This document shows positions 1 to 42,307 of a stretch of DNA of 42,307 nucleotides, piece after piece. How positions within the stretch are numbered: the first letter of the stretch is position 1; every line of letters starts with the position of its first letter. This DNA is from a virus (lineage: Duplodnaviria; Heunggongvirae; Uroviricota; Caudoviricetes). The translations under genes and the position numbers were made by a program. The DNA is taken from the IMG/VR virus record IMGVR_UViG_2541047692_000013. The stretch is one strand, 5' to 3'. Under the pieces are notes generated by a model. That model had not been told where the DNA came from. It was given only the letters and a program-made list of their open reading frames with translations, and did not search any database.

Positions 1-516
1 ATGAAATTAAAAAAATGTCTTCTGCCTGTGGCAATGTTAGCGTCATTTACTCTGGCAGGATGCCAGTCAAATGCTGATGATCATGCCGCCGATGTTTATC
101 AAACCGATCAACTGAATACCAAACAAGAAACTAAAACCGTTAATATTATTTCCATTCTTCCCGCAAAAGTTGCCGTAGACAACGCCCAAAATAAACGGAA
201 CGCACAAGCCTTCGGCGCGCTTATTGGCGCTGTCGCTGGCGGTGTTATCGGCCACAACGTCGGGTCTGGCAGCAATTCCGGAACGACAGCAGGTGCAGTT
301 GGCGGCGGAGCTGTTGGCGCAGCAGCGGGTTCTATGGTGAATGATAAAACCTTAGTGGAAGGTGTTTCTTTAACATATAAGGAAGGCACCAAAGTGTATA
401 CCTCCACCCAGGTGGGTAAAGAGTGCCAGTTTACGACAGGTTTAGCCGTTGTTATTACCACGACGTATAACGAAACGCGTATTCAGCCAAATACCAAATG
501 TCCTGAAAAGAGCTAA
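1..516 (+). CDS. glycine-zipper lipoprotein (YcfJ-like); probable host gene
   Basis: Lipoprotein signal with lipobox LAGC; Gly-rich zipper segment GALIGAVAGGVIGHNVGSG typical of YcfJ/Rick_17kDa_Anti-type proteins; lies outside the phage lysis cassette. Confidence 0.55.
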   Translation: MKLKKCLLPVAMLASFTLAGCQSNADDHAADVYQTDQLNTKQETKTVNIISILPAKVAVDNAQNKRNAQAFGALIGAVAGGVIGHNVGSGSNSGTTAGAVGGGAVGAAAGSMVNDKTLVEGVSLTYKEGTKVYTSTQVGKECQFTTGLAVVITTTYNETRIQPNTKCPEKS

Positions 517-531
517 TAATCAGGAGGAGTC

Positions 532-1071
532 ATGAAGAAAGTTTTTCTTTGCGCCATCTTAGCCTCCTTAAGCTATCCGGCTATCGCCTCATCATTGCAG
601 GATCAACTCTCGGCTGTCGCAGAAGCGGAACAGCAAGGTAAAAATGAAGAGCAAAGGCAGCATGACGAATGGGTCGCGGAGCGCAACAGGGAAATCCAGC
701 AAGAGAAGCAACGTCGCGCAAACGCCCAGGCCGCGGCTAATAAAAGAGCGGCAACGGCAGCAGCGAATAAGAAAGCTCGTCAGGATAAACTGGACGCCGA
801 AGCCACTGCGGACAAAAAACGCGATCAAAGTTATGAAGATGAGCTACGTAGCTTAGAGATTCAGAAGCAAAAACTGGCGCTGGCGAAAGAAGAAGCCCGC
901 GTTAAGCGCGAAAACGAATTTATCGATCAGGAACTGAAGCACAAAGCTGCGCAAACCGATGTGGTGCAATCTGAAGCTGACGCAAACAGAAATATGACTG
1001 AAGGCGGTCGCGATCTGATGAAAAGCGTGGGTAAAGCAGAAGAGAACAAATCGGACAGCTGGTTTAACTAA
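532..1071 (+). CDS. secreted highly charged coiled-coil protein, function unknown; probable host gene
   Basis: ATG at 532 preceded by SD caggagg; N-terminal signal peptide (MKKVFLCAILASLSYPAIA); K/E/R/A-rich low-complexity body. Confidence 0.5.
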   Translation: MKKVFLCAILASLSYPAIASSLQDQLSAVAEAEQQGKNEEQRQHDEWVAERNREIQQEKQRRANAQAAANKRAATAAANKKARQDKLDAEATADKKRDQSYEDELRSLEIQKQKLALAKEEARVKRENEFIDQELKHKAAQTDVVQSEADANRNMTEGGRDLMKSVGKAEENKSDSWFN

Positions 1072-1115
1072 GCGATGTCAGTAACTTCAAGCCTATGATT
1101 CGTGAGTATAAAAAA

Positions 1116-1141
1116 CCCTCTGTAGTAACAGAGGGTTTTGT
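1116..1141 (+). terminator. intrinsic terminator after the two left-flank genes
   Basis: 8-bp stem ccctctgt/acagaggg (1116-1123 / 1128-1135), loop agta, followed by TTTT; A-run upstream so possibly bidirectional. Confidence 0.6.
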
Positions 1142-1289
1142 TCATTCATAGTACAGGGTTCAAATCATTCCCACTCAATTATTTACGACAATCATAACCA
1201 ATTGAGTGATAACATTTTTCCAAAACTTCATTTTTCTAGTACCGTTTTATATACCGTCACCGGAAATCAGTACCATGAAAAATGCCATG

Positions 1290-1772
1290 CTATCTGGTCA
1301 GGGTATCGTATTGTTTTTCGCAGACTCTTCCGGCTTCGGCTGCCCGGTCAGCATACTCTGCCAGTTGTCTGTTTCTCTCGAGAGATTTGCTGAGCACGTC
1401 GGCAAGCAAAACTCCGGTGTCTGCGGCTGACGTCCCAGCGCCGACAATGGCGTTATACTGCCTGAGCTGCTCACGGATGGCAAAGAGTTGTTGCTGCAAC
1501 CGGCCAGCGCGAGCGGCAGCATCAAGAGCATCATTGCGCGCCTGGTCGATCCTCTGCTGCGCTTCACGTTCATTGATCGATTTCTCCTGTTCGTAGTGCT
1601 GACGAACTATCTCATCTTCAGCTTTGCGGTCTTCCTTCGCCTGCGCATACCCGGCATCGTACTGACGACTGCCGTGTGCATTCCAGGCTACAACTCCTGA
1701 TATGACCAGAACAGCAAGCATCGCCATGATAACCAACTGTTTCCAGTATGCTTTTGCGAATGCCCAGATCAT
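1290..1772 (-). CDS. i-spanin (Rz-like)
   Basis: N-terminal TM helix then coiled-coil periplasmic domain; start overlaps endolysin stop (ATGA); last gene of lysis cassette; contains embedded out-of-frame lipoprotein ORF. Confidence 0.6.
1298..1573 (-). CDS. o-spanin (Rz1-like lipoprotein), embedded in Rz in a different frame
   Basis: Signal peptide with lipobox LALAGC followed by short proline-rich mature domain; lies entirely inside the Rz ORF, the classic Rz/Rz1 arrangement. Confidence 0.55.
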   Translation of the reverse strand: MNVKRSRGSTRRAMMLLMLPLALAGCSNNSLPSVSSSGSITPLSALGRQPQTPEFCLPTCSANLSRETDNWQSMLTGQPKPEESAKNNTIP

Positions 1773-2398
1773 ACCGCCAGCACCTTACTGGCAGTGATGT
1801 ATCGCGCGCGCCGGTCATCAATGCCGTTCCGGCCACCATTGATAAGCAGAGTTACACGTGCAATATCTCCGGTATACTTCATGCAACCTTTGCTGGAGAA
1901 GAACCACGCCGCGCTACGAGCCGCGTATTCGTCCTGCGCCAACAGTTCAGGATTCTCCAGCAGGTCAACTTTCAGACCGTTTCCACAGTCACGATAGTTA
2001 TTCAAACCGGTAATCTGGATAAGCCCGCGCCCACGGTAATTCCAGCCATCACCAGGGGCATTGTTCCCCATGCGTTTGCTGTACACCAGATTGGCGATCG
2101 CTCGCTGGCGCTCGAGTGGCAATGGTGGCTCACCAGCACGGCGACCAAGTGCATTAGCCTGCCCCTGAGTGAGACGCCCAGCCCGAACGAAGTTAGCCAG
2201 TCCGCTGACGCTGTAGTTGAAATTCTCCTGCAACCGGGTGAAGCCCCCAGACTCATGCCCGACTTGAGCAATAAACATTGCCTGATCTTCTGCTTTGCTG
2301 ATACCAAACTCTTTCATCGCAGAAGTTATATGCGAGAACCAGCGTGCGGCCAGCGCCTCGCTAATACCAGCAGCTCGCTGGAATTGTTTAATCTCCAT
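1769..2398 (-). CDS. endolysin, glycoside hydrolase family 19 (chitinase-like)
   Basis: Start reassigned to ATG 2396-2398 (MEIKQF...) with SD gaggt 6 nt upstream; the ORF-track N-terminal extension is discounted. GH19-like motifs ([24 protein letters not shown]). Confidence 0.8.
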
Positions 2399-2696
2399 GT
2401 TTAGACCTCGATATTTTGAAAATCTGAACAACGTTACCGCGTGTTTTAATAACCGCGGCAAGCATGACAGCGTTGATAATGACCTCAGATAAATCCACAG
2501 CCATTGGCGTGCGTAACCAGATTGCATAGACGACACGAACAGGAATACTGGCCGCAGCAACAATAAGGAAATAAGCAAGCCACCCTCCCCATCTTCGATG
2601 TTGAGAGCCGTTACGCCGGAATGTGACAACGCGAATTGCTATGCCAGTACAAATAACTGCATTGGTGATAAGCAAAAAAAACTCATGCGTTACCAT
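2388..2696 (-). CDS. holin-like small membrane protein
   Basis: 102 aa, three predicted TM segments; strong SD ggggaga; directly upstream of endolysin. Confidence 0.5.
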
Positions 2697-3087
2697 CGTC
2701 TTTTCTCCCCGGAATTAAATCGCGTGGATTGTCTGAACGGTGGTAGAGCCATATACCAATACGCACAGCGACAATTGCTGACACGAATGCGCCAGCAGAG
2801 AAAACAATCCCTTTTTCAAAAGAGTCCTGCGTGATGGTAGGGATCAGGCTGGCTATGCCGATAAGAATTGATGCTGCTGGTTTGTAGAAAAGAAGTCCGC
2901 AGAGAAAGCTAAGCATCGATAAGAGTACGCGACGATGAATTGGGTACTCTACCGCAGAGGTAACAAAAATTACCGCACCAGCCAAAGACCCTAAAGCAAC
3001 CTCAGGAGGAACTCCTGCTATAACCGCAGCAAGAGAACTCATACTAAGCCATTGATTTAAAGATTCGCTGGTTAGCTGAACTGACAT
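2683..3087 (-). CDS. holin or lysis-associated multi-TM membrane protein
   Basis: Start taken as ATG 3085-3087 (MSVQLT...) with SD ggtgg at 5 nt; several hydrophobic helices; first gene of lysis cassette. Confidence 0.45.
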   Translation of the reverse strand: MSVQLTSESLNQWLSMSSLAAVIAGVPPEVALGSLAGAVIFVTSAVEYPIHRRVLLSMLSFLCGLLFYKPAASILIGIASLIPTITQDSFEKGIVFSAGAFVSAIVAVRIGIWLYHRSDNPRDLIPGRKDDGNA

Positions 3088-3189
3088 AAAGACCACCGTT
3101 TAATGTGCATGAAGCCCCACTTAGTTAGTGAAATAACACACATATTAAACCATATATGAATCACATTTAAACGGATAACTCTTCACGAA

Positions 3190-3206
3190 ATTACCCTATA
3201 GGTGAT
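3190..3206. promoter_or_regulatory. operator-like palindrome aTTACCctataGGTGAt (one mismatch) in divergent lysis / acetyltransferase promoter region
   Basis: Member of the recurring TTACC-N5-GGTAA family; 36 bp upstream of the acyltransferase ATG; TATCAT -10-like hexamer abuts it. Confidence 0.45.
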
Positions 3207-3241
3207 ATCATTGGGTTATCCTATTCAAAACGATAGCAATT

Positions 3242-5182
3242 ATGTCTTATTTAAAATACAGAACAGATATTGATGGGCTGCGAGCTATTGCGGTTTTGCT
3301 GGTCGTGCTGTACCACGCAAACTTTCCTATTCATGGTGGTTTTATTGGTGTAGATGTTTTTTTCGTCATATCAGGATATCTCATTACCAACATCATATAT
3401 AAAGAGACTAAAAGAAATATTTTTTCATTCCTTAATTTTTACAAACGTCGAATAAAGCGATTGCTCCCAGCTTTTGCTTTTCTTCTTTTATTTTTATTTG
3501 TTTACTGCAAATTATATTTGATGCCAGATGAACTTATATCATTCTCTAAAAGTGCGGTATACGCTCTTCTTGGCATAAGCAATTTCTATTTTTTTAGTAG
3601 CACAGGTTACTTTAACTCAACCTCTTATGAACCGCTTTTACACACATGGTCGCTTTCCGTTGAAGAGCAGTTCTACATTGTATGGCCTTTCATCGTTTTC
3701 ATGCTCGCTCGGAACTCAGGGACAAAAAAAGCAATAATAATATCCTCATTACTATTTATTGTATTCCTTGGTATTTCACAGTATGGAGCGGTTAATTATA
3801 AAACAGCAGCGTATCTCCTACTGCCTTTTAGGTTCTTTGAGTTGCTCTCAGGTGCCCTACTTGCTATCTATAAAGATTCAATAACAAAACATCTGCGCCA
3901 CGGTTCTGTAATTTCACTGGTCGGCGTAATGCTGATTGTGTTGAGTTCATTATTTATAAATTCTAACACGCCATTTCCTGGGTTCACTGTTTTGCCTACA
4001 TGTTTAGGCGCTGTAATGCTTATTGCTGCAGGTGACTCATCCAAAAACTTCATTTCTAAAGTGCTGTCTTTAACTCCAGTTGTTTATGTAGGAAGAATTT
4101 CCTACTCTCTTTATTTATGGCACTGGCCTGTACTGATTCTTGCTGAATACAGGGGTATCGATCTTACGGCCTTAAATGCGACGGCGCTCATACTTATCGC
4201 ATTCATCATGGCAAGCATAAGCTATCACTTCGTTGAAAAGCCATTTAGGAAGGATTCGCTGCAATATTTCAGGACTGCATTTATAACCATCTACTTGATA
4301 CCATTAATAGTATCCGCTGCCTATGCAGCGTACATTTTAAAAAATGATGGTTTTCGCGCCAAAAGTTCAGAGTTAGTATCTGAATTAGAAGAGAGAAACG
4401 CGACAAATATTATGCGCCCACAGTGTATTGATAAATTATTTATCGGTAATGTAAATGACTGTCATCTTGGCGTTAATAAAGGCGAAGTAGATGGCGTGCT
4501 TCTTGGTGACTCCTTTGGTAATGCATATGCTTACTTTATTGATGAACTTGCGAAAGATGCTGGAATATCAATAACAGATACTACATATAGCTCAACACCT
4601 GTAATATCAGGAATTTATGTGCAGGATATCAGAAATAAGATATCTGACATAGATGCTAACCTGATAATGACATATACAAAAAACAGGCTGGAGTATGCAG
4701 CAAAACAAAAGTTCGCGATAATTTCCGTTTTTTGGGATCAGTACGGGCCACAAAATAATTACTTCCGTATCTTCGATAAAAACGGTGACGTATCGGAGAA
4801 TGCTTACCAGTTGCAATCTGAAGCAATAAAATATCTGCTGTCCAATGGCGTGAAAGTTTACATCATTGCAAGACCTTACCAGTCTATTGGCCCTGCTGCG
4901 ATAAACAAACTGCGCCAAATTAAGCTACGGCATGGGGATGTAACAACTGAAAAATATGAATACGGCGTAAAGAAAGATGATCGGATAGAATACAAGTTAA
5001 AGCAGGAGTTCCCTCAGATAACGCTAATCGATCCTAACGATGTACTTTGCCACAAAGGGGAATGTGATGCCATCGTGGATGGGAAGATCATTTTCAGAAC
5101 TGATGGTTCACACCTGAATGCTGTTGGAGCAAAAAAAATCGGGGAAGAGTATTTGAAAAACTACGCAAACCCATTTCGATAA
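3242..5182 (+). CDS. O-antigen acetyltransferase-like (acyltransferase-3 membrane domain plus SGNH-type C-terminal domain); serotype-conversion moron
   Basis: N-terminal multi-TM acyltransferase-3 signature (DGLRAIAVLLVVLYH..., FFVISGYLIT); long periplasmic C-terminal domain as in OafA-type enzymes; visibly AT-rich; converges on tailspike. Confidence 0.75.
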   Translation: MSYLKYRTDIDGLRAIAVLLVVLYHANFPIHGGFIGVDVFFVISGYLITNIIYKETKRNIFSFLNFYKRRIKRLLPAFAFLLLFLFVYCKLYLMPDELISFSKSAVYALLGISNFYFFSSTGYFNSTSYEPLLHTWSLSVEEQFYIVWPFIVFMLARNSGTKKAIIISSLLFIVFLGISQYGAVNYKTAAYLLLPFRFFELLSGALLAIYKDSITKHLRHGSVISLVGVMLIVLSSLFINSNTPFPGFTVLPTCLGAVMLIAAGDSSKNFISKVLSLTPVVYVGRISYSLYLWHWPVLILAEYRGIDLTALNATALILIAFIMASISYHFVEKPFRKDSLQYFRTAFITIYLIPLIVSAAYAAYILKNDGFRAKSSELVSELEERNATNIMRPQCIDKLFIGNVNDCHLGVNKGEVDGVLLGDSFGNAYAYFIDELAKDAGISITDTTYSSTPVISGIYVQDIRNKISDIDANLIMTYTKNRLEYAAKQKFAIISVFWDQYGPQNNYFRIFDKNGDVSENAYQLQSEAIKYLLSNGVKVYIIARPYQSIGPAAINKLRQIKLRHGDVTTEKYEYGVKKDDRIEYKLKQEFPQITLIDPNDVLCHKGECDAIVDGKIIFRTDGSHLNAVGAKKIGEEYLKNYANPFR

Positions 5183-5185
5183 GGA

Positions 5186-5203
5186 GTGCGCCTCGCGGCG
5201 CAC
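5186..5203. terminator. GC-rich hairpin between convergent acetyltransferase and tailspike genes (no U-run)
   Basis: 7-bp stem gtgcgcc/ggcgcac with loop tcgc, in the 30-nt gap between the two stop codons. Confidence 0.35.
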
Positions 5204-5212
5204 ATGCCTAAA

Positions 5213-7444
5213 TTAAGACTTCTTAAGGTACGACCATGTAACAGTGGTCGTACCGCTGCTGGTAATAGATATATCCCTTTCTGATACGCTTGCTGTGAGG
5301 AACGCCGCAGTCTTCAGCGGCTGGATCATTGCTGTCGTACCATCATAAATTACCAGGAATGAAATCGCGTAGTTTGCACCTCCGCCAGAAACCCACACGT
5401 TAACATCATAAACTCCCTCAGAGTTTGGCAAAGTAAAGAGCACGGACGCTACGTTAGCGTTGACCGATTTAGTACCCTTGTCGGTATAGACCGTGGGCAC
5501 CTGAAGCCCATTGGCATTTTTATTTTCTACATACCCACCAGCAATAACGCCTGACGTGATGCAGTTCGTGTAGTTAACGTTGCCGGTGCTCACAGTAGAG
5601 ATGGTTGGAGTTCCTCCGGCCGGAGCCTGGAACCGGCAGTTATCTGCATCAACCTGCGAGGTTACATCTGTGTGGATGAATGATGGATAGCCGGCCATTC
5701 CTTCAAAAGCGATCGGCGTACCATCGAAGCTATCTTTGCAGTTCAGCATCTTCACGCGAGATCCATTTATCGCGCGGTAAAAATCAACGATACCATTAGA
5801 ACCACCGAAAGATGTTTTCAACTTGTTGCCAGAACCAACTGCCCCGACTATCGAAACGGTTGAATTATCGAATGTCATAAACGCCACCTCAAGTGCTGAG
5901 TTGTTGTTTATAACGTTCGCCTCACCATCAAAACCGGAGATAAGAAATCCGTGACAATTCGAAAGGTAAATAGCAGACTGACCGATAGACGCGTTGGAGT
6001 TTACTGTCATCTTATCTGCTGCGCAGTTCGTCATCTGCCCTGAAAGGAGGTTTGTTAAATACCACGCGCATACGCCACCCATTACATAGCAGGACTCATA
6101 ATGGATCGTCGTGCCGGTGTTTTTGTAGAAACCACCGCGACTGCGACGCACCCATACATGCTCAAGCCTAGACATATAATTTCCAGAGTCGTCATATACT
6201 CCCCACCATGCCCCATCTATATCGACGTTTTTAATCCTTATCAAACCCGGCGATGTCTCACCACCATTTATAAGAATGCCAATTTTACCGTCGTTTGTGG
6301 CAGCATCTGTTGGATAGTCAATTCCATTCTGATCATAGAAAATATATAAATTCTCAATATTTCCTGAAGCAAAAGACTCTCCATAATGTAAGCACGCTTT
6401 ATTTCCAATTACGGAAATAAAAGTCCCTGATCTATTTATTATGTTATTACACTCACCGTATACAGTTGCAGATGTATTCATCTTAATAGTGTCATTAACA
6501 AAATATGCATTTCCACCTGGAATAAACACATTTCGTCCAGTGTTAATAGCTGCCTGTATTCCTGCGTAGTCAAAAGACTGGGTAAGCGATGTCACAAATG
6601 GATATACCATTTGTGCTGCTGTCAATGTTGAAAACACTTCGCTTAACTGATGAAGTTTTCCATCGCCTGTAGCACCAAAATCTTTTGCACTAATAAAATC
6701 GCTGTTTTTATCATGCTGTGTACGAATAAATGAACTAATGAAAGGTTGCTTCACCGAGATCAGAGCATCGCCTTTCCCGTCCTCGCCGCTGGCCAACTGG
6801 TTGAATACGTCAGCCGCCGTTCCTGAAGGCACAGGGAACGGAACGGGCTTACCGTTGGCGATGCCGATTATGCTTCCTTCAAGTTGAGCGAGAGGTGGCA
6901 GCGGATCGATATAAGAATCAGGAACACGGATTGTATGGTCGATATTCGATAAAACCGTACTGTCCACATAATTCTTTGTGGATGCATCCTGCGGGTTTAC
7001 CGGGTCTTTCAGGTTTCGAATATAGTTGTTCAGCGCGTTATAATAATTTGCCACGAATGACGGCTTGCGCAGCGCCAAGCTAAACCAACTTCGAACCTGC
7101 TGGATCAGCATCGTTAGCTTATCAAAAGCATCCTCATGCACTTCTGCAAAGAACTTCCCCTGATTACGCAAATCAGTTTCCTGCGTAACCGGGAGCTCTC
7201 GTGATATAGAAATCTGGTAACCGTTAGCTAACGCCTTCGACAGAATTACATTACCGCCGTTATATCCACCAGCCCCAGTGACAGTGTAATCAGTATCCAG
7301 AGCCAGCACAGCGATATTTTCGTCAAGGTCAACCACCTGCACTACCAGATCAGATTCCTTGAAAACCCTAAAGGTATAAGGGAATGAAGTCGTAACGCCA
7401 TTGCCTGTGTATTCGTTGTGGTCAACTTCGGTTGAGACCGTCAT
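5213..7444 (-). CDS. tailspike / tail fibre protein with T7-type N-terminal adaptor domain and beta-helix-like receptor-binding domain
   Basis: N-terminus (YTGNGVTTSFPYTFRVF...DLVVQVVD...LDTDYTV) matches the conserved podovirus tail-fibre N-terminal domain; 743 aa; Gly/Asn/Thr-rich repeats. Confidence 0.75.
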   Translation of the reverse strand: MTVSTEVDHNEYTGNGVTTSFPYTFRVFKESDLVVQVVDLDENIAVLALDTDYTVTGAGGYNGGNVILSKALANGYQISISRELPVTQETDLRNQGKFFAEVHEDAFDKLTMLIQQVRSWFSLALRKPSFVANYYNALNNYIRNLKDPVNPQDASTKNYVDSTVLSNIDHTIRVPDSYIDPLPPLAQLEGSIIGIANGKPVPFPVPSGTAADVFNQLASGEDGKGDALISVKQPFISSFIRTQHDKNSDFISAKDFGATGDGKLHQLSEVFSTLTAAQMVYPFVTSLTQSFDYAGIQAAINTGRNVFIPGGNAYFVNDTIKMNTSATVYGECNNIINRSGTFISVIGNKACLHYGESFASGNIENLYIFYDQNGIDYPTDAATNDGKIGILINGGETSPGLIRIKNVDIDGAWWGVYDDSGNYMSRLEHVWVRRSRGGFYKNTGTTIHYESCYVMGGVCAWYLTNLLSGQMTNCAADKMTVNSNASIGQSAIYLSNCHGFLISGFDGEANVINNNSALEVAFMTFDNSTVSIVGAVGSGNKLKTSFGGSNGIVDFYRAINGSRVKMLNCKDSFDGTPIAFEGMAGYPSFIHTDVTSQVDADNCRFQAPAGGTPTISTVSTGNVNYTNCITSGVIAGGYVENKNANGLQVPTVYTDKGTKSVNANVASVLFTLPNSEGVYDVNVWVSGGGANYAISFLVIYDGTTAMIQPLKTAAFLTASVSERDISITSSGTTTVTWSYLKKS

Positions 7445-7547
7445 GTTAAATCTCCAGATAGTCGCAGCACCCGTTGCGCCGCATATCTGGTTATTCTATT
7501 ACCTGAAAAACCATATATGGATGGAAAGAGTGTTAATGTGAGCAGAT

Positions 7548-7564
7548 ATTACCTTTCAGGTGAT
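7548..7564. promoter_or_regulatory. operator-like palindrome aTTACCtttcaGGTGAt (one mismatch) in tailspike / antirepressor-domain divergent region
   Basis: Same family as the other TTACC-N5-GGTAA sites; about 100 bp upstream of tailspike start. Confidence 0.45.
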
Positions 7565-7600
7565 TCGCAAAACGTGCTGGATAGCAAACAAATTATTTGC

Positions 7601-7620
7601 TACTGTATAAACATACAGTT
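7601..7620. promoter_or_regulatory. LexA (SOS) box TACTGTATAAACATACAGTT
   Basis: CTGT-N8-ACAG with AT-rich spacer; 17/20 match to E. coli consensus TACTGTATATATATACAGTA; overlaps a TATAAA -10-like hexamer; 20 bp upstream of ATG 7640. Confidence 0.65.
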
Positions 7621-7639
7621 ATTGCATGGAGAAGATAAG

Positions 7640-7897
7640 ATGCAGCAGTATCACTATCCACTGGAAGAGGGATTTACCGAAAGGATTCACACGCCGGGAG
7701 GCGTCAGGTCACTGGTGGAAGGATCGCACTTGATGAAATTACTCCGGGATCTCGATAAGGATGGATTTAATGTCGATGGCCCACTTGCCGAACTGACTGC
7801 ACTGATTAACTACGTCACCAGCTCACAGATGTCTATGCAGGATCTGCAAACACATCTCGACTATTGTGCCGAACAACTACGAAAACAAACCACATAA
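7640..7897 (+). CDS. small protein homologous to the antirepressor C-terminal domain (stand-alone domain); candidate SOS-inducible antirepressor
   Basis: ATG 7640 with SD ggagaag; about 40% identity, gap-free, to the C-terminus of the Ant protein at 9045..9755 (IH.P.GV..L.E.S.LM.LL..L..DG..V.G..AELT...QTH). ORF track start 7517 would put the LexA box inside the CDS. Confidence 0.5.
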   Translation: MQQYHYPLEEGFTERIHTPGGVRSLVEGSHLMKLLRDLDKDGFNVDGPLAELTALINYVTSSQMSMQDLQTHLDYCAEQLRKQTT

Positions 7898-7903
7898 AGA
7901 AAA

Positions 7904-7919
7904 GGCCGCAAGAGCGGCC
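7904..7919. terminator. bidirectional terminator hairpin between convergent genes
   Basis: Stem ggccgc/gcggcc with loop aaga; T-rich on the minus-strand side, A-rich on the plus side. Confidence 0.5.
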
Positions 7920-8647
7920 TATCGTTTCGCTTTGTGCTCGTCCCAGCACGTTTTGCACCATGCCATTAAGCCATCCGCATTTTGATTATTAGGGTAAAAG
8001 CTGGTTCGTTTTCTGCGGACATTACAAATTGGGCACCACTTCATATGACGTGTATTCTTTGGGCCATCTAGACACCTTGCACACCACTTAGTCAATCCAT
8101 CTGGATTTTTTGACGATTTCCTGAATTTTTCATATGGAAGGTTTATTCTGCATCGCAAACACTGCTTGCGGGCACTTGAAACTTCGTTAGCTGATTCTTC
8201 TTTTGACGGCGATACAGAAGGTATTCTTGCTGGCTCTGATACTGCCTGAGGTGCTTTTTTAGGTGACTGAGACGATACGTCATCACCAGGGAATCTTCCA
8301 TGATATGCCGGACACGTTGACACTCCAGGTGGAAGCTCTGCTGTAAATGGCTTTGGCTGAATCAGTTGCCTCTCTTTTGCTAACTCCTGCTGTTTATAAT
8401 ATGTCTGGATTACCGCGCTATCATAAGCAGGAGGTACGGAAATATTAGGCGCATTATCTCCCGTTTTTTGAAACTGAGTGGAGGTGTGTTCTATCACCTG
8501 TGTACGATTAATCGTTATCTCCCCATCTTCAGTCTTTATCGTTTTGTTACGATTAACGACCGTACGATCAGAGATCTTAGTCTTGTTCTGGTGAAGGACA
8601 TAAATAATCACCGCAACCACACCAACAACTATCCAGAAAACTTCCAT
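7919..8647 (-). CDS. membrane-anchored protein with two C-terminal CxxC...CxxC zinc-ribbon-like repeats; function unknown
   Basis: N-terminal TM helix (VFWIVVGVVAVIIYVL); repeats CLRCRINLPYEKF...WCARC and CPICNVRRKRTSF...WCKTC; perfect operator 20 bp upstream of start. Confidence 0.5.
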   Translation of the reverse strand: MEVFWIVVGVVAVIIYVLHQNKTKISDRTVVNRNKTIKTEDGEITINRTQVIEHTSTQFQKTGDNAPNISVPPAYDSAVIQTYYKQQELAKERQLIQPKPFTAELPPGVSTCPAYHGRFPGDDVSSQSPKKAPQAVSEPARIPSVSPSKEESANEVSSARKQCLRCRINLPYEKFRKSSKNPDGLTKWCARCLDGPKNTRHMKWCPICNVRRKRTSFYPNNQNADGLMAWCKTCWDEHKAKR

Positions 8648-8666
8648 TGCTTTTCCTCACAATAAC

Positions 8667-8683
8667 ATTACCTTAAAGGTAAT
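8667..8683. promoter_or_regulatory. operator palindrome aTTACCttaaaGGTAAt (perfect)
   Basis: Perfect TTACC-N5-GGTAA; immediately upstream of the 7919..8647 start codon on the minus strand. Confidence 0.55.
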
Positions 8684-8731
8684 ATCTTGCTTTCAGGTGA
8701 TCAAGCGTTAAACGCCACCAACCAAATACGG

Positions 8732-8776
8732 TTGATTTTTATATTTCTCCGCGTTTATCATTACCTTTGCGGTAAA
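8732..8776 (+). promoter_or_regulatory. sigma70-like promoter (TTGATT, 18 bp, TATCAT) with perfect operator TTACCtttgcGGTAA overlapping -10/+1
   Basis: -35 at 8732-8737, -10 at 8756-8761, operator core 8761-8775. Confidence 0.5.
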
Positions 8777-8888
8777 TTTACATCGCACTCCTCTTGTGCC
8801 ATAGTAATCGGGCACTGGCAAAATCCAGTGCCGGGATTGGCGTCCCGGGTTACTAAGTGGCGCATACCACGCCAGACGTGGTTTTTTT
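8768..8888 (+). ncRNA. candidate small non-coding RNA, possibly antisense regulator of the downstream antirepressor mRNA
   Basis: Promoter at 8732-8761 and intrinsic terminator (ccacg-ccaga-cgtgg plus 7 T, 8867-8888); only an ATG-less ORF spans it; internal hairpins; two segments (8837-8843, 8853-8860) are collinearly complementary to the ant leader (8954-8961, 8968-8974). Confidence 0.3.
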
Positions 8889-9044
8889 ATGCGTTAAGCA
8901 CAGCTATATCCGAATTATGGTGGGCTGGGCAGGGGTCCGAAAGGACGCCGGTACCACTTAGGCCGGTACGCCAACCTTGTCCAGTTCACCACCAGTAATT
9001 GGCGTTGCGGTGGTGATTAAAATCACTAAGTGGAGATAACCACC

Positions 9045-9755
9045 ATGGCTAATGCTCAAACTTCCATCTTCAAATTTGAATCTGTTAACCCTATCCGTTC
9101 CATCATTATCGATGGCCAACCATGGTTTGTAGCCCAAGACGTTTGTAGTGCGCTGCGTATCCAAAACGTCACCCAAGCACTTGAAAAACTGGATGATGAT
9201 GAAAGGTCTATGTTCAACATAGGGCATGAACATCGTGCAATTTTTGACAGCCGAGTAAAAGAGATCAACATCATCTCCGAGTCAGGCCTCTACACACTGA
9301 TCCTCAGATGCCGCGACGCAGTGACACCAGGCACTATCCCCTACCGCTTTCGTAAATGGGTTACAGGTGAGGTTCTTCCTCAGATCCGCCGCACCGGAAG
9401 TTACATTAAAAACTCGCTCCCGCAGGAAGAACGCATAAAGATGGTTGCCGACCAGGTAGCCAACGCCACGGCGTCAGCAGTAATGCAGGCGATGAAGATA
9501 GAGAACAAAACCTACAGTGCCCCACTGAAGCCCGGCTACCGCAGTCTGATTCACTCGCCGTCTGGTGTTCTCGGCCTGACGGAGAACTCACTGCTGATGA
9601 ATCTGCTGAACCAGTTGCAGGACGACGGGCATGATGTATCGGGCGCGGCAGCGGAGCTGACCACCATGTTCTGCTACATCGTCGGTGTGAGCAAGTGCCT
9701 GCGTGATATCCAGACCCACGCGGAGTATATCAACGACAAAGCAGGGTTCTTCTGA
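9045..9755 (+). CDS. antirepressor (Bro-N / Ant family)
   Basis: Start taken as ATG 9045 with SD ggag; N-terminal Bro-N-like motif (IDGQPWFVAQDVCSALRI...LYTLILRCR...FRKWVTGEVLPQIRRTGSY). Confidence 0.75.
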   Translation: MANAQTSIFKFESVNPIRSIIIDGQPWFVAQDVCSALRIQNVTQALEKLDDDERSMFNIGHEHRAIFDSRVKEINIISESGLYTLILRCRDAVTPGTIPYRFRKWVTGEVLPQIRRTGSYIKNSLPQEERIKMVADQVANATASAVMQAMKIENKTYSAPLKPGYRSLIHSPSGVLGLTENSLLMNLLNQLQDDGHDVSGAAAELTTMFCYIVGVSKCLRDIQTHAEYINDKAGFF

Positions 9756-9763
9756 CGAGCGGC

Positions 9764-9783
9764 GGCACACGGATGTGCCTTTA
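9764..9783 (+). terminator. putative intrinsic terminator after ant
   Basis: Stem ggcaca/tgtgcc with loop cgga followed by TTT and an A/T-rich tract. Confidence 0.4.
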
Positions 9784-9826
9784 AATAATTCTGTACAGAT
9801 TGCAGACTGGGGGTGAATAGCGTACT

Positions 9827-9843
9827 ATTACCTCAAGGGTAAG
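9827..9843. promoter_or_regulatory. operator palindrome aTTACCtcaagGGTAAg (perfect)
   Basis: 60 bp upstream of the 9902 ATG. Confidence 0.55.
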
Positions 9844-9901
9844 AAAGCATTTTTAATCTTCCCTTCAAAACGCGTCCTGTAGCCAAACATGGGAGGACGA
9901 A

Positions 9902-10534
9902 ATGAGAACAAATACAACAAGAAAAGCGATGCCATACATTATCCCAGAAGCAGATTTCGATAGAAAACTGAACATGTCTGAGAAGAACACTAGTCACACC
10001 GAAAGCTACTTAGCGAAAGGTGTGGTTGATTTCGTTCTTCCGGGATTCACAACACCTTATGGTTATCGCCTTGTAAAATCTTGTAATGGCGATCATTACA
10101 GAATGATTACTACCAGCGATACTCCAGAAACGGTGTATGCGGTTAAGTTAATCTTTCGGGAAGATATCGTCGAAGCCAAAAGAACATGTACGCAGATCAT
10201 GGTATGGCGTACGCCTAATGTTATTCATGACCGTGCTGTTCATGGTTTGCCTCAGATTTTTTTTCAGTTCTTCCTAGAGCAATATGCGATCGTTGTATCT
10301 GATGAGCAACAAACAATCGATGGGAGAAGATTCTGGGAAAGAATGATTTCTTGGGCTATAAACACCCCAGGATATAATGTATACGTTTCAGATGGCTCTG
10401 AAGAAGATAGACCTCTTAGCTTCATGACATCATGGGATGATTTCTATAGCCAGTGGGCTGATTTCTGTTGGGGCAGTGATAAAGATGTGCATACCCACAG
10501 ACTACTGGTTATAAGCAAAGATAAACTGCATTAA
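9902..10534 (+). CDS. hypothetical protein (moron, no recognisable domain)
   Basis: ATG 9902 with SD gggagga; 210 aa soluble protein; AT-rich relative to virion genes; own operator upstream and terminator downstream. Confidence 0.55.
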   Translation: MRTNTTRKAMPYIIPEADFDRKLNMSEKNTSHTESYLAKGVVDFVLPGFTTPYGYRLVKSCNGDHYRMITTSDTPETVYAVKLIFREDIVEAKRTCTQIMVWRTPNVIHDRAVHGLPQIFFQFFLEQYAIVVSDEQQTIDGRRFWERMISWAINTPGYNVYVSDGSEEDRPLSFMTSWDDFYSQWADFCWGSDKDVHTHRLLVISKDKLH

Positions 10535-10537
10535 TAG

Positions 10538-10561
10538 AAGCCCGCAGCGCGGGCTTTTTTG
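10538..10561 (+). terminator. intrinsic terminator
   Basis: Stem gcccgc/gcgggc with loop agc followed by TTTTTT. Confidence 0.65.
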
Positions 10562-10631
10562 TGGATGAAACAAAAGTCAGTGCTACACTCATTGACGCCA
10601 CATTGAGGTGGCTTATAGATGGAAATTTCAA

Positions 10632-10793
10632 ATGAAAAAAGCATTTGCTGCACTGTTCGTTTTGTTGTCTCTGGTAGCTTCAACTCAGGCCTTTGCCGGT
10701 CGTTGTCAGCACGACAGCGATACTGCCGCTGACGGCTCCCGCTGCGGTGGGCGTTCTGCGGATTCTCGCCCGGGCGGCGGTGGCATTCGTTAA
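10632..10793 (+). CDS. small secreted peptide (signal peptide plus about 31-aa mature, 2 Cys)
   Basis: Start taken as ATG 10632 (MKKAFAALFVLLSLVASTQAFA then GRCQHDSDTAADGSRCGG...); typical Sec signal with AxA site; RBS weak, so existence uncertain. Confidence 0.4.
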   Translation: MKKAFAALFVLLSLVASTQAFAGRCQHDSDTAADGSRCGGRSADSRPGGGGIR

Positions 10794-10816
10794 AAAACAA
10801 GGCCGCGAAAGCGGCC
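10790..10816 (-). terminator. intrinsic terminator at the end of the virion operon (minus strand)
   Basis: Stem ggccgc/gcggcc with loop gaaa (10801-10816) followed on the minus strand by TTGTTTTTT. Confidence 0.6.
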
Positions 10817-10830
10817 TGTGACATGTCACA
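10817..10830. repeat. perfect palindrome TGTGACATGTCACA (copy 1 of 3)
   Basis: Core GTGACATGTCAC at 10818-10829; identical 12-mers at 28049-28060 and 30314-30325, each beside an intrinsic terminator. Confidence 0.8.
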
Positions 10831-10836
10831 CTCACG

Positions 10837-10977
10837 TTATGACAAGCCTATGTATCCTGCTACACCAGATAATATCAAAATAACTGCAACAGCAAATTCG
10901 CCATCGTCAATGATACATTTACGGTTCATAACGCCAAGTGCAACAAGCGCAAACACAACAAGAATAAAAGCAATCAT
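10837..10977 (-). CDS. small hydrophobic membrane protein (46 aa), not in the ORF track
   Basis: ATG (complement of 10975-10977) with SD aagga 6 nt upstream, overlapping the stop of the preceding virion gene; translation MIAFILVVFALVALGVMNRKCIIDDGEFAVAVILILSGVAGYIGLS; stop TAA at 10837-10839. Confidence 0.45.
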   Translation of the reverse strand: MIAFILVVFALVALGVMNRKCIIDDGEFAVAVILILSGVAGYIGLS

Positions 10978-10986
10978 TTCTCATCC

Positions 10987-13461
10987 TTATTGCGGAGTGA
11001 CATCCTGTGGTCGCCACCAGTATGTCTGGTTAAACTCTTTCTTCGAACGTTGCTCCATTTTACGCAAATAGCCTGGTGAAAAATACTCCTGCATCTGGTT
11101 AAAGATCATGTGATCGAGAGCCGCCTTCAAGTACCAGAGATTCGCACCTGGCATCAGCCCCTTCCCCAGCTTAACCAGATCACCACCAGTCTGCTCATTC
11201 TTCCCTTCCACAGCATTTAACGGTATGCCCTGAGCAATCTTCACTACGTCATCAACCAGACCAGCTACCGGGCCAAGCATCGACGCCAGCGCGCCGCTTC
11301 CGTACCTAGTGTGATCTGACAATAAAAAGTCACCGTAAAGGCCAAGACCACCACCTTTCAGTAGAGCACCAAGCCAAAATTTAGCAGCATCTTCTCCTGT
11401 CATCTCGCGATGATTACGACCAGACGCAAGGTCGTTAAGTTGCTGAGACAAAGCGCCAAGAATGGTCGTGCTGGCAATAAACGTCGCAATATATGCCGCA
11501 CGCCCACCAGCAGACGGCATACCCATAGCGCGTGACCAGTGACGCATAACCACCGAGATAGGGAACGATTTAAACAGGAAAACACTTCTCGTTAATTCAC
11601 CTTTCCATGTTCCACGCTGAATACCAGAACCGGTTATCAGTTGCTCACGTGCTCCCGGTGTAATAACAGCCATATCAACTTCTTCAGTTACGGCACCGAG
11701 CAGTTTACGCATTGCCTCAAATTTCACGCGTTCAGGCTCACCAAGATGTTTAACTGCTGAATCAGGGATACGCATAATGCTTTCCGGTGTCAGCATCGTA
11801 TTATTACCGTTCCCCCAGTCCTCCTGTTGCGCCAGCTTCCATACGCTCCAGTCTGTGTCAGTAATCCCTTTGCTTTTCAGGATACGAAAATCAGAGTCAT
11901 CGAGGCTACGAAGGTCTGGTGTCCGTGACACTACTTCTCCCAGGCTTCCCATCATGGTTACGCCATAGGCGCGCTTGTGCGCATCTGACCATGCTGTAAG
12001 CCCACTGGCACGCATTACCGCCGTTGCAGCCCAACGAGACACTGACGGCCCCATATTATCCATCGCCCAGCGGTTAACGCTGCCAAGTAGAGATTCCATC
12101 GCCAGACCAGCGCGGCGCGCCCGCGCAAGCTCAGTACGGTTCGTTGGGTCCATAGCTTCAAGCTGGTTGCGGAATAACTGGTTCATTGGAAGGTTGGTCA
12201 CCTTCGCAGACAGATACATGGTTCCAAGATCAGAGAACGATGACAGCAACGCGGATCCGAGTCTGCTGGCAACCAGCCAGTTGCGGATATTGTCAGACCA
12301 TCGCGCGATGTGCGGATTTGCTACAGGCTGTGTCTTTCCGGAAATAAAGTTGTACAGATTCTCTGTGTTGTTCGCCAGCCGCTCGACTTTACCGGTTTTA
12401 CTCGGGTTAGCTGTTGCCGTTTCTGCCTTCACCTGATCAAGAAGAGAGCGGAAAACATGATCGGGGTTTGGGCCATATGTTTCCACCAGTGCAATATCTT
12501 TACTGATACCTTCCAGGTGACCGACCATGATTTCCCATAGAGAGCGATCGCCATAAAGTTGCTGATATTGCAGATAGGAATCTGCATCTTTGAAATGTAT
12601 CTGTCGTGATGCATTACCACGGTTAGCACGTGCGCCGGAAATTCGCATTCCGGTATCAGTAAGCTTATTCAGCCCACCAGTAGCGATCGTGTTATAAGCC
12701 TCTCCAAGAAATGCAGACAACTCGGCATCGTTCATCAGTTGTCCATCGGCTCGGATATAATATTTGCGATCCAGCTTACCTATAACATCGCTAACCCACT
12801 TATCCTTTGATACCGCCCCAACCTTTTCCATAGAATGATGTTGAGGGATCCCCCAGTTTTCGAGATAGCCAATGTCCCCACCAGCATCATTAAACCGGCG
12901 GCGCAGCAGCTCTGTAACTTCTCTCCACGCCTTAGCACCTTTTCTTGCTTTAGCATTGCCAGTATTTTGCCCCCGCATTTCATATACCAGGTCACGTACG
13001 CCCGCTTCATCTTCAAACAGACCAAAAAAGCGAGGATCAACTGCTTCGAATGCCTCCTGCAATTGACTCAATGCATAATCACGGGTGGCTTTTGTTCTGG
13101 ATTCAACAGAGAGGAAATTAGATTTACCGTCTGCATTAAAAGCTATAGTACGGTTAAGAGCGCCAAGTTTCCCATCAGCCCCTTGATAGCTATTGATAAA
13201 TTTATCCAATCTCTGACGTGCAGCTATAGTGAGAGCCACACGACGTTTCTTTAATGCCGCTTCTCGCTGTAATTCTTCAGATGCCAATTGTGCTGCACGA
13301 TACAGCCGCTCTGACTCGGAAAGTTGTCGCCACGACATAGGGTCATCACGAGCAATGGAGCGCATATTGCGATAAATGCGGTCTTCAATGTTCTGTATTT
13401 CTCGCGCCGTTAACGTGCGCTGCGCCGCCTGCTGGACCGCTTGTATACATTCCTGTCTCAT
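10987..13461 (-). CDS. large internal virion / DNA-ejection protein
   Basis: 824 aa; last large gene of the virion operon, the position of podovirus internal core/ejection proteins; called by position and size only. Confidence 0.5.
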   Translation of the reverse strand: MRQECIQAVQQAAQRTLTAREIQNIEDRIYRNMRSIARDDPMSWRQLSESERLYRAAQLASEELQREAALKKRRVALTIAARQRLDKFINSYQGADGKLGALNRTIAFNADGKSNFLSVESRTKATRDYALSQLQEAFEAVDPRFFGLFEDEAGVRDLVYEMRGQNTGNAKARKGAKAWREVTELLRRRFNDAGGDIGYLENWGIPQHHSMEKVGAVSKDKWVSDVIGKLDRKYYIRADGQLMNDAELSAFLGEAYNTIATGGLNKLTDTGMRISGARANRGNASRQIHFKDADSYLQYQQLYGDRSLWEIMVGHLEGISKDIALVETYGPNPDHVFRSLLDQVKAETATANPSKTGKVERLANNTENLYNFISGKTQPVANPHIARWSDNIRNWLVASRLGSALLSSFSDLGTMYLSAKVTNLPMNQLFRNQLEAMDPTNRTELARARRAGLAMESLLGSVNRWAMDNMGPSVSRWAATAVMRASGLTAWSDAHKRAYGVTMMGSLGEVVSRTPDLRSLDDSDFRILKSKGITDTDWSVWKLAQQEDWGNGNNTMLTPESIMRIPDSAVKHLGEPERVKFEAMRKLLGAVTEEVDMAVITPGAREQLITGSGIQRGTWKGELTRSVFLFKSFPISVVMRHWSRAMGMPSAGGRAAYIATFIASTTILGALSQQLNDLASGRNHREMTGEDAAKFWLGALLKGGGLGLYGDFLLSDHTRYGSGALASMLGPVAGLVDDVVKIAQGIPLNAVEGKNEQTGGDLVKLGKGLMPGANLWYLKAALDHMIFNQMQEYFSPGYLRKMEQRSKKEFNQTYWWRPQDVTPQ

Positions 13462-13466
13462 TTAAT

Positions 13467-15269
13467 TTAACCTCTCAAGAAACACGCCACAGCAACATCA
13501 AACAGGCTGGAATCCTGTATTGCCTGCTCACTTTCCCTGTTAGCTTCATCCAGTACTTCACGCGCACTGCGCGATTGTGGATTACCATCATCATCCAGCA
13601 CGGTGATTATCATGTCAGGTGATTCAAGCAGCGAGTCTTCAGCTATACGCAGATCAATATCTCCTGCCGGATCTGCCATCATTTTTTGTTCTGTCTGTTG
13701 CAATATCTTACCGGGCTCAAAAGGAGCTACTTCGTCTGGCGTCCTGACCTCTGCTGTTTTATAGAATGAAACAGCCTGAGCATTAAGTTCACTTTCTGCC
13801 TGCTGTCGCCGTGCCAGTTCTGCTCGAGCTTCAAAAAACTGACCTCCAGGCTCGTGCGGTGCCAACGCGTTACGGGAAAATTCCAGGCGTTCTTGTGCCT
13901 GCCGGATTCGTTGATCAATATCACGAAGTCTGGCCTGTTTATCTGATCGAGCACGAGACAAAGCTTTACCGCTACCGGTTGGCTCTTCTGCAAGAATTTG
14001 TGCACGCTGTTCAGTGAGATTTTCAATAATTCGTTGGCTATTAGCGATTTCAGACTGGTAAACCTGTCTATCTCCACGCGGCAAAAGCTGCGCGGCCTGT
14101 TCTTCAAGCAACCGATTTTCTATAGCGCGCGCCGTTACTCCATCATCTACAGATGACAGAGCCTCATTAACTGCCTGAGACAGCAGACTCTTGCGCCCAG
14201 GAATTTCACTGAAAGATGCAGACTCAACAATGCTGGCAACGTCTACAGGTCTCCCCTGGCTAACATCAGACATAGCTTTTCGCAGAGCCTGAATGTGAGA
14301 ATTGCGCGAAAGCACGTTGATCGGCACGCCGGGCGCAATATCAATTTCAGCATGATGAGCGGCATTCGCCGCCAGTGCAGCATCGATATCAACTGGTGAA
14401 AAATTTGGTGCGTTTGTAGACTCGCCGCGAGAGTTAATAAATCTGCCGACACCACCAAACGCCACCCCAAGAACAGCATCAATAGCAATTGCCTGTCGAT
14501 CCAACACATCATACTGGTTAGCCATTTCGCTATAGCCACCATCACGAAGCGTTTTTGCAGTAAGCCCACGCTGTGCCATACCGAACGCAATATTTGTACC
14601 TGCGGCATAGGCAATATCTGGCGTTGCACGTACTGCTGTTGCTGCGGCGCGTCGTACTGAACTTTCACCCGTCCGCGCGAGCTGAGCCGCCACACCTTCC
14701 GCCAGCGCACCACCAGCACGTAACCCGAGGCTCATAGGGATCAATGTCCCGGCCCCAGCAGTAATGCCCTGCACTAATCCCGCTTCCTGCGCTGTCCTGA
14801 AATCAACACCCTGTGCTGTCAGCCGTTCAAACTCAGAAAAACCCTGTAGCGAAGTTACCGCCGCTGCACCTCCGACAGGACCACCGAGCGTTGTACCGAC
14901 AACAGCCTGCCCGCCCATATCGAACAACCCATAAAGAACCTGCCCGGCGGTTCCGGTTGTCGCGGCATCAGGCGTCAGCCGCTTAACCTGCTGCTCTGCT
15001 AGTTTTCTCTGCTCGGCAATGTATGAAACTGAAGTGTCATTGAGCGAGGTGTTTTCGTTAACAAACTGAGCAATCGGGGATACGATTTTATCCATCCCTG
15101 CCCATAGCAACTGATCTGGCTTTGCCACCAGCCCGGAGTACAAACCAGACAATGCCGCTCCTACAGCATTGTCGAAAAAACCAACATCGCTGTTAAAGCC
15201 AGCTGGATTTGATACTGCTTCGTCAAGCTGCTGATTCTGGTTTACTGGATTAAGGCCAAAGTAACTCAT
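13467..15269 (-). CDS. internal virion protein
   Basis: 600 aa, Ala/Gly-rich with coiled-coil segments; translationally coupled (4-nt overlap) to the upstream gene. Confidence 0.45.
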   Translation of the reverse strand: MSYFGLNPVNQNQQLDEAVSNPAGFNSDVGFFDNAVGAALSGLYSGLVAKPDQLLWAGMDKIVSPIAQFVNENTSLNDTSVSYIAEQRKLAEQQVKRLTPDAATTGTAGQVLYGLFDMGGQAVVGTTLGGPVGGAAAVTSLQGFSEFERLTAQGVDFRTAQEAGLVQGITAGAGTLIPMSLGLRAGGALAEGVAAQLARTGESSVRRAAATAVRATPDIAYAAGTNIAFGMAQRGLTAKTLRDGGYSEMANQYDVLDRQAIAIDAVLGVAFGGVGRFINSRGESTNAPNFSPVDIDAALAANAAHHAEIDIAPGVPINVLSRNSHIQALRKAMSDVSQGRPVDVASIVESASFSEIPGRKSLLSQAVNEALSSVDDGVTARAIENRLLEEQAAQLLPRGDRQVYQSEIANSQRIIENLTEQRAQILAEEPTGSGKALSRARSDKQARLRDIDQRIRQAQERLEFSRNALAPHEPGGQFFEARAELARRQQAESELNAQAVSFYKTAEVRTPDEVAPFEPGKILQQTEQKMMADPAGDIDLRIAEDSLLESPDMIITVLDDDGNPQSRSAREVLDEANRESEQAIQDSSLFDVAVACFLRG

Positions 15270-17779
15270 TGCGGAATATCTCCGGAGAATCTCTGACGCT
15301 TCTGTGTCAGATCAAGAACAACAGGAGAACCATCATCCTTCAGCAGATATCCAGTCCCAAGTTTTACCAGGTACTGACTATCGCCGTAACTTTGCAAACC
15401 ATACTGACCAGGCGGTGTTTTTATCCCTGTGCCGACAACTTGTTCATTCCAAGCCTGATTAACCTGCTTATCGAATTGCTCTGCAGACATTCCCCACGGC
15501 AAAAGGACATTCCCCATTCCGTTATAGTCATGCACGCCACCTGTAGCTACGTTAACAGCCTGTTTCCAGATATCATTGTCAATTTCGCCTGATACCACGC
15601 CTTTTTTCGCCATCACACCAGCGTAATAGTCCTTTGCGATCTCGTATGCCATTGATGCCCCCTGAGCATCACCAGCAAATGCATCCTTCACCATGTCAGA
15701 AAACTCAAGGCGAAGATCAGCATCTTTAGGCATCGGAATACCTTTCGCATCATCAGTACCTTTACGAGCCGCCGCGCCAGCAAGAATTGTCTGCGCAGCG
15801 GTTTCAGGTGACACGGAAACATCCGGATTAAACCAGTTTTTTTCTGCCAAAATACCACCAGGTTTATCCATCAGTATCCCGGCAACGGCAGCAGATGGAG
15901 CGTTGGCACTGATCTGCTGTAGTGCTGACATATACACCTGCCCACCACCAGTGCTTTGCCTGATGGTATCGAGATATGCTGCCTGTTGGGAAACGGGCGC
16001 ATCACGAAAGAAAACACCGATCTGATTGGCCTCGTCTTTGGAAAAGAACGTCAGTGGAGTGCCATATGACTTGGCAAGGTCACTGACCTGAGCGGCACGC
16101 AAGGCAACGCTCTGTCCAAAGTTATCCTTATTGCTCATGTCGATAGGCTTTGCCTGTCCGGCGGCAAGAGAGAACTGCACAGGATCCGACTGCCGCTGCT
16201 TTATCACCTGATTTGCAGCCGAAACAACGTTGTCATAAAGAGCTGCGCGTGCCGCATACCCCTCCCCTGTCTCACCAGTATCCGGGCGTAATTGCTCAAC
16301 ATATGCTGTAATGCTGCTTGTCGGCATGTTGCGGAAAGAGCCTATATACTGTCCGGCGATCTGCGTATTTCTGAACTCGGTATATCGCAGGTTTCCTTCT
16401 CTGACGCCATAAGCTGCAATAAAATCAGCCTCACCAGGTGGATTAGGAAATTCAACGCCACGCATATACGCAGCCGTCGCATCGCGAACCTGGCTGTCAA
16501 TCATCGTTTTATATTCAGCCTGCTGCTGCCGACGCAGTTGATCCGCCTGTCGCATATAACTTGCCTGCGCCTCAGGAGATGCCGCATCGAATGCTGCATT
16601 ACCGGTATAGCGTTTGGTGTTGGTTGGAATTGTTGATAAACCAAGTGCTGCACTGACACCAGCAGTTAACTGCTGATCACTGTATGGCTGGCTACCGTTC
16701 TCATGATGGATAATGGCTGCACAAAGCGCCTTCAGGGTATCAGGATTTGATGCATCGAGAGGCTCATCAGCAGAAACGCCAAGTTGTTCGCACACTGCTT
16801 TGATATACGACATAGTGTCATTTTTATCAGTAGGCGGTGCCCAGCGATTAATTATCTCGCTGACTGTATCAATACCCTGCCGCTGATACGACATCAGGTT
16901 CCGCCCTAATGCACGAATCCCGTGTTCAGGTGTTTCGAATTTAGCAAATCGACCATCATCACCGGTCTGGCCTACCCACGGATTAGTTTTGCTGTATTCG
17001 AGATTTCCTGGGTTATTGTTGCGTATGCCACGGGCACGCTCGGAAGAGTCACTATCTGCTACAGCACGGCGAGCTCCAGCAGCAGTATCACTTAACTCGC
17101 CATTACTTTGGATGAATGCGGTCGCATTGTTTGCCGACCACTGGGACAATGCAGCATCAGCAACCTTCTCTTTAAACTCGATTTTCTTGGCCTGGATTTG
17201 CTCGTCACTCCAGCCATGTGCAATGCCGTAATCCTCAATTTGCTGGAAAGTTTGCTTATTAGCCAATACGTATGCGGCGTTGTCGCCATACAATGCTGCG
17301 GCATTTTTACCATTGTTCAGCAGCGCAGCCTGAAACTGGCCTTCTTCGTAGGCATTTATTTGCCCTATCTCGTGCCGCCCTGCCTGCGTAGTGAACTGAA
17401 TGCGCTGCTGCTGCGCCTGCTGCATGAAAGCATTACGAGCCTGTTCATCCGGCAGCGACATAGCCAGTTGTTCGATCTGAGCATCAAACTGCTGCGTATA
17501 CTCCTGACCTTTTCCAATAGCATTTTTCCATTTCAGGTTAAGCAAACCTGTTTCAGGGTTATTCAGCAGATCGCTGCCTGTCTGACTGAGTTTAAGGGAT
17601 GCCTCCTGAGCCAGAGCGATATTGGCACGCTGTTTTGCCTGACCAAAAACATCAATTGTCTCTGCCCCTGCCCGAACAAAAGCATCACCAATACCTGGCT
17701 GAGAAAACGTCTGCAAGCCTGCTGACTGAACTCCACGGCTCTCAACCTGACGTCCGGATACTGTTGGTACGACTGGCAT
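15266..17779 (-). CDS. internal virion (core) protein
   Basis: Start reassigned to ATG at 17777-17779 (MPVVPT...) with SD ggagg 7 nt upstream and 1-nt overlap with the upstream stop; about 837 aa. Confidence 0.5.
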   Translation of the reverse strand: MPVVPTVSGRQVESRGVQSAGLQTFSQPGIGDAFVRAGAETIDVFGQAKQRANIALAQEASLKLSQTGSDLLNNPETGLLNLKWKNAIGKGQEYTQQFDAQIEQLAMSLPDEQARNAFMQQAQQQRIQFTTQAGRHEIGQINAYEEGQFQAALLNNGKNAAALYGDNAAYVLANKQTFQQIEDYGIAHGWSDEQIQAKKIEFKEKVADAALSQWSANNATAFIQSNGELSDTAAGARRAVADSDSSERARGIRNNNPGNLEYSKTNPWVGQTGDDGRFAKFETPEHGIRALGRNLMSYQRQGIDTVSEIINRWAPPTDKNDTMSYIKAVCEQLGVSADEPLDASNPDTLKALCAAIIHHENGSQPYSDQQLTAGVSAALGLSTIPTNTKRYTGNAAFDAASPEAQASYMRQADQLRRQQQAEYKTMIDSQVRDATAAYMRGVEFPNPPGEADFIAAYGVREGNLRYTEFRNTQIAGQYIGSFRNMPTSSITAYVEQLRPDTGETGEGYAARAALYDNVVSAANQVIKQRQSDPVQFSLAAGQAKPIDMSNKDNFGQSVALRAAQVSDLAKSYGTPLTFFSKDEANQIGVFFRDAPVSQQAAYLDTIRQSTGGGQVYMSALQQISANAPSAAVAGILMDKPGGILAEKNWFNPDVSVSPETAAQTILAGAAARKGTDDAKGIPMPKDADLRLEFSDMVKDAFAGDAQGASMAYEIAKDYYAGVMAKKGVVSGEIDNDIWKQAVNVATGGVHDYNGMGNVLLPWGMSAEQFDKQVNQAWNEQVVGTGIKTPPGQYGLQSYGDSQYLVKLGTGYLLKDDGSPVVLDLTQKRQRFSGDIPQ

Positions 17780-18324
17780 TATAATCCTCCAGGTAATCTG
17801 GTTCCTGCTGCTGCCCCGATTGGCGCAGGAGTGCTTTGAGTAAACGGACTCCACGTCCCACCAAACATCTGGTACGCACCGTATGCCTTCAGAGGCGCAG
17901 TGAGCAATGTTGTTGCTGCTCCCACATTCCCCTGTTTACGGGCTGAACTGGCTTCTGCTTTATAGTTAGCAGCCTGAACCTGATAACCGTAAGCCTCGCG
18001 TTGCGCGTTATTCACCGTCGTCAGCGAATCAAGGGCGCCAAACTGAGCAGTGTCACCAAATATATCCAGCGCGTTACCTGTAGATAAATCGGCGCCGGTC
18101 GCCCCCATTGTCGCCGCCTGTGTACCAAGCCGCTGTCGGGTCTCTCTGCGCCGTTGCTCAGCTTCAGCGTTACCCCTATTTATTGCATCATTTGCCTGAG
18201 CTGTGGCTATATCTGCGTTCGCTTCTGCAACCTTCGAGGCATACTTTCCCTGTTGGTACTGGGTGTATGCCTGAATGCCACTCATGGCGAGCATTGCGCC
18301 ACCAGCAATAACCGGATCGCACAT
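17779..18324 (-). CDS. internal virion protein (T7 gp14-like by size and position)
   Basis: 181 aa, Ala/Gln-rich; overlapping start/stop with neighbours. Confidence 0.4.
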   Translation of the reverse strand: MCDPVIAGGAMLAMSGIQAYTQYQQGKYASKVAEANADIATAQANDAINRGNAEAEQRRRETRQRLGTQAATMGATGADLSTGNALDIFGDTAQFGALDSLTTVNNAQREAYGYQVQAANYKAEASSARKQGNVGAATTLLTAPLKAYGAYQMFGGTWSPFTQSTPAPIGAAAGTRLPGGL

Positions 18325-18788
18325 TATTTTCTCTCCATGTGAAATCTGTGGAAATTAAGACCAAGAGCACCATAAGGCGCGGCTTCTTCAAGCCTGAATC
18401 CAAGCCAGTGGAGCCATGCTTTGGCAACATGGTTTCGCTCGTCGACGTAGTTTTCCAGGCGCGGATAAACTGCCAGCATCTGCCGCAATACAGGGTGGCA
18501 GTGGCGAAGAAATGTCTTCTGATATTTTTCAATACGGCTGGTCCCGACCAGCCAGGGCGTACCATTGCCACCGATCATTGACGCCGGAGATACACCAAAC
18601 ATGGTTACCAGTTCTCCGTTCGCGAACCCTGACCAGGCCATAGTCGCAGTGCGCAGACCAACACGCAGCGCATCTTCGGTAGTCATCAGCGATACCGCAT
18701 ACAGTTCGTCAATATCAGCCTGACGAACATCCGGCAAAATCATCTGAAGATGCTCTTCGGTTGCGGGAATAATTTGAACACCAATCAT
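18324..18788 (-). CDS. virion-associated hypothetical protein (T7 gp13-like by position)
   Basis: 154 aa, directly downstream of the tail tubular B-like gene with overlapping stop/start. Confidence 0.4.
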   Translation of the reverse strand: MIGVQIIPATEEHLQMILPDVRQADIDELYAVSLMTTEDALRVGLRTATMAWSGFANGELVTMFGVSPASMIGGNGTPWLVGTSRIEKYQKTFLRHCHPVLRQMLAVYPRLENYVDERNHVAKAWLHWLGFRLEEAAPYGALGLNFHRFHMERK

Positions 18789-21259
18789 CAGAATCCCCCA
18801 ACAGTAAGGCGAGGAATAACGGCAAGAACAGACAGCGGCAACGGATCAAGCTGACGGATTTTTACACGTCCGTTTTTGCCCCAGTTACTGTCCAGTTTCA
18901 CTTCTACTTTTCCGGTAGCATCATCAACAGGATCATCGTAGAACTCGAATTCACGCTGTGGATATTCGTACCATTTACCGCCGGGCGTAGTCGCCCAGAT
19001 GCCGCGGCTGGCATTCACAACCAGAGTAACGGATGGGATCACCTGTTTTTTGTCCAGCAGCGTTTCCTGTCCGTTAATGTTGATATCCAGTGTTTCGAAT
19101 TCAGCAGTTATTGGCAGGCCGATGTGCACTACAGCCCCCGGAGATTCCAGCGTGACGGCACCTCCGGAAACCACTTTCTGTGGTTCCACGTTCGCATCAG
19201 AGAGAATGTTTACGGTCTGGCCTTCAAGATGAGACAGGCCTCCAAATGTCCGGCGCGCCATCTGCCAGTTCGTGGTGGCCACATTCCTGAGGGATGGCGG
19301 GACGTTCCTGTTAGCACGAACCACTACAGCGGTATTGCTGGTTACAGAAATAATGTCGCAACGTAATTCTTTTGACACTTCATCGCCAGTATCAGGATCA
19401 GTTCCGGTATAAGGGAATTGTAGTTGCGCACCGACATCACTACTGGTGAAGTACGCACCACCAGAAATACTGATTGTATATTCCACGCGGTAATCCCATT
19501 CACCAGAACCACCAGTGATGGTCATCGTTCTGTCAGACGTATTTCTTCCATCATAGCTAAGGCCAGAATCAACAAAGAAAGCATCTTCATCGCTGGTAAA
19601 TAAACGGCTGGACAGCCGCTCGATGTATCTCACTGTTTGCCCGTTAACGGTTCGGTTAACGACGAAATACACCGCATCTTCATTTCCTTCGCTGATACTG
19701 CATGTGCTTTCATATTTTCCGGTACTGGACTGTGGTGCCCATGCAAAAACCTGTTGATCACGCAAATAGGTCATCACCAGTAATTTACCGTCATCACGAA
19801 TGCAGAAGGCGCTGGAGTAAGGGACAATAGAGAAGCACCAGTCAACAATGCTGTGCTTCTGAAAAAGATGATTGGCAAGGATGGTCAGGTCGTTCCCCTG
19901 ATAGCCGTCAACATCGAATGAGTAGGCCAGATCACGGACAACACTGCCTTTCTCCTGGACGAACAGAGCAATATTCGCCACGGCAATTGGTGGGACATTG
20001 CTCGAGCCATTTGATCCCTGAGAGCTGAATGCAAATGATGATGGGGTTAACACTTTGTTCTGGTCGCCGGTGATGACGTACTCACCTCCGGAAGTCAGCG
20101 CCACCAGCGAACCAACATCAATCAGGTGACGGATCTCATTAACCTGACGCCCGGCATAGGTGTAGATAATTCTGTCGTCATCCTGCGTAGGATTGCTTTT
20201 GCCAAAATCCTTATAATCCCCAGTACGGCTGGCCCAGATAGTCTGAGGGAACGCAGTCGATGCGGCGAAGTAAAGACGTTGTTGATAATAAACAACAGTG
20301 CCAGGATAACCATTAACACTGTTCCAGGCATATTTAGCCCATTTATAGCTGGCATTATCCTCGCCAACTACCTGCGAAGGGATATAGGAAATCACCTCGG
20401 CAGTTGCAGTAGTTCCATTTGCAGCAGTGATACGGGCAATGCCAAAACCACTGTGCAGATACTCCCACTCAATGCCAGTATCATCATCACCGGAGCCGCC
20501 CCAGCCATCCCATGATGTGCCTTCTGTATGCGAAGGGCGCAAAGTGCCTGTTTTGCCTGCTGTAACGGCGCGATAGTAGTTACTGTCTGCACGGCGAATA
20601 TCGCTAATCGACGTACTCTTACTGGTTTCCCATACCGGCACTGAATCCACTGCAGGCTGTTCCAGATAGAACAATTTGCCTACCTGCTCCGCGCCAAAAA
20701 TAGAGGCGCTTGCCGTTAACGTAATTGTCCCAGTGCTGGCGCTGGCATAAACCGTCACTGACTCGTCGATATTGATATCTTCAAATGGTCCGTTCTTCGT
20801 TACCACATCAACCAGTTGCCAGTTGTCATGCGCATAGCGACGCAACTCTTTCGGCGGGTATGCCGGATGAACAAGCGTAAGCACGTCGGCGCTTTGCGTG
20901 AATTTAATTCGGAACAGATCGGCTTCAGTATATGGCGTGGCAATTTCATAAATAACATTGCTGCTGTTCAGCACCAACGCACCATCTTTGATAACGCGCA
21001 TGTACTGGTGTCCGAACTCCAGAGCGTAGGTCTGAACCGTCGAGAACTGGAACGGGATCAGGCGGCATTTCCGATTTGGGTATTTGGCGGCACCGACAAA
21101 ACGCGTACCAGGTCGATTCTCAACGCCGCCATACTGCCGCACGATAAAGTTATCGCACTTGCGCAATGCCACCTGGTACTTCGCCATGTCGATACGACCG
21201 TACAACGACGGTCCAATCTCACCACCGGCAAAGCTGGGCTGGATCCAACTGATAGCCAT
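18788..21259 (-). CDS. tail tubular protein B-like (T7 gp12-like nozzle protein)
   Basis: 823 aa; N-terminus MAISWIQPSFAGGEIGPSLYGR resembles the conserved podovirus gp12 start; position after adaptor-like gene. Confidence 0.55.
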   Translation of the reverse strand: MAISWIQPSFAGGEIGPSLYGRIDMAKYQVALRKCDNFIVRQYGGVENRPGTRFVGAAKYPNRKCRLIPFQFSTVQTYALEFGHQYMRVIKDGALVLNSSNVIYEIATPYTEADLFRIKFTQSADVLTLVHPAYPPKELRRYAHDNWQLVDVVTKNGPFEDINIDESVTVYASASTGTITLTASASIFGAEQVGKLFYLEQPAVDSVPVWETSKSTSISDIRRADSNYYRAVTAGKTGTLRPSHTEGTSWDGWGGSGDDDTGIEWEYLHSGFGIARITAANGTTATAEVISYIPSQVVGEDNASYKWAKYAWNSVNGYPGTVVYYQQRLYFAASTAFPQTIWASRTGDYKDFGKSNPTQDDDRIIYTYAGRQVNEIRHLIDVGSLVALTSGGEYVITGDQNKVLTPSSFAFSSQGSNGSSNVPPIAVANIALFVQEKGSVVRDLAYSFDVDGYQGNDLTILANHLFQKHSIVDWCFSIVPYSSAFCIRDDGKLLVMTYLRDQQVFAWAPQSSTGKYESTCSISEGNEDAVYFVVNRTVNGQTVRYIERLSSRLFTSDEDAFFVDSGLSYDGRNTSDRTMTITGGSGEWDYRVEYTISISGGAYFTSSDVGAQLQFPYTGTDPDTGDEVSKELRCDIISVTSNTAVVVRANRNVPPSLRNVATTNWQMARRTFGGLSHLEGQTVNILSDANVEPQKVVSGGAVTLESPGAVVHIGLPITAEFETLDININGQETLLDKKQVIPSVTLVVNASRGIWATTPGGKWYEYPQREFEFYDDPVDDATGKVEVKLDSNWGKNGRVKIRQLDPLPLSVLAVIPRLTVGGF

Positions 21260-21864
21260 CAGGACAACCTCGCAATGGTAAACTCGTCAACCGGTGGCTG
21301 TGGTTCCTGTGATTCATTCTGGCTATGCGAGCCAGCACTAAGAATCACGCGATTGTACATATTGAGAGCAAATGTACCGAGATCCGCATTCCCAGTCAGC
21401 GCCATGTTAATGGCTGCCGCAAGACGCCAGGCCAACGCCTCCATAAAAATGGCATCAAACATGTTCACATCTGAAACGCGAGAGACATACTTGAGCCATG
21501 CCTGCGGCTGGTCTGTGTAGATCAACTTTCCTGTTCCGTCGGTGTCTGCACCAACTTCGTACTGAACGCGCATTGCTGCTGTTGGATTGCGTACACCAGG
21601 AAGCATAATTTCAGTAATGCGCAGACAATCTGACGGGTACTGATACGCATATTCCCAGTCAGGCGGTGGATTGCTCGTATCTGCAAGTGCCACGCGTTTG
21701 GTAGCAAAGTTCCAGTCAAAATCAGAAAGCACAGCATCACGGCAGGCCTCAAAGTGCAGCGAACATTCCCCCGCTTCCTTACTGGCTTCCGTCAGGCTGT
21801 TAATGCTGCGGCTATTGCCAATATTGGACAGCGCACGATTGCAGATCTCTACTACAGAGGCCAT
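21259..21864 (-). CDS. tail tubular protein A / adaptor-like protein
   Basis: 201 aa, immediately upstream of and overlapping the gp12-like gene; called mainly by synteny. Confidence 0.4.
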   Translation of the reverse strand: MASVVEICNRALSNIGNSRSINSLTEASKEAGECSLHFEACRDAVLSDFDWNFATKRVALADTSNPPPDWEYAYQYPSDCLRITEIMLPGVRNPTAAMRVQYEVGADTDGTGKLIYTDQPQAWLKYVSRVSDVNMFDAIFMEALAWRLAAAINMALTGNADLGTFALNMYNRVILSAGSHSQNESQEPQPPVDEFTIARLS

Positions 21865-22193
21865 TACTCACCCCCATTGCCGTACAGGGTTTCAGCCGCT
21901 GATTTTTCTACATCCCCGGAAACAGGAGCGATCGCCATATCAGTGATCTGCAGATCGGCGCTGCGATTAACACCATCGTCAGTTTCTCTGGCAGACAGGC
22001 CTCGAATAACAGCCTTTGCAGTTATCATCACTTCTGTTCCGACGCCCTGAGGTTGCGCCTTCAGCTTATTCAATGTGTCGTTATTAAGAGTGATGCACAG
22101 CCCCCACGGGTATTCATCGCGAGTTCTGGTTTCTCCGCTCTCATCCTGGTAGCTGTCAGTGCCGGTTTTGAGGTTTACGAGTTCCATATACAC
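21864..22193 (-). CDS. hypothetical virion-module protein
   Basis: 109 aa ORF in the capsid-to-tail interval, co-directional and tightly packed. Confidence 0.4.
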   Translation of the reverse strand: MYMELVNLKTGTDSYQDESGETRTRDEYPWGLCITLNNDTLNKLKAQPQGVGTEVMITAKAVIRGLSARETDDGVNRSADLQITDMAIAPVSGDVEKSAAETLYGNGGE

Positions 22194-22237
22194 TCCTGCA
22201 ATAAAGGGGCCGAAGCCCCTTGTCGGATTCGCGAGGC

Positions 22238-22582
22238 TTACACGCCCAGTTCTTTACGCTTATCTGCGATCTTCTCGCGGAGCGTTTCGGCTTTAGCGTT
22301 ATGGTGTGGCTTCTCGTTAAAGAGCAATTCGTACTCTTCACGGAGCTTATCCAGTTCACCATCATCTGACACATCGTTGATGATTTTGGTGCTGGTTGCT
22401 GCCATAGACACCTTTCCTGCTACCTTTGCTTTTGCCTGTCTGGCTGCATCGTTAACAGGTTCCAGTGCGCTACCAGGCTCACCTTCGTATTCGATTTCTG
22501 CCCCCTCCGGCCACAGAGTGTTATGGATATGAGAGAGGCGCAGAACGCGGTATCTTGGTTTCTCACCTGACATCGATATCAC
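22238..22582 (-). CDS. hypothetical virion-module protein
   Basis: 114 aa ORF, co-directional, 1-nt gap to the upstream gene. Confidence 0.4.
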   Translation of the reverse strand: MISMSGEKPRYRVLRLSHIHNTLWPEGAEIEYEGEPGSALEPVNDAARQAKAKVAGKVSMAATSTKIINDVSDDGELDKLREEYELLFNEKPHHNAKAETLREKIADKRKELGV

Positions 22583-22583
22583 C

Positions 22584-23021
22584 TTAACCAGTTACTTTTG
22601 AGCGGATCGGATACGGCGTATTGGCATCAACATCAAGACTGATACCAGCAGTGAATTCGCCAGCCGTTAGTGGGCCAGTTGCGACGGAGTAGTTAACACG
22701 CAGATATCGCTGAACACCGGCAGGCACCTTTGCAGAAACAACTCGTTTACCTGCTGTCAGGGCGGTCTTTGCCAGTGCGCCACTATCATAAATAGTGGTC
22801 CATGAGCTGTTATTCTCACTCGTCTGCAACTGGATGTTTACAGTTGCATCACCGCTTGCCGCGGCGGCTGTGTTAACCAGCGCCCAAAACTCAAGCGGGT
22901 AACCCACGCCGATATCACGACGTTTTCCGTCAATTGGACCGAGATCGATTACGTCAGTAGAAGCCGCGGTATTCGTAACCGCCTGAGCTTCGGAGAACAT
23001 CAACAGTTTGTCGGTGATCAT
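22584..23021 (-). CDS. putative capsid decoration / minor capsid protein
   Basis: 145 aa, Thr/Ala/Val-rich beta-type composition; first gene after the major capsid gene; SD ggagaaaga. Confidence 0.4.
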   Translation of the reverse strand: MITDKLLMFSEAQAVTNTAASTDVIDLGPIDGKRRDIGVGYPLEFWALVNTAAAASGDATVNIQLQTSENNSSWTTIYDSGALAKTALTAGKRVVSAKVPAGVQRYLRVNYSVATGPLTAGEFTAGISLDVDANTPYPIRSKVTG

Positions 23022-23036
23022 CTTCTTTCTCCATTA

Positions 23037-23056
23037 GTGGGTCTGTTACGACCCAC
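23037..23056 (-). other. stable RNA hairpin immediately downstream of the major capsid gene
   Basis: 7-bp stem gtgggtc/gacccac with 6-nt loop, 16 nt after the MCP stop and before the next SD; no U-run. Confidence 0.4.
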
Positions 23057-23072
23057 AGGTTAATAACAGGCG

Positions 23073-24065
23073 TTACACCACGCGGGCTTCTGTTTCCAGA
23101 AGCGCATCAGTTTCACGGATTGGTACACCACGGAATGAAGTCCACCACTCGCCTTCTGTCTCTTTTACGCTGATCGCCAGAGATGTTTTCTCCAGAGATT
23201 GCAGATCAAGAGCCTGGCCTACAGTGCGGTTCATGTAGAACACCGGGCGACCCATGCCACGATTTGGAATGCGATGCAGTGCTTTAACCATCAACTTCGC
23301 AATATTTGCGGCAGAGGAAGGTTCTGAAAGATTGCTGACATCGATGTTTGCAATGCGAACAACATAACGCCAGTCACGCAGAGCAAGTCCGTTGTCCCAT
23401 TTGTAATGGGTACGGTAGCCTTCGTACTTGCCGCCATTAGCATCTTCCAGTGTCACCTGGCCTTTATCTTCCATCTGAATGCCAGCCTTCTGCCCTTTCG
23501 GGAAGATGCCATGCACTGTGTTTTCGCCCCACACCACTAACCAGATTGAGGTGTTATCTGTACCCGTGCCACCAGCATCAATGATGTTCTGAGCATTACC
23601 TGCAGACAGGCTGGAATAGCGGGAGGACAGTCCCATAAACTGCTGAGGGTTAACGCTGGAATCACCATAAAACAGCGTCTGCGCCATCTGCTGATTCATC
23701 GCTTCAATAAATGCGCGGTCTTCAGACAGGCGGAATTCGGCGGTATTGCCGTTCAGATCAGCCAGTGACTTATCGACTTCAGCATAGGTTTCCAGCATGC
23801 CAACGGAATCGGTTACCTGCACTGTGGTTGATTTGCTTGGCTGTACGCCATAGTTCAGCAAACGCCAGGTAGCTGAAGGTAAACCAGAACGAATGGTGGT
23901 TCGGTGTCCGGTAGGAAGGTTCCCTTCGACAAAAGGCATATCCTGAAGGATCGGGTTAGTTTGACCGAGAAGCTCGATAATCTTATCGACTTTCCCGTTT
24001 GGATCGACGCGCTTACCCCAGTCAGCCAGCGTTAGCGCAGTTAAGCCTTTAACAGCCATTGTCAT
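23073..24065 (-). CDS. major capsid protein (HK97 fold type)
   Basis: 330 aa; follows the scaffold gene; size and composition typical of podovirus major capsid proteins. Confidence 0.7.
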   Translation of the reverse strand: MTMAVKGLTALTLADWGKRVDPNGKVDKIIELLGQTNPILQDMPFVEGNLPTGHRTTIRSGLPSATWRLLNYGVQPSKSTTVQVTDSVGMLETYAEVDKSLADLNGNTAEFRLSEDRAFIEAMNQQMAQTLFYGDSSVNPQQFMGLSSRYSSLSAGNAQNIIDAGGTGTDNTSIWLVVWGENTVHGIFPKGQKAGIQMEDKGQVTLEDANGGKYEGYRTHYKWDNGLALRDWRYVVRIANIDVSNLSEPSSAANIAKLMVKALHRIPNRGMGRPVFYMNRTVGQALDLQSLEKTSLAISVKETEGEWWTSFRGVPIRETDALLETEARVV

Positions 24066-24073
24066 TTCCTCTC

Positions 24074-24775
24074 TTATTTGCCATAGAGCACTTCGGCCGC
24101 ACTACGCTGGCCTTCATTACCACCGGTGACCATGCCATCTTCAGACATCGCCTTTCCGATTTTCACGAACGTTTTGACCAGATCAGGGTGATTACCCAGC
24201 CCGGTGGTGTTCAGATATTCTTTGAGTTCAGGTGTCCCGAACTGGTCAAGCGCACGCTGTGCGGCGCTAAGGTTAGAAATCAACTTGTCGCCACCGATTT
24301 CTTTGTCAGCTTTTACATCAGCAGCCCACTGCTCGGTTGTTTTCTGCCAGGCTTCTGCCTGGCGCTGCTGCACACCTGCCAGAATCTTCGGATAAGCATC
24401 AACCAGCTTTTGCGCTTGCTCGTTGGTCAGGTTAAGTTCTCGCGCCACCGGCTCGAATTCCTTCAACGCTTCTGTATCCAGCTCTACGCCTTCGGCAGCC
24501 TGAAACTCGTACTTCTCAGGCGCACCCTCTGGTTTATCGCCGTCCTTTTTTTCATCCTGCTTATCGTTTTCAGGCTTTTTGTCATCAGCAGGTTTATCGC
24601 CATCAGCAACAGGTTGTGGCTTATCACCTTCCGATTGTGATGGATCACCAACTGGAGCAGGGTTATCACCTGCAGGCGCTGACGGTTCTGACGCAGCCGG
24701 AGCTGCTCCACCATCGACTGGTTGCTCATTGCAAAGACGGCGATACAGCAAACGCTCAAATAAATTCATGATCAC
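24074..24775 (-). CDS. scaffolding protein
   Basis: 233 aa, highly acidic, Ala/Pro/Glu/Lys-rich with low-complexity linker; between portal and capsid genes. Confidence 0.6.
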   Translation of the reverse strand: MIMNLFERLLYRRLCNEQPVDGGAAPAASEPSAPAGDNPAPVGDPSQSEGDKPQPVADGDKPADDKKPENDKQDEKKDGDKPEGAPEKYEFQAAEGVELDTEALKEFEPVARELNLTNEQAQKLVDAYPKILAGVQQRQAEAWQKTTEQWAADVKADKEIGGDKLISNLSAAQRALDQFGTPELKEYLNTTGLGNHPDLVKTFVKIGKAMSEDGMVTGGNEGQRSAAEVLYGK

Positions 24776-25068
24776 TCCTGTTCACTGGCCTCTTTGGCCA
24801 TCTTCAAATACTGTTCAGGGCAATGCGCCATAACGCGCTGAAACAGTTCCAGCGCCAGATTGCGTTGCCCCTCATTAAATGCCATTGCCATAGCATCCAT
24901 CGGAGAGATAGCGGAAAACACCCGGCCTTTCTCCAGCACAGACCAGACAACGCGACGCCCCTGTTCACTGCTCATGACAAAGCGAATGTCATCAATTTCA
25001 CGTTGTGCCATGTCACGTTGCTTACGGGCGTTTTCTTCTTTCAGTTGATCGTCTTCGTAATCTGTCAT
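24772..25068 (-). CDS. hypothetical small protein between portal and scaffold genes
   Basis: 98 aa; 4-nt overlaps on both sides indicate translational coupling. Confidence 0.45.
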   Translation of the reverse strand: MTDYEDDQLKEENARKQRDMAQREIDDIRFVMSSEQGRRVVWSVLEKGRVFSAISPMDAMAMAFNEGQRNLALELFQRVMAHCPEQYLKMAKEASEQE

Positions 25069-26744
25069 TGTGATTGCCCACCCTGACCACTAACTGCATT
25101 CGCCATAGCTGACAAAACACTCGGATCCGAAGTTTTAGCTTCGCTTAGCGTCTTGGCACCCTGTGCCGCCGCCATCCCCATCTCCATCATTTGTTGCTGC
25201 TGTTGTTGCTGTGCCCGTTGCTGGCGAGCCTGCTCAACCTGTTCCTGCGGAACAATGACGGTTGGAGACACTCCGGACATATCAGCGAATGCATCGATTG
25301 CCTGATCAACGTTGAGTTTGTCGAGAGCTTCTGGTTTCGCTTGCGCAAGTTGACCAATGAAGTTGACCGTAGACGCCAGACTGGACAGGCCGATAGACTT
25401 CTGCGCCTGAGCCATGACGGAAATGTATTCGACCTTCAGGGGCATACCTTCCATCGCGTCAGGCGGGGGCGGCAGCATGTTTTTACGCACCATCATCGAG
25501 AAAGCGCGGTCAATGAGAGGATTAAGACATTCGTCGTTCAGACGCTCCAGAACCGGCCCCAACATCAGAAGTTTTTCTTCTTTCATTTCGATCACCGCTT
25601 CAACAGGCATCGAACGGGTATTGATGTTCTGCAACATCATGAACAGATCGACAAAGTAGGCACTGTTAATGATTTGACGAGTGTCCTGAATGTCTGCCAC
25701 CAGATCTGCTGTACTGGGGTTAACCAGATAAGCAGGCCTGAAACCATCCTGACCAGTAATCTGATCGATATACGTGATGTCGCCAGGAAGAAGGGAGGCG
25801 CGCTGATTCTTGAGGGAAGTCGGAGCAATCATCGGCGGATTGGTGGCTTTATCAATCAACTGCGACTTGCGCTTCTGGAGAAGCTGCAATGCCTTAACAG
25901 GTCCAAGCGCCAGCATACCCGGGCATGATGATCCATAAACATCTTCGCCGTTAACTTCCCAGCGCGGAGCCATAATTGGAAACTCATCGAATCCTGACTC
26001 ACGCAACAACTTGTCGTTATCACCGCCAACCTCGTAATAAACCGATTTGAATGGCTTGTTCTTGCTATCCAGCTTCGATGTATCGCGGTCAATGTTCGGG
26101 TAAACCGAATGCATCACTTCAATCCACTTCTCGTAGGTGCCGCTTTCCCACATGCTTTTTACGGATTCGCTGACGTTATTTAGCCCGAACTCCTGAACAA
26201 GCTGACGAACAGTCATAGAGAACTTGCGAAAACAGGTGTCCACACTGCCACGAGGTGAGTTAGCCAGGTAGTAACTGCCTATCGGGAATGGCATTGTGCG
26301 AATGATGTCATCGTCATCCTCCAGTACCGCCATTGCACCAGTGCTGTATGTGCCGAGGCTTCCGTATAACTGCGGCAGCGACTGATAGAGATTCGACTTA
26401 TTGAACATATCGTTCATGCGGTTCTGCACCGCCTCAAGCCACAACTTAACAGGGCCATAATCCATCATTTCAGGATCTGGCGTAGCCAGGCGAAACCACG
26501 GACGCGCGGGGCTTGTGATGCCTGACATCATGCCGCTGGCGAGAGTGCGCGCCGCCATAGTCCCGGTCGAATCAATAATGCGTGTATTGCGTCGATCGTT
26601 ACGGTTGACCTCAGAAGTCAGAAAGCGGGAACCACGCGGGTTGATGTAATCACTCAACTCGCGCCAGTGCGGCTCGAACGACTGACGCTCGCTTTCAAGT
26701 TGTGCGAACTGTTTGTTCAATCGCTCTTTAGTTGTTTCCGCCAT
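25065..26744 (-). CDS. portal (head-to-tail connector) protein, T7-type
   Basis: 559 aa; C-terminal Gln-rich tail (QQRAQQQQQQQMMEMGMAAAQGA...) resembles the T7 gp8 C-terminus. Confidence 0.75.
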   Translation of the reverse strand: MAETTKERLNKQFAQLESERQSFEPHWRELSDYINPRGSRFLTSEVNRNDRRNTRIIDSTGTMAARTLASGMMSGITSPARPWFRLATPDPEMMDYGPVKLWLEAVQNRMNDMFNKSNLYQSLPQLYGSLGTYSTGAMAVLEDDDDIIRTMPFPIGSYYLANSPRGSVDTCFRKFSMTVRQLVQEFGLNNVSESVKSMWESGTYEKWIEVMHSVYPNIDRDTSKLDSKNKPFKSVYYEVGGDNDKLLRESGFDEFPIMAPRWEVNGEDVYGSSCPGMLALGPVKALQLLQKRKSQLIDKATNPPMIAPTSLKNQRASLLPGDITYIDQITGQDGFRPAYLVNPSTADLVADIQDTRQIINSAYFVDLFMMLQNINTRSMPVEAVIEMKEEKLLMLGPVLERLNDECLNPLIDRAFSMMVRKNMLPPPPDAMEGMPLKVEYISVMAQAQKSIGLSSLASTVNFIGQLAQAKPEALDKLNVDQAIDAFADMSGVSPTVIVPQEQVEQARQQRAQQQQQQQMMEMGMAAAQGAKTLSEAKTSDPSVLSAMANAVSGQGGQSQ

Positions 26745-26758
26745 TTCAATGACTCCGG

Positions 26759-26965
26759 TTACTGACCAAGCAGCGTTTTACCGCTGGTATTAGCGGTTGA
26801 TGTGTCACCCTGAGAACCGGTAAGCAGCGTAGAACTACGACCAGCAGCAGCGCGACGGCGACGTGTTTCTTCGTCGCGGGCATCAACAACGGCGGCATCC
26901 TGCTCCTGTGGTGCTGCCTGAACTTCTGGTGTTGCAGGCACTGATGGTGAGCTACCCATGCACAT
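26759..26965 (-). CDS. small hypothetical protein upstream of portal
   Basis: 68 aa low-complexity ORF; ATG at 26963-26965 with SD ggag 8 nt upstream; existence uncertain. Confidence 0.35.
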   Translation of the reverse strand: MCMGSSPSVPATPEVQAAPQEQDAAVVDARDEETRRRRAAAGRSSTLLTGSQGDTSTANTSGKTLLGQ

Positions 26966-27033
26966 ATCAATGACTCCGTACGCAATTAAATTATTACCAA
27001 TTTAACCACATATGATTTATTTATCGTAGACAG

Positions 27034-27071
27034 TTGACATTTAACGCACGAATTATTACCTTTCAGGTAAG
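27034..27071 (+). promoter_or_regulatory. promoter-like element (TTGACA at 27034-27039) with perfect operator TTACCtttcaGGTAA (27056-27070), in divergent region between virion operon and tRNA module
   Basis: Consensus -35 hexamer; operator where a -10 would lie; region is ORF-free on both strands. Confidence 0.45.
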
Positions 27072-27392
27072 CAGAGAGTGCATTCCTGTTATTAACCTGA
27101 CTGGCTTGTCGTTAAATTGAACAGGTGGAGTGAGATTTTATTTTGAGCAGTACGGCGTATGGCACATGCGCCGATAGCGGTCTGGATACGTTTAATGGGC
27201 ACCCTCCCTTGCTCGGGCAAACGAACCAGGTAGCCGGAATGTGCAAGTCGAGCGGTTTTATTCCGCGCACGGGGATTCACCATCCCGGCGATTCGGTGTG
27301 ACGCCTCGGAAGAGACGAGGGTGCAACGATGAGAGCATTTATGGAGCCGCGACAAAGTGTGGCGCCTTAACAGGCTAAGTGCTCTCAGCGTT

Positions 27393-27469
27393 GTGGCATT
27401 AGCTCAGTTGGACAGAGCAACCGCCTTCTAAGCGGTCGGTCGCAGGTTCGAATCCTGCATGCCACGCCA
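27393..27469 (+). tRNA. tRNA-Arg (anticodon UCU)
   Basis: 77-nt cloverleaf by hand: acceptor GTGGCAT/ATGCCAC, D-arm GCTC/GAGC, anticodon stem ACCGC/GCGGT with loop CTTCTAA, T-arm GCAGG-TTCGAAT-CCTGC, discriminator G, encoded CCA. Confidence 0.85.
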
Positions 27470-27512
27470 GAATCACGCCTAAGGACCGTGATGCCAGAAG
27501 TTCCAGGGGCTT

Positions 27513-27555
27513 GGCGGTGATGGTTTCCCTTGAAGGACTATCACCGCCCTTTTTA
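27513..27555 (+). terminator. intrinsic terminator after the tRNA
   Basis: 8-bp stem ggcggtga/tcaccgcc enclosing a 20-nt loop, followed by CTTTTTA. Confidence 0.5.
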
Positions 27556-27632
27556 CAGCAGGACGCCATTGCGATGGCTTCATGCTGTAAACCAGTACAG
27601 CCACGGAAGGCATAACTCATTGCTTCCAGTTC

Positions 27633-27656
27633 GCCCGGTTCGCCGGGCATTTTTTT
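27633..27656 (+). terminator. second intrinsic terminator, directly upstream of the next gene's RBS
   Basis: Stem gcccgg/ccgggc with loop ttcg followed by ATTTTTTT; SD aaggtgag starts right after. Confidence 0.55.
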
Positions 27657-27672
27657 AAGGTGAGATTAGACT

Positions 27673-28044
27673 ATGAGTGACAAAGACATTGAATCTGAAA
27701 TTCAGGCTAAAGGTTTAGCCGCGCCGCGCGTTACGCCAGACCATATCGAGAGTATTATTGCTCAGGAGGCATATTTCACAGCAGAAGATGGTGTCTTTGG
27801 CGTAGCCATAAAAGCGAAACATACTGGCGGAGAGGTAAACTACCAGCCGCACGAATCACTTTCTCTGCTGACGTTCTGCGTTCTGGTGCTGCGCAATGGC
27901 TTCACCGTCACCGGAGAGAGCGCCTGTGCAAGCCCGGAAAACTTTGATGCGGAAATTGGTCGGAAGATTGCCCGGCAGAATGCTGTAAACAAAATCTGGA
28001 TGCTTGAAGGTTACTTGCTGAAGCAGAAGTTAAGCGAGCAATAA
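27673..28044 (+). CDS. conserved phage hypothetical protein (possibly N4 Gp49 / Sf6 gene 66 family)
   Basis: ATG 27673 with SD aaggtgag; 123 aa; family assignment from memory only. Confidence 0.5.
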   Translation: MSDKDIESEIQAKGLAAPRVTPDHIESIIAQEAYFTAEDGVFGVAIKAKHTGGEVNYQPHESLSLLTFCVLVLRNGFTVTGESACASPENFDAEIGRKIARQNAVNKIWMLEGYLLKQKLSEQ

Positions 28045-28048
28045 CACC

Positions 28049-28060
28049 GTGACATGTCAC
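28049..28060. repeat. perfect palindrome GTGACATGTCAC (copy 2 of 3)
   Basis: 4 nt after the stop of 27673..28044 and directly before the terminator hairpin. Confidence 0.8.
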
Positions 28061-28064
28061 AAAC

Positions 28065-28091
28065 AGCCAGCCGATGAGCTGGCTTTGTTTT
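28065..28091. terminator. terminator between convergent gp49-like and terminase genes
   Basis: Stem agccagc/gctggct with loop cgatga; TTGTTTT follows on the plus strand; weaker T-run on the minus side. Confidence 0.55.
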
Positions 28092-28134
28092 ATCCTCACC
28101 AGAGGATATCTCCGTCATTATCCCCGCTAACGGA

Positions 28135-29610
28135 TTAAGCATAGGGATCGTAATCTGTAATGGCCTTGCCTTGCTGGTTCTGCTGCCCGGGAATTCGCAG
28201 ACGCTTAGACACAGGGAACGCAAACGTCAGCAGTAGCGCATCGCCTTTACCCGGCGAACGCCCAAGCCGCTCCTTGATATCTTCCTTCGGTTCGATAACG
28301 ATTTTACCGTCCACTCGAACTTTGTACTCTGCCGCCGACAGGTCGTCCGCTGTTTCCTGGTCATCCAGCATGCCGCCCAGCCTCAGCCATGTCTTGCATG
28401 AGTTGAACATCTCCCCACGCTTGTTGAGCATCTGCGGGTCAGTAGACGCGCCACCGAACGGAACAAGTTGCCATGTGCGCCCCCAACCGTCACCGATTGA
28501 CTTCAGCCCGGTACCGTAACCGAAGTCGATGAACACCGCGTCAGCCTGATACTGGTCTTCAAAGTCAGCGATACGCTTCGCCATAATCAGATCGTCAGTG
28601 GTCTTGTTGCCGGTCCACAGCACCTTACTATGCAGCCCCTGCCGCAGGTATATCACAGCGTCATCAACGCCGGAGTATGCCGGGTCAACGCCGATTATCA
28701 CCGGAGCATGTGCAACCTGCGCAGCGGTTACCACCCGTTTCATTGCCTCGTCAGTAAGTCCGGTAGGGATAAACTGCAATTCAGATGCATCCGGGAATAT
28801 GCCGCGCACACGGATTTTAACGAAGTCGCTGTCTTCCCCGTAGTCATCAACCCATTTCTGCAACTGCTGTTTGTTAGTGCCTTCCACCGTCCGGCTGTCA
28901 ATCTGCGCAGTTTTCCAGCGGTGTTTATATTTGCGGAAACATTCGCGGAAACGCCCGGTGTTACGTGTAGGGTTTCCGAACGCCACCCAGATAATCTCAG
29001 TGTCTTCGTCCGTAAGCGCACCCTCAGCAACTTCCCACACCAGATCCGCAATGTTCGACGCTTCATCAAATACCACGATGATGCGTTTACGCTCGTTGTG
29101 TAGTCCGGCGAATGCCTCAGTGTTGTGCTCAGACCAAGGGATTGCGTCAGCTCGCCACCGCTTGTCGTGCCCAGGATCATTGCTGTACATCGCGGTAGCG
29201 GTACAGGTAAACCAGTCTTTCGTGATAGCAAGGTTCGACCACTTGATAATTTCCGGCCAGGTCTTCGTTCGTAGCTGGTTGTCGGTGTTGGCGGTCACCA
29301 CAACCTTACAATCCTCGCAAGTGGACATGCCCCAGTTGATCAGCATTGAGATGAATGCGGATTTACCAATACCGTGACCAGAAGCACGTGCCAGCATAAG
29401 CGGCTGATATCGCGTCTCTGGATTCTGCAGGTGATCACGTATCTCTCGGAACGCATCAGCCTGCCATTGACGTGGGCCGGTAGCATGTGCCAGTTCAGTC
29501 CCCTCTTCCCCCCACGGGAACGCATAGAGGGCATAACCAAGCGGATCGTGAGTAAACCCTGCAATATCCTCGATCAACTGCTCTTCAGGAGATAACACTG
29601 TATCTGTCAC
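28135..29610 (-). CDS. terminase large subunit
   Basis: 491 aa; N-terminal ATPase-like region and C-terminal nuclease-like region (GVDPAYSG); GTG start overlapping the small-subunit stop. Confidence 0.75.
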   Translation of the reverse strand: MTDTVLSPEEQLIEDIAGFTHDPLGYALYAFPWGEEGTELAHATGPRQWQADAFREIRDHLQNPETRYQPLMLARASGHGIGKSAFISMLINWGMSTCEDCKVVVTANTDNQLRTKTWPEIIKWSNLAITKDWFTCTATAMYSNDPGHDKRWRADAIPWSEHNTEAFAGLHNERKRIIVVFDEASNIADLVWEVAEGALTDEDTEIIWVAFGNPTRNTGRFRECFRKYKHRWKTAQIDSRTVEGTNKQQLQKWVDDYGEDSDFVKIRVRGIFPDASELQFIPTGLTDEAMKRVVTAAQVAHAPVIIGVDPAYSGVDDAVIYLRQGLHSKVLWTGNKTTDDLIMAKRIADFEDQYQADAVFIDFGYGTGLKSIGDGWGRTWQLVPFGGASTDPQMLNKRGEMFNSCKTWLRLGGMLDDQETADDLSAAEYKVRVDGKIVIEPKEDIKERLGRSPGKGDALLLTFAFPVSKRLRIPGQQNQQGKAITDYDPYA

Positions 29611-30200
29611 TGATTACCATCCTGACGTTCTTTGAGTCGCTTCCTGGCTGCTGCTATGCGATCAGCAATTGTCACATTCACATTAACATCCAGGCGTTCT
29701 TTGAATGCGTTGACGTCGACGTGCTTACCAATCAGTTCGAGGTTCTTCACCTTGTCAGGCCATTTAATTTTTTTGAGGATTGTCTCTATCGAATCCTCGT
29801 TCATGTTCATGATGGTCGATGACAGATCAAAGCCGCTAAGCGTAGTGCGCCAGATTTTCGGCCACTCGCGGATTGGCTTAAGGCTCCCATCGTCGTTGAG
29901 GATGTCGATCACGTCCATCTGGTCGATCTCCACCAGGCGCATGAGAACGTAATCAGCACTGACGCGCATTCGTTTGTTGCGCTCCTCCATCAACTCGGCA
30001 ATCCGTTTTTGAATGCGTTCATCGCGCATCATGACACTGGCTTTAACTGCCGCTGTATTTGGGGAGAATCCTGCATTAATCGCTGCCTGAGTCTGGTTTT
30101 CAGGCGTTTTGATGTATGACTGGCAATAAGCCTCCTGCATTGCTGTTAGTGGCTTAAATTGCGTTGATTTGCGTTTATAGGTTTTAGGTTCAGCAGGCAT
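29607..30200 (-). CDS. terminase small subunit
   Basis: Start taken as the second ATG (30198-30200; 30201-30203 also possible); the ORF-track N-terminal extension runs through the operator and is discounted; Terminase_2-like region (AINAGFSPNTAAVKASVMMRDERIQKRI). Confidence 0.65.
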   Translation of the reverse strand: MPAEPKTYKRKSTQFKPLTAMQEAYCQSYIKTPENQTQAAINAGFSPNTAAVKASVMMRDERIQKRIAELMEERNKRMRVSADYVLMRLVEIDQMDVIDILNDDGSLKPIREWPKIWRTTLSGFDLSSTIMNMNEDSIETILKKIKWPDKVKNLELIGKHVDVNAFKERLDVNVNVTIADRIAAARKRLKERQDGNQ

Positions 30201-30201
30201 C

Positions 30202-30236
30202 ATAACCACCGTGGTAATAGTTACCGTTGTGGTAAT
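30202..30236. promoter_or_regulatory. tandem operator sites at the terminase start: aTAACCaccgtGGTAAt (one mismatch) and gTTACCgttgtGGTAAt (perfect)
   Basis: Centres 18 bp apart; the first overlaps the TerS start codon and SD. Confidence 0.5.
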
Positions 30237-30243
30237 AGTACCA

Positions 30244-30272
30244 TGCAAAATAAAGCCGCCATAGTTGGCGGC
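30244..30272 (-). terminator. intrinsic terminator between the early operon and the late (terminase) operon
   Basis: Stem gccgcca/tggcggc with loop tagt, followed on the minus strand by TTTATTTT; about 45 nt upstream of the TerS start. Confidence 0.6.
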
Positions 30273-30313
30273 AGTATTCAAAACCCATCAAATTCATCAT
30301 GCATAATCTACTC

Positions 30314-30325
30314 GTGACATGTCAC
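30314..30325. repeat. perfect palindrome GTGACATGTCAC (copy 3 of 3)
   Basis: Overlaps the stop codon of 30322..30660; about 40 nt upstream (minus sense) of the terminator before TerS. Confidence 0.8.
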
Positions 30326-30660
30326 ACTATTAATTTAGTTTCATGCCAGCCTTTAGTCACCCAGCATTGCGAGTCACCATTACACGGGCATGAATTAACG
30401 GGAACTTTCTCGCCGCACTTACCGCAACGTTTTCTGCTAATCGATTTTATACGCCCGCGCACGCGTGCATCATCCTGGCGGATCAGTAACGCTATATACT
30501 CCCCAAATTCGTAAGGCGCACGCCCGGGGCGACGCGTGGCACAGTTACGCTCCAGCATTTCAATTTCCTGAGCATCAAGCACAATCTCCAGCTTACGCAC
30601 ACCAGATGCAGCTTGTCTGGCTCTCTGAGCGGCTTTGCGCTCTGCTGCTGATTTAGCCAT
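30322..30660 (-). CDS. small basic protein with C-terminal Cys-rich zinc-ribbon-like motif; candidate late-gene regulator (speculative)
   Basis: 112 aa; Arg/Lys/Ala-rich N-terminus, C-terminal CGKCGEKVPVNSCPCNGDSQC; last gene of the early operon directly before the terminator and late operon. Confidence 0.45.
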   Translation of the reverse strand: MAKSAAERKAAQRARQAASGVRKLEIVLDAQEIEMLERNCATRRPGRAPYEFGEYIALLIRQDDARVRGRIKSISRKRCGKCGEKVPVNSCPCNGDSQCWVTKGWHETKLIV

Positions 30661-31036
30661 TCTGATTTTCCTGCATCATGAGAAAGACAATCATGGCGGC
30701 ACGGAGTGGATTGTCATATGCGACACCAACATTCGGTCCGGCATCATCAAACAAGTCCCTTGCGTTGTCTGTAGCGCACGGCATTGATGGATTGTCTAAA
30801 ATTATGCTGATGTTGTTTTCAGTGATAATCGGCCATGCGTCTGCTGGGTTTGCGCATGGGTTAAAGGAACCGCGCTCAACTTCTACTTCAACTGCGTCTC
30901 CGTTTACAATGTCTCCCTCAAATGAGACAAACACCATATCGCCATTCTCACCTTCTTTGTAATCCGGTGATCCGTTATGAATGGCTTCGAATACCGCCAC
31001 GTTAATTTCAAAATCACTTAACTGTGAATAGTCCAT
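30653..31036 (-). CDS. hypothetical early protein
   Basis: Start reassigned to ATG 31034-31036 (MDYSQLSDFEIN...) with strong SD aggaggtg and ATGA overlap with the upstream stop. Confidence 0.5.
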   Translation of the reverse strand: MDYSQLSDFEINVAVFEAIHNGSPDYKEGENGDMVFVSFEGDIVNGDAVEVEVERGSFNPCANPADAWPIITENNISIILDNPSMPCATDNARDLFDDAGPNVGVAYDNPLRAAMIVFLMMQENQNG

Positions 31037-31917
31037 CACTTCACCTCCTGCGGCGGTTCTGGTAGCGGCATCCAGTACAAGGCGTTCCCTAACCACGATA
31101 AAGTGCCGTCGCTCAACTCCACGTATTCCCCTTGTACCTGTCCTGCCATATACTCGCCGTGCTTTGAATAAATTAAAATCCAATCATCTTGAGCGGGCAT
31201 TCGCTCACTACAGCTTATCCAACCATCCGGAGTTACCGGATAGTTGCGCATTGCGACCTTTAATGCCTCATAGAAGCAACCTTTCAGATTGTTGAACTGA
31301 CGCCCATTTAGCGGGACGTGTTCAGTCAGCATGTTGTGTAATTTCCATGCCGCGTCGTTTACTTCGTTGGATGACAGGGGAGGCAACTTGTAAGTTTGGC
31401 TTACAGGTTCGGCACCATGAAGCATGGCGTCGCTCCGCTCTATGCCATCCAGCGCGATTCGCAGTGCCTGAATTGTGGTAATGCTATCGTTTGGGGCTAT
31501 TCCATATCGCTCGAATACAGCGATATGACCGCGCATAATCTCAGGCGTAAGCTCTTTGTAAGCATAAGCAAGCGACCCTGATGCATCATCCGGCACAACC
31601 GACGCAGGCGCGGCAGCATAAACAGGAATAACGTCCGCTTGCTCTTTATTGCTTTCATCCGTTAAAGCCCAGAATAATTTCCCGGCCGGATGTTTGAAAA
31701 TATAAGCAACTGGTTCTGCTTCCAGCGATGCCAGCACGATACGCGCCAGCTCACGCACAACTTCCGGCGGCGCGTAACGGTCATTCAGGTCATCCCACAG
31801 GCGTAGCATGTTATCGCTACCAGGGTGAACATCCTCGTTAGTTCCGGCCAGCGCACTAATAACCTCATCGGCTGCTTCAATAATTTTCTGTGCCTGTTCT
31901 CTGGTAATAGTGGTCAT
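31036..31917 (-). CDS. hypothetical early protein (possible DUF551-type C-terminal domain)
   Basis: 293 aa; C-terminal W-rich segment (DGWISCSERMP...WMPLPEPP) resembles DUF551 found in enterobacterial prophage early regions. Confidence 0.45.
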   Translation of the reverse strand: MTTITREQAQKIIEAADEVISALAGTNEDVHPGSDNMLRLWDDLNDRYAPPEVVRELARIVLASLEAEPVAYIFKHPAGKLFWALTDESNKEQADVIPVYAAAPASVVPDDASGSLAYAYKELTPEIMRGHIAVFERYGIAPNDSITTIQALRIALDGIERSDAMLHGAEPVSQTYKLPPLSSNEVNDAAWKLHNMLTEHVPLNGRQFNNLKGCFYEALKVAMRNYPVTPDGWISCSERMPAQDDWILIYSKHGEYMAGQVQGEYVELSDGTLSWLGNALYWMPLPEPPQEVK

Positions 31918-31927
31918 TTGTTATGCC

Positions 31928-32125
31928 TCAATACACGAAATCTGTTTTAAATTCATGGTTACATTCTGGACAGCATGTTTCGTAACCTTTTATTTCTTCA
32001 CATGCCTGTTTAGCTCCAGAAAACTCCCAGAAATCAGCATCACAAAGCAGATCGAAATTGTGACCGCATTTTGGGCATTCGGTATCAAGTGACAGATTCC
32101 AGTAAGCAGTGGTGTTTTTATCCAT
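31928..32125 (-). CDS. small zinc-ribbon protein
   Basis: 65 aa with CPKCGH...CCPECNH four-Cys motif. Confidence 0.45.
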   Translation of the reverse strand: MDKNTTAYWNLSLDTECPKCGHNFDLLCDADFWEFSGAKQACEEIKGYETCCPECNHEFKTDFVY

Positions 32126-32126
32126 A

Positions 32127-32861
32127 TCAGTCTCCTTTGATGCGAATGCCAGCGTCAGACATCATATGCAGATACTCAACTGCATCCTGAACCCATTGAC
32201 CGCCAATCCCGTAATAGCGATGCGTAATGATGTCGATAGTTACTAACGGGTCTTGTTCGATTAACTTCCGCAGAAACTCTTCCAGGTCACCAGTGCAGTG
32301 CTTGATGACAGGAGTTTTCCCAGGATGGCGAACAACAAGAAACTGATTTCCGACTTCACGGACTTCGTTGCTTTCCAGTTCAGCAATGCGCTTCTCTGCG
32401 GCTTCCAGGTTCTCGCGCATATCGTCAACGTACTCGACCAGAGATCCGCCAGCAGGAATTTCGCATTCCTCGACCAGTTGGAAGTAGATATCAGCTGCGG
32501 CCCGTGTGTTGCTGTACCTAGCGTCGCCCATCTCACCTTCACGAAGAGCATCGCGTTCGGCGGTAAGATTGGCTATTTTGCTGTCTTTGCCTTCCAGCTC
32601 ATCCAGCAGCGCCAAGACGGTAGCCGGATTGGCTGCGGCGATGAATTCAGCATTGGCCTGCTGTTCCATTTGGAAATCTTCATCGAAACCGCTTTCTGGA
32701 TGCGCTCCTTCAATTCTGCAAATAGGAATATATCCAGCAACTTCACGATGAATTAGTGCATCATCACCATCAAATCGGCCCTTTCCATATTCGAGCGACC
32801 ACTCACCACACGTTGCTTTCTCTGCCGCCTCACGCAGTGCCCGGTAATTAATTTCGCTCAC
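32127..32861 (-). CDS. hypothetical early protein (Ea22-like acidic coiled-coil protein)
   Basis: Start reassigned to GTG at 32859-32861 (VSEINYRAL...) with SD aggagg 7 nt upstream; acidic coiled-coil centre. Confidence 0.45.
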   Translation of the reverse strand: MSEINYRALREAAEKATCGEWSLEYGKGRFDGDDALIHREVAGYIPICRIEGAHPESGFDEDFQMEQQANAEFIAAANPATVLALLDELEGKDSKIANLTAERDALREGEMGDARYSNTRAAADIYFQLVEECEIPAGGSLVEYVDDMRENLEAAEKRIAELESNEVREVGNQFLVVRHPGKTPVIKHCTGDLEEFLRKLIEQDPLVTIDIITHRYYGIGGQWVQDAVEYLHMMSDAGIRIKGD

Positions 32862-33177
32862 TGGTTGCCTCCTGTTTGAATCTGCGCACGGAAAGAATTG
32901 GGCATTTTGTAATCCCGCCCTCTTTCTCCCATCGGAGGAGCGGAAATCGATATGCTTCAAAATTAAGCCCCGCAGAGCGATCGCTTTGGAAGCATTTCTT
33001 ACCTACCACCCAAACGTTTTCGAATCGACGCTCAATACGAACTGCCGTCCTCCATCCGAATGGTGCGCCTGCATTAACGGCTGCATTTTTTGTCGGAAAA
33101 GTTGGCACGGATGACACAATTTCATCAACACGCACGCTTAGGTGGCAATCGTCGATATAACTAATTGAAGCTCTCAT
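32848..33177 (-). CDS. hypothetical early protein
   Basis: ATG at 33175-33177 with SD aaggag, overlapping the upstream stop; fills an otherwise gene-free 300 nt. Confidence 0.4.
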   Translation of the reverse strand: MRASISYIDDCHLSVRVDEIVSSVPTFPTKNAAVNAGAPFGWRTAVRIERRFENVWVVGKKCFQSDRSAGLNFEAYRFPLLRWEKEGGITKCPILSVRRFKQEATSERN

Positions 33178-33734
33178 GACTGAACTCCTTTGCGAATCTG
33201 TTCCGCCCATTCTTCAAGGGATTTCTCCGCATATTCACCAGACAGGCCATCAATCGGATGCGGTTCATTAGCCAACTCTTCTTTCGCTGACAAAATCATG
33301 CGTGTAACGTCGAAAACTTCACGCAAAGACTTATTGATAAATCCGTGATTGAACGCAGCAGCAAGACGGCTTGCGGTGTAGTTAATCCCCTCGTTGCGTG
33401 CCTCCGCACGTATTTCAGCCAGGAAAGCATCGGTGGCTGTGGTTTTGTTGTCGCACATGAACTCAAGCGCGTCGTTCCCATCAAGATTGCAGAACTCCCA
33501 TGCTGACGAATAGAACTCGATGCCAGGCCAGACCAAGAGTCTATTCATTTTGTCATTTAGTGTCGCATTCTCCGCCGCCAGCGCATTAGCACGCACCAGT
33601 TGCACTTCCAGTTGCGTTGCCAAATAGCTGATCAGCTTTGCCACACTGCGCATATCAACGGCACCACATTCTGCTTTCAGTTCCGAAGCCATCTCATGCC
33701 CGGCGGTAACTAACCCTTTGATATTACTTTCCAT
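33174..33734 (-). CDS. hypothetical early protein
   Basis: 186 aa; ATG 33732-33734 with SD gaggg; co-directional in early operon. Confidence 0.5.
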   Translation of the reverse strand: MESNIKGLVTAGHEMASELKAECGAVDMRSVAKLISYLATQLEVQLVRANALAAENATLNDKMNRLLVWPGIEFYSSAWEFCNLDGNDALEFMCDNKTTATDAFLAEIRAEARNEGINYTASRLAAAFNHGFINKSLREVFDVTRMILSAKEELANEPHPIDGLSGEYAEKSLEEWAEQIRKGVQS

Positions 33735-33795
33735 CTTTACCCTCGCTTATCCACATAACTTATTGATTACATTGATAACTAAAAAGATCGTCGAT

Positions 33796-34140
33796 TCAGA
33801 ACTCTTCGATATTCCAGCCACCACCTGCTTTCTTTGGTTTAACCGTTACCCCGATGATTCGGAACGGATACTGATCTGCGGCGACTTTGGTTTTCACCCT
33901 GGCGTCGTCGGTCCAGAAACCTTTCACTTCGTGCAGTTCCATCTCTCCGGTGGCGAGCATCACAGCGAAATCTGGCGTATAGAACGTGTTATCAGCTAAC
34001 CGCAGCTTGATACCCTCGAATCGATACCAGGCGATTTCCCCTGCACGTTTACGCAGCTCAAGGTGCTGGCAATACGCAGATTCTGTTTTGTTCATCTGGC
34101 CTGTTTTGAGTCGACCAAGAGCCTGTATCTGTTTTCTCAT
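33796..34140 (-). CDS. DUF1064-like phage protein (putative nuclease-fold)
   Basis: 114 aa; motif ESAYCQHLELRKRAGEI...YRFE...YTPDF...EVKG typical of DUF1064; operator overlaps its SD. Confidence 0.5.
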   Translation of the reverse strand: MRKQIQALGRLKTGQMNKTESAYCQHLELRKRAGEIAWYRFEGIKLRLADNTFYTPDFAVMLATGEMELHEVKGFWTDDARVKTKVAADQYPFRIIGVTVKPKKAGGGWNIEEF

Positions 34141-34142
34141 GA

Positions 34143-34221
34143 TTTACCCCTGAGGTAATTAAAAACCACATAAGACACGAAATCAATAGAGTTTAGAATA
34201 TTTTATTACCCAACAGGTAAT
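34143..34221. promoter_or_regulatory. internal early-operon control region: two perfect operators (TTACCcctgaGGTAA 34144-34158; TTACCcaacaGGTAA 34206-34220) flanking a promoter-like interval
   Basis: Centres 62 bp apart; first site is 3 bp from the start codon of 33796..34140; a weak hairpin plus T7 run (34231-34252, minus sense) lies just upstream. Confidence 0.5.
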
Positions 34222-34257
34222 TATCAAGACGTAAAAAAATGCGCTATCGCGCTGGTA

Positions 34258-35034
34258 TTACTTGATAAATCCTGCCGCCTTTCCCCGCCTGTATTCCTCC
34301 ATCAGCCACTGCGCCGGTGTTATTCCCCCCAGGGTGGCGGCGTTAGGCATACACCCGAAACTTCGCCCTGGTGGATGGTAAACGTCTCTCCCTGTGTCCG
34401 GAGGTGTACTCATGGGTTCTGGCTTTGCCTGTATGCTGATCACCGGATCGGGTATCTGCTGTCCGGAAGCCACCTTTTTCGCCCAATCATCGAGCAGCCT
34501 GCGCGCGTGTTTCTCAACCTCAATCTCGCTAAGCTGGCGCTGATACATTGCACGGCGGGTATCACATACGACCCAGTACATAACCGGATGTCGCCACGGG
34601 AATCTTTCGGGACCACCAGGATATAAACTTTTTTCCTTGCTGTACCGGTGAAACTCCGCCATCACATCGTCAATGGTGACGCCAAGAACCATCTTGCTGT
34701 CTTTGCACCACTTGATGAATTGCCCAGGCGACGGCCAGAACGGAGATTCACTGGCGCGGGCGTGGCGCATACCAGCGTTAACCTGTTCCATTGTTGTGAT
34801 CCCATTCTCCAGAAACGCAAGCATCCATTGCTTACGGAATTCATTAAGTTTGTTCTGCTCCCTTATGGTCGAAACGCTTGCAGGAAATGCAGCCTGTAAC
34901 TGGACAAATAGTTCATTGAAAATTCTAGCAACCTGCTCCTTTTTGCCATTGCTGTCACGCCGCTCTTCATGCACAGCAACACCATGCTCACGTAAGCGAT
35001 CGTACTCATTGAGAAGTTCTGGAGTTGATTTCAT
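34258..35034 (-). CDS. replication protein, lambda P-like helicase loader
   Basis: Strong motif match to lambda P: FPAS...EQNKLNEFRKQWMLAFLENGITTMEQVNAGMRHAR...PFWPSPGQFIKWC. Confidence 0.75.
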   Translation of the reverse strand: MKSTPELLNEYDRLREHGVAVHEERRDSNGKKEQVARIFNELFVQLQAAFPASVSTIREQNKLNEFRKQWMLAFLENGITTMEQVNAGMRHARASESPFWPSPGQFIKWCKDSKMVLGVTIDDVMAEFHRYSKEKSLYPGGPERFPWRHPVMYWVVCDTRRAMYQRQLSEIEVEKHARRLLDDWAKKVASGQQIPDPVISIQAKPEPMSTPPDTGRDVYHPPGRSFGCMPNAATLGGITPAQWLMEEYRRGKAAGFIK

Positions 35035-35836
35035 CCCACACCCCTTCTATCCAGTCAGTGTTATTCCAGTCAAGCTCATCGCTTTTCCCGGCGTTTTTTG
35101 ATTTTCCCCTGATATGATTTACGTGCCTGGCGAATTTTTGTTCCCACTGAACCTGCGTGAACACTTTGCCCTCAGCCATCCAGTAATCCCGGAATGCAGC
35201 AAGTTCAGCAGGTGTAAATTCCGGTTCCGGCAGGGCCGTTCCCCACAGCGCAGCACGCCGTCGAAAATCCGGCGACGGATGCCAGCCATCGGTCATCGGA
35301 AATTTCCCGATGGGTTCACTCAGGCCATCCAGAAATTCAGGTTCAGCCACCTGCAACGGCATACCGTTCGCTTCACTGGTCGGAGCACCCTCGCGCACGT
35401 GCGCTATGTGTGGGGTTTTATATATATCTTCCTCTTCCTCTTCCTCTGGTAACTCCTTTTGTAACGCTGTTGGCGTTACTTTTTGCGTTACTCGTTTTCG
35501 ATGCTCTGCCACTCTTCTATTCGTAAGTGCACGTTTTTTCGATGATTCTCCATTATGTCGCTCAAAGTTTGGAAGAATTAGTTTGCCGTCATGATAAGCA
35601 AGCCATCCGACGCTAATGAGGGCGTCAGCAAATCCTGTAATAAAAGCGAGTCTATCAAGTACTCCTTTTGTAACGCTGCCAGCGTTACCGTCTATTGTTT
35701 GCTGGTCAGCCCATGCCCATATACGAACCAGCTTTCCAAGAACAGCATCTGGATCAATACCCAGAATTTCTGCTATCTGAAAAATTTCAGGTTTATCAGG
35801 AGTGATAACTTCAACCTTAATCCAGCTGCTTGCCAT
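35006..35836 (-). CDS. replication initiator / replisome organiser (functional analogue of lambda O)
   Basis: Start reassigned to ATG 35834-35836 (MASSWIKVEV...) with SD gagggg; acidic linker (EEEEEED); directly upstream of P-like gene; contains iteron-like repeats. Confidence 0.55.
   Translation of the reverse strand: MASSWIKVEVITPDKPEIFQIAEILGIDPDAVLGKLVRIWAWADQQTIDGNAGSVTKGVLDRLAFITGFADALISVGWLAYHDGKLILPNFERHNGESSKKRALTNRRVAEHRKRVTQKVTPTALQKELPEEEEEEDIYKTPHIAHVREGAPTSEANGMPLQVAEPEFLDGLSEPIGKFPMTDGWHPSPDFRRRAALWGTALPEPEFTPAELAAFRDYWMAEGKVFTQVQWEQKFARHVNHIRGKSKNAGKSDELDWNNTDWIEGVWDEINSRTSQ
35452..35687. repeat. iteron-like repeats plus AT-rich tract inside the initiator gene (candidate replication origin)
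   Basis: 17-nt direct repeat CTCCTTTTGTAACGCTG at 35452-35468 and 35661-35677, each followed by inverted half-site GCGTTAC (35472-35478, 35484-35490, 35681-35687); AT tract ttttatatatat at 35416-35427. Confidence 0.45.
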
Positions 35837-36029
35837 AGGTTTCCCCTCTTGCACTCTTTAGTGCACAAGCAAATTCATTACGATGGCGGTTGGCGCTATT
35901 CATTGCACATTCAACACATGTTCCGTTCAGAACATACCTTTCAGAGAGATGGCCGTGACGGCACCGCTTTCCTGTGAAATAGCGATTTAACCCGGCTTTT
36001 GCGGCCTCCATTCTGGTTACTATCTTCAA
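35817..36029 (-). CDS. small Cys/His-rich (zinc-finger-like) early protein
   Basis: 70 aa; motif CRHGH...GTCVEC; between cro-like and replication genes (position of lambda cII); start ambiguous (TTG 36029 or ATG 36011). Confidence 0.4.
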   Translation of the reverse strand: MKIVTRMEAAKAGLNRYFTGKRCRHGHLSERYVLNGTCVECAMNSANRHRNEFACALKSARGETYGKQLD

Positions 36030-36106
36030 TTTTTCCGCCCCTTTTTGTTATTGATATTGGCTATTTTGCACAATTGGAAAATTTGATCAACCAGATTTGG
36101 TTTTTT

Positions 36107-36123
36107 ATTACCTTTGAGGTACG
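36107..36123. promoter_or_regulatory. operator-like palindrome aTTACCtttgaGGTACg (one mismatch) between cro-like and downstream early genes
   Basis: Same motif family; adjacent to a terminator-like hairpin. Confidence 0.4.
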
Positions 36124-36130
36124 AATAGAT

Positions 36131-36155
36131 ATGAAAAGACCGCCGGGTGGCGGTC
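36131..36155 (-). terminator. terminator-like hairpin downstream of the cro-like gene (tR1-like position)
   Basis: Stem gaccgcc/ggcggtc with loop gggt, followed on the minus strand by TTTTCAT. Confidence 0.4.
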
Positions 36156-36177
36156 TACAGAGGGTTGTAGCTGGATA

Positions 36178-36408
36178 TCATGAGTAGAAGAAGTATGCCA
36201 GTTCTGCTTTTGAGCGCAGCCATTGTCTTGTTTTACAGGCTTTAAAAAGCCCATTCATCAATACTTTACCTGGCATTTTGCGCTTACCTGTTAAGTGAGT
36301 CTGGATATAGTGACTCGTCGTTCCGGCTTCCTGTGCGAAGGCTTCACGCTCATCCGGAGTAAGTGCAAGCCAGTGCTTTTTGAAATCGAAATGTCCGTTA
36401 TCGCTCAT
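36178..36408 (-). CDS. Cro-like HTH regulator
   Basis: 76 aa; HTH (REAFAQEAGTTSHYIQTHLTG); divergent from the CI-like gene across the operator cluster; first gene of the leftward early operon. Confidence 0.6.
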   Translation of the reverse strand: MSDNGHFDFKKHWLALTPDEREAFAQEAGTTSHYIQTHLTGKRKMPGKVLMNGLFKACKTRQWLRSKAELAYFFYS

Positions 36409-36443
36409 AGCTATTGCCTGATATTTATTTCAGATAATAAATA

Positions 36444-36508
36444 TTCACCCATAAGGTAACAAAAATCAAGGATAGTTACCCATGAGGTGCATTTACCTGT
36501 TGGGTAAT
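36444..36508. promoter_or_regulatory. tripartite operator in the cro / cI-like intergenic region
   Basis: Three sites: TCACCcataaGGTAA (36445-36459), TTACCcatgaGGTGC (36476-36490), TTACCtgttgGGTAA (36493-36507); a minus-strand TTGATT -35-like hexamer lies among them. Confidence 0.6.
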
Positions 36509-36562
36509 ATTGCTTTAAATTGAATCATCTACTGATTCATATATGAGGCGATTTTCCAGAAA

Positions 36563-37147
36563 ATGAAAAGTATCCAGGACGTCCGCAGGCAAAATCTCAA
36601 CGACTTGATCGACCGTGAATTCAATGGTGTTCAGACGCGGATGGCAGAAAAACTTGGAACTCAGGCAAATCTGGTAAACCGCTGGGCTCTTGGCAAGAAG
36701 GTTATCGGCGACCAGGTTGCGCGAAAAATTGAAGCTGCCGCCAATAAACCACGTAACTGGCTTGATATCGATCGCTCGCTTTCTCAGGAAGGTTTTCAGC
36801 CTGTCGGCCCAAGCGACATTGGTCAGCTGGCGGCTCACAACCTGGAACGCTGGATGAGCGAAAGCCGCGACCTTTCAACTCAGGGAAAACTTCACCGCGC
36901 ATCCGGCGTCGCCCAGGTGACAATCAGCCGCCTGTTAAACAATGAGGTCAGTGTTTCCATTTCCACCCTGGAGAATGTTGCATCAGCATTCGGGCGTCAC
37001 GGCTATGAATTACTGATTCACCCGCACGACCCTGCGACCATCAACTATGACCGCTCGCGCTACGCATTGTTACCCGAAACCGAGAAAGCAAAGATCGAAA
37101 GTTACATTGAATTTGTCATCAACCAGAACGAAAAAAACAAACAATAA
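36563..37147 (+). CDS. CI-like repressor with two tandem HTH (XRE-type) domains and no peptidase/autocleavage domain
   Basis: 194 aa; HTH-like segments at about residues 20-45 (VQTRMAEKLGTQANLVNRW) and 110-140 (ASGVAQVTISRLLNNEVSVSISTLENVASAF); no Ala-Gly/Ser-Lys LexA-type cleavage module seen. Confidence 0.55.
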   Translation: MKSIQDVRRQNLNDLIDREFNGVQTRMAEKLGTQANLVNRWALGKKVIGDQVARKIEAAANKPRNWLDIDRSLSQEGFQPVGPSDIGQLAAHNLERWMSESRDLSTQGKLHRASGVAQVTISRLLNNEVSVSISTLENVASAFGRHGYELLIHPHDPATINYDRSRYALLPETEKAKIESYIEFVINQNEKNKQ

Positions 37148-37169
37148 AATCATATTTTTCAGTAAGTAA

Positions 37170-37192
37170 GCCGCCTTCTGGCGGCTTTTTTA
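37170..37192 (+). terminator. intrinsic terminator after the CI-like gene
   Basis: Stem gccgcc/ggcggc with loop ttct followed by TTTTTT. Confidence 0.7.
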
Positions 37193-37203
37193 TTGCCTAT
37201 ACT

Positions 37204-37283
37204 ATTACCTAATGGGTAATTTTTTTTAACTCATATCTATTGACATCAAACCAAATACGCATAATTATTACCTCAACGGTAAC
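37204..37283 (+). promoter_or_regulatory. rightward early promoter (TTGACA at 37240-37245) flanked by two perfect operators
   Basis: Operators TTACCtaatgGGTAA (37205-37219) and TTACCtcaacGGTAA (37268-37282); the second overlaps the -10/+1 region; followed by SD gagg and ATG 37302. Confidence 0.55.
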
Positions 37284-37301
37284 AGACCGAGGTAACAAGT
37301 T

Positions 37302-37454
37302 ATGCAGTGGAAAATCATCAACGGTTGGTACTGCGTTACTGCATGCGGATTCATGAGCTGGAAGTTCCGCACCTTACAGGAAGGCATTAAGTGGGCTTTC
37401 GTCAGCAAAGAAGCTCGCGATGTGGCCAACGATAACGAGATATGGGAGGGCTGA
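37302..37454 (+). CDS. small protein (50 aa), first gene of the rightward early operon; not in ORF track
   Basis: ATG 37302 with SD GAGG 9 nt upstream; translation MQWKIINGWYCVTACGFMSWKFRTLQEGIKWAFVSKEARDVANDNEIWEG; stop TGA 37452-37454. Confidence 0.4.
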   Translation: MQWKIINGWYCVTACGFMSWKFRTLQEGIKWAFVSKEARDVANDNEIWEG

Positions 37455-37456
37455 TA

Positions 37457-37756
37457 ATGAACGTTAATCAGCAGAAAAATCTTCAAAAAATCATGCTGGC
37501 ATTCGACAAGGACTACCGCCTGTCAGAACAGCTATATGACCGACAAGTTGAACTGATCGAGAGCATCCGGCTTCATCAACTGGCCTCAACTTTCGACGCT
37601 GTAACAGGTAAAGGCGTTCGCCAGGAAGTACTGGAGGCCGCTAAAGACAGTCCAGAGTTCGAAGAACTGATGGATTCCTACCGGCGAGAGGCAATGGCAA
37701 TTATCGCCCGCTGGGATCTGGCTGATCAGCTTGATGGGCAGAGGGACGCGGCATGA
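37457..37756 (+). CDS. hypothetical early protein
   Basis: Start reassigned to ATG 37457 (MNVNQQKNL...) with SD gggaggg 7 nt upstream; 99 aa; 4-nt overlap with the exonuclease gene. Confidence 0.5.
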   Translation: MNVNQQKNLQKIMLAFDKDYRLSEQLYDRQVELIESIRLHQLASTFDAVTGKGVRQEVLEAAKDSPEFEELMDSYRREAMAIIARWDLADQLDGQRDAA

Positions 37757-38574
37757 AACCGGGAATTTATTTCGACATCAGCAACGAAGACTACCACGCC
37801 GGTGACGGCGTGAGTAAGTCGCAACTGGACATGGTTGCCAAGAATCCGGCGCTTCTTAAATGGGTTCAGGCAGCACCAGAAGACGAAGAGAAAAAGTCTG
37901 CACTGGATATGGGAACCGCATTGCACTGTCTGCTTCTGGAGCCTGGAGAGTTCGACAAACGCTTCATTGTTTCACCGAAATTCGAACGTCGGACGAAACA
38001 AGGTAAAGCTGACGAAGAGGCATTTCTTCGTGATATTGCGGATATGGGGATTTCGGTACTTGATGCAGAGCAGTGGCGGAAACTGGAGCTGATGCGTGAT
38101 AGCGCAATGGCTCACCCGGCGGCACGCTGGATGTTGGAAGCACCTGGTTACTGCGAAGCATCAATGTACTGGAACGATGAAGAGACGGGGGAGTTGTGCC
38201 GAATTCGTCCAGACAAATGGCTGAACGAGCACAACGTGATCGTCGACGTGAAAAAGGTTGCAGATATGGACCGTTTTGCACGCCACATCGAGGAATTCCG
38301 CTACCACGTGCAGGACGCAATGTACCGCGAAGGCGCAATGAGGGTTACTGGTCAGCCGCATGGTTTTTTCTTTCTTGCCGTGAACGAAAGCATTGATTGT
38401 GGTCGGTATCCGGTACGCGTGTTCGAGCTGGATGCGCAGGATGTCGATGCCGGGCACGCTCTGTTCCGCCGGGATCTGAATACCTATCACGAATGCCGCA
38501 TCAATGATGAATGGGGCGGTGTGGAAATCATTAAACGCCCTGAGTGGGCACGCAAACAGGATATGTACATATGA
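37753..38574 (+). CDS. PD-(D/E)XK-family exonuclease (exonuclease VIII-like recombination nuclease)
   Basis: Motifs RIRPD ... VIVDVKK ... YHVQDAMY consistent with PD-(D/E)XK / RecB-like active site; directly upstream of the annealing-protein gene. Confidence 0.65.
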   Translation: MKPGIYFDISNEDYHAGDGVSKSQLDMVAKNPALLKWVQAAPEDEEKKSALDMGTALHCLLLEPGEFDKRFIVSPKFERRTKQGKADEEAFLRDIADMGISVLDAEQWRKLELMRDSAMAHPAARWMLEAPGYCEASMYWNDEETGELCRIRPDKWLNEHNVIVDVKKVADMDRFARHIEEFRYHVQDAMYREGAMRVTGQPHGFFFLAVNESIDCGRYPVRVFELDAQDVDAGHALFRRDLNTYHECRINDEWGGVEIIKRPEWARKQDMYI

Positions 38575-39512
38575 GCAACGACATCGCAAACATCAACGCA
38601 CCAGTAGACACAGCAATCGCTGGAACTGCTGCAACTATTTTCAGCCCAGACGGCTTGAACCAACTGATGAAATTCGCCGAGGTAATGGCGCAAAGCCGCG
38701 TAACGGTACCGGCGCACCTCGCCGGGAAACCAGCTGATTGCATGGCCGTGGCAATGCAGGCTGCGCAGTGGGGAATGAACCCGTTTGCCGTGGCTCAGAA
38801 AACCCATGTTGTGAACGGCACGCTAGGTTATGAAGCCCAATTAGTAAACGCAGTTATCTCAACGATGTCGCCAACAAAAGATCGCATCAACTACGAGTGG
38901 TTCGGGCCGTGGGAACGCGTGATCGGTAAGTTTGTTGAGAAAACATCCAAAAACGGCAATCCATATATCGCACCAGGCTGGACTCTAAAAGACGAAGAAG
39001 GCTGCGGTGTTCGCGTATGGGCAACCATGAAGGGCGAGGATCAACCTCGAGTGCTTGAGTTAATGCTGTCTCAAGCACAGGTAAGAAACTCCACACTTTG
39101 GGCCAGTGATCCGAAACAACAACTCGCATACCTTGCGACAAAACGCTGGTCTCGCTTGCACTGTCCTGACGTAATCATGGGCGTCTACACCCCTGACGAA
39201 TTACAGGAAACGGCACCGCGCGTTGAGCGAGACATTACTCCGCAAACGACCACTGCTGCGGGAATGAACAGTCTGATCAACGCTAAACCAGTGAAAAAGC
39301 CTGATGAGCAAACGCGTAAAGCGGATAGCCGTGATCCAGAAGAAATGCTGATGGCCTTTACCAGCGCAGCGATGAATTACAGCACTGTCTCCGAACTGGA
39401 TAAGGCTTACAAATACATTGAACAGAAACTTTCAGATGATGACGAACTGCTGGCAAAAGCCACCGACGTTTACAGCGTTCGTCGGGAAGAATTAAACGAA
39501 ACATCTATGTAA
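38571..39512 (+). CDS. single-strand annealing protein (Bet/RecT family)
   Basis: Start ATG 38571 overlapping exonuclease stop; segment ETAPRVERDITPQTT resembles lambda Bet (ERQPERDITPVND). Confidence 0.65.
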   Translation: MSNDIANINAPVDTAIAGTAATIFSPDGLNQLMKFAEVMAQSRVTVPAHLAGKPADCMAVAMQAAQWGMNPFAVAQKTHVVNGTLGYEAQLVNAVISTMSPTKDRINYEWFGPWERVIGKFVEKTSKNGNPYIAPGWTLKDEEGCGVRVWATMKGEDQPRVLELMLSQAQVRNSTLWASDPKQQLAYLATKRWSRLHCPDVIMGVYTPDELQETAPRVERDITPQTTTAAGMNSLINAKPVKKPDEQTRKADSRDPEEMLMAFTSAAMNYSTVSELDKAYKYIEQKLSDDDELLAKATDVYSVRREELNETSM

Positions 39513-39561
39513 CCACCACCGCGGCGCCACGCGCGCCGCACTGCAACCAAGAGAGGTATTT

Positions 39562-39810
39562 ATGAAAGGTGCATTAGGTAAGAAGGAACTCCTGGCGGTG
39601 GTGCCACTGTCATGGAGCACTATCGACCGTATGGAGCGCGCAGGGGAATTTCCTAAACGCTGGTATATCACTGACAAACGCTGCGCATGGAACCGTGACG
39701 AAGTTGAGCGTTGGCTTGATGAACGTCAGGCAGCAAGCCAGGCAGAGTTCCAGGGTAAAAAGCCTCCTGTTCAGCAACGTGTATATCGTCCTGTGAGCAA
39801 CGCTGCATGA
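39562..39810 (+). CDS. AlpA-family HTH protein (putative excisionase / transcriptional regulator)
   Basis: 82 aa; pattern ELLAVVPLSWSTIDRMERAGEFPKR...AWNRDEVERWL matches the AlpA/Xis-like fold; SD gagagg. Confidence 0.6.
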   Translation: MKGALGKKELLAVVPLSWSTIDRMERAGEFPKRWYITDKRCAWNRDEVERWLDERQAASQAEFQGKKPPVQQRVYRPVSNAA

Positions 39811-39919
39811 GTGCGCTGCTAAGGCACTGGAGCAAATGGTCAGGATGGTACTTATTCCTGGCCTCTGTTTCAGCATGGCTTTATCTGCTGGCATTAATTT
39901 TCAGAGAGGGTTGGATTAA

Positions 39920-40219
39920 GTGAGAAAGTTAAGCCGACTTGAAAAATATCACATGAACAAGGTTTCAATGCGCCGTCCTTCAAAGGTTATCGCCGTTACT
40001 CCTGCGGCGATAGAGTTCGAAAAACGCGCGATTGAAAGAGAGAAAAAAGGGCAGTTCCGCATTGCCGCCCACCTTTGGCTTCAGTGTATGGATGTTGCTT
40101 CTGGTGATGTTGAGCGTGCAAGGATCGCGGTTCGCAGGGACCAATGTATCACAAAAGGTAACGGCCTTCGCCGTGGAGACTATAGCGGTATAGGATGTTG
40201 CGGGGTGGTTTATGACTAA
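39920..40219 (+). CDS. hypothetical protein, possibly PerC-family regulator
   Basis: 99 aa; segment REKKGQFRIAAHLWLQCMDVASGDVERARIAVRRDQC resembles PerC-like proteins; GTG start at 39920 or ATG at 39953. Confidence 0.35.
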   Translation: MRKLSRLEKYHMNKVSMRRPSKVIAVTPAAIEFEKRAIEREKKGQFRIAAHLWLQCMDVASGDVERARIAVRRDQCITKGNGLRRGDYSGIGCCGVVYD

Positions 40220-40862
40220 GAAATACACGCTAATCTATGCAGATCCACCATGGGTATACCGGGACAAAGCCGCAGATGGTAATCGCGGTGCCGGTTTTAA
40301 ATATCCAGTTATGAGTGTGCTGGATATCTGCCGCCTTCCTGTGTGGGATTTGGCCGCTGAAAACTGTCTGTTGGCCATGTGGTGGGTGCCAACACAACCA
40401 CTCGAAGCACTAAAAGTTGTTGAAGCCTGGGGATTTCGTCTTATGACCATGAAGGGCTTCACGTGGATAAAATGTGGTAGTCGACAACCAGATAAACTGG
40501 TTATGGGTATGGGACACATGACTCGCGCCAATAGTGAAGATTGCCTGTTTGCGGTAAAGGGAAAACTACCTCCGCGCATTAATGCAGGGATCGTTCAGTC
40601 ATTTACCGCACCGCGGCTTGAGCACTCAAGAAAACCAGATGTCGTTCGTGAAAAACTTGTGCAATTGTTAGGCGATGTTTCTCGCATTGAACTGTTCGCC
40701 CGCCAGTCGTCTCATGGCTTCGATGTTTGGGGTAATCAGTGCGAAGACTCGGCAGTGCAACTACACCCTGGATACGCGTTGGATATTGGCGGATTAACAA
40801 ATGCATTCAGCAATTCTCCGCTGTCACCAACAGACAACCAGGGGCGGGAGCGTGCTGCATGA
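40212..40862 (+). CDS. MT-A70-family DNA N6-adenine methyltransferase
   Basis: Catalytic DPPW motif (LIYADPPWVY); 216 aa. Confidence 0.8.
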   Translation: MTKKYTLIYADPPWVYRDKAADGNRGAGFKYPVMSVLDICRLPVWDLAAENCLLAMWWVPTQPLEALKVVEAWGFRLMTMKGFTWIKCGSRQPDKLVMGMGHMTRANSEDCLFAVKGKLPPRINAGIVQSFTAPRLEHSRKPDVVREKLVQLLGDVSRIELFARQSSHGFDVWGNQCEDSAVQLHPGYALDIGGLTNAFSNSPLSPTDNQGRERAA

Positions 40863-41053
40863 ACATGGCATCACCAGCAGATTTAAGAAAATGCCTTGAA
40901 ACTGCAAACATGCTTGCACACAGCGGGATCAGGTTTGTTCCAATTCCCGCTGTCACTGATGCTGAATTTGCAACACTGTCAGCAATATTCGAAAACAAAA
41001 TTGAATCACTGGCAGCAGAAGCAGAGATGGAAGAAAATCAGCAGAACTATTAA
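40859..41053 (+). CDS. small hypothetical protein
   Basis: 64 aa; ATG overlaps methyltransferase stop (ATGA); converges on the integrase stop. Confidence 0.4.
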   Translation: MNMASPADLRKCLETANMLAHSGIRFVPIPAVTDAEFATLSAIFENKIESLAAEAEMEENQQNY

Positions 41054-41056
41054 ACG

Positions 41057-42307
41057 TTATTCCCCCGCCATCCACTTCTCAAACTTCGACGGGGAGAACG
41101 GAATCAGATCCGTATGCTCCCCGTTAATCCAGGAATCAATCATATCGGCCCACTGCTGCAACATGTAGGCGCGCTGTCTGGCGTATTCCGCTTTGTTATA
41201 TACGGCGCGCACACCTTTCTGCTCATGTGCCAGAGCCTTTTCAATCCAGTCTGAAGGATAACCAGCCTCATGCAACAACGTACTGGCTGTACGGCGCATA
41301 TCGTGTACGGTGAAGCCCTGAATATGCTCACCATCTTCATTTATTATTTTCACCGTTCTGTCGATCAGAGAGTTCAGCGCGGCATTAGATAATGGCTTCC
41401 GGAAATTGTAACGACCAGGAACCAGATATTCACTTCCACCAGCGCACATCTGCAACCCAACCAATATATCCTGTGCCTGTTTAGGCAGGTAAATAACGTG
41501 CGCCCGGCTTCCCTTCATGCGGTCTGAAGGAATTGTCCATGTCCATTTTTTAAAATCTATTTCATCCCACGTTGCATTGGTGAATTCGCCTTTACGAACC
41601 ATAGTGATAAGCACCAGCTTTAAAGCCATTTTCATAGTGCCCATAGCACCAATGGCATCCAGCGTGCGGAAGAACAGACCAATTTCTTCTGGTGTCAGTG
41701 TTCGCTCTCGTGGTTTAAATATGGCGATAGACGAAGGTTTAATGTCAGCCGCAGGATTAAACAAACCATGACCACGGTCATTGGCATGACGGTATACGCT
41801 GCTGATGATCTCCCTGGCCTGCACTGCTGTTGCCCGGCCGCCGCGTTCGACAATCCGGTCACACAAATCACGAACCATCGATGTGGTAATTTCAGTCATC
41901 ATTTTGTTGCCAAGAACCGGAAGTATGTCACGGTCGATCACCACCTGCTTCATTGCGCGGGTACTGTCAGCTAGGATGACATGTTTCATATAACTGTCGG
42001 TATGTACCGCAAACGTCTCGGCACCACGAATCTTTTTGATACCGTCACGTTTAGCCGCAGCCGGTGACTGGCCTGCTTTAAGCAGCTTCTTTGCAGCAAT
42101 CAGTTCTTCTCGCGCTTCTGCCAGGCTGATACCGTCACGCCCATACTGCCCGATTACCAGTGTTTCGCGGCGACCGTTGATACGGTAGTCATAGCGAAAC
42201 GAGACCGTGCCTGACGTAAGCACAGCTACATACAGCCCGTCACGATCGGAGACCTTGTACAGTTTGTCCTGCGGCTTGAGGTTTTTTAATTTTGTATCGG
42301 TAAGCAC
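41057..42307 (-). CDS. int: tyrosine integrase, P4-type
   Basis: 416 aa; N-terminal MLTDTKLKNLKP...YKVSD...GLY motif of P4-like integrases; C-terminal catalytic region with HDMRRT and terminal Tyr region; start codon at the window edge. Confidence 0.85.
   Translation of the reverse strand: MLTDTKLKNLKPQDKLYKVSDRDGLYVAVLTSGTVSFRYDYRINGRRETLVIGQYGRDGISLAEAREELIAAKKLLKAGQSPAAAKRDGIKKIRGAETFAVHTDSYMKHVILADSTRAMKQVVIDRDILPVLGNKMMTEITTSMVRDLCDRIVERGGRATAVQAREIISSVYRHANDRGHGLFNPAADIKPSSIAIFKPRERTLTPEEIGLFFRTLDAIGAMGTMKMALKLVLITMVRKGEFTNATWDEIDFKKWTWTIPSDRMKGSRAHVIYLPKQAQDILVGLQMCAGGSEYLVPGRYNFRKPLSNAALNSLIDRTVKIINEDGEHIQGFTVHDMRRTASTLLHEAGYPSDWIEKALAHEQKGVRAVYNKAEYARQRAYMLQQWADMIDSWINGEHTDLIPFSPSKFEKWMAGE

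Follow-up and report, generated by a model that had tools for sequence, protein, structure and literature searches.

A putative two-component spanin encoded by nested genes in an epsilon15/phiV10-like Escherichia coli prophage

Does the last gene of a phage lysis cassette contain a second, genuine gene in another reading frame, and would the two products act together as a spanin? The question is raised by a 42,307-nt stretch of viral DNA (IMG/VR record IMGVR_UViG_2541047692_000013, hereafter the window), in which an earlier note had read positions 1290-1772 as an Rz/Rz1 spanin pair with a lipoprotein ORF lying wholly inside the Rz-like ORF. We have investigated this locus by family searches, lipoprotein pattern rules, synonymous recoding and comparison with relatives. 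The pair is, with a probability of about 0.93, the two-component spanin of an epsilon15/phiV10-like (Uetakevirus) E. coli prophage.

The nested genes and their predicted products

The larger gene, encoding the Rz-like i-spanin, runs from 1290 to 1772 on the minus strand, exactly the coordinates given in the earlier note. It is present in the ORF list, starts with ATG and encodes 160 aa in 483 nt. Its product matched Pfam family PF10721 (DUF2514) over profile positions 1-160 of 161, with an E-value of 1.5e-42 and 145.9 bits against a cutoff of 26, as well as the PHROG family phrog_312 (“Rz-like spanin,” E=2e-59). The protein contains a single hydrophobic segment (residues 13-31, Kyte-Doolittle 19-residue mean of 2.37), the remainder being hydrophilic. 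This is compatible with the one N-terminal transmembrane domain (TMD) of an i-spanin, a type II inner-membrane protein. The AF2 model, a single-sequence monomer that carries no information on coiled-coil or complex formation, comprised helices 2-110 and 116-159 joined by a linker at residues 111-115, with a mean pLDDT of 85.3. The predicted periplasmic domain would thus be helical and composed of two linked segments; a TMD followed by helix-linker-helix is the layout described for i-spanins (Kongari et al. 2018, PMC6139136). C151 is the only cysteine of Rz.

The smaller gene, encoding the Rz1-like o-spanin, occupies 1298..1573 on the same strand (276 nt, ATG start, 91-aa precursor). Since it starts at nucleotide 199 of the Rz ORF, which places it in the +1 frame, and its stop lies 8 nt ahead of the Rz stop, the gene is wholly embedded in Rz, as the earlier note had claimed and as in two-component spanins of the embedded +1-frame type. 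A Shine-Dalgarno (SD) sequence, AGGAG, can be read at 1584..1588 (minus strand), within the Rz coding sequence and 10 nt 5' of the ATG at 1573. The translated product matched phrog_11621 (“Rz-like spanin,” PHROG, E=9e-37).

Pattern rules predicted a signal peptide at residues 1-25 of Rz1, followed by Cys26 of a lipobox LAGC, the same lipobox that the earlier note had pointed out, with Ser at +2 and Asn at +3. The residues after the Cys read SNNSLPSV. The precursor read from the ATG at 1573 satisfied both the PROSITE PS00013 rule (K/R among the first seven residues, Cys at 15-35) and the stricter DOLOP pattern, and its n-region holds five K/R residues. These patterns are suggestive of a signal peptidase II substrate, as is proper to an o-spanin, and the residue at +2 is not Asp, which would be compatible with sorting to the outer membrane. 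Mature Rz1 would be 66 aa long, with 8 Pro (12%), 18 Ser+Thr and a conserved C56-x3-C60 (CxxxC). C56 and C60 of Rz1 and C151 of Rz, the predicted periplasmic cysteines of the pair, were all three invariant in the Rz and Rz1 alignments.

The pair could be real and Rz1 nevertheless begin further downstream, at the internal Met14 or Met15 (ATG at 1534 or 1531). The precursor would then have 77-78 aa, and the earlier note could be taken to imply this shorter reading. Such a product would still contain the hydrophobic core and the lipobox, and a short n-region is also found in lambda Rz1. However, its Cys would stand at position 12-13 behind an n-region lacking K/R, both lipoprotein rules then fail, and the two codons have no SD sequence, the DNA upstream of them reading GACCAGGCGCGCA. 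Only the ATG at 1573 satisfied PS00013 and DOLOP; this codon and the AGGAG 10 nt upstream were invariant in all 59 of the distinct close relatives considered below, and the RefSeq records of phiV10 and epsilon15 also use the long start. On account of the two rules and the missing SD, we have discarded the internal starts as very improbable and retain the start at 1573.

Conservation of the embedded reading frame

An open frame carrying a lipobox might also arise by chance in an Ala/Arg/Gln-rich gene, in which case the embedded ORF would be untranslated and the DUF2514 protein the only real product. We have therefore recoded Rz 20,000 times with synonymous codons. An alternative frame was open for at least 91 codons in 33% of the recodings, and 5.5% of them contained a lipobox ORF of 40 aa or more that complied with the lipoprotein pattern rules, which are loose. 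The six frames of the window have 517 open segments of 40 aa or longer; six of these contained a rule-compliant lipobox ORF, and only YfgH and the embedded Rz1 look genuine among the six. Given the 5.5% of recodings that yield such an ORF, the length of the frame and its lipobox in a single sequence are weak evidence for Rz1. The presence of two further ORFs crossing the same DNA, one of 104 aa in antisense (1282..1596, plus strand) and one of 73 aa, would likewise fit a chance frame, and so would the lack of a PGAP call and of any Pfam or NCBIfam family match for Rz1. The NCBIfam search with all five lysis proteins gave no meaningful match. The 73-aa ORF (1618-1839, minus strand) lies on the same strand as the Rz gene that it overlaps.

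Comparison with relatives gave a different picture. The set comprised 80 IMG/VR loci together with phiV10, epsilon15, Skate, Tbat1_6, LPSTLL, seszw and Burkholderia phage KL4. A +1-frame lipobox ORF was kept in every one of the 64 distinct Rz DNA sequences, the lipobox taking the form LAGC, LSGC, LVGC or LTAC. The lipobox Cys and the CxxxC of Rz1 were retained in the same 64, and so was the conserved motif of the mature protein, or variants of it. The most distant relatives with this ORF were Skate, Tbat1_6, LPSTLL, seszw and KL4, with 34-49% Rz identity. The Rz1 ATG, the AGGAG and an uninterrupted frame were present in all of the distinct close relatives with a 483-nt gene (59/59), which also kept (A)GGAGAAA at the Rz1 SD. 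The 104-aa antisense ORF, taken as a control, was broken in 29 of these 59 and was for that reason rejected as an additional overlapping gene.

The variation within Rz pointed in the same direction. In the overlap, third-codon positions of Rz are second-codon positions of Rz1; 36% of the Rz third positions were polymorphic inside the overlap, against 61% outside (upstream of) it (Fisher p=0.003). The per-site diversity at these positions was likewise lower inside the overlap (Mann-Whitney p=0.0008). The conservation of the frame and the suppressed wobble variation of Rz in the overlap indicate that both frames are under purifying selection. We regard conservation across relatives as the decisive evidence that Rz1 is a gene. 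Together with the phrog_11621 match and the curation of the o-spanin in RefSeq and in SpaninDB families, it leaves an untranslated chance frame as an extremely improbable explanation.

Known relatives of the pair, its annotation and its distance from lambda

The nested genes have been described before. In RefSeq, both CDSs of phiV10 (YP_512284/YP_512285, gp30/gp30a) and both of epsilon15 (NP_848234/YP_850992, gp26/Rz1) are annotated as “Rz-like spanin” at positions equivalent to those of the window pair, with a signal peptidase II site noted for YP_512285. Rz shares 93% identity with its phiV10 counterpart and 86% with that of epsilon15, the respective values for Rz1 being 95% and 87%. In both phages the gene order (holin-like gene, holin, glycoside hydrolase family 19 (GH19) endolysin, Rz with Rz1, terminator/attP), the gene lengths (483 and 276 nt), the +1 frame, the LAGC lipobox and the cysteines are as in the window. 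Only point substitutions distinguish the genes, the +2 residue being Ser here and in epsilon15 and Arg in phiV10. The phage cassettes reside in a virion genome, whereas the one studied here is part of an integrated prophage beside yfgI.

SpaninDB joins proteins in a family at 40% or more identity over 40% or more of the periplasmic domain, a threshold that Rz and Rz1 exceed against the phiV10 and epsilon15 members of the Bcep176 family. The embedded Bcep176 i-spanin family and the matching o-spanin family contain epsilon15, phiV10, TL-2011b, SPN1S, E1 and eiAU-183 (PMC6139136, Tables 3 and 4). By these measures the pair belongs to a catalogued embedded spanin family and was already known. The Rz/Rz1 identification made in the earlier note is hence borne out by the PF10721, phrog_312 and phrog_11621 matches and by the phiV10/epsilon15 annotation, and the comparison with known pairs that it had proposed led to the same two genes, listed as Bcep176 families (PMC6139136). 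The feature is an ordinary one, already catalogued in the closely related phiV10 and epsilon15. Pair, family and architecture were catalogued between 2007 and 2018 (Summer et al. 2007; Kongari et al. 2018), and no new biology is involved.

The interest of the locus is mainly one of annotation. The o-spanin gene is genuine and conserved, and a lysis cassette without it would be incomplete. The earlier note had warned that such a gene is easily missed by ORF callers, and in every one of the 15 best-matching E. coli RefSeq genomes PGAP indeed lists only the DUF2514 gene and omits Rz1. Unannotated o-spanins numbered 196 among 528 systems in the survey of Kongari et al. (2018, PMC6139136). In phage records, the pair goes under the name of “endopeptidase,” “tail protein,” “lysin” or “hypothetical protein.” MK327140, MH717097, MZ375351 and MN187550 are among the many phage genomes in which the DUF2514 i-spanin is called “tail protein,” “lysin” or “endopeptidase,” and this misnaming in deposited phage genomes is a propagated mis-annotation. 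A second kind of error may concern the start of Rz1. In about half of the relatives (L001, L002, L015, L018 and about 30 others in our set), the Rz1 frame is open for 25-36 codons upstream and contains extra ATGs; a longest-ORF or first-ATG call would there give a 116- or 127-aa protein with the lipobox Cys at 51 or 62 and the signal peptide hidden. In the window, a stop 11 codons upstream of the Rz1 ATG prevents such over-extension.

More distant members of the same protein families are the siphovirus spanins of Skate, Vi II-E1 and Tbat1_6 (47-49% identity for Rz and 60-65% for Rz1). They have in common with the present pair the LAGC lipobox, the motif PEFCL.TCSANLSKE.DNWQ and the embedded +1 frame. 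They differ in the order of the cassette (endolysin, holin, spanins), in the type of endolysin and in the end of the o-spanin, which lies earlier, about 40-47 nt ahead of the Rz stop. T4 PseT.3/PseT.2 is likewise a two-component spanin whose o-spanin has two periplasmic cysteines, as here, but its genes are separated, its sequences unrelated and its i-spanin devoid of Cys. O-spanins with two periplasmic cysteines form the commonest class (240/526), and one cysteine in the i-spanin with two in the o-spanin is a pattern that this survey places among common classes (Kongari et al. 2018, PMC6139136).

The comparison with lambda Rz/Rz1, the experimentally characterised prototype, gave a mixed result. 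The earlier note had spoken of a lambda-type embedded arrangement, and as regards architecture this holds: in lambda, too, the o-spanin gene is wholly embedded in the +1 frame and the i-spanin gene is the last of the lysis cassette. The lambda i-spanin also has an N-terminal TMD and a helix-linker-helix, its partner is a small outer-membrane lipoprotein, and both carry periplasmic cysteines. The likeness does not extend to the sequence families. Neither Rz nor Rz1 matched PF03245 (Phage_lysis) or PF06085, even at E<=10, whereas lambda Rz and Rz1, run as positive controls, matched them at 2.6e-54 and 2.9e-20. Profile comparison by hhalign against lambda gave Rz a probability of 2.6% and Rz1 one of 15.7%, with the Rz1 alignment confined to the signal peptide. 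We have accordingly rejected homology to the lambda proteins, the BLASTP and hhalign matches being marginal and driven by composition or signal peptide. A D(N)WQ..L.G similarity to lambda at the Rz1 C-terminus looked suggestive in this comparison and was also set aside, being unsupported by hhalign.

The proteins differ in further respects. Mature Rz1 has 66 aa here and 41 in lambda. The mature part, which the earlier note had described as proline-rich, is so only moderately, since its 12% Pro compares with 24% (10/41) in lambda. Rz1 has two extra cysteines (CxxxC) here vs. one in lambda, and Rz one here vs. two in lambda. Finally, Rz1 ends 8 nt ahead of the Rz stop here, against 59 nt in lambda.

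The lysis cassette, its prophage and the proposed lysis pathway

The pair directly adjoins holin and endolysin genes, in an arrangement proper to a lysis cassette. On the minus strand, the cassette opens with a gene for a second holin-like membrane protein (Phage_holin_8; 2683..3087; PF16931 1e-11, phrog_198 3e-40), whose start is ATG 3087 in RefSeq vs. GTG 3096 in the ORF list. The holin (Phage_holin_3_7, 102 aa; 2388..2696; PF05449 2e-27, phrog_217 2e-35) and a 209-aa endolysin of the GH19 type (1769..2398; PF00182 1.6e-9, phrog_181 1e-90, same coordinates in RefSeq) follow, and Rz with the embedded Rz1 comes last. Stop and start codons overlap along the cassette; the Rz ATG overlaps the stop codon of the endolysin gene (ATGA).

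The 2.1-kb cassette shares 82-95% DNA identity with those of the Escherichia phages Phi05_1387 B, phiv142-3, TL-2011b and phiV10 and of the Salmonella phages epsilon15 and SPN1S, all of them epsilon15-like podoviruses (genus Uetakevirus). A region of the E. coli SCU-116 chromosome (NZ_CP051719), located 3' of pdeF-yfgG-yfgH-yfgI, matches the cassette at 99.9% identity. The window starts at the ATG of yfgH, a host gene for a glycine-zipper lipoprotein (1-516, plus strand) that is followed by the host gene yfgI (DUF5384; 532-1071, plus strand), the two forming the chromosomal flank. It ends at the start codon of the phage integrase gene (41057-42307). The prophage to which the cassette belongs is epsilon15/phiV10-like (Uetakevirus) and inserted next to yfgI of E. 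coli. With tailspike, tail, major head, portal and terminase genes between yfgH and the integrase, the window appears to hold essentially the whole prophage, whose left end is formed by the lysis cassette. YfgH and Rz1 share the lipobox LAGC.

Intact genes might still be relics of a defective, never-induced prophage, in which the pair would have no present function. Prophage decay does happen. In one close relative (L021, 1501-1983, IMGVR_UViG_2703718858_000001), a stop interrupts Rz at codon 26 (VIS*VV) and leaves the embedded Rz1 frame intact, so that this prophage appears to be knocked out for the i-spanin. The attR end of the present prophage, on the right, falls outside the window, which limits the check for completeness. 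Yet the window carries a full set of uninterrupted phage genes, including the whole lysis cassette, and none of the five lysis genes is shortened relative to phiV10 and epsilon15. We consider a defective prophage improbable and keep to the reading of a spanin pair that could serve a functional phage.

The proposed mechanism rests on analogy with lambda, since the proteins have no detectable sequence homology to that experimentally studied pair. In the lambda paradigm, Rz is an inner- and Rz1 an outer-membrane protein, the two bind through their C-termini, oligomers are disulfide-linked and the membranes fuse after murein loss (PMC6139136). For the pair studied here, the analysis documents the gene structure, its signals, the family membership and selection on both frames, and we infer localisation, complex formation and membrane fusion along these lines. 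The whole cassette, from the holin-like gene through holin and GH19 endolysin to Rz and Rz1, would be transcribed late during lytic growth as one minus-strand unit. Translation of Rz would probably be coupled to that of the endolysin through the ATGA overlap, and translation of Rz1 would start independently at the AGGAG and +1-frame ATG located within Rz. According to sequence rules, Rz would be anchored in the inner membrane by its N-terminal helix, exposing the helix-linker-helix domain to the periplasm. By the same rules, Rz1 would be exported, lipidated on Cys26, cut by signal peptidase II and, having Ser rather than Asp at +2, sent on to the outer membrane. The C-terminal parts of both proteins, encoded by the same DNA, may then bind across the periplasm, with C151 of Rz and C56 and C60 of Rz1 probably stabilising oligomers by disulfide bonds. 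With the peptidoglycan broken down by holin and endolysin, the complex would fuse inner and outer membranes and the virions would be released.

Our literature search retrieved no experiments on this locus or on any member of its spanin family; a 2012 study of the SPN1S lysis cassette by Lim et al. reportedly tested co-expression of Rz and Rz1.

The invariant C-x3-C of the o-spanin and the single C-terminal Cys of the i-spanin raise the possibility, which we think unlikely, of a disulfide scheme unlike the purely homotypic dimers of lambda. An intramolecular CxxxC bond could isomerise on complex formation, as proposed for T4 PseT.2, or a heterotypic Rz-Rz1 bond could form. Such an altered scheme, if true, would be a variant within known spanin biology. 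Since the C-terminal interaction domains of Rz and Rz1 would be encoded by the same DNA nearly to a shared stop, their evolution would be tightly coupled.

Downstream of Rz/Rz1 and directly after yfgI lies a GC-rich hairpin followed by a U-run (1106..1139, minus strand; RNA fold of -17.8 kcal/mol, z=-5.0), which on the plus strand is the yfgI terminator. Its sequence is AAAACCCTCTGT-agta-ACAGAGGGTTTT, and on the minus strand it is followed by UUUUUUAU. The hairpin aligns, nearly identical in sequence, with the rho-independent terminators annotated after Rz in phiV10 (L001 424-456) and epsilon15 (L002 426-455), and probably terminates the lysis operon. It also probably corresponds to the att core shared with the phage attP; the phage would then carry a copy of the host yfgI terminator. 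As the minus-strand hairpin is followed by UUUUUUAU, the reconstituted attL would also end the lysis operon in the prophage. The hairpin (1112-1139) became evident on direct folding but escaped a scan for consensus terminators, apparently since base pairing of the A/T runs consumes the T-tail.

Several other genes of the prophage were observed in passing. Divergent from the lysis cassette, at 3242-5182 (plus strand), a gene encodes a 646-aa protein in which an AT3 acyltransferase is joined to an SGNH domain. Its GC content is 35-39% vs. 45-53% in the flanks, and it occupies the slot of the O-antigen acetyltransferase gene oac in phiV10 and of the serotype-conversion genes in epsilon15; it is probably a moron of another type that modifies the O antigen. 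The region between the tailspike and virion structural genes contains the gene of a 242-aa protein of an uncharacterised PHROG (7919-8647, minus strand), the C-terminal segment of which resembles HNH / endonuclease VII / Lar-like motifs, and the adjoining gene of an Ant-like antirepressor (9030-9755, plus strand). A tRNA-Arg gene (anticodon TCT) is located inside the prophage at 27393-27469 on the plus strand, opposite to the strand of the surrounding structural genes.

Follow-up and report, generated by a model that had tools for sequence, protein, structure and literature searches.

The nearest described counterparts of the regulatory sites considered here are those of phages ε15 and SPC32H. 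The Rep protein of SPC32H is said to comprise N-terminal DNA-binding, middle dimerisation and C-terminal tetramerisation domains, and to be bound at palindromic sites as a tetramer; the Rep/Ant switch of this phage is reportedly the subject of Kim & Ryu 2013 and Kim et al. 2016 (PDB 5D50, 5D4Z), and Kropinski et al. 2007 (Virology 369:234) are said to have predicted the repressor-binding sites of ε15. In phage P1, a single repressor, C1, acts at many dispersed operators controlling early, late-regulatory and antirepressor functions. The stoperators of mycobacteriophages L5 and Bxb1 are 13-bp asymmetric, orientation-biased sites, scattered within transcription units, that stop elongation.

Published structural and functional work places Rep as a tetramer on palindromic sites, from which it is released by tetrameric Ant (PMC9638917; PMC9986798). 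The two DNA-binding pairs of the Rep tetramer are set apart from each other, and contacts in the crystal suggest that octamers may form (PMC9986798). The RefSeq record of ε15 (NC_004775.2) marks seven (A)TTACC-N5-GGTAAT sites as 'protein_bind, repressor, lysogeny'; these lie before terS, gp3, the tailspike gene and the resolvase gene, and at OL. (They are seven of the 15 matches in that record; sites at OR, the lysis genes and int are unmarked.) The ε15 annotation is a prediction, and as such it counts against the explanation preferred below.

The window, by which we mean the entire 42,307-nucleotide stretch of DNA analysed, is a Uetakevirus prophage of the phiV10/ε15 type, located at guaA/yfgI. 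It shares with ε15 and SPC32H the genus, the 17-bp palindrome ATTACC-N5-GGTAAT, the positions that this palindrome occupies (terS, gp3, tailspike, OL and the internal early promoter), homologous Rep and Ant proteins and a LexA box before ant. It differs from them in that its Rep is only 42% identical to theirs, and in having extra sites at an isrK/C4/Bro-N module and at two accessory genes. The records of phiV10-type phages are without operator annotation.

The repeated palindrome is real. The exact pattern TTACCNNNNNGGTAA (TTACC-N5-GGTAA) has 10 perfect matches in the window, all at the coordinates given by the initial annotation, against 0.06 expected from 100 dinucleotide shuffles (at most one in any shuffle); when up to one mismatch is allowed there are 16, against 0.67 expected. 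Neither count is reached in any of the 100 shuffles. No perfect copy is present in 157.5 kb of E. coli host DNA, in which nine one-mismatch palindromes, or about 2.4 per 41 kb, are found. An unbiased tally of all 5-N(3-7)-5 palindromes in the window ranks TTACC-N5 first with its 10 copies; the next three have 3, 3 and 2, and two of these are sub-patterns of it. Its consensus in the window is A-TTACC-wnWnw-GGTAA-T. The initial annotation had placed the motif far above chance and had named a similar density in shuffled or host DNA as an outcome that would speak against it; the density is similar in neither. Five of its six one-mismatch sites stand (3191, 7549, 30203, 36108 and 36445), and the sixth, at 36476-36490, has two mismatches. 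A one-mismatch match that it did not list, at 2949-2963 (CTACCGCAGAGGTAA), is rejected as a seventeenth operator: it is situated within the gp23-like membrane gene, has no conserved counterpart in relatives, falls within the host background rate, and is probably a chance match.

Non-coding DNA makes up 6.4% of the prophage and contains 16 of the 17 sites (P about 1e-17), so that the original description of every site as intergenic holds, with 2949-2963 as the exception. Each of the 10 promoter-bearing intergenic gaps longer than 100 bp carries at least one site. (The two terS sites fall inside a long open reading frame as annotated in phiV10; that frame contains a terminator, and an in-frame ATG at 30203 yields a 198-aa terS as in ε15.) Operator positions are kept in nine Rep-encoding genomes, with half-sites invariant and with spacers and flanks that vary. 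Orthologous positions are shared by the window, phiV10, ε15, SPC32H, Tyrion, BUCT711, the prophage of E. coli DLL7555 and three metagenome or genome contigs, including a Serratia prophage. The Cobetia phage Carin1, which has a related virion module and no Rep homologue, served as negative control and has no sites. A repressor-swap phage, with the same virion genes and a different repressor, was also sought: every close portal relative carries Rep, and the next relatives are at most 50% identical. Carin1 was usable as a negative control only.

The motif is densest around rep (36563-37147, plus strand), which encodes the 194-aa presumed operator-binding protein and is flanked by OR and OL. The 76-aa cro-like gene (36178-36408, minus strand) diverges from it, and its product is a possible second binder of the same sites. 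OR has three sites with spacings of 17 and 30-31 bp. The one at 36445-36459 (one mismatch) overlaps the -35 element and spacer of the predicted minus-strand cro-like promoter TTGTTA-17-TATTAT, and the perfect site at 36493-36507 lies 56 bp upstream of the rep start. The middle site at 36476-36490 (TTACCCATGAGGTGC), for all its two mismatches, is probably a real weak operator, because the middle OR site at this position is perfect in ε15 and SPC32H. At OL, the perfect distal operator (37205-37219) lies upstream of the -35 element of the early-left promoter, and the perfect proximal one (37268-37282) abuts the -10 element of the predicted TTGACA-17-AATTAT (37240-37268) and covers the likely transcript start; the spacing of this pair, 62-63 bp, is conserved. 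A second pair, 62 bp apart in seven genomes, belongs to the internal early promoter: the perfect site at 34206-34220 fills the 16-bp spacer of the predicted minus-strand promoter TTGATA-16-TAAAAT, and its perfect partner at 34144-34158 is 4 bp from the ATG of a DUF1064/resolvase-like gene (minus strand). A one-mismatch site at 36108-36122, kept as a GTACC variant in phiV10 and Tyrion, follows the terminator 3' of the cro-like gene and precedes the p42-like gene (minus strand). In the early-left, cro-like and internal early units, operators thus overlap the predicted core promoter, which makes occlusion likely, since the positions concerned are the -35, the spacer, the -10 or the +1.

At terS, a one-mismatch site (30203-30217) overlaps the ribosome-binding site and ATG, and a perfect site (30221-30235) lies 18 bp away, just downstream of the terminator of the early-right operon; the pair and its spacing recur in phiV10, ε15 and Tyrion. 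The perfect site at 27056-27070 separates the virion operon (gp3-like gene, minus strand) from tRNA-Arg (plus strand) and is 91-92 bp from the gp3-like start, with invariant half-sites, in all seven genomes compared. The divergent gap between the tailspike gene (minus strand) and ant (plus strand) holds a one-mismatch site at 7549-7563, at distances of 105 bp to the tailspike start and 77 bp to ant; all genomes compared have a site in this position, 99-107 bp from the tailspike start (105-107 bp in 5 of 6). The one-mismatch site at 3191-3205 (TTACCCTATAGGTGA) lies between the lysis cassette (gp23-like gene, minus strand) and an AT3-SGNH acyltransferase gene (plus strand), 104 bp from the gp23-like start. 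The corresponding distance is 104-106 bp in five of the six genomes compared; no site was found at the equivalent position in BUCT711. The 3191 site also sits in the spacer of a predicted plus-strand promoter, TTCACG-18-TATCAT, of the lysogenic-conversion acyltransferase, a unit that is expected to be on in the lysogen, and this is counted against the preferred explanation.

At the three late operons there is a further conserved motif, CATATRTGGTT, with a -10-like element after it. The operators of the late operons lie 29-41 bp upstream of the motif, outside the likely core promoter, which is likewise counted against the preferred explanation. (The -35 and -10 elements of the late promoters, and the rep promoter, are ambiguous from sequence alone.)

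The remaining perfect sites serve the accessory region. One (8668-8682) is 21 bp upstream of a 242-aa accessory gene (7919-8647, minus strand), and another (9828-9842) is upstream of a 210-aa accessory gene (9902-10534, plus strand). The third, at 8761-8775, with orthologues in phiV10, Tyrion and BUCT711, abuts the -35 element of the predicted promoter of the isrK/C4 RNA/Bro-N module. This promoter, TTTACA-17-CATAGT (8777-8805), would give a transcript starting near 8812, the isrK start according to Rfam; the Rfam C4 match at 8913-8996 (66 bits, gathering score 45) is upstream of the Bro-N gene and behind the operator. The operator is centred near -44, a position that is compatible with activation, and this too is counted against the preferred explanation.

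Rep is 100% identical to the phiV10 and ZX5 repressors, and its one match in the PDB is to SPC32H Rep (5D50_A; E 4e-42, full length). In Pfam it matches HTH families only (YdaS/Cro-like and HTH_3), with no match to Peptidase_S24 or any other peptidase domain. The regulator that the initial annotation called CI-like is not of the RecA-cleavable λ CI type but of the SPC32H Rep type, with two HTH regions. Its recognition helix, NLVNRW, does not vary among clades with identities of 42-78%. Among homologues gathered down to 52% identity, helix variants occur (NLVSRW, and NLISRW with a 5-aa insertion), and no covariation of helix with operator is seen: the operator is unchanged in all three contigs with a variant helix, which is consistent with the assignment to Rep and not decisive. 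The 85-aa antirepressor encoded by ant (7640-7897, plus strand) is an orthologue of SPC32H Ant and matches chain E of PDB 5D50 (E 5e-48). A near-perfect LexA box, TACTGTATAAACATACAGTT, lies immediately upstream of ant at 7601-7620.

Sequence, position and homology together make it probable that the palindromes are Rep operators that directly silence or gate early, late and accessory units, and that LexA-controlled Ant releases Rep. In the lysogen, Rep would occupy about 16 sites in 10 intergenic regions: the three sites of the rep/cro-like switch, the pair 63 bp apart that flanks the early-left promoter, the pair 62 bp apart at the internal early promoter, the site after the terminator of the cro-like gene, the pair at the terS start, and single sites before the virion operon, the tailspike gene, the lysis cassette, ant, the isrK/C4/Bro-N module and the two accessory genes. 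Early promoters would likely be repressed by occlusion, with possible help from looping between paired sites. For Rep at the late operons, occluding RNA polymerase is a less likely mode of action than blocking an activator or upstream contacts, or bridging sites. We infer that induction would follow the SPC32H pattern: DNA damage would remove LexA from the box before ant, and Ant would then clear every operator of Rep simultaneously. (That Rep binds, the direction in which it regulates at each site, and looping are likewise what we infer.) That one operator marks the immunity switch and precedes early, late, lysis, tailspike, antirepressor and accessory units, as originally proposed, is supported by the coverage of gaps, by positional conservation and by the ε15 annotation.

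A bolder version can be put forward tentatively, and we would put it at a little short of an even chance: a single tetrameric Rep may directly gate all lytic and accessory units, late operons included, through operator pairs that flank promoters at a separation of about six helical turns and through single upstream sites, with one LexA-controlled antirepressor freeing the whole genome, and ε15/SPC32H-type and phiV10-type phages of different genera may be mutually immune. The expectation of mutual immunity comes from the recognition helix and the operator being the same in Rep clades whose identity is only 42%. The literature on the operators of ε15, phiV10, Uetakevirus and SPC32H yielded secondary mentions only, and no experiment on whole-genome gating or mutual immunity was found in it.

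It is conceivable, but unlikely, that the sites are operators whose role outside the immunity region is activating or architectural, so that Rep might, for example, stimulate the isrK/C4 promoter to keep the putative Bro-N antirepressor silent, or tetramers and octamers might bridge distant sites and compact the prophage, in place of a direct shut-off of each promoter. The abutment of 8761-8775 on the isrK -35 element, the placement of late operators upstream of the late motif and outside the core promoter, the conserved spacing of paired sites at 62-63 bp (some six helical turns) and the two separated DNA-binding pairs of the tetramer, with its suggested octamers (PMC9986798), all lean toward such a role. 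However, every operator position relative to a promoter is a prediction, the sites at early promoters occupy classic occluding positions, and Rep overexpression silences lysis transcripts, holin and endolysin mRNA having been cut by more than 99.9% in phage ZX5 (PMC9782041). That drop could be an indirect effect of an early-gene block.

Substantially less probable is that the main binder is another phage regulator, either the 76-aa cro-like protein or the 112-aa regulator encoded just upstream of terS, and that the sites serve lytic-phase control. λ Cro shares the operators of CI, making shared operator use plausible; the cro-like protein matches a 'transcriptional repressor' family (PHROG 35, E 6e-13), the p55-like protein matches a 'transcriptional regulator' PHROG, and every genome examined has both genes along with the motif. 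Yet the crowding of the motif around rep, at OR and OL, the invariance of the N-terminal recognition helix of Rep across clades with a common half-site, the attribution of the sites to the repressor by the ε15 curators and the reported binding of SPC32H Rep to palindromic sites all point to Rep, and CATATRTGGTT is the better candidate target for a late regulator. That the repeats have no regulatory function, being instead a product of chance or composition, a target for methylation by a methyltransferase or for restriction, or a signal for recombination or packaging, has a negligible probability. The phage does encode an MT-A70 methyltransferase, and AT-rich intergenic DNA favors AT-rich palindromes, but the shuffles, the host control and positional conservation effectively refute this reading: the sites lie strictly in gaps that bear promoters, their distances from start codons are fixed across genera, and a modification target would also occur inside genes.

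With Rep as the preferred binder, the arrangement can be set against the better known schemes. As in λ and P22, a three-site OR lies between divergent repressor and cro-like genes, and a multi-site OL is placed at the early-left promoter; unlike theirs, the repressor is without an S24 self-cleavage domain and induction is by antirepressor, and, unlike in λ, operators are found in 10 regions, including late, lysis, tailspike and accessory units. The likeness originally noted to the C1 operators of P1 and to stoperators is sound as a functional analogy but not in the sites themselves, which in those systems are asymmetric and here are palindromes at the 5' ends of units. A C4-family antisense RNA before the antirepressor-like Bro-N gene, behind an operator, may be a counterpart of P1 immI (c4 antisense RNA, icd, ant). 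In contrast, the operators of P1 are asymmetric 17-mers of unrelated sequence, whereas those of the window are perfect inverted repeats; Rep, unlike C1, shows only HTH_3/Cro-type Pfam families and the match to SPC32H Rep; and the prophage of P1 is a plasmid, its virion that of a myovirus. With the stoperators the window has in common that one repressor site is repeated many times along the genome and, in the terS pair downstream of a terminator, a conceivable roadblock. Its sites, unlike stoperators, are symmetric, lie in 5' intergenic gaps and are mostly promoter-associated, and none is conserved inside an operon.

The palindrome is a well-supported and already known feature, not a discovery, the same sites having been in the public record of ε15 since 2007, and no new kind of system is opened by it. 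What the analysis does is place phiV10-type E. coli prophages, including phages of O157 and O103 EHEC strains, in the ε15/SPC32H regulatory scheme, that of a non-cleavable tetrameric repressor that has operators before essentially all units and is switched off by an antirepressor under LexA control. This is of use for annotating these common prophages (the correction of the terS start included), for designing phiV10-based reporter phages and for choosing sites for Rep ChIP and EMSA.

The dispersed palindromes of the initial annotation are confirmed. An exact pattern scan of the 42,307-bp window for TTACC-N5-GGTAA finds ten perfect matches, the same ten and at identical coordinates, and dinucleotide-preserving shuffles yield 0.06 on average and 1 at most. 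When up to one mismatch is allowed the count rises to 16 (0.67 expected). Five of the six one-mismatch sites originally proposed are among them; the sixth, 36476-36490 (TTACCCATGAGGTGC), carries two mismatches, and a match within a gp23-like membrane gene, at 2949-2963 (CTACCGCAGAGGTAA), is new. In 157.5 kb of E. coli chromosome there is no perfect match and there are nine one-mismatch matches (~2.4 per 41 kb), a background rate in real E. coli sequence above the shuffle estimate, so that one or two one-mismatch hits could be due to chance. Site 2949-2963, for which no counterpart was found in the relatives compared, is the obvious candidate. In an unbiased count of all 5-N(3-7)-5 perfect palindromes in the window, the motif ranks first with its ten copies; the runners-up score 3, 3 and 2, and two of these are its own sub-patterns. 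The symmetrised consensus is A-TTACC-wnWnw-GGTAA-T, with a central base pair that is essentially always A/T.

The window opens with host DNA: bases 1 to ~1163 cover E. coli yfgH and yfgI, adjoining guaA. The remainder is the prophage, integrated at the attachment site near guaA that is known from phiV10 and ZX5 (PMC9782041). It is 97-98% identical to the Uetakeviruses vB_EcoP_ZX5, HEMP4 and TL-2011b, and phiV10 is closely related. Gene order, from tblastn with phiV10 proteins and read right to left, runs from int (41057-42307, ending at the window edge) through the early-left operon to rep (36563-37147, +), the cro-like gene (36178-36408, -), replication and accessory early genes, a small regulator (30322-30660, -; PHROG 536), terS, terL, a tRNA-Arg and the virion operon (26965 down to 10840), and then through a variable accessory region, ant, the tailspike gene and an AT3-SGNH acyltransferase gene to the lysis cassette. 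The tRNA-Arg (anticodon TCT; 27393-27469, +) is antisense to an ORF homologous to phiV10 p04 (27399-27650, -), which may therefore be a spurious gene call.

Non-coding DNA constitutes 6.4% of the prophage and contains 16 of the 17 sites (chance P ~1e-17). Each intergenic gap of more than 100 bp with a gene 5' end carries one site or more; site-free long gaps are limited to the attR junction, the tRNA-to-p03 gap and one convergent 3'-3' gap. Referred to predicted σ70 promoters, site 37268-37282 adjoins the -10 element of the early-left promoter (TTGACA-17-AATTAT) and 37205-37219 lies upstream of its -35 element. Site 34206-34220 occupies the whole 16-bp spacer of TTGATA-16-TAAAAT, 34144-34158 stands 4 bp from the next ATG after the internal early promoter, and 36445-36459 covers the -35 element and spacer of the cro-like gene's promoter. 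Site 8761-8775, centred near -44, adjoins the -35 element of a promoter whose predicted start is the Rfam isrK start, and 30203-30217 overlaps the terS ribosome-binding site and ATG. (The terS ORF of the phiV10 annotation, 29607-30281 (-) in the window, spans a rho-independent terminator at 30272-30255 and both operators, and PGAP calls the same long start, for 224 aa, in E. coli DLL7555. An in-frame ATG at 30203 yields 198 aa, the length of ε15 terS, and the annotated long start is probably wrong.) With terS starting at 30203, the initial statement that every site is intergenic holds.

Operator positions are the same across six Uetakevirus genomes from Escherichia, Salmonella, Enterobacter and Klebsiella. 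Pairs are found at terS (18 bp apart), at the early-left promoter, OL (62-63 bp apart), and at the internal early promoter (62 bp apart), with two or three sites at the rep/cro-like switch, OR, and one after the cro-like terminator. Single sites lie 91-92 bp upstream of gp3 (virion operon), 99-107 bp from the tailspike gene (105-107 in five of the six genomes) and 75-86 bp from ant, and, in five of six genomes, 104-106 bp upstream of the lysis cassette (none was found there in BUCT711). A variant, TTACC-N5-GGTAT, is located 42-43 bp upstream of int in the relatives (L006, 5462-5476; L001, 26870-26884; L002, 26882-26896). The corresponding variant would fall just beyond the window end (int start codon, 42307) and would be a 17th or 18th operator. 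In alignments upstream of gp3, tailspike and lysis genes, half-sites are invariant and spacers and flanks variable. The same pattern recurs in a related prophage of E. coli DLL7555 and in three contigs whose Rep homologues are 53-58% identical; one of these contigs is a Serratia prophage with a different integration site. Cobetia phage Carin1, with a 50% identical portal and without a Rep homologue, has 0 sites.

The ε15 RefSeq record (NC_004775.2) annotates seven features as 'protein_bind, repressor, lysogeny', all reading (A)TTACC-N5-GGTAAT: one each before terS, gp3 (virion operon), the tailspike gene and the resolvase gene, and three between the repressor and the early-left operon. No repressor-binding features are annotated in the phiV10 record. 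The ε15 genome paper reportedly gives a consensus like ATTACCWDWWNGGTAAT. Through the ε15 annotation, it has been publicly documented since Kropinski et al. 2007 that this motif exists, is attributed to the repressor and also stands at late operons. By every sequence criterion testable here the feature belongs to the ε15/SPC32H Rep operator set; it is already known for the genus Uetakevirus, the function of late and accessory sites being predicted. Placement, conservation and the ε15 annotation support in substance the proposal that one regulator's operator marks early, late and accessory units.

The 194-residue Rep has two HTH regions, no S24 peptidase domain was found in it, and it matches from end to end the repressor of Salmonella phage SPC32H, whose structure has been determined (PDB 5D50, E 4e-42). 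SPC32H Rep, a tetramer that binds palindromic DNA, comprises an N-terminal DNA-binding, a middle dimerisation and a C-terminal tetramerisation domain; it is not cleaved but is dismantled by tetrameric Ant (PMC9638917; PMC9986798, secondary summaries). Its structural mechanism of repression 'has not been extensively characterized' (PMC9986798). The 85-residue product of 7640-7897 (+) is the orthologue of SPC32H Ant (5D50 chain E, E 5e-48), and a near-perfect LexA box, TACTGTATAAACATACAGTT, lies at 7601-7620, 20 bp upstream of ant. Together these predict that the prophage is SOS-inducible through antirepression rather than repressor cleavage. The ZX5 repressor is identical to Rep of the window, and its overexpression in ZX5 lowers holin and endolysin transcripts by >99.9% (PMC9782041).

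Site geometry at early promoters argues for ordinary occlusion by Rep. The 62-63 bp separating the OL and internal early pairs (approximately six helical turns) would suit a small repression loop, with which the two separated DNA-binding pairs of the Rep tetramer are compatible. At the three late operons (lysis, tailspike and virion) the operator lies outside the probable core promoter. Downstream of the operator, at a distance of 29-41 bp, comes a second conserved motif, CATATRTGGTT, whose palindromic core is CCATATATGG; a -10-like element (TAATAAT, TAGAAT or TATGAT) follows it. The window contains exactly three copies (3148-3158, 7509-7519 and 27004-27014, all -, the late-gene strand) and a weaker one at 34164-34174 (-). 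Five of six Uetakeviruses compared conserve the motif at all three late operons, and BUCT711 has it at just two, tailspike and, with one mismatch, virion. Neither the ε15 nor the phiV10 record annotates it. With its -10-like element it probably constitutes an activator-dependent late promoter or an activator site, for which the small regulator just before terS can be guessed at as a candidate late activator. Rep at the late upstream sites may work by anti-activation or bridging. Pure repression accommodates awkwardly both 8761-8775, at the predicted isrK promoter, and 3191-3205, in the spacer of the predicted lysogenic-conversion acyltransferase promoter.

The initial comparison with P1 C1 operators and mycobacteriophage stoperators holds at the level of function only. 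Dispersed operators make the system somewhat like P1 C1 in function, but P1 operators are asymmetric, and C1 has no detectable relation to Rep. Stoperators are asymmetric, oriented and placed within operons, and this is not a stoperator system. Unlike λ CI, Rep lacks an S24 domain, is predicted to yield to an antirepressor, and has operators beyond OL and OR. One module of this ε15-type podovirus resembles P1 immI and Gifsy-1 isrK-anrP in layout: a Rep operator and its promoter are followed by tandem isrK Hfq-binding sRNA (Rfam, 67.7 bits; 8812-8888, +) and C4 antisense RNA (66 bits; 8913-8996, +), and then by a Bro-N gene (9030-9755, +) that is antirepressor-like.

Rep clades that are 42-78% identical overall all have the same recognition helix, N36-L-V-N-R-W41, and clades just 42-45% identical (window, 36563-37147; relatives L002, 32690-33286, L003, 33739-34335, and L005, 6487-7068) share it together with an identical operator. 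There is no signal of Rep-operator covariation: homologues with NLVSRW, or with NLISRW and a 5-residue insertion, have unchanged operators, so that the link between Rep and its sites is drawn from co-occurrence, clustering around rep, homology and prior annotation, not from covariation. The shared helix and operator predict cross-immunity among ε15/SPC32H-type, Klebsiella-type and phiV10-type phages.

Follow-up and report, generated by a model that had tools for sequence, protein, structure and literature searches.

The region from about 3212 to about 6960 (3.75 kb) of the DNA analysed here probably constitutes, in a temperate podovirus of the phiV10/epsilon15 type, a receptor cassette that can be exchanged. 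The cassette was best explained as a conversion unit, in which a putative acetylase of the E. coli O2 antigen is paired with the phage tailspike and a predicted repressor operator lies over the promoter; this explanation as a whole was considered fairly probable. An earlier note on this DNA had proposed a serotype-conversion unit, and that interpretation was supported; O-antigen acetylation and self-exclusion are what we infer. The cassette was a known kind of module, and its regulatory detail is worth testing.

Prophage setting and limits of the cassette

The whole stretch of 42,307 nt (the window) was a phiV10-like (Uetakevirus) E. coli prophage at the guaA att site. Positions 1–1071 held the host genes yfgH and yfgI. 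The left prophage boundary was the attachment-site core ATTGAGTGGGAATGATT (1163–1179, minus strand), which adjoined yfgI and matched exactly the attP/attB core published for phiV10, epsilon15, and ZX5 (PMC9782041). The prophage repressor Rep (36563–37147, plus strand) had two HTH domains (Pfam HTH_3), was 100% identical to phiV10p40, and matched the SPC32H repressor (PDB 5D50, E 4e-42).

The gene order was the same as in phiV10. The lysis cassette (1290–3096, minus strand), ordered as phiV10 p27–p30, consisted by Pfam of an Rz-like protein (DUF2514, 1290–1772), a GH19 endolysin (Glyco_hydro_19, about 1769–2398), a holin (2388–2696), and a holin-like membrane protein (2683–3096), with two holin families represented (Phage_holin_3_7 and Phage_holin_8). 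It was followed by the acyltransferase ORF on the opposite strand (3242–5182, plus strand, 646 aa) and the convergent tailspike gene (5213–7444, minus strand, 743 aa), which is the location given in the earlier note.

DNA homology to phiV10 and L018 ended at 3211/3212 and restarted at 6959/6963. The left limit of the cassette was just after the -10 box (3212), and the right limit was at tailspike codon ~161 (6960); the 5' UTR, the acyltransferase gene, a hairpin, and the tailspike receptor-binding part lay between them. The N-terminal virion-anchor domain of the tailspike (codons 1 to about 161; 6962–7444, minus strand) belonged to the conserved backbone and formed the right-hand recombination anchor. 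It shared 85–92% DNA identity with phiV10, TL-2011b, PAS61, and hundreds of E. coli prophages, and residues 1–156 matched the tailspike PDB 28lx (E 3.6e-26). The receptor-binding part (codons about 162–743; 5213–6961, minus strand), which makes up the right part of the cassette, had no DNA homology with phiV10 or L018; by PDB sequence, residues 219–481 matched the tailspikes 4ru5, 4ru4, and 2vbe (E 7e-14 to 1.6e-8).

The two genes converged across a GC-rich hairpin, as had been described (GTGCGCC-TCGC-GGCGCAC, 5186–5203, with a 7-bp stem and a TCGC loop), within the 30-nt gap separating the stop codons. Its folding energy was -14.8 kcal/mol (z = -2.6). The hairpin was real, yet it was not a canonical intrinsic terminator, because a U-run was absent on both strands and it was not among the calls of the terminator scan. 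It was identical in L003; L016 and L018 had different hairpins at this position, and phiV10 had none.

In L003, the enzyme was 84% and the tailspike 85% identical to the pair in the window, and tailspike residues 401–743 were nearly identical (pN 0.027). In L016, the values were 29% and 58%, the latter including the 100% identical N-terminus. In phiV10, there was no identity to either the enzyme or the tailspike receptor-binding part. Judged by these comparisons, the enzyme and the tailspike diverge together across L003, L016, and phiV10. The exact pair was not found among 50,697 deposited phage records.

Whether the phage or its host gains most from the enzyme was also considered. The acyltransferase could chiefly benefit the host through immune evasion or exclusion of unrelated O2-specific phages, with self-exclusion incidental. 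Several lytic coliphages had tailspikes 39–52% identical in the receptor-binding part and could be the excluded competitors, and Hf4s seroconversion protects against some unrelated phages. This alternative, compatible with the conversion cassette, was considered rather unlikely in itself. Low dS shared on both sides of the enzyme–tailspike junction and common boundaries tie the enzyme tightly, both physically and evolutionarily, to the phage's own receptor-binding domain, which argues that selection has acted in part on self-recognition.

The acyltransferase and its candidate O2 target

The enzyme had been described as an acyltransferase-3 plus SGNH-type protein, and Pfam profiles matched both domains: Acyl_transf_3 at residues 9–324 (E 1.8e-37; AT3 domain, 3266–4213) and SGNH-fused-to-AT3 at residues 403–638 (E 2.7e-27; periplasmic SGNH domain, 4448–5155), with the eleventh helix at about residues 343–367. 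The PHROG 'O-antigen acetylase' covered the whole protein (E 2e-166). The AT3 part carried R14, H25, the GGFIGVD38 motif, FFVISG, R69/R70/R73, and S113-N114, and the SGNH part carried G422-D423-S424, D621, and H624, with the catalytic residues Ser424 (4511–4513), Asp621 and His624 (5111–5113). These residues and the Cys pairs 395/407 and 603/608 were counterparts of those examined in OafA, in which alanine substitution at the corresponding residues reduced activity to <1% for most and to ~10% for Asp, and Cys-pair mutants kept activity (PMC7448272).

The AlphaFold model had a pLDDT of 90.1; the PDB fold that it matched best was the OafB periplasmic domain 6SE1 (E 1.3e-5); the sequence similarity to OafA/OafB was too low for a PDB sequence match. 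The protein was an AT3-SGNH fusion of the OafA/OafB type. The gene was AT-rich, as the earlier note had said, with 38.1% GC (GC3 36%) vs 48.9% for the whole prophage. The dN/dS vs L003 was 0.08, and the ORF was intact in 8/8 E. coli genomes carrying the cassette.

All eight of these complete genomes carried or were typed as O2/O50, vs a background of 133/5426, with hosts that were not phylogenetically independent. They had at least three wzy alleles and came from human, monkey, calf, and pig. The published O2 structure, in the part of a review that summarises it, is given with no mention of an O-acetyl group, a point against the O2 explanation. The acyltransferase most likely acetylates the O2 surface sugar bound by the phage.

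Outside phages, the closest homologues (77% and 73% identity) were chromosomal, in Enterobacter and Citrobacter, and lay beside an MBOAT/AlgX pair, which also counts against the O2 explanation. The enzyme might instead modify another glycan (capsule, enterobacterial common antigen, colanic acid, or peptidoglycan), and the tailspike-side position would then be only a permissive insertion slot. AT3-SGNH proteins do acetylate many acceptors, including peptidoglycan by OatA (PMC9558356), and the neighbours of the chromosomal homologues are an acetylation pair and not an O-antigen cluster. However, all cargo types behind the promoter (AT3, AT3-SGNH, and GtrA) were O-antigen-modification families, the enzyme co-varied with the tailspike receptor-binding part, and the O2 cluster was common to the hosts despite differing wzy alleles and animal sources. 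The annotated phage homologues (D3 orf28, BTP1 GtrC, PAS61, and Tyrion) were also annotated as O-antigen or O-polysaccharide acetylases. One homologue was an exception: for that of Pseudomonas phage Tr60_Ab31, one of two records gives a putative peptidoglycan O-acetyltransferase. Modification of another glycan was considered quite improbable.

Under the O2-acetylase explanation, the O2 O-antigen of E. coli would be the polysaccharide that the tailspike binds and probably cleaves. Acetyl transfer would proceed in analogy to OafA and OatA: the ten-helix AT3 domain would pass acetyl from cytoplasmic acetyl-CoA across the inner membrane, and the periplasmic SGNH domain (Ser424, Asp621, His624) would then move it onto an O-unit sugar. 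The modified O-antigen would be a poorer receptor, and the infected or lysogenic cell, possibly also lysis debris, would be shielded from adsorption of this phage and its relatives.

Promoter and predicted repressor operator of the acyltransferase gene

The conserved backbone control region (3097–3211, plus strand), shared with phiV10 and L003, ended at the cargo-gene promoter. A -35-like TTCACG (3182–3187) and a TG-extended -10 TGATATCAT (3203–3211), both on the plus strand, formed the best sigma-70 match in the region (3182–3211, 9/12 plus TG); in 17 related loci, the -10 hexamer was TATNNT after GGTGA. The operator-like site reported earlier at this promoter was confirmed as a predicted 17-bp repressor operator, ATTACCCTATAGGTGAT (3190–3206), spanning the spacer, the TG motif, and the first -10 base. 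Its sole departure from the palindrome was G3204, the G of the TG motif. The motif ATTACC-N5-GGTRAT occurred 27–35 times in the window vs 2.7–4.2 expected, and no shuffle equalled the observed count. The operator family had 15 sites, and its consensus was identical to that of the sites annotated as 'protein_bind repressor' in epsilon15. Further members were ATTACCTTTCAGGTGAT (7548–7564), between the tailspike gene and a divergent small gene, whose epsilon15 equivalent is an annotated repressor site, and sites flanking the repressor gene (36444, 36492, 37204, and 37267).

The cargo-promoter operator was conserved in phiV10, L003, L016, L018, and L019 and absent from the empty-slot prophage L017. 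Thirty-two viral contigs sharing this left flank had AT3, AT3-SGNH, or GtrA genes behind the operator and -10. Rep may bind this operator and affect the promoter. The acyltransferase gene would then be transcribed from the backbone promoter, partly repressed in the lysogen and fully expressed where the repressor is lacking (infection and induction).

The operator lay inside the 145-bp divergent region shared with the lysis cassette and might control the latter, unrelated to the acyltransferase. On the minus strand, the consensus half-site followed by TT gives a -10-like TAATTT, and Rep affects lysis transcripts (PMC9782041). However, in L017, whose lysis cassette is the same and whose slot is empty, the lysis-proximal half was retained without the operator and promoter. 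Sequence inspection found no acceptable minus-strand -35 upstream, and the promoter scan called no minus-strand promoter-like site in this intergenic region. Control of lysis from this site was considered very unlikely.

An operator over the promoter could also keep the gene silent in lysogens, which counts against the conversion explanation. The enzyme would then act only in the lytic cycle or establishment, where receptor masking saves progeny from debris and excludes co-infecting phages, and would not be a classical lysogenic-conversion gene. The position of the operator over the promoter elements fits this proposal, which was regarded as possible at a low probability. One Rep tetramer is enough for repression in SPC32H (PMC9638917), overexpressed Rep of identical immunity type cuts phage lysis transcripts by >99.9% (PMC9782041), and masking of the receptor by lytic phages is a concept already discussed (PMC12373910). 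Against it, the operator here was almost always in the weakened GGTGAT form (32 loci); of 80 loci with the consensus half-site GGTAAT, only 1 was at this position. The site scored 20.1 bits, ranking 10th of the 14 sites used to build the matrix. In addition, epsilon15 had an operator, TTTACCATATGGGTAAT, at the corresponding position, upstream of the conversion genes, and epsilon15 lysogens are the textbook example of conversion. The earlier note had called an operator unexpected for a lysogeny-expressed gene. The operator was real, but it is compatible with expression in lysogens, because this genus-wide design includes epsilon15, whose lysogens are classically converted.

Comparison with known systems

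The module resembled the oac–tailspike module of phiV10 (Perry et al. 2009; DQ126339) in its genus-level backbone, att core, identical repressor, slot, gene orientation, and conserved promoter and operator. The phiV10 acetylase modifies the O157 antigen, and adsorption of phiV10 was blocked when oac was expressed from pBAD on a plasmid rather than in a lysogen from its native promoter. The cargo was different: phiV10 Oac was a 338-aa AT3-only protein without BLASTP similarity to the enzyme of the window (E 0.45), and orthology was rejected. The tailspike receptor-binding part was unrelated, the host O-antigen was O157 and not O2, and the gap between the genes was 12 nt without a hairpin.

Salmonella OafA/OafB, including the OafB-type GtrC of prophage BTP1, shared the two-domain architecture, the OafA-essential residues, and the Cys pairs; OafB 6SE1 was the closest SGNH fold, and BTP1 GtrC was 36% identical across the AT3 part. 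The genomic context differed, as the gene of the window converges on a tailspike in a Uetakevirus. Full-length AT3-SGNH proteins, annotated as O-antigen acetylases, were also found in the temperate phages PAS61 (Escherichia phage vB_EcoP_PAS61, which shared the tailspike N-terminus), Tyrion (Enterobacter), and D3 (Pseudomonas, orf28), but these were only 28–30% identical to the enzyme.

In epsilon15, conversion genes 21/22 occupied the same slot, flanked by the tailspike and a holin-like gene. They are oriented divergently to the lysis genes, and upstream of them a repressor operator overlaps a TG-extended -10. Their cargo was an O-antigen polymerase/ligase-family protein and a small inhibitor, with no acetylase, and conversion alters the polymer linkage. 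The gene order and slot bore out the arrangement that had been likened to epsilon15 and phiV10; the likeness is one of position and logic, not orthology. The SPC32H/epsilon15 Rep system (PDB 5D50) had a homologous repressor and the 17-bp palindrome annotated in the epsilon15 record. That record has no repressor site annotated in front of the conversion genes, and the operator sites at the cargo promoter of the window and in epsilon15 are additions to its site list.

Prophage layout and the slot beside the tailspike gene

The left end of the window held the E. coli chromosomal genes yfgH and yfgI (1-1071), followed by the attachment core ATTGAGTGGGAATGATT (1163-1179), which matched exactly the published core of phiV10, epsilon15, and ZX5 (PMC9782041). 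From this core to the integrase gene start at 42307, the sequence was a prophage of the Uetakevirus type. The lysis cassette was located on the minus strand and contained genes for an Rz-like protein (1290-1772), a GH19 endolysin (between the Rz-like gene and the holin gene), a holin (2388-2696), and a holin-like membrane protein (2683-3096). It was followed by the acyltransferase ORF (3242-5182, plus strand) and the tailspike gene (5213-7444, minus strand), which were convergent. The gene order of the first 11 kb was the same as in phiV10, and gene order, attachment core, and a prophage repressor (Rep, 36563-37147) 100% identical to phiV10p40 identified a Uetakevirus backbone at the guaA att site.

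The ORF map agreed with the earlier note, which had placed the acyltransferase gene between the lysis cassette and the convergent tailspike gene and had likened the arrangement to that of phiV10 and epsilon15. The slot between the holin-like gene and the tailspike gene was occupied by a gene of O-antigen-modifying type in the window, in phiV10, and in epsilon15, whose conversion genes lie in the same slot; the cargo in related loci consisted of AT3, AT3-SGNH, or GtrA genes.

The acyltransferase and the tailspike

A Pfam search confirmed the reading of the ORF as a 646-aa acyltransferase-3 plus SGNH protein. Acyl_transf_3 (PF01757) scored 129.6 bits over residues 9-324 (E 1.8e-37; cutoff 31 bits), and the SGNH domain fused to AT3 (PF19040) covered residues 403-638 (E 2.7e-27). 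In PHROGs, the whole length of the protein aligned with the family 'O-antigen acetylase'. In the confident AlphaFold model (pLDDT 90.1), a helical membrane domain ended at residue 367 and gave way to an alpha/beta domain, in agreement with hydropathy; the C-terminal SGNH domain follows an eleventh helix. Searching PDB sequences with the acyltransferase, singly or in a profile of 27 sequences, yielded no useful match, and OafB was reached by fold search only: Foldseek ranked first the PDB entry 6SE1 (E 1.3e-5, probability 1.00, target-normalised TM-score 0.58), which is the periplasmic domain of OafB, an LPS acetyltransferase of Salmonella.

Alignment of the window protein with 26 homologues (27 sequences, 36-84% identity) showed that R14, H25, G32-G33, D38, S44-G45, R69, R70, R73, N114, G422-D423-S424, H624, and the cysteine pairs 395/407 and 603/608 were invariant or nearly so; D621 completed the DxxH block. 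In OafA, alanine at R14, H25, D39, R69/R72, S112, S412, D587, or H590 abolishes or strongly cuts activity, while cysteine mutants of the conserved disulfide pairs stay active (PMC7448272). The set essential in OafA (R14, H25, GG-F-xGV-D, RXXR, S112, and the Ser/Asp/His triad) was present in the acyltransferase as R14, H25, GGFIGVD38, R69/R70/R73, S113, S424, D621, and H624, most of them invariant across the 27 sequences. The conserved positions other than cysteine thus corresponded to the activity-critical residues of OafA, and the cysteine pairs to its disulfide pairs. In enzyme class and catalytic residues, the protein is an OafA/OafB-type AT3-SGNH carbohydrate O-acyltransferase.

None of the eight complete E. 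coli genomes with the gene had a disrupted copy, and comparison with contig L003, whose copy is 84% identical, gave a dN/dS of 0.08. It was AT-rich, as had been claimed (38.1% GC vs 48.9% for the prophage). BLASTP found no similarity between the acyltransferase and phiV10 Oac, an AT3-only protein of 338 aa (E 0.45); the slot is common to both phages, and the acyltransferase is an analogous cargo, not an Oac orthologue.

The closest non-phage homologues were chromosomal, not prophage-borne, and were found in Enterobacter asburiae (L004, 6001-7935) and Citrobacter freundii (L005-L007), with 77% and 73% identity to the acyltransferase and 37-39% GC. They were divergent from an MBOAT plus AlgX-like pair, which may form a second system for acetylating polysaccharides. 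The C. freundii homologue was called as a 553-aa product, and in L005 an 89-aa AT3 fragment was called directly upstream.

Sequence matches assigned the product of the convergent gene to the tailspikes, with a virion-anchor domain followed by a region matching solved tailspikes. In a PDB sequence search, residues 1-156 matched the anchor domain of the solved tailspike 28lx (E 3.6e-26), and residues 219-481 matched the solved tailspikes 4ru5, 4ru4, 2vbe, and 7sg7 (E 7e-14 to 1.8e-8); PHROG tail families were matched as well. DNA-level sharing with phiV10, TL-2011b, PAS61, and several hundred E. coli prophages was confined to the N-terminal 160-220 codons, and the receptor-binding part had relatives in other coliphages with 39-52% identity.

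The exchangeable cassette and its O2/O50 hosts

DNA homology to phiV10 and to the related prophage L018 ended at 3211/3212, one base past the -10 hexamer, and restarted at 6959/6963, at about tailspike codon 161. These breaks delimit an exchangeable block consisting of the 5' UTR, the acyltransferase gene, the intergenic hairpin, and the receptor-binding part of the tailspike. The conserved ends of this cassette are the promoter-operator on one side and the coding sequence of the tailspike anchor domain on the other.

The enzyme and the receptor-binding part diverged in step. Against L003, identity was 84% for the enzyme and 85% for the tailspike; against L016, which carries a second, diverged cassette, it was 29% for the enzyme and 58% overall for the tailspike, the first ~220 residues being identical and the remainder far more diverged; against phiV10, neither the enzyme nor the receptor-binding part showed similarity. 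Between the window and L003, the best-conserved DNA (86-93%) ran from the 3' half of the SGNH-domain coding sequence through the hairpin into tailspike codons ~415-743. Synonymous divergence was 0.4-0.7 in this stretch vs 1.8-2.2 in its flanks, which points to a more recent common ancestry of the two parts facing each other across the junction. L003 (Logan ERR11042137) was a 39.4-kb contig with a backbone of 54% GC, in which the integrase adjoined the Rz gene, an order expected when the phage genome is free or circular; these features place the same cassette in a diverged, possibly non-E. coli, Uetakevirus.

The hairpin common to the convergent genes was recovered by folding. It was GTGCGCC-TCGC-GGCGCAC (5186-5203), within the 30-nt gap between the stop codons, with a folding energy of -14.8 kcal/mol (z = -2.6). 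It was identical in L003; other hairpins occurred at the same place in L016 and L018, and none in phiV10. A role as a canonical bidirectional intrinsic terminator is not supported: no U-run followed the stem on either strand, and the terminator scan gave no call. The hairpin may stabilise the 3' ends or pause convergent transcription. An Rfam search of window 2600-8000 returned no RNA family. The other inverted repeats of the control region (I1-I4 in the repeat search) were short and AT-rich, and TTAAACGG, the one checked, was not conserved in phiV10.

Complete E. coli genomes contained roughly 536 phiV10-like prophages. The exact cassette was present in 8 complete genomes out of 5426 searched. 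Seven of the eight (SCU-116, AH19K002, MS20673, Eco_23-2678, VG38-53E1, AF5, and HCP4S3_I4) had a wzx/wzy cluster of the O2/O50 family, which was found in 133 of the 5426 genomes overall. The eighth, 04-00955, was published as STEC O2:H6 (PMC3958309), and its galF and rfbB products had the same accessions as those in VG38-53E1. Human, monkey, calf-pen, and pig sources were represented among the cassette hosts, with at least three wzy alleles; a single clone therefore does not account for the association with O2/O50, the counts being given without regard to relatedness. The cassette prophage was present in about 6% of complete O2/O50 genomes.

The second phiV10-like cassette (L016, 2777-6927, E. 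coli MFDS1019527) was also in an O2/O50 host (O-antigen cluster in L023). It encoded a 619-aa AT3-SGNH protein only 29% identical to the acyltransferase and a tailspike whose receptor-binding part was homologous and strongly diverged. The same serogroup seems to be targeted by two different pairs of modifier and tailspike; they may acetylate different sites, or stem from a stepwise arms race.

The O2 unit consists of three L-rhamnose residues and GlcNAc with a Fuc3NAc branch (PMC7685785). The acyltransferase would O-acetylate this antigen in the periplasm, and the modification would lower binding by the adjacent tailspike, as with phiV10 Oac, which had an adsorption-reducing effect when supplied from a plasmid (PMC11854483). 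Since one gene cluster serves both O2 and O50, the prophage was also considered as an O2 to O50 converter; this was rejected, because a point mutation in fdtB, with loss of the Fuc3NAc branch, is given as the cause of the difference (PMC7685785). The fdtC "fragments" in the host O2 clusters were an annotation artefact, and an intact 155-aa ORF with a TTG start was found.

With this cassette, the few serotype-conversion modules of coliphages gain a member associated with O2, a major serogroup among extraintestinal and avian pathogenic E. coli. A putative acetylase borne by a prophage could have consequences for serotyping, for vaccine epitopes on the O-antigen, and for the host range of phages used in therapy.

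The operator at the cargo promoter and comparison with known systems

The operator-like site that the earlier note had seen in the acetyltransferase promoter region was ATTACCCTATAGGTGAT (3190-3206), one of 15 strong matches in the window to the 17-bp palindrome ATTACC-N5-GGTAAT, with one mismatch (G3204) and a score of 20.1 bits. The epsilon15 RefSeq record lists 17-bp 'repressor' binding sites of the same consensus, e.g. ATTACCTGTAAGGTAAT. The motif occurred 27-35 times in the window vs 2.7-4.2 expected. The strong sites started at 3190, 7548, 8667, 8760, 9827, 27055, 30202, 30220, 34143, 34205, 36107, 36444, 36492, 37204, and 37267. Thirteen of them did not fall within a main coding ORF, many of these being located between divergent genes, and several flanked the Rep gene and the early promoter; the other two were adjacent, inside the 5' part of the terminase small-subunit gene. 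Rep was homologous to the SPC32H repressor (PDB 5D50, E 4e-42), which binds palindromic sites as a tetramer (PMC9638917). The element thus carries a putative cognate repressor together with sites over-represented at promoters.

Operators were spread over the whole prophage, ahead of antirepressor-like genes, the tailspike gene, and the head-gene operon, which looks like a distributed regulon, not one immunity region. A 242-aa ORF (7919-8647, minus strand) between the tailspike region and an antirepressor-like BRO gene had its start abutting a perfect operator (8667-8683); it had two C-terminal CxxC-rich motifs and weak matches to Stc1, endonuclease VII, and Lar-like proteins.

By consensus matching, on which all promoter calls were based, the best sigma-70 match of the region was TTCACG, an 18-nt spacer, and TATCAT preceded by TG. 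The operator at 3190-3206 reached from within the spacer across the TG to the first base of the -10, and the mismatched G3204 was the G of the TG. The same operator-promoter arrangement was found in phiV10, L003, L016, L018, and the related prophage L019, and was absent from L017 (3101-3506), a phiV10-like prophage at the same att site with an empty slot and no operator. Control of the neighbouring lysis cassette by this operator is therefore unlikely: L017 lacks it with its lysis cassette intact, and the operator is thus tied to the cargo promoter and not to the lysis genes.

The slot in L019 (3627-4112) held a remnant starting like an AT3 N-terminus behind an intact operator and promoter. 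In L015 (E. coli HCP4S3_I4), an IS5-like ISKpn26 was inserted at the equivalent of window 3216-3219, between the -10 box and the acyltransferase ATG, with a 4-bp duplication, and uncoupled the intact gene from its putatively operator-controlled promoter.

Viral contigs were scanned for AAATTACC-N5-GGTGATAT, and hits were filtered by flank homology, only loci with a phiV10-like flank being counted. The scan gave 80 loci, 32 of which had the phiV10-like holin-like gene upstream; the other 48 were without this flank, and such pattern scans include chance hits. In the flank-bearing loci, the hexamer behind the site was TATNNT, and the first gene was of AT3-only (at least seven sequence types), AT3-SGNH (three types), or GtrA kind. 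Among the matches listed for the consensus half-site (GGTAATAT; 80 loci), 35 were at the tailspike-side operator and one was at the cargo promoter. The contrast of 32 to 1 between the weakened and the consensus half-site at the cargo promoter, among the matches listed, is indicative only.

Epsilon15 lysogens are converted. In epsilon15, TTTACCATATGGGTAAT preceded conversion gene 22 by 41-57 nt; in the orientation of the gene, it was TGGTAAAAT, in which a weakened half-site overlaps a TG-extended -10, as in the window. Rep would bind the operator at 3190-3206 and hold acyltransferase expression down in the lysogen, and expression would be unrestrained at infection and induction. Partial repression is favoured over full repression, because epsilon15 lysogens are converted despite an operator at the equivalent position of their conversion genes. 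That conversion promoters of the phiV10/epsilon15 kind are deliberately wired to Rep through a weakened operator, with low expression in stable lysogens and a burst at infection or induction, is a tentative proposal, and we consider it rather unlikely. If it were true, the mismatched operator base would double as the G of the TG-extended -10, conversion would be largely a function of establishment and the lytic cycle (keeping sibling phages out early and masking debris), and the operator-promoter would be a fixed expression platform, with exchange of whole 'modifier plus receptor-binding' cassettes behind it.

The operator over the conversion promoter was the one feature not found described. 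It is not annotated at the conversion promoter in the epsilon15 record, and no description was found in the accessible literature, outside which the primary papers lie; specialists may know of it. The enzyme-tailspike pair of the window was absent from deposited phage genomes, with near-identical families in PHROGs. Receptor-modifying and receptor-binding functions are here in one recombination block with defined ends, read from a conserved, putatively repressor-gated promoter, which makes the regulation of conversion in this phage group directly testable. Current understanding is not overturned by these findings: AT3-SGNH O-antigen acetylases have already been annotated in temperate phages (D3 orf28, BTP1 GtrC, and the Uetakevirus-like PAS61 and Tyrion), all of them at most 37% identical to the window enzyme.

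Follow-up and report, generated by a model that had tools for sequence, protein, structure and literature searches.

The window, by which we mean the whole 42.3-kb stretch of DNA that was analysed, very probably carries an SPC32H-type switch in an E. coli prophage, in which LexA would control a small antirepressor (Ant) directed against the prophage repressor (Rep), so that the prophage would be induced by the SOS response. We put the probability of this reading at roughly 0.88. SOS induction through a LexA-controlled antirepressor had been proposed in an original prediction made from the sequence, and our analysis supports it: all elements of such a switch are present in the sequence, and the system appears orthologous to the characterised Ant/Rep pair of SPC32H. 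What we show directly concerns sequences, homologies, synteny, conservation and statistics; by analogy with that pair, we infer LexA binding, SOS-dependent expression and binding of Ant to Rep in this prophage.

The prophage and its gene order

By its sequence, the window belongs to the phiV10/epsilon15-like (Uetakevirus) prophages of E. coli, since the order of its genes (oac, the tailspike gene on the minus strand, ant on the plus strand and the injection-protein genes on the minus strand) is the same in SPC32H and phiV10. The genes around this locus, and others referred to below, are the following.

41057..42307: integrase of the prophage
3242-5182, plus strand: AT3 acyltransferase with a fused SGNH domain, an O-antigen acetylase of the phiV10 and SPC32H type
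7640..7897, plus strand: ant, encoding the 85-aa small antirepressor, orthologue of SPC32H Ant
7919-8647, minus strand: gene for a 242-aa protein (PHROG 6762), convergent with ant, the two having a common terminator
9902-10534, plus strand: 210-aa ORF (PHROG 1349) with no function assigned
27393-27469, plus strand: tRNA-Arg(TCT) gene within the prophage

Compared with SPC32H, the window has about 3 kb more genes downstream of ant, none of them found in SPC32H; this extra block comprises a zinc-ribbon protein, isrK and C4 RNAs, a Bro-N antirepressor and the 210-aa ORF. The zinc-ribbon protein is the 242-aa product of 7919-8647, whose C-terminal cysteine-rich zinc-ribbon repeats are weakly like Stc1, endonuclease VII and Lar, and for which SPC32H has no counterpart at the matching position. 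An operator-like palindrome of the kind described below (9827-9843) lies 75 bp upstream of the 210-aa ORF. Another (3190-3206) accompanies the acyltransferase gene, which adjoins the tailspike gene; the O-antigen acetylase type seen in phiV10 and SPC32H stands for lysogenic conversion and superinfection exclusion. Near the tRNA gene we observed a further operator-like palindrome (27055-27071) and a weak CTGT-N8-ACAG motif (27585-27600, 10 bits).

A stand-alone small antirepressor gene

The only PDB sequence that matched the 85-aa protein was chain E of 5D50, an 86-aa 'Anti-repressor protein' (phmmer, E 5e-48), with the match covering Ant residues 2-85 and chain residues 3-86. Over their full length, in a global alignment, Ant and SPC32H Ant are 89% identical. 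The protein belongs to PHROG 450 (E 1.6e-47), and PGAP calls exactly the ORF 7640..7897 (WP_001188262.1) in an E. coli chromosome whose sequence equals that of the window over 7450-7950 (100% identity). A longer mechanical ORF beginning at 7517 found no support. We found ant to be a stand-alone gene of the ~86-aa kind, divergent from the tailspike gene and with its own terminator, in synteny with SPC32H, SPC32N, epsilon15 and phiV10; the GenBank records of SPC32H and SPC32N label the gene 'ant: anti-repressor protein'.

A tblastn search (E<=1e-5) located Ant in 35 phage records, all of them Uetakevirus-like. Identities were 96-99% in phiV10, TL-2011b and ZX5, 89% in SPC32H, SPC32N and SPN1S, 86% in epsilon15, 79-85% in Enterobacter phages and 62-65% in Klebsiella phages. 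Of 5426 complete E. coli genomes, 531 (~10%) also carry the ant locus. Despite this spread, it is annotated as 'hypothetical protein' in RefSeq/PGAP and as 'unknown function' in PHROG 450, and Pfam and NCBIfam hold no family model for the 85-aa protein. We dismiss a DUF724 match as noise, its 17.6 bits falling short of the cut-off (38.4).

The small protein had been described as homologous to the C-terminal domain of a full antirepressor, and this is what we observed: it aligns with residues 160-237 of the Bro-N antirepressor of the window at 40% identity over 78 aa (E 2e-15). What Ant shares with some annotated antirepressors (PHROG 1760 and this Bro-N protein) is limited to their C-terminal module, and Pfam finds in it no N-terminal domain of the Bro-N or P22 type (Bro-N, KilA-N/AntA).

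A strong LexA box over the probable ant promoter

The control elements assigned to ant, together with its terminator, are listed here.

7548..7564, unstranded: Rep-operator-like palindrome ATTACCTTTCAGGTGAT in the intergenic region from which the tailspike and ant genes diverge, with a putative role
7578-7583, plus strand: candidate -35 of the ant promoter, TGGATA, from conservation
7598-7606, plus strand: candidate extended -10, TG(C)TACTGT, from conservation and likeness to 186 p95
7601-7620, unstranded: LexA (SOS) box TACTGTATAAACATACAGTT, a putative LexA operator (17/20 to consensus, 26.2 bits on the matrix, conserved)
7628-7631, plus strand: Shine-Dalgarno sequence GGAG, 8 nt before the ATG, invariant in 10/10 aligned homologues
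7903-7920, unstranded: terminator hairpin AGGCCGC-aaga-GCGGCCT from a terminator scan (7 pairs, 6 GC)

The original prediction had described a near-consensus LexA box with an intact core 20 bp before the ATG at 7640. When compared with the SOS consensus TACTGTATATATATACAGTA, TACTGTATAAACATACAGTT does agree at 17 of 20 positions, with mismatches at positions 10, 12 and 20; direct reading of 7601-7620 confirmed the CTGT-N8-ACAG core, and the box ends 19 nt upstream of the ATG. No other site in the 42.3-kb window has <=3 mismatches to the consensus, and none of 100 dinucleotide-preserving shuffles of the window contained such a site. The bare CTGT-N8-ACAG motif occurs three times in the window against 0.57 expected, the other two copies (23043 and 27585) having poor flanks and scores of <=10 bits.

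Scoring with a LexA weight matrix had been suggested as a check on the box. Our symmetric matrix was trained on an approximate list of 28 SOS boxes of E. coli (after Lewis 1994 and Fernandez de Henestrosa 2000), which makes the scores approximate as well. On this matrix, 7601-7620 is the best site in the window at 26.2 bits, higher than all 28 training boxes (the best leave-one-out training site scored 25.8 bits), with a window mean of -29 and a standard deviation of 9.6. Its heterology-index-like value of 1.9 places it among the tightest boxes, with those of umuDC and dinD. On this approximate matrix, 7601-7620 thus has both the CTGT-N8-ACAG core and the score of an E. coli-type LexA operator. 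The second-best site in the window (4062-4081, TGCTGTCTTTAACTCCAGTT, 15.3 bits) falls within the acyltransferase ORF and probably arose by chance.

A generic sigma-70 scan of 7445-7640 found no plus-strand promoter and did not report TGGATA, so we assign the ant promoter from its conservation and from its likeness to 186 p95. The -35 candidate reads TGGATA in 7 of 10 homologues and TGGAAA in the other three, which are Klebsiella phages; the TG at 7598-7599 is invariant in all 10, TACTGT (7601-7606) is kept in 7, and the 17-nt spacer between TGGATA and TACTGT is conserved. The -10 had previously been seen in a TATAAA overlapping the box. This hexamer does exist (7606-7611), but we reject it as a -10 because it has no properly spaced -35 (none at 16-18 nt) and is not conserved, phiV10 having TGTATT and SPC32H TATGTT in its place. 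TGGATA-17-TGnTACTGT is more likely to be the ant promoter, to judge from its sequence and the 186 analogy. Transcription would then start near 7613 and the LexA box would span about -12 to +8, a probable overlap of box and -10 like that of SPC32H-type loci. At the other end of the gene, the hairpin 7903-7920 is common to the convergent genes ant (plus strand) and 7919..8647 (minus strand), and in epsilon15 the corresponding stem-loop carries the annotation of a rho-independent terminator.

Conservation of the control region

To follow the box through related phages, we aligned the tailspike-ant intergenic region of 10 phages of E. coli, Salmonella, Enterobacter and Klebsiella. A LexA box stands at the matching position in relatives from all four host genera, and every column of 7601-7620 has its counterpart in the SPC32H box. 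In the phages of E. coli, Salmonella and Enterobacter, both half-sites (CTGT and ACAG) are retained around a variable centre; the Klebsiella phages carry ATGT-N8-ACAG, which scores 17.5 bits on the LexA matrix. The centre reads ATAAACAT in the window and ATGTTTAT in SPC32H, the window version being nearer to consensus.

Over 1452 nt, only 2 positions separate SPC32H from SPC32N, and one of these differences is a C>A change in a LexA half-site (ACAG>AAAG) that lowers the score from 25.0 to 18.3 bits. From the work of Kim and Ryu in 2013, the two phages are said to be two nucleotides apart genome-wide, with the operator mutation leading to constitutive Ant and lytic growth. An effect of this kind would be direct genetic evidence that the orthologous box is functional.

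The repressor and its putative operators

The presumed target of Ant is encoded about 29 kb away, in a region with the following features.

36563..37147, plus strand: rep, encoding the 194-aa prophage repressor, presumed target of Ant
36178..36408, minus strand: Cro-like small regulator (PHROG 35 'transcriptional repressor', E 4.9e-12), divergent from rep
36492..36508, unstranded: operator-like palindrome in the rep/cro-like intergenic region

Rep matches chain A of 5D50, 'Repressor', at E 4e-42 and 5D4Z at E 4e-20. The repressor had been said to lack an autocleavage domain, and rightly so for 36563..37147: Pfam detects only HTH_3/HTH_26 in Rep, as two HTH-type domains, and no S24 peptidase domain. 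By sequence it is a cognate two-domain HTH repressor of the SPC32H type without S24, and its domains suggest that it is non-cleavable. Rep is 100% identical to the Rep of phiV10 and ZX5 and 41.8% identical to that of SPC32H (52% in the N-terminal domain and 38.5% in the C-terminal domain). It is the C-terminal domain of Rep that Ant reportedly contacts, according to Kim and colleagues in 2016. Because the two Reps are only 41.8% identical, and their C-terminal domains 38.5%, we base the pairing of Ant with Rep on their co-occurrence and not on a conserved interface: a Rep homologue is present in 35/35 Ant-carrying phage records, with Reps of five allele groups. Compared with Enterobacter phage Tyrion, Ant is 84.5% and Rep 77.8% identical.

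From its sequence and placement, ATTACC-N5-GGTAAT is probably the Rep operator. In SPC32H, two palindromes of this type occupy the corresponding rep/cro region, and the motif also lies upstream of ant. Allowing <=2 mismatches, we found 17 copies in the window against 1.15 expected (about 15-fold), almost always in intergenic regions. They include sites at 3190, 7548, 8667, 8760, 9827, 27055, 30202, 30220, 34143, 34205, 36492, 37204 and 37267, and thus stand before oac, ant, the Bro-N operon and the 210-aa ORF as well as around rep/cro. The copy before ant (7548..7564) is kept in 10/10 homologous intergenic regions, and the GenBank record of epsilon15 labels the equivalent site 'repressor; lysogeny'. 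Some palindromes are paired 62-63 bp apart (34143/34205 and 37204/37267), an arrangement that may suit a Rep tetramer with two DNA-binding dimers.

A second antirepressor gene and its RNAs

Downstream of ant, the window encodes a second, full-length antirepressor with several elements upstream of it.

8667-8683 and 8760-8776: operator-like palindromes before the Bro-N gene, the first of them perfect
Predicted +1 about 8812: promoter-like TTTACA-17-CATAGT before the Bro-N gene
8812-8888, plus strand: isrK-like sRNA (Rfam RF01394, 67.7 bits, above the gathering threshold), ending in a terminator
8913-8996, plus strand: C4-type antisense RNA (Rfam RF01695, 66 bits, above the gathering threshold)
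9045..9755, plus strand: full-length Bro-N antirepressor (PGAP start 9045, alternative 9030), Ant-like over its C-terminal ~80 aa

The protein matches Pfam Bro-N (E 1e-19) and PHROG 130 'anti-repressor Ant', and its residues 153-234 match PHROG 450, the family of the small Ant. The LexA matrix found no LexA-like site upstream of 9045..9755, and the isrK- and C4-type RNAs are, from the sequence, candidates for a separate control input to this gene. The loop of the C4 RNA, CCACUUAG (8954-8961), has its complement in CUAAGUGG (9026-9033), a stretch overlapping the Shine-Dalgarno sequence of the Bro-N gene, and a second complementarity joins 8915-8923 to 9040-9048. By length, however, the complementarity to the ribosome-binding site is not above chance, a 9-nt stretch arising in 201 of 500 shuffles, so we treat it as a lead only. 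The isrK/C4/Bro-N block is absent from SPC32H.

Both RNA elements have parallels in other phages. The C4 and isrK elements stand immediately before the Bro-N gene, and we take this arrangement to resemble the immI operon of P1/P7 (c4 antisense RNA, icd, ant) and the isrK-orf45-anrP operon of Gifsy-1. In Gifsy-1, transcription from the isrK promoter reads through a terminator and so reaches an antirepressor-like gene downstream (PMC4825925).

The proposed switch and its alternatives

We propose that in a lysogen the host LexA would bind the very strong SOS box at 7601-7620. Lying over the probable -10 (TACTGT) and start of transcription, the box would keep the monocistronic ant transcript off. 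Upon DNA damage, RecA would be activated and LexA would cleave itself, and ant would be transcribed and translated. Ant would then bind the presumably non-cleavable Rep (36563..37147) and remove it from the ATTACC-N5-GGTAAT operators, leading to lytic development. Given that Rep lacks an autocleavage domain and that the prophage has no strong LexA site other than the one before ant, Ant would be the obvious SOS input. For SPC32H, one account states that Ant is made after SOS-induced self-cleavage of LexA and inhibits the repressor by protein-protein interaction (PMC7380047), and another that Rep binds DNA as a tetramer, which is broken when an Ant tetramer binds two Rep dimers (PMC9638917). 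ZX5, whose Rep is identical to that of the window and whose Ant is 98.8% identical, was induced by mitomycin C from 1e7 to 1e9 PFU/ml, a 100-fold rise (PMC9782041).

The 2022 study of ZX5, a near-identical phage, credited antirepressor activity to the Bro-N protein, the small gene lying outside its tests (PMC9782041). One could accordingly argue that the Bro-N/Ant-C protein (9045..9755) is the effective antirepressor and the small Ant only a modulator, for instance a trigger that does not suffice on its own or a competitor for the Rep surface. The window's Bro-N protein does have an Ant-like C-terminal domain, and overexpression of the ZX5 Bro-N protein ('ORF4') cut lysogens about 1000-fold and lowered rep transcripts (PMC9782041). 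That experiment, however, was an overexpression during infection and not an SOS induction, and the Bro-N gene has no LexA-like site of its own. In phiV10, tblastn placed Ant at 1 position of the record, and the Bro-N protein gave no Ant-like match. We therefore regard this explanation as quite unlikely. SPC32H, which has no Bro-N gene at all, also speaks against it, being reportedly SOS-inducible through its small Ant in the work of Kim and Ryu from 2013.

Relative to SPC32H, the two partners of the switch have diverged discordantly, Ant being 89% and Rep only 41.8% identical. On sequence grounds this suggests module shuffling, possibly with an Ant that tolerates different Rep alleles. It could also mean that Ant is conserved but no longer acts on the diverged Rep, having another target or acting on the repressors of co-resident Uetakevirus prophages, and the location of ant ~29 kb from rep in a different mosaic module would fit such a loss. 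Against this, the two occur together in every one of the 35 Ant-carrying phage records, the recognition-helix region NLVNRW is conserved between the window Rep and SPC32H Rep, and so is the operator motif. A second SOS route would moreover be needed, as Rep lacks an autocleavage domain and yet ZX5 is inducible by mitomycin C. We consider this explanation very improbable.

That the LexA-like 20-mer is a chance AT-rich palindrome of a promoter region with no regulatory role has next to no likelihood. The SOS consensus does have an AT-rich middle, as -10 regions generally do, but none of the shuffles matched, known boxes score lower, and the difference in phenotype between SPC32H and SPC32N goes with a natural point mutation in the orthologous box; the conservation of the CTGT and ACAG halves across genera around a varying centre effectively refutes the idea.

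Relation to characterised systems

The closest characterised system is the Ant/Rep pair of SPC32H (Kim & Ryu 2013, J Virol 87:11775; Kim et al. 2016 PNAS 113:E2480; PDB 5D50, 5D4Z), with an orthologous Ant of 86 aa compared with 85 aa in the window. Both phages belong to Uetakevirus, and in both ant diverges from the tailspike gene, the LexA box is equally placed relative to the Shine-Dalgarno sequence and ATG, operator palindromes lie upstream of ant and around rep, and a two-domain Rep without S24 is encoded. The window differs in its Rep allele, which is that of phiV10 (41.8% identity to SPC32H Rep), and in its E. coli host.

The switch had also been likened to those of coliphage 186 (Tum) and the Salmonella Gifsy phages. 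This likeness stands as a functional one and fails as homology to Tum, with BLASTP of Ant against 186 Tum giving no significant similarity (E 0.31, 14.6 bits); Ant is not a member of the Tum family. In 186 the logic is the same, LexA repressing a small antirepressor that inactivates a non-cleavable repressor, and the annotated -10 of p95 is TACTGT, the first 6 nt of its LexA box, a layout that the ant promoter region of the window matches. The window thus resembles 186 p95 functionally in having a probable LexA-repressed promoter with the box over the -10. Tum differs in being DinI-like and 146 aa long, and 186 is a myovirus of the Peduoviridae. The LexA box of 186 p95, TACTGTATGTTTATACAGTA, is the identical 20-mer found before epsilon15 ant and is one base from the SPC32H box; p95 and epsilon15 ant have this same box although the regulated proteins are unrelated.

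GfoA and GftA of Gifsy-1/Gifsy-3 are LexA-controlled antirepressors whose targets are non-cleavable repressors and which may allow prophages to cross-talk (Lemire et al. 2011, PMC3121763), and the route is the one proposed here, SOS induction through LexA-controlled antirepressors. The 35 phage records in which tblastn found Ant (E<=1e-5) include no Gifsy record.

Implications

The mechanism of the switch is already known from SPC32H, and its copy in this E. coli prophage is real but ordinary. Its main value lies in annotation: an experimentally characterised family, Ant, is still unnamed in RefSeq, PHROGs, Pfam and NCBIfam.

A more speculative extension, which we hold tentatively and think more apt to be wrong than right, is a two-stage, two-input circuit built on one Rep-binding module, together with an Ant that acts in trans across Rep alleles. 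In such a circuit, the LexA-controlled small Ant would fire first on SOS, and the Bro-N-Ant fusion, with the C4-type RNA, an isrK-like attenuator and the palindromes at 8667 and 8760 in front of it, would be released only after Rep falls; the fusion would then either lock in lytic commitment by feed-forward or, on superinfection, act as an anti-immunity weapon. Action in trans may be possible because Ant is 89% conserved between phages whose Reps are only 42% identical, and if true it would imply Gifsy-like cross-induction among Uetakevirus prophages.

The LexA-controlled Ant/Rep switch would itself explain how O-antigen-modifying prophages, with carriers of the ant locus including relatives of the O157-converting phage phiV10, respond to DNA-damaging antibiotics despite a presumably non-cleavable repressor.

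Follow-up and report, generated by a model that had tools for sequence, protein, structure and literature searches.

Two predicted antirepressors with a common Ant-type domain in an epsilon15-like prophage of Escherichia coli

The stretch of DNA analysed here (42,307 nt, hereafter the window) represents an E. coli prophage of the epsilon15/phiV10 type (Uetakevirus), relatives of which are found in pathogenic strains (O157 and O103 hosts). Its lysogeny switch probably consists of a repressor of the SPC32H type, Rep, and two antirepressors that share a single Ant-type effector domain. One is an 85 aa protein (7640..7897, + strand) composed of this domain alone; the other is a 236 aa protein (9045..9755, + strand), in which a Bro-N domain and a linker precede an Ant-like C terminal domain (CTD).

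The short gene, Rep and the operator-like palindromes

The product of the short gene matches chain E of PDB 5D50 ('Anti-repressor protein') over residues 2-85 (phmmer, E = 5e-48), and is 89% identical to that of the SPC32H ant gene by tblastn (85 aa against 86 aa); it also matches phrog_450, a PHROGs family of 'unknown function' that is matched by the long protein's CTD as well. These results identify the gene not as a new one, but as an orthologue of the already-known SPC32H-type ant, and the first-pass annotation's proposal of a minimal antirepressor is borne out by the structure of that orthologue having been solved with its repressor (PDB 5D50). We take entries 5D50 and 5D4Z to represent the SPC32H Ant/Rep switch of Kim & Ryu (2013, J Virol) and Kim et al. 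(2016, PNAS).

The ATG of the short gene is preceded by a GGAG Shine-Dalgarno sequence, 8 nt upstream, and by a LexA (SOS) box, CTGTATAAACATACAG, 22 nt upstream (7603..7618). With its flanks, TACTGTATAAACATACAGTT, 17 of 20 positions fit the E. coli consensus. The SPC32H ant gene is reportedly under LexA control, and both half-sites (TACTGTAT and ATACAGT) are kept upstream of it; boxes with one mismatch precede the short homologues on contigs L008 and L054. Across the window CTGT-N8-ACAG forms three boxes only, at 7603, 23043 and 27585, and none is present near the long gene between 8650 and 9045. Small LexA-controlled antirepressors, through which SOS induces an antirepressor instead of repressor cleavage, are also known in the form of Tum of phage 186, GfoA and GfhA of the Gifsy phages and AntC of N15; a profile search with the Ant domain, which matched only 62 cluster representatives among 1.84 billion, detected no sequence relationship to any of these. 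On its 3' side, the short gene converges with a gene encoding a 242 aa protein, and the GC-rich hairpin between them (7903..7920), with runs of T on both sides, looks like a bidirectional terminator.

The presumed target of both antirepressors is a 194 aa two-domain helix-turn-helix protein (36563..37147, + strand), residues 1-190 of which match chain A of 5D50, 'Repressor' (phmmer, E = 4e-42). It shares 100% identity with the repressors of phiV10 and ZX5, and 41.8% with SPC32H Rep. Three TTACC-N5-GGTRA palindromes (36445..36507) separate it from a divergent cro-like gene (36178..36408, - strand), and are the putative main operator cluster; an equivalent arrangement is present in SPC32H at 34390-34451. 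The motif is 13-fold enriched in the window, having about 19 sites (38 strand matches against 2.9 expected), and these cluster at rep-cro. One further palindrome, TTACCTTTCAGGTGA (7549..7563), lies between the divergent tailspike gene and short ant, at a position also kept in SPC32H, and is probably a Rep operator. Hence operators are not specific to the long gene. The first-pass annotation had placed the two genes under different controls, and this holds insofar as the short one has a LexA box and the long one structured RNAs and palindromes, but not in assigning operators to the long gene only.

Several features are common to the window and SPC32H: the short gene is orthologous, has the same LexA half-sites and lies between the tailspike and injection-protein genes, Rep is homologous, and TTACC-N5-GGTAA palindromes occur at equivalent places. 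However, the SPC32H Rep is just 42% identical to that of the window, and SPC32H has the short Ant only, whereas the window has, in addition, a Bro-N protein whose Ant domain is 40% identical. Among complete E. coli genomes, the short gene is present in 529 of 5,426, and the pair of short and long genes in about 9-10%. In every E. coli match listed the short gene is labelled 'hypothetical protein', an annotation that can now be corrected at scale to SPC32H-type short antirepressor.

The shared domain and its N terminal partners

BLASTP aligns residues 2-79 of the short protein (7640..7894) with residues 155-232 of the long one (9045..9752) with zero gaps, 31 of the 78 positions being identical (40%) and 56% positive (E = 2e-15). 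This reproduces the ungapped relationship, at about 40% identity, described in the first-pass annotation, and the blocks listed there (IH-P-GV, LM-LL, DG, AELT and QTH) are all present; many of their residues do not vary across the short and long families, in which only about 13-15 positions are invariant. The Smith-Waterman score is 159; when the short protein was shuffled 5000 times, scores averaged 26.9 +/- 4.6 and never exceeded 63, and shuffling the long protein gave 26.6 +/- 4.3, so that z = 29-31 and none of the 10,000 shuffles in total attained the observed score. Given this excess over shuffled controls, the BLASTP E value, and the independent matches of the short and long proteins to the same PDB chain and PHROG family, it is exceedingly improbable that the similarity reflects chance or composition.

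The N terminal portion of the long protein is a Bro-N domain (Pfam PF02498; residues 17-112, 9093-9380, + strand), scoring 71.5 bits against a Pfam cut-off of 25.6 (E = 9.6e-20). The Ant-like CTD (residues 155-232, 9507-9740, + strand) matches 5D50_E over 77 residues without gaps, at about 40% identity (E = 2.2e-13), and the protein also matches phrog_130, 'anti-repressor Ant'. A Pfam search of both window proteins gave no match to P22_AR_N (PF10547). The Ant domain itself has no model in Pfam or NCBIfam; among domain libraries, only PHROGs has one. In the AF2 model of the full-length long protein (pLDDT 70), Bro-N is confidently predicted (pLDDT 84-89), whilst confidence is low from residue 121 onwards, including the linker, and lowest at 141-160; the best Foldseek matches to the PDB were the Ski/Dachshund and baculovirus Orf22 N terminal domains, none of them significant (E >= 0.02). 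The CTD modelled by itself (pLDDT 73) is mainly one long helix accompanied by short helices. With these monomer models, of low to moderate confidence, Foldseek did not recover 5D50, and the CTD-only model gave no PDB match at E < 1. Monomer models say little about an obligate oligomer; the Ant-domain homology is drawn from the sequence comparisons.

The first-pass annotation interpreted the short gene as a duplicate of the long protein's CTD that had become independent. The DNA encoding the two Ant domains is 48% identical in register, and just 35% identical at third codon positions, which are saturated; hence the divergence is old, and this, along with the synteny of the short gene alone, rules out a recent duplication within the genome. 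Nor does the proposed direction hold, as the short gene is part of the conserved core, adjoining the tailspike gene in every phage relative examined, and it is the long gene that is an accessory insertion. The relationship is instead one of modular shuffling rather than local duplication, since the same CTD is joined to five different N terminal domain families. As judged from the cluster-representative search and E. coli annotations, Ant-like CTDs are fused to at least five such domains: Bro-N, AntA, Rha (Phage_pRha), ORF6N and P22_AR_N. The P22_AR_N fusion occurs in the close relative TL-2011b, as a third Ant-domain protein, where a sar RNA and a gene for an Arc-like repressor are its neighbours. 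Genes in E. coli genomes that cover CTD DNA of 92% identity or higher are variously annotated as BRO-N, 'phage antirepressor Ant' and ORF6N. In a distant Uetakevirus-like contig, the isrK and C4 RNAs seen in the window recur ahead of a Rha-CTD protein, which adjoins a short Ant. No Rep homologue was found within 10 kb either side of the Rha-CTD gene of contig L008; in these genomes Rep is ~14 kb from ant. A protein homology search in which the query was the CTD alone found just 25 proteins, all of them short or partial.

P0138 is a natural hybrid, with a short-type N terminal half (27 of 34 positions identical) and a long-type C terminal half (33 of 46), which lies behind a LexA-like box and is the sole Ant-domain gene in the 10 kb locus examined. 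Four 95 aa 'long-type' proteins (P0121, P0126, P0130 and P0133) at first seemed to stand alone; of these, P0130 is a 5'-truncated remnant, its frame running upstream into long-protein linker sequence with no C4 RNA nearby, and was discounted as a sign that small genes of the long type exist independently. In HEMP4, tblastn gave a third place for an Ant domain, which was absent from the 8 kb HEMP4 region inspected.

To our knowledge, the part that recognises the repressor is not known for most multi-domain phage antirepressors, whether of the Bro-N, AntA, Rha, ORF6N or P22 type. For the long protein, we infer from the homology to SPC32H Ant that the CTD binds Rep, and likewise infer its oligomeric state; the earlier suggestion that this is the repressor-engaging module is supported, and remains the most likely reading of the sequence data. 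With 40% of residues identical, conservation could reflect no more than the needs of the fold or of oligomerisation. If the CTD were a tetramerisation module only, any activity would lie in Bro-N, through DNA binding or some other target, and not be exerted on Rep via the CTD. The SPC32H Ant is outlined as a tetramer in PMC9638917, so some conserved positions must serve self-assembly; invariant positions across the two families are few, Bro-N-type antirepressors have entirely different C termini in many phages, and the predominantly single long helix of the CTD model would be typical of assembly domains. However, there would be no call for a module of this kind to occur solely in genomes with this Rep family, nor to retain 99% identity whilst N terminal domains are swapped, as seen in TL-2011b and ZX5, where the CTD is 99% identical to that of the window and the Bro-N half 69%. 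Furthermore, in P0138 the hybrid with a long-type C terminal half fills a LexA-controlled locus with no other Ant-domain gene nearby. We consider a purely oligomeric role unlikely.

The distribution of the domain points in the same direction as a Rep-engaging role. Of 50,697 phage records, 35 have a short Ant and 36 have Rep, the sets being equal but for one record, and in this collection the long-type CTD is confined to Rep-carrying records (E. coli, Enterobacter phage Tyrion and three Klebsiella records); this co-distribution is confounded by phylogeny, as almost all of these records represent one phage lineage. The Bro-N half is 45-55% identical to antirepressors of N15, phiKO2, Aaphi23, Kapi1 and others, none of which was matched by the CTD or by Rep. 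The long CTD and Rep lose identity to the window together, from 90-100% and 98.5-100%, respectively, through 79% and 78%, to 53% and 45%. Covariation is not simple for the short Ant, which keeps 86-89% identity when phages of E. coli and Salmonella are compared, whilst Rep is as little as 42% identical.

These figures also bear on whether the long Ant might instead be aimed at another resident prophage, whose Rep is a heteroimmune variant, as a form of cross-talk or an anti-immunity weapon. P1- and P22-type immI antirepressors are classic anti-immunity functions, Gifsy antirepressors acting in trans against non-cognate repressors have been documented, related phages have Rep variants 42-78% identical to that of the window, and the 40% identity of the two Ant domains leaves room for different specificities. 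However, the long CTD diverges in step with the Rep of the same genome, and a Rep-type palindrome beside the cassette promoter links the cassette to the resident Rep. In addition, the Bro-N protein ORF4 of vB_EcoP_ZX5, encoded at the equivalent locus by a close relative with a Rep 100% identical to the window's, acted on that phage's own lysogeny: its overexpression (GST-tagged) reduced lysogens from 1e9 to 1e6 PFU/mL, and lowered rep mRNA by 75% (PMC9782041). That study treats ORF4 as the only antirepressor, has the short Ant homologue annotated as hypothetical, and leaves the shared domain unmentioned (PMC9782041). A different target for the long Ant therefore seems improbable, and Rep of the same phage is the preferred one.

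The RNA elements upstream of the long gene

The long gene belongs to a cassette of about 2.9 kb inserted beside ant, which the Salmonella relatives lack. An operator-like palindrome, TTACCTTTGCGGTAA (8761..8775), ends 2 nt before the -35 element of a sigma-70-like promoter (8777..8805, + strand; TTTACA, a 17 nt spacer and TG-CATAGT), which is a candidate on the basis of its consensus match; a second palindrome (8668-8682) faces the divergent gene for the 242 aa protein. The start predicted for this promoter, at about 8812, is the 5' end of a match to the isrK small RNA family (Rfam RF01394; 8812..8888, + strand), which at 67.7 bits (E = 1.3e-13) exceeds the gathering score of 50. It ends in an intrinsic terminator, detected by a terminator scan as a stem at 8866-8882 followed by a run of T.

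Downstream lies a C4-type antisense RNA, as in the immI region of P1 and P7 (RF01695; 8913..8996, + strand), also above its gathering score (66 bits, threshold 45; E = 7e-12), the minimum free energy fold of which is a long closing stem with two inner hairpins. Its loop at 8954-8961 is complementary to CTAAGTGG at 9026..9033 (+ strand), overlapping the GGAG Shine-Dalgarno sequence of long ant, and a second copy of this target is found at 8853-8860; TTGGCGT, at 8837 and 8999, is complementary to 8968-8974. The a1b1 model (RF03163) scored 44.1 bits, just under its gathering score of 46.7. The leader as a whole (8812-9060) is predicted to be unusually stably folded (z = -4.8), with the Shine-Dalgarno and AUG region paired in a local hairpin. 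The leader's nearest open reading frame to the ATG at 9045 ends at 8998, and none stops at this start codon or overlaps it.

This arrangement resembles P1/P7 immI in having a C4-family RNA 5' of an antirepressor gene, repeated targets with complementarity to the C4 loop, including one across a ribosome-binding site, and a repressor-operator-like site at the cassette promoter. It differs in lacking a translationally coupled, icd-like reading frame, the C4 target instead overlapping the Shine-Dalgarno of ant itself, and in the antirepressor being composed of Bro-N and Ant domains; at the thresholds used, P1 was absent from both the Ant-CTD and Bro-N protein matches. The resemblance to isrK-orf45-anrP of Gifsy-1 lies in an isrK-family sRNA with its own terminator, followed by an antirepressor gene on the read-through transcript, but the stop/start overlap (AUGA coupling) of orf45 is absent from the window. 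Gifsy records were not present among the Ant-CTD matches in the phage collection; hence AnrP probably ends in a different domain. The P22 immI region (arc-sar-ant) is paralleled in TL-2011b, not in the window, by a classical antirepressor scaffold carrying the Ant CTD, whereas the long protein of the window has no P22_AR_N domain. As IsrK activates anrP translation in Gifsy-1, through the coupled orf45, whilst C4 represses the antirepressor in P1 (PMC4825925), the sign of the RNA control in this cassette is uncertain.

Two inputs to one repressor

The switch would thus be of the SPC32H type, in which a non-cleavable Rep is disabled by an antirepressor and not by RecA-stimulated cleavage. The short Ant would provide the DNA damage (SOS) input, because a LexA box lies in its promoter region. 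In SPC32H, an Ant tetramer is outlined as binding two Rep dimers and so breaking the Rep tetramer (PMC9638917); by orthology, a tetramer of the short Ant would bind two Rep dimers and take the Rep tetramer off its operators. The long Ant would present the same type of domain behind an exchangeable Bro-N, from an accessory cassette of the P1-immI and Gifsy-1 isrK type, in which the order is a Rep-operator-like palindrome at the promoter, the isrK-like RNA and its terminator, the C4-type RNA and long ant. In a lysogen, the long gene would be off twice over, given the operator-like palindrome at its promoter and the pairing expected between the C4 loop and its ribosome-binding site: transcription would be blocked via Rep, and translation via C4 and the leader structure. 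Its production would then call for the absence or ongoing inactivation of Rep, together with a shortage of C4. Such conditions might arise early after infection, when the long Ant would counter the immunity of a resident homoimmune prophage, or it might act as reinforcement once SOS-induced short Ant starts to remove Rep.

Mixed tetramers are conceivable where two proteins have homologous oligomerising domains, and several lineages have the short and long genes side by side, so the short protein might be a decoy or dominant-negative that co-assembles with the long CTD and limits the long protein. The decoy idea, also raised in the first-pass annotation, did not stand up: in SPC32H and epsilon15, both without the long form, the orthologous short protein is itself the sole functional antirepressor, and SOS control of the short gene fits an inducer rather than an inhibitor. 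A decoy role is accordingly very unlikely, and the short protein is better regarded as an antirepressor in its own right. A bolder possibility, of which we are doubtful, is that the SPC32H-type Ant fold is a portable, Rep-specific 'warhead' carried on at least five scaffolds, each with its own control circuit, and that the short and long proteins form mixed tetramers, as the domain tetramerises. Were this so, SOS and immI/RNA signals would be integrated within one mixed-tetramer complex, the N terminal domains could tether or redirect captured Rep, and recombination between paralogous domains on the same strand, as in the P0138 hybrid, would be a built-in route of cassette gain and loss.

The homology of the CTD to a crystallised small antirepressor suggests a testable division of labour in the long protein, with the CTD engaging the repressor and the N terminal domain serving as an exchangeable scaffold. 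With DNA damage and an RNA-gated immI cassette as two inputs to one repressor, this prophage group would be a tractable model for how temperate phages combine induction and anti-immunity signals.

The two antirepressor genes and their shared domain

Both open reading frames lie where the first-pass annotation had placed them, at 7640..7897 (+), encoding an 85-aa product (short Ant), and 9045..9755 (+), encoding a 236-aa Bro-N protein (long Ant). Residues 2-79 of the former align with residues 155-232 of the latter, hereafter the C-terminal domain (CTD), without gaps and with 31 of 78 positions identical (40%; BLASTP, E=2e-15). Their Smith-Waterman score of 159 compares with approximately 27 ± 4.5, and a maximum of 63, in 5,000 shuffles done for either partner; the resulting z of 29-31, together with the BLASTP E value, shows that the similarity is real, as had been claimed. 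The DNA of the aligned stretches is only 48% identical, and 35% identical at third codon positions, hence the divergence between the two is old.

Short Ant matches, over its own whole length, chain E of PDB entry 5D50 ('Anti-repressor protein', the Ant of Salmonella phage SPC32H; E=5e-48), to which it is 89% identical by tblastn. Judged by this orthology with SPC32H ant, the short gene is not new but already known, and the suggestion that it acts as a decoy disagrees with the evidence, since its orthologue is an antirepressor. The SPC32H Ant tetramer binds two dimers of the repressor, Rep, breaking the DNA-binding Rep tetramer (PMC9638917, summarising structural work). SPC32H ant is flanked by a divergent tailspike gene on one side, and by genes encoding a small membrane protein and an 824-aa injection protein on the other; the window has the same tailspike neighbour (5213..7444, minus strand), with counterparts of the other two at 10837..10977 and 10987..13461. 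The upstream regions are also alignable, with the LexA-box half-sites TACTGTAT-N4-ATACAGT, the Shine-Dalgarno sequence and the palindrome TTACCTTNCAGGTRA all being kept.

The LexA box upstream of short ant (CTGTATAAACATACAG, 7603-7618) is one of only three matches to CTGT-N8-ACAG within the window; in SPC32H, LexA reportedly represses ant (Kim and Ryu, 2013). The other exact matches, at 23043-23058 (CTGTTACGACCCACAG) and 27585-27600 (CTGTAAACCAGTACAG), may be due to chance (three in total, against 0.57 expected). Starting instead at the ATG at 7517 would give a 126-aa product, but that frame would span the LexA box and differs from the crystallised form, and the 85-aa product is accordingly the correct call.

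Long Ant is of a class already known and widely annotated. Residues 17-112 constitute a Pfam Bro-N domain (E=9.6e-20), and residues 155-231 match SPC32H Ant (5D50_E) without gaps (E=2.2e-13); in PHROGs, the whole protein falls in phrog_130 ('anti-repressor Ant') and its C-terminus in phrog_450, the family of short Ant. AF2 models, whether of long Ant or of its CTD by itself, were confident for Bro-N only, and Foldseek gave no match to 5D50. A literature search of limited scope found no publication linking short Ant to the long Ant CTD.

The repressor, its putative operators and the RNA cassette

The gene at 36563..37147 (+) encodes a 194-aa protein, residues 1-190 of which match the repressor of SPC32H (chain A of 5D50; E=4e-42). 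The phiV10 and ZX5 repressors have the identical sequence (100%), and SPC32H Rep shares 41.8% identity with it. Divergent from it is a cro-like gene (36178..36408; phrog_35). The palindrome TTACC-N5-GGTRA occurs at approximately 19 sites in the window (38 strand matches, against 2.9 expected), three of them in the rep-cro intergenic region and nearly all others in other intergenic regions. The 15-bp sites listed are at 2949, 3191, 7549 (before short ant), 8668 and 8761 (before the long ant cassette), 9828 (before the next gene), 27056, 30203, 30221, 34144, 34206, 36108, 36445, 36476, 36493, 37205 and 37268. SPC32H carries the same motif at equivalent places, despite the Reps being only 42% identical, and these palindromes are probably Rep operators. 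Their spread across the whole prophage resembles a many-operator regulon in the style of P1 C1, rather than a single immunity region. Short Ant shows 86-89% identity between the E. coli and Salmonella phages, whereas Rep is only 42% identical and the operator half-sites are the same; comparing the window with SPC32H, the presumed target is much less conserved than the antirepressor.

Upstream of long ant are an isrK-family sRNA (8812-8888; Rfam 67.7 bits, gathering score 50) and a C4-family antisense RNA (8913-8996; 66 bits, gathering score 45). Rfam also gave a match to the a1b1 target element, slightly below the threshold. A promoter-like site (8777-8805) would start transcription at the 5' end of isrK, and the palindrome at 8761-8775 stops 2 nt short of its -35; the isrK match is closed by a terminator (8866-8882 plus a T-run). 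The sequence CTAAGTGG, at 8853-8860 and 9026-9033, is complementary to the C4 loop (8954-8961), and at the second of these positions it overlaps the GGAG in the ribosome-binding site of long ant. The leader is predicted to be strongly structured (z=-4.8), with the Shine-Dalgarno/AUG region base-paired in a local hairpin. This layout is the same as that of P1/P7 immI and Gifsy-1 isrK-orf45-anrP, although the translationally coupled upstream ORF of those systems is not present before long ant. As C4 represses in P1, whilst IsrK activates in Gifsy-1 (PMC4825925), the sign of the RNA control on long ant is uncertain.

A constant C-terminal domain on exchangeable N-termini

Relative to SPC32H, an additional stretch of approximately 2.9 kb separates ant from the small membrane-protein gene in the window; it contains a gene for a 242-aa protein, the RNAs, long ant and a gene for a 210-aa protein. 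The 242-aa protein (7919..8647, minus strand; phrog_6762), encoded between the two ant genes, is membrane-anchored and cysteine-rich, having an N-terminal hydrophobic segment, C-terminal CxxC repeats and weak matches to Stc1, endonuclease VII and Lar-like zinc ribbons; the Rep-type palindrome at 8668 precedes its gene. The 210-aa ORF (9902..10534, +; phrog_1349) directly follows long ant, with a Rep-type palindrome (9828-9842) in front, and its position is occupied by a YafO-toxin module in phage TL-2011b and the related contig L054. The insert is variable among relatives: HEMP4 lacks the 242-aa gene, and TL-2011b, in which it is annotated only as a misc_feature, has additional genes.

The window is a prophage of E. 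coli, and its ant region is 100% identical in strains SCU-116, MS20673 and AH19K002. The short gene is present in 529 of 5,426 complete E. coli genomes, labelled 'hypothetical protein' throughout the matches listed, and long-type CTD DNA in 470. Among the 50,697 records of a phage collection, short Ant was found in 35 and Rep in 36, the sets being identical except for one record; the long-type CTD was found in E. coli members, Enterobacter phage Tyrion and three Klebsiella records, and in no Salmonella member of the collection, SPC32H and epsilon15 included. In phiV10 (NC_007804.2, 19554-20224) and the O157 typing phages the long ant CTD match is in two pieces, annotated as two features, and some well-known relatives may therefore have a defective long antirepressor. 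A 183-aa variant of long Ant (P0160) lacks residues ~137-189. An apparent stand-alone 95-aa 'long-type' protein (P0130) was rejected as a truncated remnant: it derives from a 5'-truncated long-type ant at 5652..6288 of contig L004, beside an AlpA-like gene and bordering an unrelated integrated element (primase/DUF927, SSB) of Raoultella/Klebsiella-type contigs. CTDs hence persist also as fragments.

P0138, encoded at 5001..5255 of L054, is a natural hybrid: its N-terminal half is of the short type (27/34 identical) and its C-terminal half of the long type (33/46), with the crossover near the DG motif. Its gene is at the LexA-controlled locus, behind a LexA-like box and beside the tail gene, and the long cassette was not found nearby; this fits the expected product of a deletion-type recombination between two same-strand paralogous domains.

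The long proteins of TL-2011b and ZX5 are 69% identical to that of the window in the Bro-N half, and 99% in the CTD. A third Ant-domain protein of TL-2011b (6510..7454, minus strand) has a P22_AR_N N-terminus and a CTD 88% identical to that of the window; with the adjacent sar RNA (7456..7523; Rfam 44.8 bits) and Arc-like gene (7527..7694) it forms a module of the P22 immI type, the antirepressor of which ends in an SPC32H-type Ant domain. Contig L008, which is more distant but Uetakevirus-like, carries isrK and C4 RNAs ahead of a gene for a Rha-CTD protein; directly adjoining this gene is that of a short Ant homologue (60% identity), preceded by the palindrome and by a LexA box with one mismatch. 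CTD DNA of at least 92% identity underlies E. coli genes annotated BRO-N, 'phage antirepressor Ant' and ORF6N. Across 1.84 billion cluster representatives, a profile search detected the Ant domain in only 62 clusters; in many of these the protein stands alone, at 82-96 aa, and longer members are fused to Bro-N, AntA, Phage_pRha or ORF6N.

The Bro-N half of the window protein is 45-55% identical to antirepressors of N15, phiKO2, Aaphi23, Kapi1 and others, none of which is among the CTD or Rep matches. The identity of the long CTD to that of the window drops alongside that of the accompanying Rep: in E. coli the figures are 90-100% for the CTD and 98.5-100% for Rep, in Tyrion 79% and 78%, and in Klebsiella 53% and 45%. 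Taken together, eight lines of sequence comparison suggest that the CTD is the immunity-specific part, which engages Rep, and that the N-terminal domain is an exchangeable scaffold. The earlier proposal of the CTD as the repressor-binding module agrees with this constancy and with the co-distribution of CTD and Rep; the description of it as duplicated into an independent small gene is not supported, given the same constancy across swapped N-terminal domains and the old divergence.

An experiment in a relative, phage vB_EcoP_ZX5, is supportive: when ORF4 was overexpressed, the titre of lysogens fell from 1e9 to 1e6 PFU/mL, with a 75% drop in rep mRNA, in a report that mentions neither the short Ant homologue nor the shared domain (PMC9782041). 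In ORF4 a Bro-N domain is combined with the near-identical (99%) CTD, the ZX5 Rep is that of the window, and the ZX5 short Ant homologue is annotated as hypothetical.

A putative switch with two inputs

Two inputs may converge on a single repressor. Upon DNA damage, LexA would leave 7603-7618 and short Ant would be made, which, by orthology with SPC32H Ant, would strip Rep from its operators. In the lysogen, Rep acting at the cassette promoter would keep long Ant silent, as would C4 RNA and the leader structure at the ribosome-binding site. The protein would be made once Rep is absent or declining and C4 has become limiting; this could be upon infection, as anti-immunity, or in reinforcing an induction already begun. 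Rep binding by the long CTD, the way in which this domain oligomerises and when long Ant is expressed are all inferred. Two points appear to have gone unrecognised: long Ant ends in an SPC32H-type Ant domain, and the module is portable, being joined to at least five scaffolds, within a prophage group found in around 10% of complete E. coli genomes.

Follow-up and report, generated by a model that had tools for sequence, protein, structure and literature searches.

The stretch from position 8812 to 9755 is probably an immI-type secondary immunity module of a temperate phiV10-like phage, in which a C4-family antisense RNA would repress the antirepressor gene ant and an upstream IsrK-family small RNA would relieve that repression. 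The source phage is a phiV10-like Uetakevirus, a podovirus, and the module is of an already known kind, consisting of an IsrK/a1b1 RNA, a C4 antisense RNA and an antirepressor gene (cf. phage P1). It departs from that type in having no upstream reading frame (icd or orf45). The whole 42,307-nt stretch of DNA that was analyzed is called the window below. The elements, their family membership, their accessible complementarity, the co-variation of three sites and a layout identical to that of P1 were established in the analysis. By analogy with the relatives discussed below, the upstream small RNA is most likely a decoy that relieves repression, not a repressor. The features of the region, in order of position, are:

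8667-8682, both strands: operator-like palindrome ATTACCTTAAAGGTAA, exact match to ATTACC-N5-GGTAA
8732-8761, plus strand: distal promoter-like site TTGATT-18-TATCAT, matching 9 of 12 consensus positions; positional counterpart of P1 P2c4/P51a
8760-8775, unstranded: operator-like palindrome ATTACCTTTGCGGTAA, 16 bp, ATTACC-N5-GGTAA, overlapping the distal -10 element and start
8777-8805, plus strand: proximal promoter-like site TTTACA-17-CATAGT with TG upstream, predicted start at ~8812; positional counterpart of P1 P1c4/P51b
8812-8888, plus strand: IsrK-family small RNA (Rfam RF01394, 67.7 bits, cut-off 50; model positions 1-77, full length), three hairpins
8837-8843, plus strand: a1 site UUGGCGU, in the loop of IsrK hairpin 2
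8853-8860, plus strand: b1 site CUAAGUGG, in the single-stranded linker 5' of the terminator
8866-8888, plus strand: intrinsic terminator, hairpin 8866-8882 with a 6-bp stem (-7.6 kcal/mol), then U7
8913-8996, plus strand: C4-family antisense RNA (Rfam RF01695, 66 bits, cut-off 45; full length, model positions 1-87)
8954-8961, plus strand: b' site CCACUUAG, in the loop of the second inner hairpin of C4
8968-8974, plus strand: a' site ACGCCAA, in the single-stranded junction of C4
8999-9005, plus strand: a2 site UUGGCGU, 3 nt past the end of the C4 model
9010-9044, plus strand: translation-start hairpin GGUGGU/ACCACC (fold -10.7 kcal/mol), with b2 and the Shine-Dalgarno sequence in its upper part
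9026-9033, plus strand: b2 site CUAAGUGG, overlapping the ant Shine-Dalgarno sequence GGAG (9032-9035)
9045-9755, plus strand: ant, Bro-N antirepressor-like protein of 236 amino acids (Pfam PF02498, 71.5 bits)

The segment 8812-8888 is the equivalent of the c4-a1b1 element with a terminator added. The Rfam model of that element (RF03163) matched 8799-8851 over its full length with 44.1 bits (E = 5.6e-10), a near miss of the cut-off of 46.7, which was passed by two relatives (L009 and L010) and by P1. The IsrK match is preceded by a predicted promoter of its own (8777-8805), ends in a Rho-independent terminator and is followed by C4 and the Bro-N gene, as is typical of IsrK. A coupled upstream frame of the orf45 type was not found; the frame opening at AUG 8917 lacks a Shine-Dalgarno sequence and ends after 14 codons at UAG 8959-8961, 83 nt before the ant AUG, and a reading-frame check of the window yielded no other frame ending at the ant start. 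An earlier sequence-only reading had placed a small RNA gene of about 120 nt here, and its promoter-to-terminator unit with two segments that pair downstream was borne out. The terminator it had called strong is present as a hairpin with a T7 run, but at the predicted energy it is only moderate, and it must be leaky.

The segment 8913-8996, treated as the ant leader in that reading, is a homologue of P1 c4 and of Salmonella STnc1160. A 17-bp stem closes the RNA around two inner hairpins, and CCA comes right after this stem; the fold of lowest energy (-43.6 kcal/mol) agrees with the structure of the family. Its exposed a' and b' sites are complementary to a2 and b2 downstream, one of these targets overlapping the ribosome-binding site, and a second target pair, a1/b1, lies upstream. 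P1 c4/ant had been named as the model for the region and is the right reference system, but the c4 homologue is the supposed leader, and the upstream RNA is the a1/b1 element. The Rfam scan of the region gave no match beyond C4, isrK and c4-a1b1; a CRISPR-DR57 match on the operator (17.5 bits, E = 0.45) was weak and was set aside as noise. A protein-coding reading of the open reading frames 8687-8998, 8857-8961 and 8708-8821 (the last on the minus strand) was set aside, as the two full-length RNA family matches and the RNA-type co-variation account for these frames. In the database records examined (phiV10, TL-2011b and others) the RNAs are unannotated; their positions are occupied by a terminator or by a feature named "similar to hypothetical protein".

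Relatives of ant are annotated as anti-repressors, and overexpression of ORF4 of the uetakevirus ZX5 shifted the phage toward lysis (PMC9782041). In phiV10 both sides of the start-hairpin stem are changed, to AGUGGU/ACCACU (by eye). The predicted fold of 8812-9060 has IsrK, C4 and the start-site hairpin as three separate domains. A tail fibre gene adjoins the module in this uetakevirus.

Regarding transcription, the distal promoter proposed previously is present, and the hexamers of the uetakevirus relatives L001-L004 are similar to it. The start predicted for the proximal promoter coincides with the first nucleotide of the IsrK model. A good sigma-70 match occupies the corresponding position in L005-L009, the inspected relatives outside the uetakeviruses, where it ends 6-7 nt short of model position 1. 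This agreement points to a conserved small RNA of ~77 nt, not ~120 nt. No promoter-like site was found from the terminator (8888) to ant, and none on the minus strand of 8889-9100. The palindrome 8760-8775, likewise recognized earlier, abuts the -35 element of the proximal promoter, with its centre at about -44.5; the palindrome 8667-8682 is situated between the start codon (8647) of a leftward gene and the promoters of the small RNA. The motif ATTACC-N5-GGTAA occurs at ~14 sites in the window against 0.44 expected (~30-fold excess), and at 36.4-36.5 kb three copies or near-copies fall in the intergenic region of a cro-like gene and a divergent gene for an HTH repressor (36563-37147). This excess and this clustering make it credible that 8760-8775 is an operator.

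The sites follow one another as a1/b1, b'/a' and a2/b2, the order required for antiparallel pairing. The copies of UUGGCGU and their complement were located correctly in the sequence-only reading, as were b1 and b', and the leader's own UUGGCGU copy does permit competition; the third CUAAGUGG, on the ant Shine-Dalgarno sequence, had been missed. Two separate forward/reverse-complement/forward 7-mer triples within 8812-9047 occurred in none of 3000 dinucleotide shuffles, and one such triple in 29 of 3000. In an accessibility-aware scan the two top-ranked pairings were b1:b' (8852-8861 with 8953-8962; -7.2 kcal/mol, z -2.9, 0/60 shuffles) and b':b2 (8953-8962 with 9025-9034; -6.7 kcal/mol, z -3.7, 0/60 shuffles), whereas the same-sense control, the small RNA against the sites in the Shine-Dalgarno region, gave a z of -0.5. 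The two strands of the a':a2 helix are hard to reach in the predicted folds (opening costs 5.1 and 7.4 kcal/mol), a point against the mechanism proposed below.

Whole-molecule duplex energies (IsrK with C4, C4 with the ant start region, and 8768-8888 with 8889-9060) were no better than those of dinucleotide shuffles (z -0.4 to -1.3), a comparison that does not discriminate, as long G+C-rich RNAs always yield large fictitious duplexes. RNAcofold predicted no intermolecular pairs (ddG 0 to -1.1), since loop-loop contacts of folded RNAs cannot be represented in it. A duplex of 8768-8888 with 8889-9060 no better than shuffles had been named beforehand as evidence against the suggested antisense RNA. 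Taken literally, this is what duplex and cofold energies gave; their use as a refutation was rejected because the accessibility-aware scan, which finds b1:b' and b':b2, and the co-variation both pick out the sites.

Co-variation was assessed in 122 parsed related phage modules with 32 distinct b' loop classes. Across these classes b1, b' and b2 change in concert (0/10,000 permutations for each pairing). The energy of b' with its own b1 was -13.3 kcal/mol, compared with -6.8 kcal/mol for the b1 of other classes; regarding b2, the values were -15.2 and -10.2 kcal/mol. The median helix lengths were 8 bp (b1:b') and 9 bp (b':b2), and the end of b2 lies 6-11 nt upstream of the start codon in the majority of the 32 classes. 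The b specificity is CUAAGUGG in the window and CUAAAAGG in phiV10. Phage Tyrion has a altered at all three sites (UUGGUCU, AGACCAA and UUGGUCU). Of ten diverse phages, nine have tandem isrK and C4 matches, both above cut-off, upstream of an ant-like gene; the remaining one, L005, has a match above cut-off to C4 alone, the a1 hairpin sequence being nevertheless present.

The mechanism proposed is the following. Transcription would start near 8812, from the conserved proximal promoter, and the distal promoter, covered by a repressor operator, may add transcripts. Most transcripts would end at the leaky terminator as a 77-nt IsrK-type RNA, with a hairpin loop exposing a1 and a single-stranded linker exposing b1; those that read through would yield the C4 RNA and ant. 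C4, in which a hairpin loop exposes b' and a junction exposes a', would pair with b2 and a2 either in cis or once excised as a stable RNA, and, since b2 overlaps the ant Shine-Dalgarno sequence, ribosomes would be excluded and no antirepressor made. The short IsrK RNA, whose a and b sequences are those of the ant start region, would compete for C4, leave the ribosome-binding site free and switch ant on, and the antirepressor would then inactivate the phage repressor. The b sequence would act as the specificity code of the phage. A competition of a1/b1 with a2/b2 for C4 was proposed earlier (Weinberg 2010 supplement, citing Citron and Schuster 1990).

That C4 is processed and represses ant, and that IsrK activates it, would be expected here from experiments on P1 and Gifsy-1. 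RNase P processing of C4 has been reported for P1/P7. Traits that go with C4 RNAs are such excision out of a longer transcript, repression of ant in trans and a role in heteroimmunity; those that go with IsrK include Hfq binding and trans-activation of the read-through mRNA. In Gifsy-1, IsrK in trans raised an anrP translational fusion 114- to 171-fold, the compensatory mutations G28A/C162U and G31A/C159U map onto a1:a', and the downstream processed RNA STnc1160 depends on the isrK promoter (PMC4825925). Two results from the same phage speak against the decoy model: disruption of a1:a' in cis raised translation, which a pure decoy would not predict, and constitutive STnc1160 failed to counteract IsrK (PMC4825925). 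A further difficulty is how C4 could ever win if IsrK is always in excess from the shared promoter.

The strongest competitor of the decoy model, although rather unlikely, is a cis switch of the Gifsy-1 type, in which the C4-like segment is part of the read-through mRNA and not an independent repressor; a1/b1:a'/b' pairing in cis would silence the leader, and IsrK in trans would displace the cis copy, refold the leader and expose the ribosome-binding site. The Gifsy-1 authors hold that IsrK opens an inhibitory fold around the upstream frame orf45, with no titration of free C4 RNA, and back this model with mutagenesis, native gels and 30S footprinting (PMC4825925). The same a1:a' pairing is present in the window, and the conserved GGUGGUGA (9010-9017) pairs with either the ACCACC before the AUG or the C4 3' strand (-16.8 kcal/mol), so alternative folds exist. 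The Gifsy-1 mechanism, however, needs orf45 translation coupled to anrP, and the corresponding frame in the window is the short one without a Shine-Dalgarno sequence described above. A cis switch also leaves the co-variation of the Shine-Dalgarno-located b2 with b' in 32 classes unexplained, and the separate domains of the predicted fold do not favour it. (Mapped onto the Gifsy-1-like phage SW-37, L005, the orf45 frame is open to the end of the extracted stretch, with numbering and frame transferring poorly.)

It is very improbable that the upstream small RNA is itself a negative antisense regulator binding the ant leader in the manner of P1 c4 or P22 sar, as first suggested: it does have complementarity to two segments of the leader, in the order needed, and binding could in principle stabilize an inhibitory fold, but these targets are a' and b' of a C4-family RNA instead of the ribosome-binding site, the small RNA is identical to the sites at the Shine-Dalgarno sequence and not complementary to them (the control above), which makes direct masking impossible, and in Gifsy-1, the only tested relative, the homologous IsrK in trans activates antirepressor translation >100-fold, so that the expected sign is the opposite one (PMC4825925).

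Equally little credence is given to termination control of the P4 CI type, in which C4 would pair with b1 or with nascent a2/b2 and act mainly on transcription by altering read-through into ant. The possibility was raised by the IsrK authors, who noted the structural similarity of IsrK to P4 SeqA, and trans IsrK raised a Gifsy-1 transcriptional fusion 8-fold, far below the translational effect of >100-fold (PMC4825925). In the window b1 lies 5 nt upstream of the terminator stem, and UGGCG (8859-8863) with CGCCA (8870-8874) is a candidate anti-terminator (by eye); against this, no terminator-like site was found from C4 to ant, and the position of b2 on the Shine-Dalgarno sequence in most classes points to translational control.

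An extension of the decoy model, considered rather unlikely, treats the b sequence as a code for cross-talk between phages, with IsrK as the key and C4 as the lock. In this reading the main repressor, from its operator centred near -44.5 of the proximal promoter, could stimulate, instead of blocking, the synthesis of IsrK and C4 in lysogens. The b sequence may be such a barcode, with at least 32 versions among the 122 modules. If true, a diffusible IsrK would unlock the ant of any co-resident or incoming phage with the same barcode, the resident C4 would lock it, and the uetakevirus lock would sit directly on the ant ribosome-binding site, with no upstream reading frame in between.

Little in this is new in kind: podoviruses like phiV10 and epsilon15 share the RNA-based secondary immunity circuit of P1 and Gifsy-1. 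Two literatures are joined by it, as IsrK is the a1/b1 element of the C4 system and STnc1160 is a C4 RNA. In practical terms, mutual immunity or mutual induction of phages should be predictable from the b sequence. Judging by the three-way co-variation, C4 may generally mask the antirepressor start directly, also in Gifsy-1-like phages, for which the published model does without such masking.

Among the known systems, P22 sar is likewise a small RNA acting on the translation of an antirepressor gene. It is made from the other strand, with complementarity to its target throughout, whereas all partners in the window lie on the plus strand and pair through short loops, and the leader yielded no minus-strand promoter; the likeness to sar drawn previously did not hold. 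P4 CI RNA with seqA and seqC is, like C4 here, a processed RNA flanked on both sides by copies of its own target, and IsrK was regarded by its authors as a structural homologue of P4 SeqA; CI acts by premature transcription termination (PMC4825925), whereas the downstream target in the window is on a ribosome-binding site. The c4-a1b1 motif (Weinberg et al. 2010; RF03163) agrees with the window element in its two hairpins, its conserved CAAAAU loop, a1 in the second loop, b1 immediately 3' and its position upstream of a C4 RNA, whereas its model excludes the terminator hairpin that makes the window element a discrete small RNA.

The isrK-orf45(STnc1160)-anrP locus of Gifsy-1 (Hershko-Shalev et al. 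2016, PMC4825925) shares with the window an IsrK of the same Rfam family with the same three hairpins, a leaky terminator and, beyond it, a C4-like RNA and an antirepressor gene reached by read-through, and the a1:a' pairing of the window corresponds to the verified G28/G31-C162/C159 helix. The window differs in its closed orf45 frame, which makes orf45 translational coupling impossible, in its b specificity, in having no isrJ downstream and in belonging to a uetakevirus, not a lambdoid prophage.

The correspondence with immI of P1/P7 is close (facts on P1 draw on the RefSeq annotation and on secondary papers). The operator sequence, the repressor and the Bro-N Ant of the window are unrelated to those of P1, and the window phage is a podovirus. 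In P1 no canonical terminator was found after b1, and the match to isrK reaches only 35.1 bits. The target of P1 C4 is the icd ribosome-binding site, translation of ant being coupled to icd, whereas b2 of the window lies directly on the ant Shine-Dalgarno sequence, with no icd; b2 ends 10 nt before icd in P1 and 11 nt before ant in the window. Both have an operator-covered distal promoter (Oc4, a C1 operator, in P1) followed by a proximal one, a C4 of the same Rfam family (68.8 bits in P1), 7-nt a sites and 8-nt b sites, and their spacing is almost the same, with 32 nt from the -10 element to a1 and a2 3-4 nt after C4 (4 in P1). The order of the elements, Oc4, P2c4, P1c4, a1, b1, C4, a2 and b2, is the same in both.

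The window was compared with Rfam under curated thresholds, which yielded two adjoining full-length matches on the forward strand: RF01394 (isrK) at 8812-8888, with 67.7 bits (cut-off 50), and RF01695 (C4 antisense RNA) at 8913-8996, with 66 bits (cut-off 45). Under relaxed thresholds, RF03163 (c4-a1b1, "a1, b1 targets of C4 antisense RNA") was found at 8799-8851 with 44.1 bits, just below its cut-off of 46.7. The isrK and C4 matches indicate that the small RNA proposed upstream of ant by a sequence-only reading is an IsrK-type RNA, its hairpins 1 and 2 forming the putative a1/b1 element, and that the true homologue of the phage P1 c4 RNA sits within what had been taken for the ant leader. The gene ant (9045-9755) encodes a Bro-N domain protein, the copies of which in relatives are annotated as antirepressor; the entire window shares 96-97% identity with the uetakeviruses phiV10 and HEMP4. 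In predicted folds IsrK and C4 each take their own family structure, with the following sites.

8837-8843, forward strand: a1, UUGGCGU, in the loop of IsrK hairpin 2 (predicted fold)
8853-8860, forward strand: b1, CUAAGUGG, in the single-stranded IsrK linker (predicted fold)
8954-8961, forward strand: b', complement of CUAAGUGG, in the loop of the second inner hairpin of C4 (predicted fold)
8968-8974, forward strand: a', complement of UUGGCGU, in the C4 junction (predicted fold)
8999-9005, forward strand: a2, UUGGCGU, second copy of the a1 sequence
9026-9033, forward strand: b2, third copy of CUAAGUGG, overlapping GGAG (9032-9035), nine bases before the ant AUG (9045)

Two independent forward/reverse-complement/forward 7-mer triples, as present in 8812-9047, occurred in 0/3000 dinucleotide shuffles. 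The complementarity of a1 and b1 to a' and b' and the leader's own UUGGCGU copy had been seen correctly beforehand, the extra b copy having been left unlisted.

Ten diverse phages were compared, with E. coli, Klebsiella, Enterobacter, Salmonella, Hafnia and Yersinia as hosts and with Stx phages included. C4 lies upstream of an ant-like gene in 10/10 and isrK scores above cut-off in tandem with C4 in 9/10; the remaining one (the Gifsy-1-like Salmonella phage SW-37) retains the a1 hairpin sequence. Together with 120 further loci from a pattern search of viral contigs, 122 modules were parsed, with 32 distinct b' loop sequences, and every b' class has a matching b sequence in the IsrK linker and just 5' of the start codon. 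The mean duplex energy of the b' loop was -13.3 kcal/mol with its own b1 versus -6.8 kcal/mol with the b1 of other classes, and -15.2 kcal/mol with its own b2 versus -10.2 kcal/mol with that of other classes (0/10,000 permutations as good in either case). Contiguous helices had medians of 8 bp (b1:b') and 9 bp (b':b2), and in most classes 6-11 nt separate the b2 end from the start codon. Such co-variation of three sites argues strongly that selection acts on both the b1:b' and the b':b2 pairing, and shows b to be the likely specificity determinant. The a sequence (UUGGCGU) is almost invariant among the 122 modules, the exception being phage Tyrion with changes at all three sites (UUGGUCU, AGACCAA, UUGGUCU); a variants are under-sampled because the search pattern itself required UUGGCGU. 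One locus (IMGVR_UViG_2630968531_000002) has IsrK, C4 and a2, but the 60 nt that follow contain neither a recognisable b2 nor a start codon; it may be a decayed or rearranged copy. GGUGGUGA (9010-9017 in the window, after a2) is kept in nearly all modules and has the sequence of the closing-stem 5' strand in C4; its alternative pairing partners are ACCACC (9039-9044, just 5' of the ant AUG; -10.7 kcal/mol) and the C4 3' strand UCACCACC (8986-8993; -16.8 kcal/mol; a2 then in the loop), possibly a structural switch.

The duplex-energy check proposed with the sequence-only reading gave no support in whole-molecule form, with duplex energies no better than shuffles (z -0.4 to -1.3) and zero intermolecular pairs on cofolding, both methods being unsuited to loop-loop contacts of stably folded RNAs. 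Support came from an accessibility scan (10-nt windows, site-opening cost added, 60 shuffles): b1:b' ranked top for IsrK against C4 (-7.2 kcal/mol, z -2.9, 0/60 shuffles) and b':b2 for C4 against the ant start region (-6.7 kcal/mol, z -3.7, 0/60 shuffles), and IsrK against the ant start region, of the same sense, gave background level (z -0.5). The a helices were less accessible than b, as would be expected if they form after a first b contact.

Transcription signals and related palindromes are as follows.

8732-8761, forward strand: distal promoter-like TTGATT-18-TATCAT, 9/12 consensus positions
8760-8775: operator-like palindrome ATTACCTTTGCGGTAA, overlapping the distal -10 hexamer
8777-8805, forward strand: proximal promoter-like TTTACA-17-CATAGT with upstream TG, predicted start 8812, about 7 nt downstream
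8866-8882, forward strand: terminator hairpin, then seven T
3190, 7548, 8667, 8760, 9827, 27055, 30202, 30220, 34143, 34205, 36107, 36492, 37204, 37267: sites of the 16-bp palindrome ATTACC-N5-GGTAA

The distal promoter and its operator had already been proposed and were recovered; the terminator was too, as moderate rather than strong, since its stem is worth only -7.6 kcal/mol. The predicted proximal start coincides with IsrK model position 1, and L005-L009, the relatives inspected from outside the uetakeviruses, show a good sigma-70 match where the proximal promoter lies, which points to a 77-nt RNA as the conserved product; the distal promoter, common with its operator only to the uetakevirus group among the relatives inspected, may add a longer form. 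The promoter scan found no promoter-like site between terminator and ant, so ant expression would depend on read-through. With one mismatch allowed, ATTACC-N5-GGTAA occurs at about 14 sites in the window versus 0.44 expected. A divergent HTH gene (36563-37147, Pfam HTH_3) is separated from a leftward cro-like ORF of 76 codons (36178-36408) by an interval with three copies or near-copies, apparently the usual signature of phage repressor operators; dispersed, and clustered round these two genes, the palindromes look like a genome-wide operator network, recalling the dispersed C1 operators of P1. Relative to the conserved proximal promoter, the centre of the operator at 8760-8775 falls near -44.5, directly next to the -35; a repressor bound there could either repress or activate IsrK and C4 transcription. 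A 242-aa ORF (7919-8647, reverse strand) diverges from the IsrK promoters; it has a hydrophobic N-terminus, a Cys-rich C-terminal part and a weak Stc1 match below cut-off, with an operator 20 nt 5' of its start.

Following the experimental precedents in P1 and Gifsy-1, C4 is read as the putative repressor of ant translation and IsrK as its counteractor; ant would be made from transcripts reading past the IsrK terminator, and, as b2 sits on the ant Shine-Dalgarno sequence, control of the ribosome-binding site should be direct. In Gifsy-1, the mRNA made when isrK-promoter transcripts pass the terminator, as some do, is translationally silent, an anrP translational fusion rose 114- to 171-fold with short IsrK in trans, compensatory pairs were G28A/C162U and G31A/C159U, and a processed RNA, STnc1160, is found downstream of isrK (Hershko-Shalev et al. 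2016, PMC4825925). By position, G28 and G31 are the a1 Gs 8839 and 8842, and C162 and C159 the a' Cs 8972 and 8969. Refolding of the Gifsy-1 type instead of simple titration stays a serious rival, because breaking a1:a' in cis raised translation there, which titration does not fully explain, and constitutive STnc1160 failed to oppose IsrK (PMC4825925). That the upstream RNA is itself a c4-like ant repressor, as first proposed, is unlikely: no pairing with the ribosome-binding site is possible, its homologue IsrK is an activator, and the c4 homologue is the RNA at 8913-8996. A further idea of the IsrK authors, that C4 acts on termination at the IsrK terminator much as in P4 (PMC4825925), is very improbable. 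In SW-37, a b2 match (UCAACC), about 40 nt after a2, ends at the antirepressor AUG, which makes it conceivable that C4/STnc1160 could mask the anrP start directly, an interaction absent from the published Gifsy-1 model (PMC4825925).

The phiV10-like IsrK/C4 instance is unannotated in the database records examined, the phiV10 record showing nothing there beyond a terminator and a feature labelled "similar to hypothetical protein"; such features lie over the IsrK/C4 RNAs in phiV10 (L001 2599-2666) and TL-2011b (L002 1770-2858) and are probably carried-over spurious ORF annotations. Small RNAs go unmentioned in a study on the function of the antirepressor of uetakevirus ZX5 (PMC9782041). Elsewhere in the window, a tRNA gene (27393-27466, forward strand; Rfam tRNA, 72.2 bits) has the anticodon loop CUUCUAA, and therefore probably the anticodon UCU (Arg).

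The P1 RefSeq record gives the order Oc4, P2c4, P1c4, a1 (7 nt), b1 (8 nt), C4 RNA, a2 (7 nt), b2 (8 nt), icd-ant1/2, and the window likewise has two promoters in tandem, the distal one covered by an operator (in P1, Oc4 over P2c4/P51a, then P1c4/P51b). Spacings in the window and P1 are 32 and 32 nt (-10 hexamer end to a1), 3 and 4 nt (C4 end to a2) and 11 and 10 nt (b2 end to start codon); the Rfam scores of P1 are 68.8 bits (C4), 51 bits (c4-a1b1) and 35.1 bits (isrK, below cut-off). The terminator scan, which does not call loops above 8 nt, found no canonical terminator after b1 in P1 and for this reason missed a terminator-like hairpin (ACCGCA...UGCGGU, then AUUUUUG) at 48284-48315 (385-416 of the P1 extract L131); P1 too may produce a short a1b1 RNA. 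P1 C4 RNA is excised from the c4-icd-ant transcript, is an RNase P substrate and pairs with a2/b2 around the ribosome-binding site, blocking translation, and a1/b1 compete with a2/b2 for C4 in a proposal of Citron and Schuster recorded in the Weinberg 2010 supplement. Publications or catalogues already cover the RNA families, the a1b1-C4-a2b2 layout and IsrK's role as an activator. The regulated frame is icd in P1 and orf45 in Gifsy-1, the antirepressor being translationally coupled to it, whereas the window has no such frame: that from AUG 8917 to UAG 8959-8961 is without a Shine-Dalgarno sequence and ends inside the b' loop after 14 codons, 83 nt before ant. With b2 directly on the ant Shine-Dalgarno sequence, the minor variation here would be that the ant ribosome-binding site is controlled directly, with no upstream frame in between.
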